Part shown: positions 1 to 64,000 of the stretch, piece by piece
How positions within the stretch are numbered: the stretch's first letter is position 1
Layout: each line of letters begins with the position of its first letter
NCBI GenBank assembly: GCA_964016885.1
Contig: OZ024757.1
Location: forward strand, 29,016,001 to 29,080,000
From: Eledone cirrhosa
Taxonomy: Eukaryota
Length of the DNA stretch: 64,000 nt
Reading direction: 5' to 3'
Notes under the pieces: model-generated
Database searches by the model: none
The model's input: only the letters and a program-made list of their open reading frames with translations
What the model was told of the DNA's origin: nothing
Made by a program: the position numbers and the translations under genes

Positions 1-167
1 ATTCCACTGCAAAGTGGTCGTGCAGGTGCCACGGCAAAAAAGCACCCAGCACTCACTGTAAATGAGGTTGGTGTAGAAATCAAGCCAGAATCAGTTCCCG
101 TCCCACCCTTGCAAGCAGGGAAAAAGCGGACGTAAAATGAAATGAAATGAAATGAAATGAAATGAAA
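1..167 (+). mobile_element. 3' end of SINE/LINE with RTE-type tail and (AAATG)n terminus
   Basis: CCCGTCCCACCCTTGCAAGCAGG..AAAAAGC at 97-127 also ends the RTE fragment at 33747-33778; followed by (AAATG)n. Confidence 0.7.
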
Positions 168-404
168 ATATATATCATATTATCTTATATATATTACATT
201 ATATATACTCGTATCAATGTATAATCATATACAGTATATCATCATCAACATTTTACGTCCGCTTTTCCCTGCATATACATGATGCGTGTGTTTTAACCCT
301 AAACTATGTTCCAAATTATCATTAGTTGTAACATCTCGCCGCAAGTGAATGCATATAAATTAGGCCAGCAGAACGTGTGTCTGTCTCTGTATTTGTGTGT
401 GTGT

Positions 405-510
405 GTTTGGTTACTGGATTTTAGCATCTTGACCATAAGGTCGTGAGTTCGAGTCCTGGACCAGGTGGTAGGTTTTGTTCTTGAGCAAGACGCGTTATCA
501 TTTCATGTTG
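405..510 (+). mobile_element. tRNA-derived SINE head fragment
   Basis: B box GAGTTCGAGTCC followed by TTCTTGAGCAAG..TTTCATGTTG, as in the SINE at 35137. Confidence 0.6.
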
Positions 511-526
511 ATTTTTATGATAGGTC

Positions 527-1376
527 TGGGGCTCCTACCATTAAAACACCCAAGAAATCTTCTATAAGATACAACCTCATAAGAGACCAGCTAAACCTCC
601 ATAGATGGGATCTGTAACAATAACAACAACAGCAACAACTAATGGAACTGGGGCCTCTACATTTAAAACTCCTGAGAAACCTCCTTTGAAATACTACCAC
701 ATTTAAGTTCATGTGAACTTGTATTGGCTGGAGCTGTAGATTTAATTGTCACATCAGTCTAGAATACTGGTCTCCAAAGTGGTTCTAGAGCATATAAGGG
801 TTTTACAAAGGAGTATCTGAGGTTCTGTAAAGGAGTATATTTATCCATATAACAGTATTATACTGGTCCTTTATTAATTGACATCAAAAAAGGGGCCTCT
901 ACTTTTAAAGCTCTCGAGAAACCTCCTATGAGATACAACCACATAAAAGGTCATTTGTACTTGCTATTGACTGGAGCTGTAAATTTAATTGTCACATCAG
1001 TCTAGTATAGTGGTCCCCAAACTGGGTTCCACAGACACATAAGGGTTTTGTGAAAAAAAGTAGAGGAGTATATTTATATTACGTCTATAAAAAAATATCA
1101 TACTGGTCCTTAATTAATCGGCATCAAAAAGGGGCCTCTATCTTTAAAGCTCCCGAGAAACCCCTGATAAGATACTACCACATATGAGTTCATTTGAACT
1201 TGTTATTGACTGGAGCTGTAAATTTATCACATCAGTCTAGAATAGTGGCCCCCAAAGTGGGTTCCACAGAAAATAAGAGTTCTGTAAAGGGGTGTCTAGG
1301 GTTCTGTAGAGGAGTATATTTATATTACGATCATATAACAGTATTATACTGGTCCTTTATTAACCGACATCAAAAG
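527..1376. repeat. diverged ~241-bp tandem repeat (3 copies plus a partial)
   Basis: GGGGCCTCTA..TTTAAA.CTC..GAGAAACC at ~650, ~892 and ~1132; partial at ~528. Confidence 0.85.
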
Positions 1377-1499
1377 GATAAAAAGGTAATGTTGATTTCA
1401 GGGGTCAGTGAGCCAATGTATTTAATCTTCTATCTCTCATTTCCATTCATTTTCACAGCCATTTTTAAAAAACACTCTCTTCCAAAGTCTCCATTACCA

Positions 1500-1880
1500 T
1501 AATCCTCCTCCTCCTCCTTTCTATCTCTGCTTCCCTTACCAACGTGTCCTTGTACTTCTCTACCCCCTCACTCTCTACCATTTTCAATCACCTCCCTCGT
1601 CTCTCTAGCACATCCCTCCTCTCTCTATCACTCCTCTCTATATCACTCCTCCCTTTATCACTCCTCCCTATAACCCCCCCCCCCTCTCTATCACTTCGCC
1701 CCCTCTCTAACACTTCTTCCTCTCTCTATCACTCCTCCCTCTTTCTAGCATTTCTCCCTCTCTCAGTTCCTCCTCTATCCTTCATCTCTCTCTCAATCAC
1801 ACCTCCCTATCACTCCCCCTCTCGCTATCACTCCACCCTCTCCCCATCACTCCACCCTCTCCCCATCACCCCCCTCTCGT
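1500..1880. repeat. pyrimidine-rich low-complexity tract
   Basis: CT-rich with CTCTATCAC-like subunits. Confidence 0.8.
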
Positions 1881-1939
1881 TTATTGTATCATCTTCGTTT
1901 GAGCTCACATCACATGTACCGTTATATTAACACATCATA

Positions 1940-2316
<377 letters not shown>

Positions 2317-2489
2317 AAATTAATAAAATAATGAATAAACAAAGAAACAGTTCCTTATATTAAAAAAATTCATCATTTTACGATCGTTTCTAGGATATAT
2401 ATGTGTTAGAGTTGGTATGCATATTCTATAGATCCCTGTACAATATTTATACAAACTATCAGAGGGAATATACATACCTACACATATAT

Positions 2490-2900
2490 ATGCTGTCTTC
2501 AGAAATAATGATATTTGTTTATTGAAAAAAACAAAGATTCAATACAATAGGTCTGTTTGGGAACAGGTTTTGAATTGACCAATAGAGAGATAGTGAGGGT
2601 CAGGATAGTAATATAGTAGTAGAAGAACCTTAAATTATGGGTAGAGGAAGGTAGATTTCAGTTTTGGATGGAAAAGAATATTATGAATGAAGGATTATTT
2701 TAGGGAAGAAATAGGTCTTATGCTGACCTCAGAAATAATTTTATTTGTTCATTGAATAAAACCAACAAAGATCTAATATATTCTGTCTGTTTGGTAAGAG
2801 GTTTAGAATTAACCAATAGAAAGTTAATAATTGGCCAAATGGTAAAATAGTAGTAATTGAAGCTTACTTTAGGGGTGAAAATAGGTCAGGTGGTCAATAA
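2490..2900. repeat. diverged ~230-bp direct duplication
   Basis: TCAGAAATAAT..ATTTGTT.ATTGAA..ACAAAGAT..GTCTGTTTGG at ~2499 and ~2729. Confidence 0.7.
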
Positions 2901-2954
2901 AAGGTATACAAGCAGTTGCTGTTATAAAATAGTAATGCCAGTACAAATATCTAA

Positions 2955-3120
2955 GGATGTTGTCCAAGGGAAAGGCAAAAGCCGATACAGCTTTGCACTA
3001 GTGATGTCACAACTCATTTCTACAAATGAGTAAACTGGAGGAACGTGAAATAAAGTGTCTTGCTCGAGAACACAACGCAAAGCTCGGTCCGAGAATCTAA
3101 TTCACAATTTCACGATTGCC
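2955..3120 (-). mobile_element. tRNA-derived SINE fragment
   Basis: reverse complement of the GTGTTCTTGAGCAA..CACTT.ATTTCACGTT.CTCCAGT core seen at 35211-35250. Confidence 0.7.
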
Positions 3121-3211
3121 ATTTTCCTTTTCTCCATATACTTACAATTAAAATTTTACAATATTTAGGTTAGCTATTCCAAATAACCGGTACATTTAGC
3201 GGTTTTATTGA

Positions 3212-3365
3212 GCGACGAATTGGCAGAATCTTTAGAACGTCGGTTAGAATGTTTTTCGGGTGCGTTTTCTCTGAGTTAAAATCCCACCGAAGTCAACTTT
3301 GCCTTTCATCCTTTTGAGCTCTATAAAAAAGTATCAGTCCAGTCCAGTGCAGTCAAGTATTGGAG
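3212..3365 (+). mobile_element. SINE (Octopus OR/OK-like)
   Basis: TTGGCAGAATC head, GAGTTAAAATCCC B box, GTCAACTTTGCCTTTCATCC body shared with 37845 and 43223. Confidence 0.7.
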
Positions 3366-4062
3366 TCGTCTTTTCCTCTATATCTCTATCTCACTTTTCA
3401 CATTCTCTCTCTCCCTCTCAATCCTTCTCTGGAAGAAATTTACTGTGTTCAGTAAATTTCTTCCAGAGAAGGATTGAGAGGGGGAGAGAGGGAGAGAAAT
3501 GTCCAAGAAACGAGTTACGAGACTATACATACATAGCGGTTTCATGGTTTGTTTTTCTATTTTATTACTTCTTCAACTCCTTATCCTCCTCTATATATGC
3601 AAATACACCTATCTTATTTTCTGTATATAAAAACATTTATGCTCATCACCCCACCCTATCAGTAATATGTGACCTTTGGTGATAGAAGATTTTTAATTAT
3701 CGATTTGCTGGTTTAGCGATTCGGTTAAAAGTCTAGAATATATAAAATATGCTCTTAAATATTCTAAATCTCTTTCCTTTTCTTTGAAGATTGGTTTTAA
3801 TAGCAGAGACAAACTCCATTTTGTTAGAATATTATGAATATATCCTTTAAACAAGTATACATTCATCTACCTCATCATAGATACATACGGACACACACAC
3901 ACACATATATATATAAATATATATATTTGTTTATGTGTGTGTGTCTGGATTTGTATTAAAAAATGCTCAATACTAAAGTAGAGTATAATATTTATTATAT
4001 CACTGAGATTGCTCTTTGATCACGCGAAACTCAGAGCATCTAAAGAGAGTAAACACAGTAAT

Positions 4063-4063
4063 G

Positions 4064-4131
<68 letters not shown>

Positions 4132-4540
4132 TACACACACACATATATATATATATATAGATATAGATATATAACTTATATATAATATATGATATATATA
4201 ATATATATATATAACATATATATAATATATATGATATATATAATTTATATATATAATATATAACATATGTATAATATATATGATATATATAATATATATA
4301 TTATATATTATATATAATATATAACATATATAATATATATATGATATATATAATATATATATAATATATATATATTATATATAATATATATATATATTAT
4401 ATATAACATATATAATATATATATAATATATATATTATATATAATATATTATATAATATATAACATATAGATAATATTAATATATATATAATATATATCA
4501 TATATATAATATATATATGATATATATAATATATATATAT
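4063..4540. repeat. (CTA)n followed by TA-rich low-complexity tract
   Basis: direct reading. Confidence 0.95.
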
Positions 4541-4639
4541 AATTGTTTCTACTTTAGGCACAAGGCCAGCAATTACCCAGTAAATTACTGGTACTTTATT
4601 TTATCGACCCCGTAAGGATGAAAGGCAAAGTCACCCTCG
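4540..4639 (-). mobile_element. SINE 3' part abutting a laminin exon
   Basis: reverse complement of CGAGG.TGACTTTGCCTTTCATCCTTACGGGGTCGATAAAATAAAGTACCAG..GGCCTTGTGCCTAAAGTAGAAAC (cf. 43237-43333). Confidence 0.9.
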
Positions 4640-4750
4640 TATCTACAGAGTGTGAACCTTTAGGTGGACAATGTCGTTGTTTGCCTGCTGTCATTGGAAG
4701 AGATTGTTCAACTTGCAAACATGGATACTATGGATTCCCATCTTGTAAAC
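4639..4750 (+). CDS. laminin alpha (alpha-3/5, LanA-like) LE-domain exon, 5' boundary uncertain
   Basis: translates [37 protein letters not shown]; donor GTATGT at 4751 (phase 1); possible acceptor TCTACAG ending 4648; not in the ORF track frame. Confidence 0.9.
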
Positions 4751-5272
4751 GTATGTGAATTTTATGTTGAATATATGTTATTAGTTACTACCTTATATAT
4801 CTTTTCTTTGATTGAATACGTAGGAAATCTTTCTGACTTTAAAGTTTCTCCATTTATGTAATTTTCGTTTTTTTTTTTAATCGATGAATATTTTATTTTG
4901 TTATCTGTTATACATAAATATATTATGTCAATCATATTTTACAAAAAGAAATTATACAATCATGGAAATATGAAAAAAAAGATAAAAACAAAATTAAGTT
5001 ATGAAAAATGGGGGGAACAGGTAAAGAAGGGCAGGTATAGCTGTATAGGAAAGACTATATATGATATAGGAAAAGGAGGGGAAAAACAAGGAGTATTAGG
5101 CCACAGAAGAAAGAGAGGAGGTGACAGGCTCTATGCCTAGGATGGGGTGGTGTTTTGGCTTACTAATTATTACATAATTATAAAACCAAATTAATGTAAT
5201 TTTTTCACCTATGAAATCTAGCATGACTTGATATAACCTTGTAACCATTTCCTGAGACATCTATGTTTTTAG

Positions 5273-5403
5273 GTTGTAAATGCAATGTTGGACTCTGTCA
5301 CCCACTTACTGGAGACTGTGTCTGCCCACCACATGTTACAGGAAATAATTGTGATCGTTGTCTACCAAACACATATGCATATGACCCGTATAATGGATGT
5401 AAG
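5273..5403 (+). CDS. laminin alpha LE-domain exon
   Basis: TTTTTAG acceptor; joins the previous exon in phase (C+GT=Arg) giving RCKCNVGLCHPLTGDCVCPPHVTGNNCDRCLPNTYAYDPYNGCK; donor AAG|GTAAGT; 8-Cys LE spacing. Confidence 0.95.
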
Positions 5404-5577
5404 GTAAGTAGTATTCTGATAAAAGATGCATAATTAAATATTTCTATCTAAGTCTCTATCAAACATACTGTGTAATTTCCATGAGGTAAGACTACATTGA
5501 AAAATAGTTTTAATGGAGACGAAGCACAAATAACTACATTCATTACATTTCAAAACTATTTTGGTTTTAACATTTAA

Positions 5578-5795
5578 CCCTTTAGCATTTACATTACTCT
5601 ATATTTACAATTGTATTTTTGTGATAAAGTTACCTCATAAAATTATCTCACATAATATCGAATCTATGAGATTTTAATATTAGTTATTTTGAGAACAATA
5701 TCTTAACATCAGTATGAGCAGGCGGTTACAGCCGATTTGAACAGAAAGAGGTGAGAGAATTCTGACCGGATATGGCCGGTTTAAATGCTAAAGGG
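5578..5795. mobile_element. piggyBac-type MITE
   Basis: 14-bp TIR CCCTTTAGCATTTA/TAAATGCTAAAGGG with TTAA on both sides. Confidence 0.85.
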
Positions 5796-6214
5796 TTAAT
5801 GGTGCGAAAATACAAATATTTATGCAGTAGACGTCCTTTTGTAGATGTTGCTTAACTCTTGACATTCTGTTGTGATTTAGCACAAAATATCTAAAAAAAA
5901 ATATGGTTTGTTAATCCAAATGTTTATAGTATTGGTTCTAGTGGACAGATCATTGAGAATTTGTTGTAAACTGGAGTAAAATCAGTGATACATAGTGTTG
6001 CTTTGTACTTTTCAAAAAAGTCTTCCTAAGGTGTTTTCATGTGGTACAGGATGTTAAATGTTAAAGATGGCTTTAAGTTGTTTTAGAGATGACAGCAAGA
6101 ACAGAAAAGGCTCATGGCCAATACCATTCACTCTTAGACTATAGATAATTATATATGTAATATATTATAAATTAGTTAAAGTCTGTCTCAAGTCTTAATT
6201 TCACTTTTCTCCAG

Positions 6215-6425
6215 TGTTAAGTGACTGAGGGTATAAGATTCCCCACTAGACAGGATGCCAGGGTTATCCACCAGCTACTACTGGTACTCATTTTTAGCTG
6301 AGTGTTCCGGAGTAACATGAAATGAAGTGTTTTGCTCAAGAACACAATGCTCCACCTGGTCTGGGAATTGAATGCTTGAGATTATGATTGTAAGTCCCAC
6401 ACCTTTACCACTAGGTCATGCACCT
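6215..6425 (-). mobile_element. tRNA-derived SINE
   Basis: reverse complement of the element at 35137-35365 (CCTAGTGGTAA A box, GACTTACAATCATAA). Confidence 0.85.
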
Positions 6426-6943
6426 TCATATCCATCTGTGTGTGTGTGTGAATGCACCAGTTTATGCACACGCACATACATTAGCGAAAGGTGTACACAT
6501 CAGAGAGAAAAACTGATAGATTGGTGCATTCTAACACAAATACCTTGTGGTATTTATTCCACTCGAGTTTCACAGACACTCACTTGTGATTCTCATCATG
6601 GGAAATACAGTGAAAGAGTGATTAATGAATTGAAAATCTAAGTTTGCTTTCTAATCACAAGATCCTGGGTTCTAATCTAGCCTTCATCTCTACAAATAGT
6701 TATTTATCCAAAATTACTCGTACATTTAATCGTGTGTGTCATTTGTACATACATGCAGAACATTTATGTAATTATAACCTAAAAGTATATTATGAAACTA
6801 TCAATCTTATCTCTAATCACTTCCATGTGAAAATATATTTTATGAAAGCCCCAGAAGAATAAATGTAAACATTGACCCGATTATAGTAGAAATAACAATG
6901 AGAAAGCCATGAACGCCAGCACATCTATTTTGCTTGGAAATTG

Positions 6944-7065
6944 AAAGTAGGTTTATAAATATTAATTTTTTCTTATGTTCTTGTATCTGTTTCGTTGGCC
7001 TTAATGGTAGGTGTTAGAGACTATGGAGACACTGATGTGGGGTTCAATCTCAGTCCGAATCTGTA
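6944..7065 (+). ncRNA. candidate Pol III two-hairpin RNA unit (TATA, A box, B box); copies at 11505 and 16066
   Basis: AAGTAGGTTTATAAATATTAATTTT, then TGGCCTTAATGG (A box), GGTTCAATC (B box); stems GTTTC/GAGAC and ACTGA/TCAGT. Confidence 0.45.
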
Positions 7066-7122
7066 CTATATCTTGTTAAATTTAAATTTTTCTCTAGCAA
7101 AGTAAAAAATGAAATTATTATC

Positions 7123-7546
7123 TATAGATTTTGACTGAGATCGAAACCCAGAGCAGGTTCTCCACCATCTCTAATACCTACCATTAGGCCACGGAGACAG
7201 ATATAAAAACGGTGTGAAAATTAATATTTATAAAGTTACTTTTTTATTTTTGTTTTATACTATAAAAAATATAATACGACACACTGCCAGTGATGGAACC
7301 CCGAACCTGGACCTCTACCGTCTCTTAAACTTACCACTAGGCTAAAGGGACGGTTACGGAAACTAACTGAAAATTGATATATATAAACCTACTACTTCAT
7401 TCAATAAAATAAAAGCAACAAATACGCAGCTATTAGTATAGAACCTAACGGAAATCGAACCCTAAATCAGGATCTCCACCGTCTCTAGTACTTACCATTA
7501 GGCCACATGGACGGTTACAAAAATGCATTGAAAATTAATATTTACT
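7123..7546 (-). ncRNA. three tandem (~155-bp period) candidate Pol III two-hairpin RNA units; copies at 11684-12107 and 16245-16668
   Basis: each reads on minus: TATA element, ~30 nt, ACCGTC(TC)..TGGCCTAATGGTA..GAGACGGT, then CCTG..GGTTCGAT..; the TATA of the third unit is clipped by a MITE. Confidence 0.5.
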
Positions 7547-7547
7547 T

Positions 7548-7761
7548 ACTAGAAAAAACCGGAAGTGGAGAAAATTGAAAAACTTTTTCTTTTTCTCCCT
7601 CTGATTTTTCAAACAAAAGAAAATTTTATGTAAACAAAAACGAAATTTTTGCCACGAACGATAACTCGTCTCTGACTTAAATCCAAATTTTGGATAAAAA
7701 AAAATCAGAGGAAGAAAAAGAAGATGTTTTTCAATTTTCTCCACTTCCGGTTTTTTCTAGT
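7548..7761. mobile_element. MITE-like element with 36-bp perfect TIRs (copies 12109-12322, 16670-16883; diverged relative ~40800-40950)
   Basis: ACTAGAAAAAACCGGAAGTGGAGAAAATTGAAAAAC ... GTTTTTCAATTTTCTCCACTTCCGGTTTTTTCTAGT. Confidence 0.8.
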
Positions 7762-7889
7762 ATAAGTAAGATTTGAACTTATAATGCTGTACTTTGTAGT
7801 AATGTCCCATATTATATTCAACATATTTTAATTAAAATTTGTTTTTTTTATAAAAGAAAGAACAAAAATCCTTATTGAAATTAAGAAAT

Positions 7890-8110
7890 GAATTTTATTC
7901 AGTAAAGTTGTTTTTATTTTGTTTTCACTTCATTAACTGCTGAATACGTCTTTTGTTTTTGATTCTTTCTAACCATTGTTTACTGTAAATGGTGACTTCA
8001 AGGAACCTGGATTATTACCAAGTTTCACTGGATGATGGCATTATTTTTTTGTATTATTTTGTTGTCAGTGGACATCTGGACATCTATCTAAATACCTGGA
8101 ATAAACACAA
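7890..8110 (-). other. conserved ~200-bp terminal-exon-like module (type B); copies at +4561 and +9122; paralogue 41340-41560
   Basis: minus strand TTTATTCCAG|GTATTTAG..GATGTCCACTGA..CCATCATCCAGT..CCATTTACAGTA..AATAAA. Confidence 0.4.
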
Positions 8111-9749
8111 GGTGTGTGTTTTACGTAACATTTCATTTTAATGTCTGATGTTCCTGTATATCACATTTAAAATGTAACCAATAAACAAGACAGGGAGGCT
8201 ACATCAAAAGAAACCTACACAGACGAGGTATGAATAATCTAAAATTAATTTTAACAAACTATAAACGATGTTTAAAGAAAGACAAACATAATAATTACAG
8301 CCATAATCTAATATCTGAAGATCAACATTTTTCACGATAGAAATAAAACTAAATATGTAAAGTTTAGTGGCCCCTGATTTACTTGCTTTTAATTTCATTT
8401 TGATAATCTGTATTCTGTAGACATATATTTATGATTTTAATGATGAAATTTCCTCTTGTCTTTAAAAGATTATTACTTATAAACATTATAATAGTCACCC
8501 CCTCCTCTGGATTAATATATAGCATCATTCGAAGTAGCTAACCCCCAGGGGGTTCCTCATCTGGGCGATTTCAACTGTTGGGTGGGCGATGAGCAGCTGA
8601 ACAGAAAATTGATGACCATTGGAAACTTTGGTGGGCGATATAGAATTTCGAGATTTAAGAAGGTATGCTACCCGAAAACCTATTCAAGGAATATATATAC
8701 AAAGAACATGAATAAAAATCAGTAAGCTGATTGGGAAAATTGAACCAGGAACAAACATTTACGAAACATATTTGGTATACTTTGGAATATTTGCTATACA
8801 GGTGGCTGGTGGAACATTTTTTCATGTGAATGTGGGTAATGACGCCAAAATATTTGGCAACACTTGGCCTACACCTTACTAAATGTTCTGGAGACAAGCC
8901 TCTTAGCTATATATCATAGTTACTTCAATCCTTCATCTTCCACTGTTGGTGAAGTATTTCGATTTGTTATGACGATCGCAGAGTTAGATTTAGGACGTGG
9001 TGGCGTTCATGGGTTTCTTAGTGTTGTTACTAGAAAGGGTCGACTCTGTCTTTCACATTTCAGGTTTTTTCCTGAATTAAATATTCACTTTCTTTCTGAT
9101 CGGTCTAACAATGATTTGAACCTACAATGACTCCGTCTGTAATAATGTTCTCTTATTTGAAATATGTCATGTGTGTGTGAAAAAATATTCCAACTTAGAG
9201 CGACGTGCCCGTAAATTGTTTAGCCTGATTACTATATATAGATAATGTGTAGGTGTGTAATATTTGAGCATTCATTGAGGGTCTTTGCCGTAATTCCGAC
9301 TAGAAGTCATTATGTAGTTTTTTCGTCCGTTAAAAATAATGATTAAAATAATTCTATAGCCACCTCATCACATATTATATAATTTCCACCAATAACTACA
9401 TTATATCCTTAAATATGACACCAAGACATAATTTGTATTAAAACCTCAATTTTTAAATAATTTTACCCCACCTTTGTGTTCAGATTAATCCATAATTTTA
9501 TGATTTTGGAGCAGATAACTTATAGTACCAGTCATGTACTGGGATCAATTTAACGGATTGGTTCCTCCCCGCAAATTACTTGACTTTTGCCTAAGTAAGA
9601 CATACTCACAGAATGTATCGATGTATATGTATGAATGTATATATATATATATAATAATAATATATATATATATATCTATATATTTATGTTTACAATAAAA
9701 ATAGACAAACAATTTAATGATAATATGAAATGAAATTATTATTATTTAT

Positions 9750-9945
9750 TAATATTTTTATTGTTTTCACTGCATTAACTTCTGAGTGTGACTTTGTTTT
9801 TCTTACTATTTTCTACTGTAAATGGCGGCTGAGAGGAAATTGGATTATTACTAAGGTTTACTGGATTGTGGTGTTTCTTTATTGTTTTATATTTCATTCA
9901 GTGGACATCAGGATAACTTTCTATATACCTGGGATAAATGTAAAG
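9750..9945 (-). other. terminal-exon-like module (type A), paralogous to 7890-8110; copies at +4561 and +9122; paralogue 44420-44605
   Basis: TTTATCCCAG|GTATATAG..GATGTCCACTGA..GCCGCCATTTACAGTAG..AATAAA. Confidence 0.4.
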
Positions 9946-9989
9946 AGTACTGTCTTTCATCTGCAGAACAATGGTGATGTCTTCTTATT

Positions 9990-10995
9990 TTTACATTTAC
10001 TTCTGCAATACTGTATATTGTAGTCTTTTCATTATTTTAAATATTTCTATCATGTCACTCGTTTGATATATCTCCTCGAAAGATGTAGTTATTCAGGGCT
10101 TTACATTGGAATAGTGTACTACTATTTAAATATATATTTCTATCATGTCCCCCCCACCCTCTTAGATTTATCTCCTCTAAATTTGCAATCCCTAAAGTTT
10201 AACATCTTTCTTCAGAAGACAGATTTCTTAATAATTCTGGTGTTTTCTGTTTTGTTCTTCTCTCCATTCCTTCAATAGCTTCTCCGTATTTTCTGAAGTC
10301 CTCTGACCATACCTCTAGACAATATTCTAGGTGGTATCACACATATCATTCAACTAGTGTTTTAGACCTCTCGACATTTAGCTAGGCAAAGGAATGTTTT
10401 ATTATTCCTATCATCTGAATTCCTTTTTTTTCTTCAACATGTTTCGCCATCTTTAAAATCATATTCATACGTATTCACAATTCCTCGTGGAGGGGTATAA
10501 GAGACATGTATAAATATAGCTGCATATTACTACAAAATAACTTGAACCATATCGCGAAACATTTTGTAAAGTATCTCTGTAATTATTCTCATTTCGATTT
10601 TCTGTAGAATGTATTGACGTTTAAGATAGAGACAATTGCCCTTCTTCTAATAATCTCTTTGTCCATTCCATGTTTAGTCTCACAAAATATTGTTAATGCA
10701 AGATTTTGCTCTAATGTAATAAATGTTACTTTTGAAAGACCGAAGTTCTCAATTTTCTTCTTTCGCTTGGAGATGGATGACGAATTATGTGATGGGGAGG
10801 AAAAAGCCACGACCTTCTTCTCTCGTTACAGAAGGCTAACTGACAACGGCTTTCGCAGGCGTGACTAGTACTGTACACCAATGAACAATACTGCCTTTTA
10901 TATACCGTGACAACTGGAAAGACGTGACAAATAAGGATACACTCTGCTCTCCTTATCAACATTGTCCGAGTCTGAGGACCTTTCCTCCCTGGTTA
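9990..10995 (-). mobile_element. highly decayed CR1/L2-clade LINE ORF2 remnant (copy 14551-15556; truncated third copy ending 19184)
   Basis: frameshifted traces of KSPGPDNI, IYKKG, NYRPVSLL, HLEYCxxVWS, LRNLSxEER and [11 protein letters not shown]. Confidence 0.7.
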
Positions 10996-13900
10996 AGGAG
11001 TGAGATAAAATATTAGGGATCAATCTCTACCAATAATTTGATTAAATCATATTTAACCAGAGACTGTTATGTCGTGGTTGTTGCTATATTTTATAGTCGT
11101 GGTTTCAATGTTTAACAGGGGTTGTAGAATTAGCTTTATCTAATTATTATCAAACAAAACAGATTTATATATTGTCGCCGTTGTACGTTAAAATCACATA
11201 TATATTTATATACACACCAAGGATGGAGGGACGACGGAATTGAAAACCATTATTGCTGAGTACATCACGGCAAGATCTAATCTAATACACAGACACACTC
11301 TCCCGTATATATTTAATTATCAGTTATGACCATGAAGAAGGTACCTGTAGATCATCTGGTTGTAGGATCTAATGAACCCGAAAGAAAGTGAAAATATATT
11401 TTATGAAAGCCCCAGAAGAATAAATGTAAACATTGACCCGATTATAGTAGAAATAACAATGAGAAAGCCATGAACGCCAGCACATCTATTTTGCTTGGAA
11501 ATTGAAAGTAGGTTTATAAATATTAATTTTTTCTTATGTTCTTGTATCTGTTTCGTTGGCCTTAATGGTAGGTGTTAGAGACTATGGAGACACTGATGTG
11601 GGGTTCAATCTCAGTCCGAATCTGTACTATATCTTGTTAAATTTAAATCTTTCTCTAGCAAAGTAAAAAATGAAATTATTATCTATAGATTTTGACCGAG
11701 ATCGAAACCCAGAGCAGGTTCTCCACCATCTCTAATACCTACCATTAGGCCACGGAGACAGATATAAAAACGGTGTGAAAATTAATATTTATAAAGTTAC
11801 TTTTTTATTTTTGTTTTATACTATAAAACATATAATACGACACACTGCCAGTGATTGAACCCCGAACCTGGACCTCTACCGTCTCTTATACTTACCACTA
11901 GGCTAAAGGGACGGTTACGGAAACTAACTGAAAATTGATATTTATAAACCTACTACTTCATTCAATAAAATAAAAGCAACAAATACGCAGCTATTAGTAT
12001 AGAACCTAACGGAAATCGAACCCTAAATCAGGATCTCCACCGTCTCTAGTACTTACCATTAGGCCACATGGACGGTTACAAAAATGCATTGAAAATTAAT
12101 ATTTACTTACTAGAAAAAACCGGAAGTGGAGAAAATTGAAAAACTTTTTCTTTTTCTCCCTCTGATTTTTCAAACAAAAGAAAATTTTATGTAAACAAAA
12201 ACGAAATTTTTGCCACGAACGATAACTCGTCTCTGACTTAAATCCAAATTTTGGATAAAAAAAAATCAGAGGAAGAAAAAGAAGATGTTTTTCAATTTTC
12301 TCCACTTCCGGTTTTTTCTAGTATAAGTAAGATTTGAACTTATAATGCTGTACTTTGTAGTAATGTCCCATATTATATTCAACATATTTTAATTAAAATT
12401 TGTTTTTTTTATAAAAGAAAGAACAAAAATCCTTATTGAAATTAAGAAATGAATTTTATTCAGTAAAGTTGTTTTTATTTTGTTTTCACTTCATTAACTG
12501 CTGAATACGTCTTTTGTTTTTGATTCTTTCTAACCATTGTTTACTGTAAATGGTGACTTCAAGGAACCTGGATTATTACCAAGTTTCACTGGATGATGGC
12601 ATTATTTTTTTGTATTATTTTGTTGTCAGTGGACATCTGGACATCTATCTAAATACCTGGAATAAACACAAGGTGTGTGTTTTACGTAACATTTCATTTT
12701 AATGTCTGATGTTCCTGTATATCACATTTAAAATGTAACCAATAAACAAGACAGGGAGGCTACATCAAAAGAAACCTACACAGACGAGGTATGAATAATC
12801 TAAAATTAATTTTAACAAACTATAAACGATGTTTAAAGAAAGACAAACATAATAATTACAGCCATAATCTAATATCTGAAGATCAACATTTTTCACGATA
12901 GAAATAAAACTAAATATGTAAAGTTTAGTGGCCCCTGATTTACTTGCTTTTAATTTCATTTTGATAATCTGTATTCTGTAGACATATATTTATGATTTTA
13001 ATGATGAAATTTCCTCTTGTCTTTAAAAGATTATTACTTATAAACATTATAATAGTCACCCCCTTCTCTGGATTAATATATAGCATCATTCGAAGTAGCT
13101 AACCCCCAGGGGGTTCCTCATCTGGGCGATTTCAACTGTTGGGTGGGCGATGAGCAGCTGAACAGAAAATTGATGACCATTGGAAACTTTGGTGGGTGAT
13201 ATAGAATTTCGAGATTTAAGAAGGTATGCTACCCGAAAACCTATTCAAGGAATATATATACAAAGAACATGAATAAAAATCAGTAAGCTGATTGGGAAAA
13301 TTGAACCAGGAACAAACATTTACGAAACATATTTGGTATACTTTGGAATATTTGCTATACAGGTGGCTGGTGGAACATTTTTTCATGTGAATGTGGGTAA
13401 TGACGCCAAAATATTTGGCAACACTTGGCCTACACCTTACTAAATGTTCTGGAGACAAGCCTCTTAGCTATATATCATAGTTACTTCAATCCTTCATCTT
13501 CCACTGTTGGTGAAGTATTTCGATTTGTTATGACGATCGCAGAGTTAGATTTAGGACGTGGTGGCGTTCATGGGTTTCTTAGTGTTGTTACTAGAAAGGG
13601 TCGACTCTGTCTTTCACATTTCAGGTTTTTTCCTGAATTAAATATTCACTTTCTTTCTGATCGGTCTAACAATGATTTGAACCTACAATGACTCCGTCTG
13701 TAATAATGTTCTCTTATTTGAAATATGTCATGTGTGTGTGAAAAAATATTCCAACTTAGAGCGACGTGCCCGTAAATTGTTTAGCCTGATTACTATATAT
13801 AGATAATGTGTAGGTGTGTAATATTTGAACCTTCATTGAGGGTCTTTGCCGTAATTCCGACTAGAAGTCATTATGTAGTTTTTTCGTCCGTTAAAAATAA

Positions 13901-16900
13901 TAATTAAAATAATTCTATAGCCACCTCATCACATATTATATAATTTCCACCAATAACTACATTATATCCTTAAATATGACACCAAGACATAATTTGTATT
14001 AAAACCTCAATTTTTAAATAATTTTACCCCACCTTTGTGTTCAGATTAATCCATAATTTTATGATTTTGGAGCAGATAACTTATAGTACCAGTCATGTAC
14101 TGGGATCAATTTAACGGATTGGTTCCTCCCCGCAAATTACTTGACTTTTGCCTAAGTAAGACATACTCACAGAATGTATCGATGTATATGTATGAATGTA
14201 TATATATATATATAATAATAATATATATATATATATCTATATATTTATGTTTACAATAAAAATAGACAAACAATTTAATGATAATATGAAATGAAATTAT
14301 TATTATTTATTAATATTTTTATTGTTTTCACTGCATTAACTTCTGAGTGTGACTTTGTTTTTCTTACTATTTTCTACTGTAAATGGCGGCTGAGAGGAAA
14401 TTGGATTATTACTAAGGTTTACTGGATTGTGGTGTTTCTTTATTGTTTTATATTTCATTCAGTGGACATCAGGATAACTTTCTATATACCTGGGATAAAT
14501 GTAAAGAGTACTGTCTTTCATCTGCAGAACAATGGTGATGTCTTCTTATTTTTACATTTACTTCTGCAATACTGTATATTGTAGTCTTTTCATTATTTTA
14601 AATATTTCTATCATGTCACTCGTTTGATATATCTCCTCGAAAGATGTAGTTATTCAGGGCTTTACATTGGAATAGTGTACTACTATTTAAATATATATTT
14701 CTATCATGTCCCCCCCACCCTCTTAGATTTATCTCCTCTAAATTTGCAATCCCTAAAGTTTAACATCTTTCTTCAGAAGACAGATTTCTTAATAATTCTG
14801 GTGTTTTCTGTTTTGTTCTTCTCTCCATTCCTTCAATAGCTTCTCCGTATTTTCTGAAGTCCTCTGACCATACCTCTAGACAATATTCTAGGTGGTATCA
14901 CACATATCATTCAACTAGTGTTTTAGACCTCTCGACATTTAGCTAGGCAAAGGAATGTTTTATTATTCCTATCATCTGAATTCCTTTTTTTTCTTCAACA
15001 TGTTTCGCCATCTTTAAAATCATATTCATACGTATTCACAATTCCTCGTGGAGGGGTATAAGAGACATGTATAAATATAGCTGCATATTACTACAAAATA
15101 ACTTGAACCATATCGCGAAACATTTTGTAAAGTATCTCTGTAATTATTCTCATTTCGATTTTCTGTAGAATGTATTGACGTTTAAGATAGAGACAATTGC
15201 CCTTCTTCTAATAATCTCTTTGTCCATTCCATGTTTAGTCTCACAAAATATTGTTAATGCAAGATTTTGCTCTAATGTAATAAATGTTACTTTTGAAAGA
15301 CCGAAGTTCTCAATTTTCTTCTTTCGCTTGGAGATGGATGACGAATTATGTGATGGGGAGGAAAAAGCCACGACCTTCTTCTCTCGTTACAGAAGGCTAA
15401 CTGACAACGGCTTTCGCAGGCGTGACTAGTACTGTACACCAATGAACAATACTGCCTTTTATATACCGTGACAACTGGAAAGACGTGACAAATAAGGATA
15501 CACTCTGCTCTCCTTATCAACATTGTCCGAGTCTGAGGACCTTTCCTCCCTGGTTAAGGAGTGAGATAAAATATTAGGGATCAATCTCTACCAATAATTT
15601 GATTAAATCATATTTAACCAGAGACTGTTATGTCGTGGTTGTTGCTATATTTTATAGTCGTGGTTTCAATGTTTAACAGGGGTTGTAGAATTAGCTTTAT
15701 CTAATTATTATCAAACAAAACAGATTTATATATTGTCGCCGTTGTACGTTAAAATCACATATATATTTATATACACACCAAGGATGGAGGGACGACGGAA
15801 TTGAAAACCATTATTGCTGAGTACATCACGGCAAGATCTAATCTAATACACAGACACACTCTCCCGTATATATTTAATTATCAGCTATGACCATGAAGAA
15901 GGTACCTGTAGATCATCTGGTTGTAGGATCTAATGAACCCGAAAGAAAGTGAAAATATATTTTATGAAAGCCCCAGAAGAATAAATGTAAACATTGACCC
16001 GATTATAGTAGAAATAACAATGAGAAAGCCATGAACGCCAGCACATCTATTTTGCTTGGAAATTGAAAGTAGGTTTATAAATATTAATTTTTTCTTATGT
16101 TCTTGTATCTGTTTCGTTGGCCTTAATGGTAGGTGTTAGAGACTATGGAGACACTGATGTGGGGTTCAATCTCAGTCCGAATCTGTACTATATCTTGTTA
16201 AATTTAAATTTTTCTCTAGCAAAGTAAAAAATGAAATTATTATCTATAGATTTTGACCGAGATCGAAACCCAGAGCAGGTTCTCCACCATCTCTAATACC
16301 TACCATTAGGCCACGGAGACAGATATAAAAACGGTGTGAAAATTAATATTTATAAAGTTACTTTTTTATTTTTGTTTTATACTATAAAACATATAATACG
16401 ACACACTGCCAGTGATTGAACCCCGAACCTGGACCTCTACCGTCTCTTATACTTACCACTAGGCTAAAGGGACGGTTACGGAAACTAACTGAAAATTGAT
16501 ATTTATAAACCTACTACTTCATTCAATAAAATAAAAGCAACAAATACGCAGCTATTAGTATAGAACCTAACGGAAATCGAACCCTAAATCAGGATCTCCA
16601 CCGTCTCTAGTACTTACCATTAGGCCACATGGACGGTTACAAAAATGCATTGAAAATTAATATTTACTTACTAGAAAAAACCGGAAGTGGAGAAAATTGA
16701 AAAACTTTTTCTTTTTCTCCCTCTGATTTTTCAAACAAAAGAAAATTTTATGTAAACAAAAACGAAATTTTTGCCACGAACGATAACTCGTCTCTGACTT
16801 AAATCCAAATTTTGGATAAAAAAAAATCAGAGGAAGAAAAAGAAGATGTTTTTCAATTTTCTCCACTTCCGGTTTTTTCTAGTATAAGTAAGATTTGAAC

Positions 16901-19184
16901 TTATAATGCTGTACTTTGTAGTAATGTCCCATATTATATTCAACATATTTTAATTAAAATTTGTTTTTTTTATAAAAGAAAGAACAAAAATCCTTATTGA
17001 AATTAAGAAATGAATTTTATTCAGTAAAGTTGTTTTTATTTTGTTTTCACTTCATTAACTGCTGAATACGTCTTTTGTTTTTGATTCTTTCTAACCATTG
17101 TTTACTGTAAATGGTGACTTCAAGGAACCTGGATTATTACCAAGTTTCACTGGATGATGGCATTATTTTTTTGTATTATTTTGTTGTCAGTGGACATCTG
17201 GACATCTATCTAAATACCTGGAATAAACACAAGGTGTGTGTTTTACGTAACATTTCATTTTAATGTCTGATGTTCCTGTATATCACATTTAAAATGTAAC
17301 CAATAAACAAGACAGGGAGGCTACATCAAAAGAAACCTACACAGACGAGGTATGAATAATCTAAAATTAATTTTAACAAACTATAAACGATGTTTAAAGA
17401 AAGACAAACATAATAATTACAGCCATAATCTAATATCTGAAGATCAACATTTTTCACGATAGAAATAAAACTAAATATGTAAAGTTTAGTGGCCCCTGAT
17501 TTACATGCTTTTAATTTCATTTTGATAATCTGTATTCTGTAGACATATATTTATGATTTTAATGATGAAATTTCCTCTTGTCTTTAAAAGATTATTACTT
17601 ATAAACATTATAATAGTCACCCCCTTCTCTGGATTAATATATAGCATCATTCGAAGTAGCTAACCCCCAGGGGGTTCCTCATCTGGGCGATTTCAACTGT
17701 TGGGTGGGCGATGAGCAGCTGAACAGAAAATTGATGACCATTGGAAACTTTGGTGGGTGATATAGAATTTCGAGATTTAAGAAGGTATGCTACCCGAAAA
17801 CCTATTCAAGGAATATATATACAAAGAACATGAATAAAAATCAGTAAGCTGATTGGGAAAATTGAACCAGGAACAAACATTTACGAAACATATTTGGTAT
17901 ACTTTGGAATATTTGCTATACAGGTGGCTGGTGGAACATTTTTTCATGTGAATGTGGGTAATGACGCCAAAATATTTGGCAACACTTGGCCTACACCTTA
18001 CTAAATGTTCTGGAGACAAGCCTCTTAGCTATATATCATAGTTACTTCAATCCTTCATCTTCCACTGTTGGTGAAGTATTTCGATTTGTTATGACGATCG
18101 CAGAGTTAGATTTAGGACGTGGTGGCGTTCATGGGTTTCTTAGTGTTGTTACTAGAAAGGGTCGACTCTGTCTTTCACATTTCAGGTTTTTTCCTGAATT
18201 AAATATTCACTTTCTTTCTGATCGGTCTAACAATGATTTGAACCTACAATGACTCCGTCTGTAATAATGTTCTCTTATTTGAAATATGTCATGTGTGTGT
18301 GAAAAAATATTCCAACTTAGAGCGACGTGCCCGTAAATTGTTTAGCCTGATTACTATATATAGATAATGTGTAGGTGTGTAATATTTGAACCTTCATTGA
18401 GGGTCTTTGCCGTAATTCCGACTAGAAGTCATTATGTAGTTTTTTCGTCCGTTAAAAATAATAATTAAAATAATTCTATAGCCACCTCATCACATATTAT
18501 ATAATTTCCACCAATAACTACATTATATCCTTAAATATGACACCAAGACATAATTTGTATTAAAACCTCAATTTTTAAATAATTTTACCCCACCTTTGTG
18601 TTCAGATTAATCCATAATTTTATGATTTTGGAGCAGATAACTTATAGTACCAGTCATGTACTGGGATCAATTTAACGGATTGGTTCCTCCCCGCAAATTA
18701 CTTGACTTTTGCCTAAGTAAGACATACTCACAGAATGTATCGATGTATATGTATGAATGTATATATATATATATAATAATAATATATATATATATATCTA
18801 TATATTTATGTTTACAATAAAAATAGACAAACAATTTAATGATAATATGAAATGAAATTATTATTATTTATTAATATTTTTATTGTTTTCACTGCATTAA
18901 CTTCTGAGTGTGACTTTGTTTTTCTTACTATTTTCTACTGTAAATGGCGGCTGAGAGGAAATTGGATTATTACTAAGGTTTACTGGATTGTGGTGTTTCT
19001 TTATTGTTTTATATTTCATTCAGTGGACATCAGGATAACTTTCTATATACCTGGGATAAATGTAAAGAGTACTGTCTTTCATCTGCAGTACAATGGTGAT
19101 ATCTTATATTTACATTTACTTCTGCAATACTGTATATTGTAGTCTTTTCATTATTTTAAATATTTCTATCATGTCACTTGTTTG

Positions 19185-22100
19185 AAACGAGAGAGAGAGA
19201 GAAAGATGAAACGGGTGAGCGAGAGATGAGAGCAACGAGAGATGAGAGCAACGAGACCGTGAGAGAGAGATGAGAGTAACGAGAGAGAAATAGATGAAAG
19301 GAGAGAGAGGGACGGAAGGAGAGAGAGAGAGGGGTGGATGGAGAGAGAGAGGGATGGATTGGGAGAGAGATGGAGAGAGAGAGGGGGATGGAGAGAGAGA
19401 GGGGGATGGAGAGAGAGAGAGAGATGGAGGGAGAGAGATGGAGATGGAGAGAGAGAGGGATGGAAGGAGAGTGAGAGGGATGGATACAGAGAGAGGGATG
19501 GATGGATGGAGAGAGGGATGGAAGGAGAGAGGGATGGAAGGATGGAGAGAGAGAGAGGGATGGAAGGAGAGAGGGATGGAAGGAGAGAGAGATGGAAGGA
19601 GAGAGAGGGATGGAAGGAGAGAGAGAGAGAGGAATGGAAGGAGAGAGAGAGAGTGAGAGAGGGGTGGATGGAAAGAGAGAGGGATTGGATGGAAAGTGAG
19701 AGAGGGATAGAATGGAGAGAGAGAGAGTGAGAGAGGCGTGGATGGAAAGTGAGAGAGGGATGGATGGAGAGAGAGAGAGCGGGATGGAGAGAGAGAGGGG
19801 TGCATGGAGAGAGAGGGATGGATGGATGGAAGGAGAGAGAGAGAGAGAGGGGGATGGAAAGAGAGAGAGGGAGGGATGGATGGAGAGAGAGGGAGGGAGG
19901 GAGGGAAGGAGAGAGAGAGGGAGGGAGGGATGGAAGGAGAGAGAGAGGGGAATGGAAGGAGAGAGAGAGAGAGGAATGGAAGGAGAGAGAGAGAGGGATA
20001 GATGGAGAGAGAGAGAGGAATGGAGAGAGAGAAGGAGAGGGATGGATGAAAGGAGAGAGAGAGAGCGGGATGGATAGAGAGCGGGATGGATAGAGAGGGG
20101 AGGATGGATAGAGAGGGGAGGATGGAAGGAGAGAGAGCGGGATGGATAGAGAGAGAGAGAGGGATGGAAGGAGAGAGAGGGATGGAAGGAGAGAGAGATG
20201 GATGGAGAGGGAGAGAGAGGGGGATGGATAGAGAGAGGGGTGGAAGGAGAGAGAGAGGGATGGATGGAAGGAGAGAGAGAGGGATGGATGGATGGAGAGA
20301 GAGGGAGATGGAAGGAGAGAGAGGGAGGGATGGATGGAGAGAGAGGGATGGATGGATGGAGAGAGAGGGATGGATGGAGAGAGAGAGATGGATGGAGAGA
20401 GAGAGATGGATGGAGAGAGAGGAATGGAAGGAGAGAGAGAGAGGGGTGGATGGAGAGTGAGAGAGGGATGGATGGAGAGAGAGAGGGAGGGAGGGGGATG
20501 GAGAGAGAGAGAGGGATGGATGTAGAGAGAGAGAGAGGGGTGGATGGAGAGAGAGCGGGATGGATAGAGAGGGGTGGGTAGAGAGAGAGCGGGATAGAAT
20601 GGAGAGAGAGAGAGGGGTGGATGGAGAGAGAGAGGGAGATGGATGAAGAGGGAGAGAGAGGGGGATGGATAGAGAGAGAGAGGGAGATGGATGAAGAGGG
20701 AGAGAGAGGGGGATGGATAGAGAGAGAGAGGGATGGAAGGAGAGAGAGAGAGGGGTGGATGGATGGATGGATGGAGAGAGAGAGAGAGAGGGATGGGGAC
20801 GGAGAGAGAGAGAGAGAGAGAGAGGGGATGGATGGAGAGAGAGGGATGGATGGAAGGAGAGAGAGATGGAAGAAGAGAGGAGGGATGGATGGAAGGAGAG
20901 AGGGTGATGGAAGAAGAGAGAGGGATGTGGATAGAGAGAGAGGGATGGAAGGAGAGAGGGATGTGGATAGAGAGAGAGGGATGGAAGGAGAGAGAGAAGG
21001 AGAGAGAGGGATGGAAGGAGAGAGGGATGGAAGGAGAGAGAGAGGGGGATGGATGGAGAGAGAGGGAGGGAGGGATGGAAGGAGAGAGAGGGATGGAGAG
21101 GGAGAGAGAGGGGGATGGATAGAGAGAGGAATGGAATGGAGAGAGAGGGATGGAAGGAGAGAGGAATGGAATGGAGAGAGAGGGATGGAAGGAGAGAGGA
21201 ATGGAATGGAGAGAGAGGGATGGAAGGAGAGAGAGCGGGATGGAGAGAGAGAGGGGGATGGATAGAAAGAGAGAGGGATGGATGGATGGAGAGAGAGAGA
21301 AAGCGGGATGGACAGAGAGAGAGAGAGGAAAGGAAGGACAGAGAGAGGGATGGATGGAGAGAGAGGAAAGGAAGGACAGAGGGATGGAAGGAGAGAGAGA
21401 GAGAGAGATGGATGGAGAGGGAGAGAGAGGGGGATGGATGGAGAGAGAGAGAGAGGAATGGAAGTAGAGAGAGGGATGGATGGAAGGAGAGGGAGGGATG
21501 GATGGAAGGAGAGAGAGAGAGAGGGAGGGATGGAAGGAGAGAGAGGGATGGATGGATGGAGAGAGAGATATTTTAAATATTTCTATCATGTCACTCGTTT
21601 GAAACGGGTGAGCGAGAGATGAGAGCAACGAGAGATGAGAGCAACGAGACCGTGAGAGAGAGATGAGAGTAACGAGAGAGAGTAATGAAACGAGAGAGAA
21701 ATAGATGAAAGGAGAGAGAGAGGGACGGAATGAGAGAGAGAGAGGGACGGAAGGAGAGAGAGAGGGATGGATGGATGGAGAGAGAGGGGTGGATGGAGAG
21801 AGAGGAAAGGAAGGAGAGAGAGAGGAATGGCAGGAGAGAGGGATGGAGAGAGAGGGAGATGGAAGGAGAGAGAGGGGGAAGGATGGATGGGGAGAGAGAG
21901 GGATGGAAGGAGAGAGAGAGAGAGAGAGATGGGGAGAGAGAGAGAGAGATGGGGAGAGAGGGAGAGAGGGATGGAAGGAGAGAGAGAGGGATGGATGGAT
22001 AGAAAGAGAGAGAGGGATGGATGGAGAGAGAGAGGGGGATGGAAGGAGAGGGATGGAAAGAGAGGGATGGAAGGAGAGGGATGGAAGGAGAGGGATGGAA

Positions 22101-25100
22101 GGAGAGGGATGGAAGGAGAGGGAGAGGGATGGAGAGAGAGGTGGATGGAGAGAGAGGTGGAAGGAGAGAGGGATGGAAGGAGAGAGGGATGGAAGGAGAG
22201 AGAGAGCGGGATGGAGAGAGAGCGGGATGGAGAGAGAGCGGGATGGAGAGAGAGCGGGATAGAATGGAGAGAGAGAGGGGTAGATGGAAGGAGAGAGAGA
22301 GGGGTGGATGGAGAGAGAGGAGAGAGAGGAAAGGAAGGAGAGAGGGATGGATGGAGAGAGAGAGAGGGATGGGGAGAGAGAGGGATGGAAGGAGAGAGAG
22401 AGAGATGGATGGAGAGGGAGAGACAGGGGGATGGATAGAGAGAGGAATGGAATGGAGAGGAATGGAATGGTGAGAGAGAGGGGTGGATAGAGAGAGAGAG
22501 AGAGAGAGGGGTGGATGGAAGAAGAGAGAGAGGGGTGGATAGAGAGAGAGGGGTGGATAGAGAGAGAGGGATGGATGGAAGGAGAGAGAGAGGGATGGAT
22601 GGAAGGAGAGAGAGAGGGATGGATGGAAGGAGAGAGAGAGGGATGGATGGAAGGAGAGAGAGAGGGATGGATGGAGAGAGAGAGAGAGAGGGATGGATGG
22701 GGACGGAGAGAGAGAGAGATGGATGGGGAGAGCGGGATAGAATGGAGAGAGAGAGAGAGAGAGAGGGGTGGATGGAGAGAGGGATGGAAGGAGGGATTGA
22801 GAGAGAGAGAGAGAGAGAGAGAGGGGGATGTATGGAGAGAGAGCGGTGGATGGAATGGAGAGAGAGGGAAGGAAGGAGAGAGAGCGGGATGTATGGAGAA
22901 AGGAAAGGAAGGAGAGAGAGGGATGGAGAGAGAGGGATGGAAGGAGAGAGAGAGGGATGAAAGGAGAGAGAGGGATGGATGGAAGGAGAGAGGAGGGATG
23001 GAAAGAGAGAGAGAGAGGGATGGAAAGAGAGAGAGGGATGGAAGGAGAGAGAGAGGGATGGATGGAAGGAGAGAGAGGGGGATTGAATGGATAGAGAGAG
23101 GGATGGAAGGAGAGAGAGTTGGAAGGAGAGAGGGATGGATGGATAGAGAGAGGGATGGATGGATAGAGAGAGAGAGAGGGATGGATGGAGAGAGAGAGAG
23201 GGAAGGAGAGAGAGAGAGAGGGATGGAAGGAGAGAGAGAGAGAGAGATAGAGAGGGGTGGATGGAGAAAGAGAGAGAGAGAGAGGGGTGGAAGGAGAGAG
23301 AGAGGAATGGATGGATAGAGAGGGATGGATGGAGAGAGAGAGGGATGGATGGATGGAGAGAGGGATGGAAGGCGGGATGGATAGAGAGGGATGGATGGAG
23401 AGAGAGAGGGATGGATGGATGGAGAGAGGGATGGAAGGAGGGATAGAGAGAGAGGAATGGATGGAGAGAGAGAGGGATGGAAGGAGAGGGAGAGAGGGAT
23501 GGATGGAGAGAGAGAGGGATGGATAGAAAGAGAGAGAGAGAGAGGGATGGATGGAGAGGGATGGATGGAGAGGGATGGAAGGAGAGGGAGAGGTGGATGG
23601 AGAGAGAGGTGGATGGAGAGAGAGAGGGATGGAAGGAGAGAGAGAGAGGTGGATGGAGAGAGAGAGGGATGGAAGGAGAGAGAGAGAGCGGGATGGAGAG
23701 AGAGCGGGATAGAATGGAGAGAGAGAGGGGTAGATGGAAGGAGAGAGAGAGGGGTGGATGGAGAGAGAGGAGAGAGAGGAAAGGAAGGAGAGAGGGATGG
23801 ATGGAGAGAGGGATGGATGGAGAGTGAGAGGGGTGGAAGGAGAGAGAGAGGGATGGATGGAGAGAGAGAGGGTGATGGAAGGAGAGAGAGGGTGATGGAA
23901 GGAGAGAGAGAGAGATGGATGGAGAGGGAGAGAGAGGGGGATGGATAGAGAGAGGAATGGAATGGAGAGGAATGGAATGGTGAGAGGAATGGAAGGAGAG
24001 AGAGCGGGATGGATAGAGAGGGATGGAAGGAGAGAGAGAGAGGGATGGATGGAGAGAGAGAGAGAGATGGATGGAGAGAGAGAGAGGGATGGATGGGGAC
24101 GGAGAGAGAGAGATGGATGGGGAGAGAGAGAGAGAGAGAGATGGATGGGGAGAGAGAGAGAGATGGATGGGGAGAGCGGGATAGAATGGAGAGAGAGAGA
24201 GAGAGAGAGGGGTGGATGGAGAGAGGGATGGAAGGAGAGAGAGAGAGGGATTGATGGATAGAGAGAGAGAGAGAGAGAGGGATGGATGGAAGGAGAGAGA
24301 GATGGAAGAAGAGAGGAGGGATGGAAAGAGAGAGAGAGGGATGGAAGGAGAGAGGGATGGATGGAGAGAGAGAGGGGATGGAAGGAGAGAGAGGGGGATT
24401 GAATGGATAGAGAGAGGGTTGGAAGGAGAGAGGGATGGATGGATAGAGAGAGGGTTGGATGGATAGAGAGAGGGATGGATGGATAGAGAGAGGGATGGAT
24501 GGATAGAGGGGGATGGATTTTGAGAGAGAGTGATGGAATGGGAGAGAAGGGTGGGAGAGAGAAGGGTGGGAGAGAGAAGGGTGGGAGAGAGAGAGAGAGG
24601 GGGGTGGAAGGAGAGAGAGAGGGATGGATAGAGAGAGAGAGAGAGGGATGGATAGAGAGAGAGAGAGAGAGGGGTGGATGGAGAGAGAGGGATGGATGGA
24701 TAGAGAGAGAAGGATGGAAGGAGAGAGAGGGATGGCTGGAGAGATAGCGGGATGGAAGGAGAGAGAGGGATGGAAGGAGAGAGAGGGATGGAAGGAGAGA
24801 GAGAGAGAGGGATGCAATGGATAGATGGAAGGAGAGAGAGGAAAGGAAGGAGTGAGAGAGAGAGGGGGATGGAAGGAGAGAGAGAGAGAGAGGGATAAGG
24901 ATAGAGAGAGATGGAAGGATAGAGAGAGAGGGGCATGGATGGATCGAGAGCGGGATGGATGGAGAGAGAGGTGGATGGAATGGAGAGAGAGAGGGATGGA
25001 AGGAGAGAGAGAGGGATGGATGGAGAGAGAGGGGGGATGGAAGGAGAGAGGGATGGATGGAGAGAGAGAGGGATGGAAAGGGAGAGAAGTGTGGAAGGGG

Positions 25101-25211
25101 AGAGAGGGATATGGATAGAGACAGAGGGGGAAGGATGGAGAGAGAGGGATGGAAGGAGAGAGAGAGAGGGATGGAAGGAGAGAGAGAGAGGGATGGATGG
25201 AGAGAGAGAGG

Positions 25212-25249
<38 letters not shown>

Positions 25250-28200
25250 ATGGTTGGAAGGAGAGAGAGGGATGGAAGGAGAGAGAGGGATGGAAGAAGA
25301 GAGGAGGGATGGAAAGAGAGAGAGAGGAAAGGAAGGAGAGAGGGGATGGATGGAAGGAGAGAGAGAGGGGATGGATGGATGGAAGGAAGGAGGGAGGGAG
25401 GGATGGATGGAGAGAGAGAGAGATGGAAGGAGAGAGGGAGGGATGGAAGAAGAGAGAGGGATGGAAGGAGAGAGGGATGGATTGAGAGAGAGAGGGATGG
25501 ATTGAGAGAGAGGGGGAAGGAGAGAGAGAGATGTAAGGAGAGAGAGGGGGATGGATGGAGAGAGAGAGGGGGATGGATGGAGAGAGAGAGGGGGATGGAT
25601 GGAGAGAGAGAGGGGGGATGGATAGAGAGGGATGGAAAGATAGAGAGAGATGGATGGATAGAGAGAGAGGGATGGAATGGGAGAGAGGGATGAATGGTTA
25701 GAGAGAGAGGGGATGTATAGAGAGAGGGGGATGGAAGGAGAGAGAGGGATAAGGATAGAGAGAGATGGAAGGATAGAGAGAGAGGGGGATGGATGGAAGG
25801 AAAGAGAGTTGGAAGGAAAGAGGGATGGAAGGAGAGAGGGATGGATGGATAGAGAGAGGGATGGATAGAGAGAGGGGGGATGGATAGAGAGAGGGATGGA
25901 TAGAGAGAGGGATGGAAAGAGAGAGAGAGAGGATGGAAAGAGAGAGAGAGAGAGGGATGGATGGATGGATAGAGAGAGGGATGGATGGAGAGAGAGGGAT
26001 GGATGGATGGATGGAGAGAGAGAGAGAGAGAGGGATGGATGGAGAGAGAGAGGGATGGATGGAGAGAGAGAGGGATGGATGGAGAGAGGGATGGATGGAT
26101 GGATCGAGAGAGGGATGGATGGAGAGAGAGGGATGGATGGAGAGAGAGAGGGGGGATGGAGAGAGAGAGGGGGGATGGATAGAGAGGGATGGATGGATAG
26201 AGAGAGAGGGATGGAATGGGAGAGAGAGGATGAATGGTTAGAGAGAGAGGGGGTGTATAGAGAGAGGGGGATGGAAGGAGAGAGAGAGAGAGGGATAAGG
26301 ATAGAGAGAGAGGGGGATGGATGGAAGGAGAGAGAGTTGGAAGGAAAGAGGGATGGAAGGAGAGAGGGATGGAAAGAGAGAGAGGGATGGAAAGAGAGAG
26401 AGAGAGGGATGGATGGATGGATAGAGAGAGGGATGGAAGGAGAGAGGGATGAATGGTTAGAGAGAGGGATATGGATAGAGAGGGATGGAAAGATGGATAG
26501 AGAGGGATGGAATGGGAGAGAGGGATGGAATGGGAGAGAGGGATGAATGGTTAGAGAGAGAGGGGGTGTATAGAGAGAGGGCGATGGAAGGAGAGAGAGA
26601 GAGGGATAAGGATAGAGAGAGATGGAAGGATAGAGAGAGAGGGGGATGGATGGAAGGAGAGAGAGTTGGATGGATAGAGGAGGGATGGATAGAGAGAGGG
26701 GGGATGGATAGAGAGAGAGGGATGGAGAGAGAGAGGGATGGAGAGAGAGAGGGAGAGGGATGGATGGATGGATAGAGAGAGGGATGGAATGGGAGAGAGG
26801 GATGAATGGTTAGAGAGAGGGATATGGATAGAGAGAGAGGAAAGGAAGGAGAGAGAGAGGGATGGATGGATGGAGAGAGGGATGGAATGGAGAGAGAGAG
26901 GGATGGATGGAGAGAGAGAGGGATGGATGGAGAGAGAGAGGGATGGATGGAGAGAGAGGGATGGATGGAGAGAGGGATGGATGGAGAGAGAGAGGGATGG
27001 ATGGATGAGAGAGAGGGATGGAATGGGAGAGAAGGGTGGAAGGGGAGAGGGATGGATGGATAGAGAGAGGGATGGAGAGAGAGAGAGGGATGGAAAGAGA
27101 GAGAGAGAGGGATGGAAAGAGAGAGAGAGAGATGGAAAGAGAGAGAGAGGGATGGATGGAGAGAGAGAGGGATGGATGGATGGATCGAGAGAGGGATGGA
27201 TGGATGGATCGAGAGAGGGATGGATGGAGAGAGAGGGGGGATGGATAGAGAGAGGGGGGATGGATAGAGAGAGGGATGGATGGAGAGAGAGAGGGATGGA
27301 ATGGGAGAGAAGGGTGGAAGGGGAGAGGGATGGAAGGAGAGAGAGAGAGAGAGATGGATGGAGAGAGAGAGGGGGATGGATGAAGAGAAGGGTGGAAGGG
27401 GAGAGAGGGATATGGATAGAGAGAGAGGGGAAGGAAGGGATGGAAGGAGAGAGAGAGGGATGAAAGGAGAGAGAGAGAGGGATGAAAGGAGAGAGAGAGG
27501 GGATGGATGGAGAGAGAGAGAGAGGGGATGGATGGAAGGAGAGAGAGAGGGGATGGATGGAAGGAGAGAGAGGGATGGAAGGAGAGAGAGAGAGAGGGAT
27601 GGAAGGAGAGAGAGAGGGATGGATGGAAGGAGAGAGAGGGATGGAAGGAGAGAGAGAGGGATGGAAGAAGAGAGGAGGGATGGAAAGAGAGAGAGAGGAA
27701 AGGAAGGAGAGAGGGAGGGGATGGATGGAGAGAGGAATGGATGGAAGGAGAGAGAGAGGGGATGGATGGAGAGAGGAATGGATGGATGGAGAGAGGAATG
27801 GATGGAAGGAGAGGGATGGATGGAAGGAGAGGGTGATGGAAGAAGAGAGAGATGGAAGGAGAGAGGGATGTGTAGAGAGAGGGATGGAGAGAGAGGGGGA
27901 TGGAGAGAGAGAGGGATGGAAAGAGAGAGAGGGATGGAAAGAGAGAGAGAGAGGGATGGATGGATGGATAGAGAGAGGGATGGAATGGGAGAGAGGGATG
28001 GAAGGAGAGAGGGATGAATGGTCTAGAGAGAGGGATATGGATAGAGAGAGAGGAAAGGAAGGAGAGAGAGGGATGGATGGATGGAGAGAGAGAGGGATGG
28101 ATGGATCGAGAGCGGGATGGATGGAGAGAGAGATGGATGGATCGAGAGCGGGATGGATGGAGAGAGAGGTGGATGGAATGGAGAGAGAGGTGGATGGAAT

Positions 28201-30905
28201 GGAGAGAGAGGTGGATGGAATGGAGAGAGAGGGGGGATGGATAGAGAGAGGGATGGATGGAGAGAGAGAGGGATGGAATGGGAGAGAAGGGTGGAAGGGG
28301 AGAGGGATGGATGGAGAGAGAGAGGGGGGATGGATAGAGAGGGATGGAAAGATAGAGAGAGAGGGATGGATGGATAGAGAGAGAGGGATGGATGGATGGA
28401 TAGATAGAGAGAGAGGGATGGAATGGGAGAGAGGGATGAATGGTTAGAGAGAGAGGGGGTGTATAGAGAGAGGGGGATGGAAGGAGAGAGAGAGAGAGGG
28501 GGTGTATAGAGAGAGGGGGATGGAAGGAGAGAGAGAGATGGAAGGATAGAGAGAGGGGGATGGATGGAAGGAGAGAGAGTTGGAAGGAAAGAGGGATGGA
28601 AGGATAGAGAGAGGGATGCAATGGAGAGAGGAGGGATGGATAGAGAGAGGGGGGATAGAGAGAGGGGGGATGGATAGAGAGAGGGATGGAGAGAGAGAGA
28701 GAGAGAGGGATGGAAAGAGAGAGAGAGAGAGGGATGGAAAGAGAGAGAGAGAGGGATGGAAAGAGAGAGAGAGGGATGGAAAGAGAGAGAGAGAGGGATG
28801 GATGGATGGATAGAGAGAGGGATGGAATGGGAGAGAGGGATGGAATGGGAGAGAGGGATGAATGGTTAGAGAGAGAGGGGGTGTATAGAGAGAGGGGGAT
28901 GGAAGGAGAGAGAGAGAGTGGGATAAGGATAGAGAGAGATGGAAGGATAGAGAGAGAGGGGGATGGATGGAAGGAGAGAGGGATGCAATGGAGAGAGGAG
29001 GGATGGATAGAGAGAGGAGGGATGGATAGAGAGAGGGATGGAGAGAGATGGGGGATGGATAGAGAGAGAGGGATGGAAAGAGAGAGAGAGAGGGATGGAG
29101 AGAGAGAGGGATGGAGAGAGAGAGAGAGAGGGATGGATGGATGGATAGAGAGAGGGATGGAAGGAGAGAGGGATGAATGGTTAGAGAGAGGGATATGGAT
29201 AGAGAGAGAGGAAAGGAAGGAGAGAGAGGGATGGATGGATGGAGAGAGAGAGGGATGGATGGATCGAGAGAGGGATGGATGGAGAGAGAGGTGGATGGAT
29301 GGAGAGAGAGGTGGATGGATGGAGAGAAAGGTGGATGGAATGGAGAGAGAGAGGGATGGATGGAGAGAGAGGGGGGATGGAGAGAGGGATGGATGGAGAG
29401 AGAGGGGGGATGGAGAGAGAGAGGGATGGAATGGGAGAGAAGGGTGGAAGGGGAGAGGGATGGATGGAGAGAGAGAGGGGGATGGATGGAAGGAGAGAGA
29501 GTTGGAAGGAAAGAGGGATGCAATGGAGAGAGGAGGGATGGATAGAGAGAGGGGGGATGGATAGAGAGAGGGATGGAGAGAGAGAGGGGGGATGGAAAGA
29601 GAAAGAGGGATGGAAAGAGAGAGAGAGGGATGGAAAGAGAGAGAGAGGGATGGAAAGAGAGAGAGAGGGATGGAAAGAGAGAGAGAGAGGGATGGAAAGA
29701 GAGAGAGAGAGATGGAAAGAGAGAGAGAGGGATGGAAAGAGAGAGAGAGGGATGGATGGATGGATAGAGAGAGGGATGGAATGGGAGAGAGGGATGGAAG
29801 GAGAGAGGGATGAATGGTTAGAGAGAGGGATATGGATAGAGAGAGAGGAAAGGAAGGAGAGAGAGGGATGGATGGATGGAGAGAGAGAGGGATGGATGGA
29901 GAGAGAGAGAGGATGGATGGATCGAGAGCGGGATGGATGGAGAGAGAGGTGGATGGAATGGAGAGAGAGAGGGATGGATGGAGAGAGAGGGGGGGTGGAT
30001 AGAGAGAGGGATGGATGGAGAGAGAGAGGGATGGAATGGGAGAGAAGGGTGGAAGGGGAGAGGGATGGAAGGAGAGAGAGAGAGAGAGAGATATGGATGG
30101 AGAGAGAGGGAAGGAAGGGATGTATGGAGAGAGAGAGGGATGGAAGGAGAGAGGGATGGATGGAGAGAGAGAGAGAGAGATGGATGGAGAGAGAGAGGGG
30201 GATGGATGAAGAGAAGGGTGGAAGGGGAGAGAGGGATATGGATAGAGAGAGATGGAAGGATAGAGAGAGAGGGGAAGGAAGGGATGGAAGGAGAGAGAGA
30301 GAGGGATGAAAGGAGAGAGAGAGGGGATGGATGGAGAGAGAGAGAGAGGGGATGGATGGAAGGAGAGAGAGGGATGGAAGGAGAGAGAGAGGGATGGATG
30401 GAAGGAGAGAGAGGGATGGAAGGAGAGAGAGAGGGATGGAAGAAGAGAGGAGGGATGGAAAGAGAGAGAGAGGAAAGGAAGGAGAGAGGGAGGGATGGAT
30501 GGAAGGAGAGAGAGGAAAGGAAGGAGAGAGAGAGGGGATGGATGGAGAGAGGAATGGATGGAAGGAGAGAGGGAGGGATGGATGGAAGGAGAGGGTGATG
30601 GAAGAAGAGAGAGAGGGATGGAAGGAGAGAGAGTTGGAAGGAGAGAGGGATGTGTAGAGAGAGGGATGGATGGAGAGAGAGGGGGATGGAGAGAGAGGGG
30701 GATGGAGAGAGAGGGGGATGGAGAGAGAGAGGGATGGAGAGAGAGAGAGATGGATGAAAGGAGAGAGCGAGAGATGGATGGAGAGAGCGAGAGATGGATG
30801 GAGAGAGCGAGAGATGGATGGAGAGAGAGAGAGAGAGATGGAGAGAGAGAGAGGGAGGAATGGAGAGAGAGAGGGAGGATTGGAGAGAGAGGGAGGAATG
30901 AAATA
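19185..30905 (+). repeat. ~11.7-kb polypurine compound microsatellite, (GA)n/(GGAT)n/GGAA
   Basis: direct reading; the 1882-aa and 1116-aa S/L/P/H ORFs and the E/R/G/W ORFs arise from it. Confidence 0.98.
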
Positions 30906-31019
30906 GAAAAACATGTAAGACTTACATTTGTGATGTCAAATAAAGTTTGACAGTACTCTTAGATTTTACAATTATAGCAATGGCTCAACATGATTACACA
31001 AGATAGAAAATATACAGAA

Positions 31020-31180
31020 ACTAATATAATTGTTTCTACTTTTGGCACAAGTCCAGCTATAACTCAGGGTCGATAAAATAAAGTACCAGTAATACACTGT
31101 CAGGATGAAAGTTAACCACGGTGGGATTTGAACTCAGAATGGAAAGGGGCGTAATTCTATACGTCAAATCATGGCGTCCG
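31020..31180. mobile_element. rearranged SINE with an internal inversion
   Basis: minus-strand tail TTGTTTCTACTTTTGGCACAAG and head GGATTTGAACTCAGAA flank plus-strand GGGTCGATAAAATAAAGTACCAG. Confidence 0.65.
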
Positions 31181-31181
31181 A

Positions 31182-31443
31182 CGGTGTTGTGTGGTGTATA
31201 GTGTGGTGATGTGTGTGGTGTGGTGTGATGTGTAGTTTGGTGAGGTGTGTAGTGTTGTGTGGTGTGATGTGTAGTGTGGTGAGGTGTGATGTGTAGTGTG
31301 GTGAGGTGTGTAGTGTGGTGCGTAGAAGGTAATGTGTGGTGTGTAGAGTATAATGTGTGGTGAGTGATGTGTATAGCGTGGTGTGTGCACATGGTGTGTG
31401 AGTATGTGGTGTGTAGTGAGGGTGTGGTGTAATTGTGTGTGTA
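31182..31443. repeat. GT/GGT-rich low-complexity tract
   Basis: direct reading. Confidence 0.9.
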
Positions 31444-31714
31444 TTATAAGCCGTCCCATTTTTTATTTGAGAAATAGGACAGAATCCAAACCCCATTTAT
31501 AAGCCATGGTGGCTAATCAACACAGATGACAGTTTTGAAATTCTCATGAGTGGAGAATATATTTATGAAGTTTTAATATTTTGATATTTAAAATGTTTTA
31601 AGTGTCATTTAGAGTATAGTTTTTATTTCACTTCATTATGTAATGAGTTACCATTTTCTGATTGTTTTCAAGGTCATATTCATTAAAAACATCAAAAATA
31701 ATAGCAAATATAAA

Positions 31715-32640
31715 TTTCACCTCCAAAGTGAAACTGTTGTAATATTCACCTCCAAAGTGAAACTGGTGCAATATTCACCTCCAAAGTGAAACTGGTGCAA
31801 TATTCACCTCCAAAGTGAAAAACTGGTGTAATATTCCAAAGTGTAAACTGGTGTAATATATCCACCTCCAAAGTGAAACTGGTGTAATATATCCACCTCC
31901 AAAGTGAAACTGGTGTAATATTCCAAAGTGAAACTGGTGTAATATTCCAAAGTGAAACTGGTGTAATATATCCACCTCCAACGTGAAACTGGTGTAGTAT
32001 ATTCACATCCAAAGTGAAAAACTGGTGTAATATTCCAAAGTGAAAAACTGGTGTAATATTCCAAAGTGTAAACTGGTGTAATATATCCACCTCCAAAGTG
32101 AAACTGGTGTAATATTCACCTCCAAAGTGAAACTGGTGTAATATTCCAAAGTGAAACTGGTGTAATATTCCAAAGTGAAACTGGTGTAGTATATTCACAT
32201 CCAAAGTGAAAAACTGGTGTAGTATATTCACATCCAATGTGAAAAACTGGTGTAATATTCCAAAGTGAAACTGGTGTAATATATCCACCTCCAAAGTGAA
32301 ACTGGTGTAATATTCACCTCCAAAGTGAAACTGGTGTAATATTCACCTCCAACGTGAAACTGGTGTAGTATATTCACATCCAAAGTGAAAAACTGGTGTA
32401 ATATTCCAAAGTGAAAAACTGGTGTAATATTCCAAAGTGAAAAACTGGTGTAATATTCCAAAGTGAAACTGGTGTAATATTTCAAAGTGTAAACTGGTGT
32501 CATATTCACCTCCAAAGTGAAAAACTGGTGTAATATTCATCTTCAAAGTAAAACTGGCGTAATATTCATCTACAAAGTGAAACTGGCGTAATATTCATCT
32601 ACAAAGTGAAACTGGCGTAATATTCATCTTCAAAGCGAAA
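31715..32640. repeat. 24-33-bp minisatellite, consensus CCAAAGTGAAACTGGTGTAATATT(CACCT)
   Basis: >30 contiguous units with length variants; no unique spacers. Confidence 0.95.
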
Positions 32641-32899
32641 ATATTTTAGCACCTCATTTACATATAATTTTTAAGTTGGTGAAATCAAAATATTGACCTC
32701 AAAGACAAGTCCGCCCCCCTATTTTACCATCAATATTTTGTCACATTTCTCGACATATATACAAGTATATACAATATTTACTTTACATAAATTATCAAAA
32801 GATTTGCTATTTATGTAAACAGAATTATCCGAAACTAAATCTAATAAAATTTCTTTTAATTAAATTTAAGAAAAAAATATAGTTTGAAAGAAAACTAGA

Positions 32900-33096
32900 G
32901 ATCACTGCTCGGACCAAGGTGTAGAGGTCACGACATACAAAATGAGGTAAGCGTTTGGAAAGGCTTCCAGCTGTTAAAGCGAAGCCAAGATCAGTTCTGT
33001 ATGAGAAAGAGATGGTCACTTGACCTGGCATTGCCCACAATAGGACAACTCGTCTAACCCATGCTAGCGTAGAAAAATTGATATTAAATGGTGATT

Positions 33097-33127
<31 letters not shown>

Positions 33128-33148
33128 AAGAGAGAGAGAGAGAGAGAG
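32900..33148 (+). mobile_element. SINE 3' tail followed by (GA)n
   Basis: CGTCTAACCCATGCTA tail shared with 54943-54958. Confidence 0.55.
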
Positions 33149-33149
33149 T

Positions 33150-33335
33150 CTCGGGTACAATCGAGGGGGAAACCACAGTAGGTAAAGTACTCAAGACATT
33201 AGTAGAGTATATACAAAATATAATATAGAAATAGCTTCTACAGGACTAGAACTGTTTCATTCGAAGGAAATCATCAGGAAAGCCCCGATTTCCCTGAAAT
33301 GAAAGTTCTAGTCCTGTAGAAGTCATTTCTATATC
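33150..33335. mobile_element. Penelope-like pLTR remnant with inverted repeat and hammerhead-core motif (relatives 42703-42890, 53350-53440)
   Basis: minus strand CTGATGA-TTTCCTTCGAAT-GAAAC within IR CTTCTACAGGACTAGAACT/AGTTCTAGTCCTGTAGAAG; shared flank AACCACA.TA.GTAA.GTACTCA. Confidence 0.5.
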
Positions 33336-33384
33336 ATTCTGTTGACAAAGGGTTTCTCCCTACGAACGAAAGGCCAGTTATATG

Positions 33385-33780
33385 ATGGGCAGCAACTGCA
33401 GAGGATATGCGACGGCTGGAGAGAAATGAATCAAGCATGCTCCGTTGGATGTGCAATGTCAATGTGTGTGAACGACCAAGTATAGACGAGTTGAAAAAGA
33501 AACTGGGTATAAGAGGGATAAGTTGTGGTGTGCAGGAGAGAAGACTACGATGGTATGGACATGTGATGCGCATGGAGGATGACCGCTGCGTAAAGAAGTG
33601 CCAAGAAATCCCAGTAGAAGGAAGATGCAGTAGAGGGAGACCACGAAAATCATGGGCGGAAGTGGTGAGAGCTGACCTCAGATCGCTGAAGCTCACAGAT
33701 GACGACCGAGGACAGTAACGATGGAGACATGCTGTGCTGAATAGGACCCGTCCCACCCTTGCAAGCAGGAAAAAGCAGAT
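33385..33780 (+). mobile_element. 5'-truncated RTE-clade LINE 3' end
   Basis: ORF 33407-33718 with MLRWMC..RRLRWYGHVMRM..GRPRKSW; RTE-type tail. Confidence 0.9.
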
Positions 33781-33816
33781 ATACTAATATATATAGATAA
33801 TATAGATATAACAAAC

Positions 33817-33962
33817 CTGTTGGTATAAACATCAACATTGGTAGACTCCTTCAGTACAGGAGAGAGGCAGATGATACTCCTGGCTTGTGTTTGATCAATA
33901 GCATCACTCCTTCCCTCTGGTACATACATTTCTATTTGGTAGTGACCAGTTGTTTCCTCCTG
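33817..33962 (-). CDS. coding exon of an unidentified protein
   Basis: TTTCTTTCTTAGCAG NAGNAG acceptor; QEETTGHYQIEMYVPEGRSDAIDQTQARSIICLSPVLKESTNVDVYTN; AG|GTTTGT donor; in phase with the upstream exon. Confidence 0.65.
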
Positions 33963-33995
33963 CTAAGAAAGAAATACCACCAGGGGTCAGAAGGT

Positions 33996-34250
33996 TAATT
34001 TATTAGTTCTATTTATTTAGTTTATGTATCATATATAGGGTGTCCCCCCAAAATGTATACACATATTTATTAGAATATTGTTGAAGTGTGTATACATTTT
34101 GGGGGGACACCCTATATATGATACATAAACTAAATAAATAGAACTAATAAATTATGTATCATATATAGGGTGTCCCCCCAAAATGTATACACACTTCAAC
34201 AATATTCTAATAAATATGTGTATGCATTTTTTGGGGGGGGGTCACCCTGT
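33996..34250. mobile_element. two Tc1/mariner-type MITE copies in an inverted rearrangement
   Basis: TIR TAGGGTGTCCCCCCAAAATGTATACAC in TA context at 34036-34114 and 34166-34250; flank inverted to give palindrome 33996-34153. Confidence 0.75.
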
Positions 34251-34278
34251 ATTTGGGGTGGTGGTGGGAGGGATAATG

Positions 34279-34280
<2 letters not shown>

Positions 34281-34362
<82 letters not shown>
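34281..34362. repeat. (GT)n microsatellite (others 35062-35132, 53665-53754)
   Basis: direct reading. Confidence 0.95.
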
Positions 34363-34365
<3 letters not shown>

Positions 34366-34526
34366 AGGGAGAGAGAACGTGAGATGGGAGAGACACACAT
34401 ACATGTATGTGTGTCTCTCCCATCTATGTAGATATAGAGTAATGTGAATGCAAAAGGGTTAAATACACACAAACACACACACAAACATACATATACACAG
34501 CCTTAATATAAACCAACAATACTTAC

Positions 34527-34709
34527 CATAGATATACAGTGTTGTTTACCATCTCCGGTCAGTTTAAACTGGAGATGGTAGACAGCCAGACCAATCTCAG
34601 AGATAATATTTACGTTTATGTTGACAGAGGGCAAATGGCTGGGTATTTGTGTGGTCAGCCAGAACAATGACGTTCCCTTCTGTAAGGTTGCCAGGACGTG
34701 ACTGGGTCA
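34527..34709 (-). CDS. 183-nt coding-like exon, open for 60 codons after an initial TGA
   Basis: TTTTGTAG acceptor and ATG|GTAAGT donor; *PSHVLATLQKGTSLFWLTTQIPSHLPSVNINVNIISEIGLAVYHLQFKLTGDGKQHCISM; the other two frames have internal stops. Confidence 0.6.
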
Positions 34710-35058
34710 CTACAAAATTAAAACAATATTTGTTATATGAACAGTGTGTGTGTGTGAGTAGAGGGGTAATTTGTTGTGTGGGGGTTAATTTAGAGAATAT
34801 AGGGTTAATATCAACAATGTGGAGGTAATATGGCTAACATGAAGAGTGTGGTGGGGGAGGGGATAAACATGGCGAGAGTGTGGTGGAGGGCAAACATGGC
34901 GAGAGTGTGGTGGAGGGCAAACAGGGCGAGTGTGCGGTGAGGGACAAACATGGCGTGAGTGTGGGGATAACATGGAGAGAGTGTGGGGGCTAACATGGGG
35001 AGAATGTGGGGGTTTTGAACAGGAGGGGATATCAGTATGCGTGTAATTGTAGAAGGGT

Positions 35059-35134
<76 letters not shown>

Positions 35135-35137
<3 letters not shown>

Positions 35138-35365
35138 GCACGTGGCCTAGTGGTAAGGGTGTTGGACTTACAATCATAACATCGTGGGTTCGATTCCTGG
35201 GTTGTGTGTTGTGTTCTTGAGCAAAACACTTCATTTCACGTTGCTCCAGTAAACTCAGCTGAAAAAGAATACCAGCAATAGATGGGGGATTTAACCCTGC
35301 GATGGACTGGCGCCCTGTCCAGGGTGGAGTCTTGTACTCTCAGTCGCTTCACGCCATAATGCATG
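35135..35365 (+). mobile_element. tRNA-derived SINE
   Basis: A box TGGCCTAGTGG, B box GGTTCGATTCC, CCCTGCGATGGACTGGCGCCCTGTCCAGGG body. Confidence 0.9.
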
Positions 35366-35482
35366 GTAAATCTAAGTCGTCTAAGTACAGAGGTACAACG
35401 TCAAACCACTCTAGCACATTACTATAAAAAGTTATTTCAAAAATAAATAGATGATAAATAGAAAAAGAGAAATGGGGAATAC

Positions 35483-35524
<42 letters not shown>

Positions 35525-35529
35525 GGGTG

Positions 35530-36272
35530 GGGGATATTATTATATTGCCAGAAATAATAAAACTCACTTTTTGGTTTGGGTTGGATTTCACTTCCATATA
35601 TTTTATATCTATCCCTATAGTTAATTTAACTAGCAATCAATGTTTTATTGATTGATCAAGAGTTATATATATATATAGTCTCCCAGAGTTCTTTCGTCAC
35701 ACACCTGTAACATCAGTGATACTATTGTTTCTTCCTGATGTATGGTAATGATGGTACAACAACTAATCAAAGGCCCTAAGAAAGATTAAAGTGGTAGAAA
35801 AGCCAGGATCTACTATAAAATACCTGATCAGTAAACCTTAACCCTTTAAGAAAACCAAATTAGGGAAGCAACTGAAATAGAACCAAGAAAACCGAAGTAG
35901 AACAGAAAACCTGAATGGAACAACAACAACTATACAAATACACACTAATGACCAAAGATAGAATACAAACACGAACACATACCAAACAGAAAACGTGCAT
36001 CGAAACACATTCGGAAATCGAGACAAATAAATAAACAATTGAATAAGTAAACATTACAATACAACGGGAGGAAACAATAATATCACTGATGATGTCACAG
36101 GTGTCTCATGAAAGAACTCAGACTATATATATATATATATATAAACAGTTGGTCAATCAATGATAAACATTGATTGCCAGCTAAATTAACTATTGGGATG
36201 TAGAATATACGGAAGCGAAAACCAACCCAACCCAAACTGTTTTATTTCTGGCAATATTATAACAATATGACC
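35530..36272. mobile_element. foldback/Mutator-like non-autonomous element with ~220-bp imperfect TIRs
   Basis: 35530-35750 is the reverse complement of 36050-36272 (e.g. ATATTGCCAGAAATAA/TTATTTCTGGCAATAT, ACACCTGT/ACAGGTGT). Confidence 0.7.
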
Positions 36273-36789
36273 CTCCCCAAATCTAATTTGTTTCGACATA
36301 CGATTTCATATAAAAAATACGTTGCAAACAAATTAGTCCGGATCTAGCTGTCGAAACAGCTGGAGCTCAGCCGCCGAGGTCCTTATTGTTCCTTATATAC
36401 ATATATACACACACAGTAACGCGTGTTTATAATAGTGGGGAAATATACAAATAACACACACACTGTCGTTGTGCGTGCTACCTGCTTCTGTGTTTTTTTT
36501 CTTTTTTCCTTTCCCTTTCCATTATATTATATTATATTCGTTTGTGCTTTTGTTCTGTAAATATTCTATTATATTTCTTTTTATAAGAAATATAATACAA
36601 TTTTAAGGGCAGTAGATTGGCAGTATCAGTATAGAGTAGGACACCATGCTTTGCAGCATAGAATCATGGCCCTTTACGCTCTAAGCATTGAGCACACCTC
36701 GCTTCGGCTATTGGCGTCGAGTATACTGTATCACACTTTTTTGTCTCTCCTCTTTTCTTATGATACATATCTTCTCTTTAATATATACA

Positions 36790-38120
36790 TATATATATAT
36801 GCACACATACATGCATAAACACTTCTATGCAAATACTCATACATATATATTAAAAACACACATCATATACCAGCATAATAACGATTGACAAACCATCAGG
36901 ACACATGCTTGCTCGTGTGAAAACCGAACTTGCTACCCTACGTACACTGACGGAAACATATGTACATAAACACACAAACAGAACTGGTATGATATATAGG
37001 TACATCAAAGATTTTGTTCCACTATTGAACCATTCGAGGTACTTAGAACGAAGTACCAGTGTAGTACTGGGGTCAATTCTTCTTCTATATCTCTTTCTTA
37101 ATTCCTTTCTCTCGCTCTATATCCGTCTCTGGAAAACATAACCTATCTGGGGTAGAGATCGGATCTGTCACCTTATACAAAATGCCCCGAACACCCCGAA
37201 TGTCAATGCGGGACCTCTACAACTCCCTCAAGTTATAGGTCCCTACATACATACATAGACACATCAGAGATATCCTTTATATCTTTCACTCGATAATGCT
37301 AGACAAGTATTCCATGAGTCAGAAAGGAATATTTGCGATATGACGGGAGAACCTCTCTGAATAAATATTACATAATTCAGAGGCTATGTAAAGCAGGCGG
37401 CGACATCATCGAAGACCAGAGATGCCATGTGGAAATGGACATAACACACATACGGTTACCTTATAATCATAGACATTTGGGCTTATGAACACACAGATAT
37501 ATTTAAATATATACGGGTGCACAGGTGTACGGAGTTCTCATGTCGCCACTAAGGATTCCGCCAGATGTCCCGTCACACATCTCTACACCTGCCATTAAAT
37601 GTTGATTAGTAAACAAACCGTGTATCTCACATGTAAGAGGGAAAGCCATAGCAAGTGTTGAGGATAAGAGACGTGTGGAATTAATAATAATAATATTGTT
37701 TTAATTATTAATAGTAGTAGTTGTCACAATAAAGTGAGGAGGACAACATTATAAATACTTATAATAATGTTGTTTGGAGGGCGGTGGATTGGCAGAGGGT
37801 CGGACGCCATTCTTTGACGTATAGAGTTACGGCCCTTGACATTCTGAGTTCAAATCCCGCCGAGGTTAACTTTGCCTTTCATCCTTACAGGGTCGATAAA
37901 ATAAAGTACCAGTAATGCACTGGGTAATTGCTGGCCTTGTGCCAAACTTAGAAACAATTATTATAAATACTTATATACACACAAGCTTAAACAGGTATAC
38001 ATACGTACGCTTATCTAGACACGTACGTACATAAACGTTTATAAATAAAAGCCGAAGATAAAAAGAACATAGCTTACCATATCGAATTTGGAAGGATGCA
38101 CATGACATTGAGTGCTTCAA
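36790..38120. repeat. diverged segmental duplicate of 42150-43500, including the SINE at 37780-37960 / 43170-43340
   Basis: collinear matches, e.g. TGTTGATTAGTAAACAAACCGTGTATCTCACATGTAAGAGGGAAAGCCATAGCAAGTGTTGAGGATAAGAG. Confidence 0.9.
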
Positions 38121-38449
38121 CATGGTCCCATCATCATTTGCTGATACGATTATTGCATACACAACACAAGTTTAAAGAGCTATCTGTTTAGAAACCATCA
38201 ACCCAAGCCACCATTTATACACTGAGGTATAACAGTTGAAGGACATCACTGCAAATCAGGTGGTTGTAGCATCAAATCAAACCTAAAGAGATAAAAATAA
38301 AAGTCAGATATATTTTCTGAAAACTACAGAATAGTAAAAGATATGTCGACACTTTTGCGGTATTAATAAGACTGAGAAAGGTATGAACGCCACCACGTCA
38401 ATTAAGCTTCGAAAATAGAAAGTAGGTTTATATATATATTAATTTTCAT

Positions 38450-39115
38450 TTTCTTCCCTAATTCTGTATTTTGAAGTCCTTTCATTATTTTAAATATTTC
38501 TATCATGTCACTCGTTTGATTAATCTCCTCCAAAGTTGTAATTCTAAGTGTTTGTCCTTGGTATAGTGAACTAATGTTGATATTTTCAAGTCTTGGCATT
38601 TATATGGAATAGTGTACTAATATTTAAATAGTCTTCATATTTTTATCCTGTCTCACCTAAGACTTATCTCCTCTAAATTTACAAAAGCTTCTCATTTCTT
38701 TCACAAGATAGATCTTTAAATAATTATAGTGTTTTCTGTTTTCTTCTTATCTGGGTTGCTTCAAGAGCCTCACCATTTTTTCGGATGTCGGTTGACCATG
38801 GCCCAAAACAATATTCTCAGTGGTATCACATATTCATGTAGAGTTTTAGATTTTTCAGCATTTAGTTAGGAAAAAGAATGTTTTATTATTTCTATTATCC
38901 GTCTCGCTGTTTTGCTTCAACATGGTTAGCCATCTTTCAATTCATATTCATAGATATTCACAATTCTTCTGTGATAAGTATAAGAAGCTCGTTATTCGCT
39001 CAACATTCGATACCAAAACATGCTTCCTATTCATAACTTCGTTGTACGAATATAATAATTAAAGTATATATACAAGCCATGTATATATATCTATATATAT
39101 ATATATATATATATA

Positions 39116-39148
<33 letters not shown>

Positions 39149-39800
39149 CGTTTCTGAATTTGTTTAGCAAGATTCTTTATCTGAAATCGTGTGTAGGGAA
39201 AGAGTTAATAAGCAGATATATATATATCTGCTTATTAACTCTTTCCCTAAACATTTCTTTCTTCAAAATAAGGTAAGACATATCTCGAAAAATATTATAA
39301 GGTGTCTCAATAATTATTCCATTTCAATCACTTTCTCATTTCAGTTTTCTTTAAAATGTCTTGGCGTTGAAGATACATACATTTGTCCTTCTCATAGTAA
39401 TTAGCTTGTCTCAAAATTGTTCGTATTGTTTCCATGTTTAGTGTCACAAACTATCGTTAATTCAAGATTTTGCTCTAACGTAATAAATGCTACTTTTAAA
39501 AGACTGAAGCTCTCAATTTTTTCTTTCTCTTGTATATTGATATCTAAACAATGACAAATGTATGTGTTATGTGGTAGGAGATAAACACAACGACCTTCTT
39601 CCATCGCTCTAGAAGGCTAACTGACGGTGTCGTTCGTAGGATTGACAAGTACTCGACAAGAGTGAACGTCACATGTTTAGTGATGGTTACCTCTTACTGC
39701 CTTTTATATACGATGTTAACTTGAAAGACTTGCCAAGTATGGATACACTCCCACCTTATCAATATTGTCCGAGTCCGGGGACATTTTCTCTCTGGTTAAG
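38450..39800 (-). mobile_element. decayed CR1-clade remnant, paralogous to 9990-10995
   Basis: [17 protein letters not shown] (ORF 38402-38599); MSPDSDNI and VSLL..KKV traces. Confidence 0.7.
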
Positions 39801-40194
39801 GAGTGAGATAAAATATTAGGGATCAATCTCTAGCAATAATGTAATTAAATTATAGTTAATCAAAACTGTTGTGTCGTGGTTGTTGTTATATTTTATAGTC
39901 GTGGTTTCAATGTACATCAGAGGTTGTAGAATTAGTTTTATCTAATTATTATCAAACAAAAAATGATGTATATATTGTCGTTGTACGTTGAAATCATATA
40001 TATACATTTATATATATACGCCAAGGATGGAGGGAAGATAGAATTGAAAACCATTATTGCTGAACACAACATTACAGGATCAAATCTAACACACACACAC
40101 ATATATATATAATAATCTCAGTCAGGAATCTCTCGAGAAATTTAATTTTTTTAAATTTTTCATAAAATGAAATAAAAATAGCGATTGCAGGAAT

Positions 40195-40605
40195 TTGATT
40201 AATATCGAACCGCAGACTAGGATCTCCACCACCCCTAATACGTACCACTAGTCCACGGAAACTGTTATAAAAACTTACTGAACATTTATATTTATAAACC
40301 TACTTTTTCAATTTTTTATAAAAACAAAATTTCTGTACAACCTGACAGTGATTGAACCCATAACCAGTATCACCACTGTCTCTAATATTTTCCAGTAGGC
40401 CATGGAGACGGTTACGAAATTAATATTTATAAACTTACTTTTTAATGGTTTTTTATTTTAGAAGAGGTAAACTAAAATTAATAATACCCATAGTGTAGAA
40501 CCTGAAAGAGATAGAACCCTAAACCAGGATTTCACCGTCTCTAATACATACCACTGGGCCAGAGAGAATGTACGAATCCGTTCTGAAAATTAATATTTAT
40601 GAAAC
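40195..40605 (-). ncRNA. three tandem candidate Pol III two-hairpin units (diverged paralogue of 7123-7546)
   Basis: TATA-like element, TGG.C.A.TGG A box, GGTTC.AT B box, ~150-160-bp period. Confidence 0.45.
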
Positions 40606-42893
40606 GACATTTTGTTCGGAAGTAATTCAAATAAACTATTGTTTCAGACGATCCCGTAACAAGTTGAAGCAGCGATTCTTTCCTTTAACTTTAATTCGTA
40701 CTCATAATAAATAAATAAACATATATATTTATGTGTGTATACATATATATGCGTTGCTTTGCTGCTATTTCTAGCAAATTTATTGTTGTTTTTATGAAAA
40801 ATACAGAAACCGGAACTGAAAAGATTGAAAAATTTTGGTCAAAATTCAGGCGAACTTTTTTAAACAAAAGGATTTTTTTTGTAAACAAACTTGAAATTTT
40901 TGCCAAGAAACATAACTCTTGCCTGACTTAAACGCAAAAATTGATGCAAAAATGTTGCGTGTGTGCAAATTATAGGGACTGTACAAATTCGTTGTGACAA
41001 TTAATATTTATAAAATTACATTTTTTTCGGTTGAAAACTTGATGTTCATGGCTTTGTCGGGACGTCCTTGAATTCATCCACCGAAGGGAATTCATAAAGT
41101 AAATCTAGACTTTATTTCTCATTGCTCTAGGCTTGATTTGAACCTACAACGACTCCGTCTGCAATAATGTCATACGTCATTCCAGCTTAGTCCGTCGTAC
41201 CCGTTAATTGGTAAACGTGATTCCTATATATATACATATAAGTTAAGATTTGAACCTACATTGCTATGCTTAATTTATATTAATAAGTGTGTTTTATAAA
41301 AGAAAGTAAAAAAACAATTTAATGAAAGTAACAAATTTATTTTATTCAGTAATGTTTTTTTTTATTTTATGTCTTCACTTCATTAACTGCTGAATAGTTC
41401 TCTTGTTTTTGTTTGTTCTTAACATTATTTACTGTAAACGGCGACTCTGACGAGACTGGATTATTACCAAGTTTTACTGGATGATGGCATTTCCTTATTG
41501 TATTATTTTGTTGTCAGTCGACATCTGGACATCTCCCTAAATACCTGGAATAAACATAAGGTGTGTCTTTTACGTTACATTTCATTTAATATCTGATATT
41601 CCAATGGATCACTTTTAAAATAAAACCAATACACAGGACAGATAGACTACATCAAAAGAGACCACAGAGATGAGGTACGAATAACCTTAAATTAGTTTTT
41701 AAAAAAAAGACAATGTTTAAAGAAAGACAAACATTAAAAAAAGGATTTCCAACAAACACGTAAAGACAAAGACACCCACAATTTAATATCTGAAGATCAA
41801 CATTTTTCACGATATAAATAAAACTAAATATGTAACGTTAAGTGACCTCTCATTTATTTGCTCTAACTTTATTTTACTAATCTGTATTCTGTAGACATAT
41901 ATTTTCGTTGGTGTACATTAAGATTTCGTTGATGAAAGTTTTCACTCGTCTTTAGATATTTATTTCTTATAAAAGTTATAATACTCACCTCTTCCTATTA
42001 TATTTTCATATATACATATATATATTTACTTTTACCTGGAGTTTCGACCGATAAATAGTATTAGCAATTGGAAAGACCAATGGAGATATTGTTTCCTCGC
42101 TCCGATTTGACGAATGTCGATATATATATATATATATATACACATACATATTTACTCACTTCTATGTAAATATACATACATATATATTAAAAACACATAC
42201 CATATACCATCATAATAACGATTGACTAACCATCAGGACACATACTTGCTCATGTGAGAATTTTCACAGAGACACTTACGAAAACCGAACTTGCAACGCC
42301 ACGTACACTTACATACACATATATGTACATACACACATACAGAACAGGTATGACTTATATAGGTACATTAAAGTTTGGGTTTCGCTATTGTACCATTTGA
42401 GGTAGTTAGAAAGAAGTACCAGTGTAGTACTGGGGTTGATTCTTTACTCGATGATGCAAGACAAGTTTTCAACGAGTCAGAAAGGAATATTTGTGATATG
42501 AAGGGAGAACCTCTCTGAATAAATATTAGATAGTTAAGATGCTACGTAAAGCAGGTGGTGACAACATCGAGTACCACAGATGCCATGTGGAAATAGACAT
42601 CGGAATATATATATACAAAGATAGGGGGACCTTATCATCATAGACAGTTGGGCTTATGAACACACACACACACATTTATATACATACATGCATACATACA
42701 TATGGCTTCTGCAGGACTAGAACTGTTTCTTTCGGAAGAAATCAGGGGCTTTCCTGGTGATTTCTTCCGAATGAAACAGTTCTAGTCCTGTAGAAGCCAT
42801 TTCTATATTAAATATTATTTATTAAGTATTTATACTCTGCTATGTAATGAGTACGTTACTTATTGTGGTTACCGCCGATTGAACCCGGAATAA

Positions 42894-42924
<31 letters not shown>

Positions 42925-43548
42925 CGGGTGCACAGCTGTACGGTGTCCTCAAGTTAACACTCAGGATTCCGCCCGATGTCTCGTCACGCATCACTACATC
43001 TTCGAGTAAATGTTGATTAGTAAACAAACCGTGTATCTCACATGTAAGAGGGAAAGCCATAGCAAGTGTTGAGGATAAGAGGCGTGTGAAAATAATAATA
43101 ATAATAGTGTTAAAATTATTAATAGTAGTAGTTGTAATGATAAAGTGAGCGGGACAACATTGCAATATCGGTAGAGGGTCGGACGCCATGCTTTCCAGCA
43201 TAGTTACGTCCCTTTACGATCCGAGTTCAAATCCCGCCGAGGTTGACTTTGCCTTTCATCCTTACGGGGTCGATAAAATAAAGTACCAGTAATGCACTGG
43301 GTAATTTCTGGCCTTGTGCCTAAAGTAGAAACAATTATTATAAATACTTATGTACACACAAGCTTACACAGGTACACATTCGTACACGTATCTACACACG
43401 TACATACATAAACATTTATAAATAAAAGACTAAGATGATAAAAAGAACATATATTACCGTATTGAGTTTGGAACGATACACTTGACGCTGAGTTCTTGAA
43501 TCTGATCCCAAAAAGCTGCAAAAAATTAGTAAAACCCCCTTATTTTAT

Positions 43549-43655
43549 ATAGATCCTGGTCAAGATTGAAACCCAGACCAGGATATCCACCGTCTCTCGC
43601 TACAGAGACAGCTTCAAAATAATATTAAAAATTAATATTTATAAACTTACTTTTT
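43549..43655 (-). ncRNA. two-hairpin unit with A-box loop deleted but both stems intact
   Basis: GCTGTCTCT-GTAGCG-AGAGACGGT and ATCCTGGTC-14nt-GACCAGGAT, 30 nt after TATAAATA. Confidence 0.45.
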
Positions 43656-44649
43656 ATTTTGGAAGATTAATTGAAGTGGTGGCGTTCATGCCTTTCTTAG
43701 TGTTGCTGTTATTAGAAAGGGTCGACTTTGTCTTTCATAATTCAGGGGCTTTCATGAAGTAAATATTCATTTTATTTCTTAATGCCCTAGTGTTGATTTG
43801 AACCTACAATGACTTCGTCTGCAATAATGTTCACTAATTTCAAATCTGTCATACCTAAATCCTGTGTGCGACTTACAAATAAATTGTTAAATGTCACTTT
43901 TAAATATTTATCAATGTAAGATTGGAACCTACAGTGATGTGCTTTGCAGTAATGTCCCGTAACTCCAACTAGATTGCGCTAAGCTTATATATTTCTTTCG
44001 TCCGAACAACAATGGTTTCGATTCCAGTTCGCTACTGGTACAAGAAATAATTTAAGGAAATTCTATATCCCCAGCTAAATATTGAACTAATGACATTTTA
44101 TGTTACTTAGTATCAATAACCCCATTACACACTGCACATTTAAGCCCTGAACACACATTTATATTTATAACTCAATTTCTAATTTTTAAATGATATTACA
44201 CGACCTTTGTGTTCTCGGTGTAAATCCTGTCGATATTAATTTAAAATTTTATAATTTTAGAGCAGAAATTAGAGTACCAGTCATAATATGGGTTCAATTT
44301 AATTAATCGGCTTCTCCCCGTCAATAACTTGATATTTGCCAAGCAAAGACACACAAACAGTCTATATATATATATATATGATACAAATTTGAAATAAATT
44401 ATAATTATTTAGTAACAATATTTTTATTGTTTGTTTTAACAGCATTAAATGTTGAGTGTGACTTACTTTTCTTACTATTTTCTACTGTAAATGGCGGCTG
44501 AGACGTTAGATTATTACTAAGGTTTACTGGATGATGGCGTTTCCTTATTGCATTATTTTACAAACAGTGGACATCGGAACATCCTCTATATACCTAAGAT
44601 AAATATAAGGAGCATTGTTATGTTATACATAGTACAATGGTCATCTCTT

Positions 44650-46250
44650 ATATTTACATTTTCTTCTCCAATTCTGTATTTTGAAGTCCTTTCATTATTT
44701 TTAATATTTCTATCATGTCACTCGTTTGATTAATCTCCTCCAAAGTTGTAATTCTAAGTGTTTCTCCCTGGTATAGTGAACTAATATTGATATTTTCAAG
44801 TCTTGGCATTTATATGGAATAGTGTACTAATATTTAAATAATCTTCATATTTTTATCCCGTCTCCTCTAAATTTACAAAAGTTTTTCATCTTCCTTCACA
44901 AGATAGATCCCTAAATAATTCTAGTGTCTTCTGTTTTCTTCTTCTCTGGGTTGCTTCAAGAGCCTCACCGTTTTTTCGGATGTCGGTTGACCATGGCCCA
45001 AAACAATATTCTCAGTGGTATCACACATTCATCTAGAGTTTTAGATTTTTCAGCATTTAGCTAGGAAAAAGAATGTTTTATTATTTCTATTATCCGTCTC
45101 GCTGTTTTGCTTCAACATGGTTAGCCATCTTTCAATTCATATTCATAGATATTCACAATTCTTCTGTGAGGGTATAAGAAGCTCGTTATTTGCTCAACAT
45201 TCAATACCAAAACATGCTTCCTTTTTATAACTTCGTTGTACGAATATAATAATTAAATTATATATACAAGCCATGTATATATATATAGCTGCTTATTAAC
45301 TCTTTCCCGAAACATATCTTCAAAATAAGGTAAGACATATCCCGAAAAATATTATAAGGTGTCTCAATAATTATTCCATTTCAATCAATTTCTCATTTCA
45401 CTTTTCTTTAGAAATGTCTTGGCGTTGAAAATACATACATTTGTCCTTCTCATAGTAATTAGCTTGTCTCAAAATTGTTCGTATTGTTTCCATGTTTAGT
45501 GTCACAAACTATCGTTAATTCAAGGTTTTCCTGTAACGTAATAAATGTTACTTTTAAAAGACTGAAGCTCTCAATTTTTTCTTTCTCTTGTATATCGACA
45601 TCTAAAGAATAACAAATGTATGTGATAGAAAAAACGACGGCCTTCTCCCCTCGCTGTAGAAGGCTAACTGACAGTGTCGTTCGTAGGAGTGACAAGTACT
45701 CGGCAACAGTGAGCGTCACCTCTTACTGCCTTTTATATACCATGTTAACTTGAAAGACTTATCCCGAAAAATATTATAAGGTGTCTCAATAATTATTCCA
45801 TTTCAATCAATTTCTCATTTCACTTTTCTTTAGAAATGTCTTGGCGTTGAAAATACATACATTTGTCCTTCTCATAGTAATTAGCTGGTCTCAAAATTGT
45901 TCGTATTGTTTCCATGTTTAGTGTCACAAACTATCGTTAATTCAAGGTTTTCCTGTAACGTAATAAATGTTACTTTTAAAAGACTGAAGCTCTCAATTTT
46001 TTCTTTCTCTTGTATATCGACATCTAAAGAATAACAAATGTATGCGATAGAAAAAACGACGGCCTTCTCCCCTCGCTGTAGAAGGCTAACTGACAGTGTC
46101 GTTCGTAGGAGTGACAAGTACTCGGCAACAGTGAGCGTCACCTCTTACTGCCTTTTATATACCATGTTAACTTGAAAGACTTGCCAAGTATGGATACACT
46201 CTCTCCTTATCAATATTGCCAGAGTCCGAGGACATTTCTCCCTGGTTAAG
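44650..46250 (-). mobile_element. decayed CR1-clade remnant with an internal 422-bp tandem duplication (45339-46181)
   Basis: near-identical to 38450-39800; ORFs 45459 and 45881 offset by 422. Confidence 0.75.
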
Positions 46251-46729
46251 GAATATATATATATATACACATATACTAGATATGAACACGGATCTCCCTA
46301 TCTCACACAAACACAGCCTTTGTATAGGAATGGCGCAATGACAGGAGTTGTATTTATGTAGCATCTGTAACTACATATTGTATGTTCAAATATTCGAAGT
46401 TGAAATCAACATTAGTTCAATGAGATATGAACTTGTGTAAGTAACATGGAACCCATATGTAACCGGTCGACTTGCTCACAAGTACGACCAAATAAAACAC
46501 ATAAATGTGTGTGTGTATTATATATAACTATACTAGATATAGACGTCAACAGGAAGACTGTACATGGCCAATTGTAAGTTCGAATCAACTATAAACCAAT
46601 GAGGAATTTTGAAAAACTTTAAATAAAATACATAAATGTGTGTGTGTGTGTGTGTGTGTTATGTATATAAGATATGGGAACCACCCTACGTTGTCGGTTG
46701 ACTTGCTCGAAATAGTAGCCAAAGAGCGC

Positions 46730-46798
46730 CTTCGCGCATGCGCAGTACGGTCCGATCTTCGCGCATGCGCACTACGGTCCGACCTTAGCGCATGCGCA
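46730..46798. promoter_or_regulatory. three GCGCATGCGC (NRF1/Ewg/P3A2-type) motifs at 27-bp period; mirrored at 47157-47225
   Basis: motifs at 46734, 46761 and 46788 in otherwise CpG-poor DNA, just upstream of TATAAATA at 46826. Confidence 0.55.
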
Positions 46799-46855
46799 TT
46801 TTTAACCCGATACAAAAAGTAGGTTTATAAATATTAATTTTCACTATATTTTTAA

Positions 46856-46961
46856 GGTGGTCTCGTTGGCCGAGTGGTACGGTGCGTTGAGTCTGCTGAG
46901 ATACTGGTCGGGGGTCGATCCCGGCCAACGTCTACACATAGGGGGTCTTATTAAACTTTTT
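46856..46961 (+). ncRNA. candidate intact ~105-nt Pol III RNA gene
   Basis: TATA at -30, A box TGGCCGAGTGG 46867, B box GGGTCGATCCC 46912, T5 at 46957-46961. Confidence 0.5.
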
Positions 46962-46993
46962 CAGTTTTTATTTTATCTCTTAGAGAAAAACTG

Positions 46994-47099
46994 AAAAAGT
47001 TTAATAAGACCCCCTATGTGTAGACGTTGGCCGGGATCGACCCCCGACCAGTATCTCAGCAGACTCAACGCACCGTACCACTCGGCCAACGAGACCACC
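46994..47099 (-). ncRNA. identical convergent copy of the candidate Pol III RNA gene
   Basis: exact reverse complement of 46856-46961. Confidence 0.5.
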
Positions 47100-48524
47100 T
47101 TAAAAATATAGTGAAAATTAATATTTATAAACCTACTTTTTGTATCGGGTGAAAAATGCGCATGCGCTAAGGTCGGACCGTAGTGCGCATGCGCGAAGAT
47201 CGGACCGTACTGCGCATGCGCGAAGGCGCTCTTTGGCTACTATTTCGAGCAAGTCGACCGACAACGTAGGGTGGTTCCCATATCTTATATACATAACACA
47301 CACACACACACACACACATTTATGTATTTTATTTAAAGTTTTTCAAAATTCCTCATTGGTTTATAGTTGATTCGAACTTACAATTGGCCATGTACAGTCT
47401 TCCTGTTGACGTCTATATCTAATATAGTAATATATAACACACAGACACACACACATTTATGTGTTTTATTTAAAGTTTTTCAAAACTCCTCATTGGTTTA
47501 TAGTTGATTCGAACTTACAATTGGCCATGTACAGTCTTCCTGTTGACGTCTATATCTAGTATAGTTATATATAACACACAGACACACACACACATCTATG
47601 TGTTTTATTTAAAGTTTTTCAAAACTCCTCATTGGTTTATAGTTGATTCGAACTTACAATTGGCCATGTACAGTCTTCCTGTTGACGTCTATATCTAGTA
47701 TAGTTATATATAACACACAGACACACACACACATCTATGTGTTTTATTTAAAGTTTTTCAAAACTCCTCATTGGTTTATAGTTGATTCGAACTTACAATT
47801 GGCCATGTACAGTCTTCCTGTTGACTTCTATATCTAGTATAGTTATATATAACACACAGACACACACACATTTATGTGTTTTATTTGGTCGTCCTTGTGA
47901 GCAAGTCGACCGGTTACATATGGGTTCCATGTTACTTACAAAAGTTCATATCTCATTGAACTAACGTTGATTTCAACTTCGAATATTTGAACATACAATA
48001 TGTAGTTACAGATGCTTCATAAATACAACTCCTGTCATTACGCCATTCTTATACAAAAGGTGTGTTTGTGTGAGAAAGGGAGATCCGTGTTTATATCTAG
48101 TATAGTTATGCATAATACACAGACACACAAGTATGCTTTTGATTATATTAAAACATTTTCAGACTTTTTGGTTAACAGTTTAATGTTTATTGGAAACCAC
48201 AACGGGATTGACAGTACTTCGAATATATTTGAACATACAGTATGTAGTTACAGATGCTTCATAACTACAACACCTATACATAGGAATGCGTGAAAACGTG
48301 TGTATGTGAGATAGTTTAAAGAGGGAAATTAGTGTTTATATCTAGTATACACATAACACACAGACACACGAATGTGCTTTTTAATATATTAAGGCATTTT
48401 CAAACTTTCTTCTTAACAGTTTAGTGTTTATTCGATGCCACAACAACGGGATTGGCAGTACTGCACTAATGTATCGTAAATTAAATTTGTCATGCGTCAT
48501 TCATATATATGTATATATATATAA

Positions 48525-48770
48525 CGAAGGAGTTGTGGTAAGGAACCAGATGGACCATAACGCACCAGAGTACTCAATACTTAGGCTAATAGAGTGGGTA
48601 ATAGGAGAAAGTATGACCCTGACGGCAGAAATAACCGTCGAAACGGCTTGAGTTCTGCCGTCGGAGTCATACTTTCTCCTATGTATATATATATATATAT
48701 ATAATATAAGATCAAAAGATGGTTAAAGGAGTTCCATATATTTAACCATCTTTTGATCTTATATTATGCA
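48525..48770. repeat. two short inverted repeats (48601-48682, 48701-48766), first probably Penelope-like
   Basis: ATAGGAGAAAGTATGAC..GACGGCAGAA/TTCTGCCGTC..GTCATACTTTCTCCTAT; ATAATATAAGATCAAAAGATGGTTAAA/TTTAACCATCTTTTGATCTTATATTAT. Confidence 0.75.
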
Positions 48771-48853
48771 TACTCCAGTCCCACAAACTGTAGAGTGCTT
48801 CTTATCCGATATCTGCATTGCTTTATTGTACTACAATAAAACTCACCTCCTAC

Positions 48854-48914
<61 letters not shown>

Positions 48915-48918
<4 letters not shown>

Positions 48919-49196
48919 AAGTCAAGAATATTCAAACTGTACGGCCATATAAAAAGATCAACTCATGGTGTGAGTAAGTTATGCCTGGAAGGAAGGTTGG
49001 CTGATAAGAGAAGCAGAGCCCGGCAGCCAAAACGATGGCTTGACAACGTCAACTTATGGACTGGACTTGATCTTTGCTCTTTGAACTCTGCTGTTGGTGA
49101 TCGAACTTTGTGGAGAGAGATATCACATGTTAATGCGCAGTCTGCAACTGGCGGAGTTTAGCGTCACATGAAGAAGTGAGAGAGAGAGAGAGAGAG
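48915..49196 (+). mobile_element. RTE/BovB-like LINE 3' fragment
   Basis: KLYGHIKR..LEGRLADKRSRARQPKRWLDNV..DRTLWR. Confidence 0.85.
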
Positions 49197-49764
49197 ATGT
49201 CTATATCTAGTATAGTTACGCATAACACACATGCGCACATACACACATATTCATTTTGGCTGACTTCGTACAAAGTCCCTATTAGTGTCTATACGTTATA
49301 TAGTTATACATAACACACTCACTCATGTATGTCTTTATTTGGCCGCACCTTTTGAGCAACTCGACCGGCCACATACGGAATAGGGGGAATATTGGTTACA
49401 CAAGAGAAACATAGAAGTTAATCTCTCGTTATTTTAACGTTTAAAATGCTCCATGACTATTACTCCGTCACACCCCAGAATCATGTGTGCATGTGTATGA
49501 GAGAAAGAGAGAGATTGGTGTCTGTATCTCGTACAATTACATCTCTCTCTCTCACACACACACACATTATATATAGATATATATATATAGATATAAAAAT
49601 AAGAAAACAAACACCCGAGTGTGCTTTTTATTGAGACATGTTCACGGCTTCTCATGAGTCAGAAAAGAACTCTACATTATGCATCTCATCCATCGTAGAT
49701 GTTGAATCCCGTGACTGGTGCAGGAACGGAGTCAAACACAGACAGAGAATATAGAATATACTTG

Positions 49765-50085
49765 ATGCGAAGATGGCTCGCGAGTTTCGGAGTCGGGCAT
49801 AAAATCGTAAGGTTATGAGTTCGATTATCGGACCGGGTTTGCATAGTGCTTTCAGCACGATAATTTATTTCACGTTGCTAAACTTCACTCAGTTGTAGAA
49901 ATACGTTCGACATCACTGGTGCCAAGCTATATCAACCGGCTCCCTTTCTTTGAACAAAATTGGTGGCGTGGAGAAGGGAGAAAGGTATACAAATAAGCTT
50001 GCCCAAACTTGTGCCACGGAGGGGAAATTTTTAGGTGCAAATCCCATGGCCATGTGTTACAGATCTTTACACTTAACCTTACCCT
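49765..50085 (+). mobile_element. tRNA-derived SINE (long form)
   Basis: GAGTTCGATT B box, TTTATTTCACGTTGCT..TTCACTCAG core. Confidence 0.75.
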
Positions 50086-50110
50086 ATATATATATATATA
50101 TATGGATAAA

Positions 50111-50141
<31 letters not shown>

Positions 50142-50281
50142 ACATCTCTCTCTCTCTCCCTATATATATATTATATTAATAATAATAACAATAACAATAA
50201 TAATAATAATAATAACAATAATAATAATAATAATAACAATAATAATAATAACAATAACAATAATAATAATAATAATAATAA
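50085..50281. repeat. (TA)n/(TATC)n/(AAT,AAC)n microsatellites
   Basis: direct reading; source of the poly-N ORF. Confidence 0.95.
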
Positions 50282-50744
50282 AGATGCTGATGTTACAAAA
50301 ATCGTTTATTCATTATAATTATTTCAACGGTTCTTCCATGCAATCAAGATGTATTTCATGCATTTGTTGTTGTTATGAGAACGGTATCCTCAGATGAAAT
50401 TCGATTTTGTGATATGCTGCCGAAATGAAAAAGAAACACACGTCCTTCTGCTCGTGCGTCCAGAACGACATGTGTTTTTTCAATGACGACAGTGGCCACG
50501 CAATTCCGCGTACCCAGTGCCATGATCTCATCAGAGAGCTTCTTTCATAATAAGGTTACATTCTCGAGGCATTCCAAGGGAAAGAGCGAAGGTTTCAAAA
50601 ACATTATCTTTGTATCACAGCATTATCAAAAAAGGACTTTAACATCTGAAACTATTTCGCATTTTCTTTTTCTAAATATACTCCGTCATTTCTATGAGGA
50701 AAAAGTACGTTGAGTGCTTGAATTGAATTGTATCAATGTTTAGC

Positions 50745-50807
<63 letters not shown>

Positions 50808-50899
50808 AACCAGTAAGACCCCGACAGCTGAGCTCAAGCCGTTTCGACGGCTAATTCTGGACAGAATTAGCCGTCGATTCATTTGGTCTCCTAGAATTT

Positions 50900-51156
50900 T
50901 AGTCTACGACTTCTGCTATACCATTTACGTGGTTTTGTCTTTGCTTGCTATTATTCTCTACGCTCCACATATGACGTATTATCTTCGTTTTTTCGTTCAT
51001 TGCCAGAGAACGTCTCTATGCACCACCTAAGAGAACATTAGTCTACGACCTCTTTTATACCATAAACGTGGTTCTGTCTTTGCGCGTAATTGTTTTTCAC
51101 CGCTCCTATTAATGACGTATTATTCGTTTTTTCCCGTTCTTTGCCAGCGAACGTTA
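50900..51156. repeat. diverged ~139-bp direct duplication
   Basis: AGTCTACGAC..TATACCAT..ACGTGGTT.TGTCTTTGC..ATGACGTATTAT at 50901 and 51040. Confidence 0.75.
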
Positions 51157-51402
51157 CCACGAACCAAAGTATCGTCTTCCTGTCTTCCTCCGGCTGCAAC
51201 GTTTTTTGAAATATCCAGTTCTGCGTTTACAGATTGACTTTGTTAGTTTCAGAAGATCCCGTTAAGGGTGAAAGCAGCGATTCTTTGCTTAAACTTTAAT
51301 CTGTTATTTTAATAAATATTTGCTCTACGGTTCTTATATATTTGATATATATTTATCCTTATCGAGCCCTCTTTGGATTTTAGTCTTCAAATTTATTATT
51401 AT

Positions 51403-52206
51403 TACATATATATATATGCATATATATATACATATATATACATATATATATGCATATATATATATAAAATATACATATATATACACATATATATATATAT
51501 AAAATATACATATATATATATACATATATATATATATAAAATATACATATACATGTATACATATACATGTATACATATACATGTATACATATACATGTAT
51601 ACATATACATGTATACATATACATGTATACATATACATGTATACATATACATGTATACATATACATGTATACATATACATATATACATATACATATATAC
51701 ATATGCATATATATATATATATATAAAATATACATATATACAATATACATGTATACATATATATATATACATATATATATATACATACATATACATATAC
51801 ATATATACATATACATGTATACATATATATATATACATATATATATATACATATATATATATACATATATACATATATATATATACATATATACATATAT
51901 ATATATACATATATATATATACATATATATATATACATATATATATATACATATATACATATACATATATATATATACATATACATATATACATATACAT
52001 ATATATACATATACATATATATACACATATACATATATATACATATATACACATATATATACATATACATATATACACATATATATACATATACATATAT
52101 ACACATATATATACATATACATATATACACATATATATACATATACATATATACACATATATATACATATACACACACATATATATATATACATATACAT
52201 ATATAC

Positions 52207-52253
<47 letters not shown>

Positions 52254-52288
52254 CATATATACACACATATATATATATATATACACAC

Positions 52289-52319
<31 letters not shown>

Positions 52320-52703
52320 TATATATATATATACACACATATATATATATATATATACACACATATATATATATATATATACACACATATATATATATAT
52401 ATATACACACATATATATATATATATATACACACATATATATATATATATATACACACATATATATATATACATATATACACATATATATACATATATAC
52501 ACATATATATATATACATATATACACATATATATATATACATATATACACATATATATATATATACATACACATATATATATATATACATACATATATAT
52601 ATATATATACATACATATATATATATACATATATATATATACATATATATATATACATATATATATATACATATATATATATACATACATACACATACAT
52701 ACA
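51403..52703. repeat. TA/CA compound microsatellite
   Basis: direct reading; includes 14-bp ATACATGTATACAT units. Confidence 0.95.
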
Positions 52704-53038
52704 TACGATATTAAACAAATGGAAACTATATTTATAAAACCATATTTATTTCGTTATATATATTTCTGGGATATCATATTAAAAATATGGTATGCCTTCC
52801 TCAGACAAAATACAATACATAAGCTGTTTTATAAATAATTATTGACATACCTTATAATCAACTTTTTAAATGGAAGTTGCATTATTATAAGGTATGTCAA
52901 TAATTATTTATAAAACAGCTTATGTATTGTATTTTGTCTGAGGAAGGCATACCATATTTTTAATATGATATCCCAGAAATATATATAACGAAATAAATAT
53001 GGTTTTATAAATATAGTTTCCATTTGTTTAATATCGTA
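52704..53038. repeat. perfect palindrome, 155-bp arms and 25-nt spacer
   Basis: 52704-52858 is the reverse complement of 52884-53038. Confidence 0.95.
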
Positions 53039-53501
53039 AACCTACTCTAGAAACTGTTGAGTGCTTTTATATCAGTTATAAAATATTTACTCGTTGTAAC
53101 CCAACAATCTTAAATAAAACTTTTGCATATATATACATATATATATTGTTTTATTTTATTTTATCATTATTTTTTCTTTATATCTTTCTGCAGCGATTCT
53201 CTGCTTAAACTTTAATCTGTTATCTTAATAAATATTTGCTCTACGGTTCTTATATATATGATATATATTTATATTTATCCTTATCGATCCCTCTTTTTCG
53301 ATTTTAGTCTTCAAATTTATTATTATTACTATATATATATATATATTTGTCCCGGGTTCAATTGGGGGTAACCACAGTAAGTAAGGTACTCAATCTGATG
53401 ATTTCTTCCGAATGAAACAGTTCTAGTCGTGTAGAAGCCATTTATATATATATATATATATATATATATCTGCCTCTCTGTTTTGTTCCCGTTCAATTTT
53501 T

Positions 53502-53536
<35 letters not shown>

Positions 53537-53662
53537 CGCCGCAACATCCATGATCCGTAATAAACAGCTCACGAGGGGAAAATTTTCTTCTCTTGCTTCT
53601 GTCCTGATTGGCTTCTAACACTTCTTTTTCAGTAACCACACAGCCTCAGCTCCTAACCCGCA

Positions 53663-53776
<114 letters not shown>

Positions 53777-54005
53777 ACTTAACTTAAATCTGCTTCTATA
53801 CAAGCAAGTCTATCCGATCGATTTTTAAGTTCCTCATAGGGTTACTCCCTTGATAATGGGTTTTTAAACCCCAAAATAGGAAGAGAGAAGGAGGAGAGAA
53901 TAGGAAGAGAGAAAGAGGAGAGAAAAGAAAGAGACATTACAATCATACCTATATTTCTAACATTTGTTCTTATTTTTCTGTTTTTTTTCACCATTTTTCT
54001 TGCAG

Positions 54006-54337
54006 GTCTGCTGAAAGACACATACCAATCATACAACGAACCATTCTACTTCATAGCATCGGTTGTGATAGCAGGGGCGTGTGTCATGGCCGTCGGCAAC
54101 GTTTATCATTCATGTCGGCTGGCGAAACGAAGGAAAGCGGAAAATGCAAAGCCGGCCACAGATGATATAGAAACGGCTGCAGCGACAACAGCAGCGGAAG
54201 CAACAGCAGCAAATATAGAAGATGACGACGACGAAGAAGAGGAGGAAGGTGATGAGGTGGATGAAGAAACGACAATAGCCGCTGCAGATAGCATATCAGA
54301 ACTAGACGACAATCCTGTAGATACAGAACACTTATGA
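54006..54337 (+). CDS. terminal exon of an SLC16/monocarboxylate-transporter-like MFS protein
   Basis: long pyrimidine tract TTTTTCTTGCAG; phase-1 (G)LLKDTYQSYNEPFYFIASVVIAGACVMAV fits the MCT TM11-12 motif GxLxDxxxSYxxxFY; basic stop-transfer, acidic tail, TGA at 54335-54337. Confidence 0.8.
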
Positions 54338-55441
54338 TGCCTGTTTTTTTGTTGTTGTTGTTCTCGTTTTTGTTTTCGTTGTGGTGGTGATGTCGGCTAT
54401 GCCAGACGATAGACGGAATTGTATAGAAACTCCGAAGTCATTGCAATTTTTTCTACTTAGATTATGAAATATTCACCGCTGAATCAGTTAATATTTGAAT
54501 GTTTTAAATACAAAGGTATATTAAACACACGTTCTTATATATATATATATATACACTGTGGAAAATGAGAAAAATCCTTCGTACCAATCATCAGCGAAGT
54601 CATTCTCTTTTTTCATTATATATATATATATAAATTACATATATATATATGTATATATAAAGTATATATATATATATGAATTAATTATATATATATAACA
54701 AATTTTGTATATATATATAAATATATAACAAATTTTATATATATATATATAACAAATTTTATATATATATCTATATAAATTATATATATATATAAAAATT
54801 ATATATATATATATAGCAACTTTTATATATATATATATATATATATGTATCTAAATTATATATATATATATAACCTGCTAGATAGTCCTATATGAGCGAG
54901 ACATGGTCACCCGACCAACCTTGCCTCAAGTGAGACAACTCCCGTCTAACCCATGCTAACGTGGAAAATGGACGTTAAACGAAGATGATGATGATGATGA
55001 TGATATAAAAATTATATATATATAAATCATATATATTAATCATATATATATATGGCGGAATTCATAAGAAGTGTCGCACCTACTGCTTTGTGGTATAAGA
55101 TCCGTCTTTCTGTGTTTTGAGTTCGAATCCCACCTCCTTCTGTGAGGAGTTGCGACCAGCAGACAGTAGCAGCAATGGAAGGACCAATGGAAATACTGTC
55201 TCATTGGTCCGATCTAACGATCGTTCCCTTTCCGTTGTTGATCTTGTTGATCATGATGATGATGATGATAATCAGGCAGACATATTTTCCAATCTGAAAA
55301 TGAAAAGAAAAGAAAAGAAATAAATAATACATTTCACGATTGAATAAAATAACTTTATTTGTAAATATGTAAATATAGCTATATGAGAATGTATGTATAA
55401 ATGTGTGTGTGTATATATATATGTGTATGTATATATATATA

Positions 55442-55481
<40 letters not shown>

Positions 55482-55936
55482 TATATATATATATATATAT
55501 GAATATATATGTATATATATATATGAATATATATATGTATATATATATGAATATATATATATGTATATATGTATATATGAATATATATATGTATATATAT
55601 ATATATAAATATATATATATATACATATATATATATATGAAATATATATATAAATATATATATATATATAAGATTTTAAAAAATGTAACTTAACATTAAC
55701 TGACATACGGTGGAAAGACTATACAGCAAATTAATATGTTTATATAAGCTATCGCCACCGGAAGTGTTGACATTAGAAAACTTTAAAGAAGTGAATCTTT
55801 AAATAAATAATAAAATATATTTAATGAACAGCCACGAAATTCATTGATTATTTATTCAAAGTAATCCAACTTATTTTACTAATGGGATAAGAAATTATAA
55901 ACCGTACACAGTCCCGCGCTTCTTACTTTATTATAG

Positions 55937-64000
<8,064 letters not shown>

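Follow-up and report, generated by a model that had tools for sequence, protein, structure and literature searches.

The window, i.e. the whole analysed stretch of 64,000 nucleotides, contains repeated copies of a short unit with a TATA element and candidate A and B boxes. A sequence-only reading had interpreted them as about 18 small Pol III RNA genes, clustered locally and sharing a covarying fold of two hairpins. The question raised by the locus is whether these units are genes, to what class they belong, and how they have spread. The answer that we consider fairly probable is a lineage-specific multigene family of tRNA-like units, likely transcribed by Pol III into RNAs of ~90-110 nt with a predicted 5' hairpin, and spread by tandem duplication and, as one facing pair, as cargo of a hAT element.

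The inventory of units was correct. A profile built from the family (the unit search relied on profile HMMs, not on an Infernal model) identified 18 full units where they had been reported, nine of them distinct, with scores of 72-102 bits; the reversed window, used as a control, produced zero matches at E<=0.5. Each of three copies of a 4561-bp repeat has four units; a group of three is found at 40.2-40.6 kb and a single unit at 43.5 kb, and two form an inverted pair at 46.8/47.1 kb. The tandem repeat (6827..19185, 2.7 copies, 99.4-99.7% identical) carries one unit on the plus strand and three on the minus strand per copy. The plus-strand unit (6943..7091) has TATAAATA at 6954, a spacer longer by one base, a predicted start at ~6983, both boxes, and the first T4 at 7087. 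It is arranged tail to tail with the minus-strand unit 7105..7243 (TATA at 7232, predicted start 7204, first T4 at 7109). Two more minus-strand units are 7266..7395 (TATA variant at 7385, predicted start 7357, first T4 at 7269) and 7411..7546 (predicted start 7518). The latter has lost the 5' half of its TATA, a loss missed by the sequence-only reading, and adjoins a foldback element at 7525-7787. All four units recur at +4561 and +9122, in the second (11504..12107) and third (16065..16668) copies of the cassette.

On the minus strand, unit 40175..40307 (TATA at 40296, predicted start 40268, first T4 at 40178) is accompanied by unit 40326..40442 (TATA at 40431) with a spacer deletion of 12 nt, and by unit 40474..40612 (TATA variant at 40601, predicted start 40573). 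The minus-strand unit 43531..43654 (TATA at 43643) has its A box deleted, which had been overlooked. The plus-strand unit 46815..46961, hereinafter the 46814 type, has TATA at 46826, start at 46854 and terminator at 46957-46961, and spans about 107 nt; its start and terminator are marked by retrocopies (L061-L066) described below. Its mirror copy (46994..47140, minus strand) lies inside a 988-bp inverted repeat, 46490-47471. Besides the full units, there are two TATA-only stubs, one without a body (38418..38450, plus strand) and one retaining only the TATA block, spacer and first bases (40974..41022, minus strand).

The promoter anatomy is very regular. In the 308 TATA-bearing units sampled over the genome, the body starts at 28 nt in 259, at 27 nt in 30 and at 29 nt in 4; the stem starts 2-3 nt after the body start, and thus the previously noted fixed distance of 30 nt agrees with these counts. 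The free variation of the spacer also stands, as its identity is 0.4-0.7 compared to about 0.95 in the TATA block, the latter value being inflated in the array sample since many loci were seeded by TATA patterns. The alignment of 102 representatives has a pyrimidine at index 27 in all 100 rows with a letter there, and a purine at index 28 in 98 of 99. The boxes are near-invariant, although the units are only about 70% alike: conservation is 0.90-0.97 at the A-box invariants, 0.88 at G86 of the B box, and 0.95-0.99 at T87, T88, C89, A91 and T92. The distance between the boxes (T41 to T87) is 46 nt. The A and B boxes of class I tRNA are also 46 nt apart. The first T4 beyond the B box is at +97 (median), and only 9/308 units have T4 inside +1..+66. 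The units thus have a TATA at a fixed distance, a pyrimidine/purine start, A and B boxes and an oligo-T terminator, as in type-2 Pol III genes.

The units were compared with known classes of Pol III genes. ARAGORN found zero tRNA genes in the window and zero in 80 family loci, no cloverleaf with an acceptor stem and anticodon arm being seen, and the Rfam tRNA model had no match at E<=1. None of five genomic tRNAs tried as a parent scored above box-preserving shuffles (87-282 of 500 were as high). The Rfam covariance models gave 143 matches at E<=1, none at the gathering score and none that would assign the units to a family of Pol III RNAs such as vault or Y RNA, and SRP had no match. The comparison with the 7SL Alu domain, reached by 9/1000 box-kept shuffles, was the best of eight comparisons and had the boxes out of register. 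Parentage from 7SL, tRNA or SINE heads found no clear support. The U6 loci of the genome have another motif in common, located about 70 nt upstream (judged by eye), and a U6-type PSE, as expected of a type-3 gene, was rejected for the units.

The proposed covarying fold did not survive. In the nine window units, 71.6% of cells pair as compared to 72.6% in shuffles (404/500 as high), and the covariation score is reached by 336/500 shuffles. In the 102 representatives, most pairs form as often as expected under independence, and the proposed pair with the highest MI-APC comes 126th among 4095. The change from GCCT/AGGT to GCCG/CGGT is indeed present in the sequence, but the loop shifts from 6 to 7 nt; the outer stem of the 46814 type contains a U-U mismatch and G-U pairs. 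Of the nine window units, just one has a more stable fold than its shuffles (z -3.2), the rest ranging from -1.1 to +0.5. Pair-keeping changes are in excess in the outer stem, but slid controls show this as well, and no constraint was detected in hairpin 2. On the other hand, substitutions at G sites of the 5' stem are roughly half as frequent as at the remaining G positions of the body (p=3e-4), the share of C>T there is 58/69 versus 196/344, and the inner stem has clade-level swaps from C-G to T-A. These patterns suggest selection, in the form of a wobble-type constraint confined to the 5' stem.

The cluster is not local. A degenerate pattern of the TATA block has 2,776 exact matches genome-wide and 0 in the control; thus the units belong to a family of thousands. 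A search of metagenome contigs for the exact TATA 27-mer gave zero matches, a result of little informative value. In the arrays, the cassettes are diverse, with 2-5 units each in 3-40-kb modules and ~70% identity between subfamilies, and many array copies occur near contig ends. Identity across modules is about 0.7 in the body and flank alike, with no peak over the body. No protein-coding role for the modules was found in the 120/367 ORFs scanned, where the domain matches were limited to RT, PHD, PIF1, zinc finger, GIY-YIG and Tc3, with zero in the window.

Most copies elsewhere in the genome are one convergent pair carried within a ~1-kb hAT-type MITE with a 14-bp TIR and an 8-bp TSD. Self-comparison of this element reveals the inverted pair together with the TIRs and the 8-bp TSD. 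Both ends are present at 16/72 loci, and among 14 sites outside (TA)n the TSD is exact over 8 bp at six and has at most one mismatch at nine. No autonomous hAT partner with matching ends was found in the 1.5-kb flanks of 30 of the 150 scored hAT-domain loci. The literature searches gave no precedent for a complete convergent Pol III gene pair inside a DNA transposon.

A rival explanation is that the units are plain internal sequence of a DNA transposon, the window modules being its old copies. A match to a transposon interior with divergence uniform across the TATA, spacer and stems had been named in advance as evidence against the gene reading. Most genome copies are indeed internal cargo of a TIR/TSD-bounded element, but the window copies are not, and divergence differs among the TATA, spacer and body. 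The window lacks a TIR matching the MITE and aligns only to its cargo part (positions ~150-790 of 905) at 64-68%. The A and B units of the MITE form two young clades nested within the far greater diversity of arrays, with the window units outside (midpoint root). Finally, the window units sit in old modules, ~3.4 kb long and repeated in tandem. We consider the transposon-interior explanation very improbable.

Twelve dispersed copies lack the TATA and begin at or after +1, six of them of the 46814 type and six from the 16 matches of a body-pattern search. The first base is exactly +1 in L062, L162 and L163, the last having the 7411..7546 unit as its closest parent. Upstream sequence of the parent is retained in none, although a (TA)n overlap leaves L061 ambiguous. 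The six 46814-type copies have an exact parent, and five of them end at +105..+112, at or just beyond its first T-run at +104. We regard the twelve as probable retrocopies that preserve, like fossils, a trace of Pol III transcription. Two have candidate TSDs of 10-11 nt, and several are fused to SINE heads or repeat tails, as if the units were master genes of a SINE family. However, the units have no LINE-derived tail of their own, the 3' partners differ among retrocopies and no tail is shared, and the 46814 type has six retrocopies against 32 gene copies. Further, 308/327 sampled bodies keep the TATA block (the sample is biased to TATA loci), as do 10/16 matches of the body-only search. It is highly unlikely that the units are SINE masters.

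More evidence for transcription comes from mutation rates. In 32 TIR-anchored MITE copies with a star-like tree, observed/expected ratios relative to the MITE flank are 2.9 [2.2-3.8] in the spacer with T-tract, 1.9 [1.65-2.1] in the body and 2.0 [1.65-2.4] in the trailer, while the TATA (0.9) is not raised and the boxes are at 1.3. Private substitutions alone yield 1.38, 1.06 and 1.09 for the body, spacer and trailer, respectively, with a filter that drops recurrent hits. The MITE copies show no strand bias of C>T/G>A, and copies with at least two promoter hits are as hypermutated as the intact ones (2.46 vs 2.57; n=14, 27). Conversion between the arms is not considered the main cause of the excess, which persists at sites where both arms are identical (A=B); a small bias toward the partner-arm base exists (share 0.50-0.59 vs 0.37-0.40, p 0.02-0.04). 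Cruciform mutagenesis is disfavoured, as the TATA block is the best-matched part of the arms, yet is not elevated.

In arrays the excess is smaller: 2.0 in the spacer, 1.7 in the body and 1.4 in the trailer (the interval of the latter includes 1), with the body exceeding the flank in only 29/49 pairs. These values are from pairs picked without bias, which corrects the overstated ratios of one set selected on the same flank that served as the denominator. The array TATA block evolves at 0.46-0.59 of the flank rate. For human tRNA genes, flank divergence of about 4x and 3x is described, with a peak 12-15 nt upstream (PMC6130373), and the spacer of our units maps to about -16..-11 in the tRNA register. 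The MITE pattern resembles transcription-associated mutagenesis of such genes, with its divergence peak just upstream of the body, low divergence at the TBP site and raised trailer; the difference is that tRNA bodies are strongly conserved in that account (PMC6130373), whereas here the body is about 2x above the flank. As the TATA in MITE copies evolves at the flank rate, the contrast between a fixed TATA and a free spacer reflects largely a hypermutable spacer, and not a strongly selected TATA.

Taken together, the retrocopy ends, pyrimidine/purine start, conserved boxes and mutation footprint likely point to real transcription. They bear out the earlier assignment to DNA-duplicated, TATA-containing type-2 Pol III units that are not tRNAs. 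The same rates allow for an explanation where the units are transcribed but functionless, that is, decayed tRNA- or SINE-derived promoters amplified as a satellite and transposon cargo, whose conservation is only apparent since just the bubble and transcribed part are hypermutable. Indeed, the MITE TATA and boxes evolve at about the flank rate and not below it, the body diverges faster than the flanks, covariation is absent and many units are damaged. Against it stand the low rate of the array TATA block and the near-invariant boxes in dissimilar units, and the slow G sites and wobble bias of the 5' stem suggest selection; we consider this explanation unlikely. Activity of tDNA as a barrier is established. 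The units could likewise be landing sites of TFIIIC/TFIIIB, acting as chromatin barriers in subtelomeric and tandem arrays, with RNA as a by-product. This agrees with the conserved promoter, the free RNA sequence and the many array copies close to contig ends. However, a barrier has no need of a constrained 5' stem, and we regard this role as improbable.

From the observed anatomy, copy number, MITE carriage, retrocopy ends and rate differences we infer Pol III as the enzyme, current expression, a fold and possibly some function. In the preferred reading, TFIIIC would bind the A and B boxes and TFIIIB/TBP would occupy the TATA block; Pol III would initiate at the purine 28 nt past the TATA and stop at the first T-run, with convergent neighbours sharing a T/A-rich terminator stretch. 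Germline transcription would increase the mutation rate of the melted spacer and transcribed part, eroding the RNA sequence, and LINE machinery would reverse-transcribe some of the transcripts, frequently yielding chimeras with SINE or LINE ends. Selection would keep little beyond the promoter and the 8-bp 5' stem, and hence the RNA most likely acts as a hairpin RNA of the snaR/OAX type, abundant and under weak constraint, and not as a tRNA. A more ambitious version, which we hold only tentatively, is that of a previously undescribed, abundant and functional Pol III RNA family, an analogue of snaR/BC1 with a selected 5' hairpin and more than 1000 array genes. The transposon would then have seeded about two thousand still-transcribed convergent pairs throughout the chromosomes, all of them TFIIIC/TFIIIB sites from which long hairpin RNA might arise. 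A body evolving faster, not slower, than the flanks counts against the preferred reading.

Several known systems are similar in part. The snaR genes of great apes are comparable in that they encode small Pol III RNAs, possess A/B boxes and are lineage-specific, form tandem arrays that arose through segmental duplication, and have retroposed relatives; they are Alu/7SL-derived, number about 30, and the main text of the report does not mention a TATA (PMC3045588). By comparison, the family described here comprises thousands of units, has a TATA block of 28 bp, includes convergent pairs and is carried in part by a DNA transposon. Tandem units with a tRNA-derived Pol III segment are described for OAX/satellite I of Xenopus, the newt tRNA-Glu repeat and Rana/polIII as uniform satellites (PMC10702118), whereas our cassettes are diverse. 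Helenus/TRIMp3, as described, is a non-autonomous mobile element dispersing tRNA-like promoters for Pol III in which the A/B boxes are conserved, but it is an LTR retroelement with direct LTRs, PBS, PPT and a 4-5-bp TSD (PMC10886601). Identity with it is ruled out by the inverted ends, internal inverted gene pair and 8-bp TSD of our carrier. The carrier, not the window units, shares with hAT MITEs such as Mar and Vege (PMC3517528) a short TIR (here 14 bp), an 8-bp TSD, a length of about 1 kb, the lack of coding sequence and a high copy number, and differs in holding two apparently transcribed Pol III genes with upstream promoters.

A general caution is that a conserved promoter next to a free spacer can stem from differences in mutation rate. 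If transcribed as proposed, the units would outnumber ordinary Pol III gene families and, because they are invisible to ARAGORN and Rfam, would be a portion of the Pol III transcriptome missing from annotations. The MITE copies provide a natural experiment: roughly two thousand star-like copies under little selection, where transcribed and untranscribed DNA of the same age adjoin, so that the mutagenicity of Pol III transcription may be measured base by base.

Profile searches of the window (G000:C18:29,016,001-29,080,000 of a 3.0 Gb genome) recovered all 18 units proposed in the sequence-only reading, nine of them distinct, together with two stubs, and gave no matches in the reversed window. 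Twelve units belong to a four-unit cassette present three times within a 4561-bp tandem repeat (99.4-99.7% identity). The claim that they are not tRNAs holds, as ARAGORN found no tRNA in the window; in a comparison with Rfam, no family reached the gathering score there. In the 7438-type unit, the 5' half of the TATA block is replaced by a foldback element (7525-7787, also at +4561 and +9122). One unit pair lies within a 988-bp inverted repeat (46490-47471, 96.8%) that also contains 27-bp palindromic repeats (46729-46798 and 47157-47226); read-through here would produce a long hairpin RNA. This pair recurs approximately every 15 kb on contig C24. A segment of about 250 bp is present in all modules (7847-8105, 9689-9938, 41293-41570, 44391-44610). 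It is probably non-coding module DNA; a 99-aa frame in one copy (9724-10023) is hydrophobic and matches nothing in Pfam. The window also contains a GA-rich satellite of 11.6 kb (19261-30898), a 29-bp minisatellite (31716-32640), an 8-kb (TA)n tract (55945-64000) and a 165-aa open frame (53840-54337) that has no Pfam matches and resembles, by eye, the last exon of a monocarboxylate-transporter-type membrane protein.

The anatomy of the unit was derived from 418 matches, reduced to 104 representatives at 90% identity with two retrocopies (dispersed copies without TATA) removed. Conservation is about 0.95 in the block from -10 to +17 around TATAAATA and 0.4-0.7 in the following 6-7 bases. All of 100 rows have a pyrimidine at position 27, and 98 of 99 have a purine at position 28. 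The invariant positions of the A and B boxes, which are 46 nt apart, score 0.88-0.99. The TATA block is present in 308 of 327 distinct bodies (the predicted transcribed parts), an inflated conservation because TATA patterns seeded many loci; conservation of the boxes is free of this seeding. The 19 bodies lacking the block are 10 retrocopies and 9 damaged array units. The TATA spacing is indeed fixed, being exactly 28 nt to the predicted start (+1) in 259 of the 308 TATA-bearing bodies, and the first T4 past the B box has a median position of +97. A U6-like promoter was rejected, the upstream block being unlike, by eye, the motif ahead of the U6 genes of this genome. About 34 U6 genes form a tandem array (G000:C19:31.78-31.84 Mb), as do about 21 7SL genes (G000:C12:42.10-42.13 Mb); a short motif some 70 nt upstream is common to the U6 loci and is a candidate PSE of the lineage.

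When the 46814 unit served as a DNA query, 32 near-identical gene copies were found along with six dispersed ones (94-99%) without the upstream part, and a body-only pattern had 16 matches, six without TATA. Eleven of 12 retrocopies were aligned to a parent; L175, whose best match is a neighbouring SINE, was judged by eye. An exact +1 start is seen in L062, L162 and L163; L168 starts at +2, and L061 at +1 behind a (TA)n run; the others are 5'-truncated. Five of six retrocopies of the 46814 type end between +105 and +112, the parental T-run being at +104. Since starts and ends both fit Pol III rules, we infer germline transcription, at some time, of at least some of the units. Candidate target duplications flank L063 (11 nt) and L163 (10 nt); the closest sampled parent of L163 is the window 7438 unit (89.6%). 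L064 and L065 are directly continued by a tRNA-derived SINE head, and L061, L066 and L168 by short tails which we take to be LINE/SINE 3' ends. Such fusions are similar to U6/LINE chimeras, which are reportedly known.

The unit family is genuine, and it far exceeds the local group of about 18 initially described: it is genome-wide. The genome has 291 matches to an exact 27-mer from the TATA block, 493 to an array-type 26-mer and 2,776 to a degenerate 26-mer, each with zero matches for its control. The array-type pattern was found in 35 of 93 sampled array units, and the degenerate one had 36 matches across 72 transposon loci with 69 unit bodies. Rough extrapolation from these counts and match rates suggests about 1,300 array units and 4,000 transposon-borne ones. 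Array units are arranged as convergent pairs or as 3+1 cassettes. Their modules, about 3.4 kb long with flanks sharing 60-72% identity, are nested in 7-40-kb repeats on C18, C24, C26 and C15 and close to several contig ends. Reverse-transcriptase ORFs occur within unit arrays (L225:7873-9999, L150:246-1550, L153:7420-8514), arrays close to contig ends among them, and two of the three ORFs are followed by a PHD finger. On C9, frames of a PIF1 helicase and of C2H2 type lie close to family units (L227:3867-4454 and 8652-9374) and are likely a Helitron.

The first 100 degenerate-pattern matches on C1 are scattered, many being paired 250-280 bp apart. Twenty paired loci have an element in common. 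It is about 0.9-1.15 kb long (78-95% identity to the consensus), has a 14-bp TIR and 8-bp target duplications and is frequently inserted in (TA)n. Short TIRs and 8-bp TSDs are features that define hAT elements (PMC3517528), and this MITE shares them. An exact 27-mer of its right end occurs 252 times in the genome. Among 72 TIR-anchored loci, 32 have both units, 37 have at least one, and 16 show both ends; at 14 non-(TA)n sites the TSD is exact in six and near-exact in nine. No autonomous hAT partner was found among 30 of 150 hAT-domain loci. In a midpoint-rooted tree of 164 units (142 columns), the two MITE units form separate clades, A (26 rows, 100/98) and B (24 labelled and three unlabelled MITE-locus rows, 100/99), nested in a larger clade with array units; the window units fall outside. 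The simplest reading is that the MITE captured one array pair. Origin of the window units as transposon copies is unlikely, as the window lacks the MITE TIR and only the cargo aligns.

For 32 MITE copies (branch length 0.10 internal, 2.11 terminal), parsimony events were counted against MITE flank that was matched for base and free of CpG. Spacer and T-tract reach a ratio of 2.9, the trailer 2.0 and the body 1.9; the stretch immediately upstream has 1.35, the boxes 1.3 and the TATA block 0.9. A second count agrees. The excess persists at arm-identical sites (spacer 3.0, body 1.8, TATA 0.8), and 55 of 64 MITE units surpass their own flank. Array pairs gave 3.7-4.0 in the spacer and 2.3-2.5 in the body under a biased design, and 2.0 (spacer), 1.7 (body), 1.4 (trailer), 0.46 (TATA) and 1.2 (boxes) in 49 pairs picked on separate flank, a few of them non-orthologous by position. 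This profile resembles that of active tRNA genes, for which PMC6130373 gives divergence of about 4x in the 5' flank and 3x in the 3' flank, highest 12-15 nt upstream and lowered where TBP binds. However, private-only MITE counts are near flat (body 1.38, spacer 1.06), strand bias is absent in MITE copies, and promoter-damaged copies show no clear sparing. On the array tree, C>T changes outnumber G>A changes 1.7-1.85-fold in both the spacer and the trailer. Judging from sequence, the units are probably transcribed by Pol III.

The covarying two-hairpin fold proposed earlier is not supported, as covariation is not significant. This fold is the predicted minimum for the near-consensus copy L159 (z -2.8) and for unit 43549 (z -3.2). 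For 46814 the same fold is predicted, yet shuffles are as good (z -0.7), and most remaining window units have other predicted folds. On a 308-unit tree, pairs of the outer 5' stem were kept 101 times and broken 102 times, above the expected keep share of 0.33, but slid controls behave much alike; hairpin 2 matches expectation. The four G of the stem change at 0.38-0.54, compared with 0.52-1.61 for 18 G elsewhere in the body (p=3e-4), and changes at stem C and A favour transitions that preserve wobble pairing. Where both partners changed on one branch, pairing survived in 12 of 19 cases for hairpin 1 and in 9 of 19 for hairpin 2. Taken together, these results give modest support to selection on the 5' stem and none to selection on hairpin 2.

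Similarity of the consensus to five genomic tRNAs and to the local SINE head is confined to the boxes, and its match to 7SL is weak and out of register; box spacing alone points to putative tRNA ancestry. The units would work like snaR (PMC3045588) and amphibian tRNA-like tandem repeats (PMC10702118), yet are members of neither, and the MITE carrier parallels Helenus (PMC10886601) but is not Helenus. Dispersed tRNA-like sequences with near-identical flanks and differing anticodons (L128, L130-L138 on C1-C5 and C28; ARAGORN calls Val, Ala, Thr, Asp) likely belong to another mobile element that carries a tRNA-like sequence, either a DNA transposon or one of Helenus type. No earlier description of the unit family was found in the literature searched, although a deposited Repbase/Dfam consensus may exist. 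The RNA of the family is probably weakly constrained and any function of it putative; the family itself has probably spread in part as hAT cargo.
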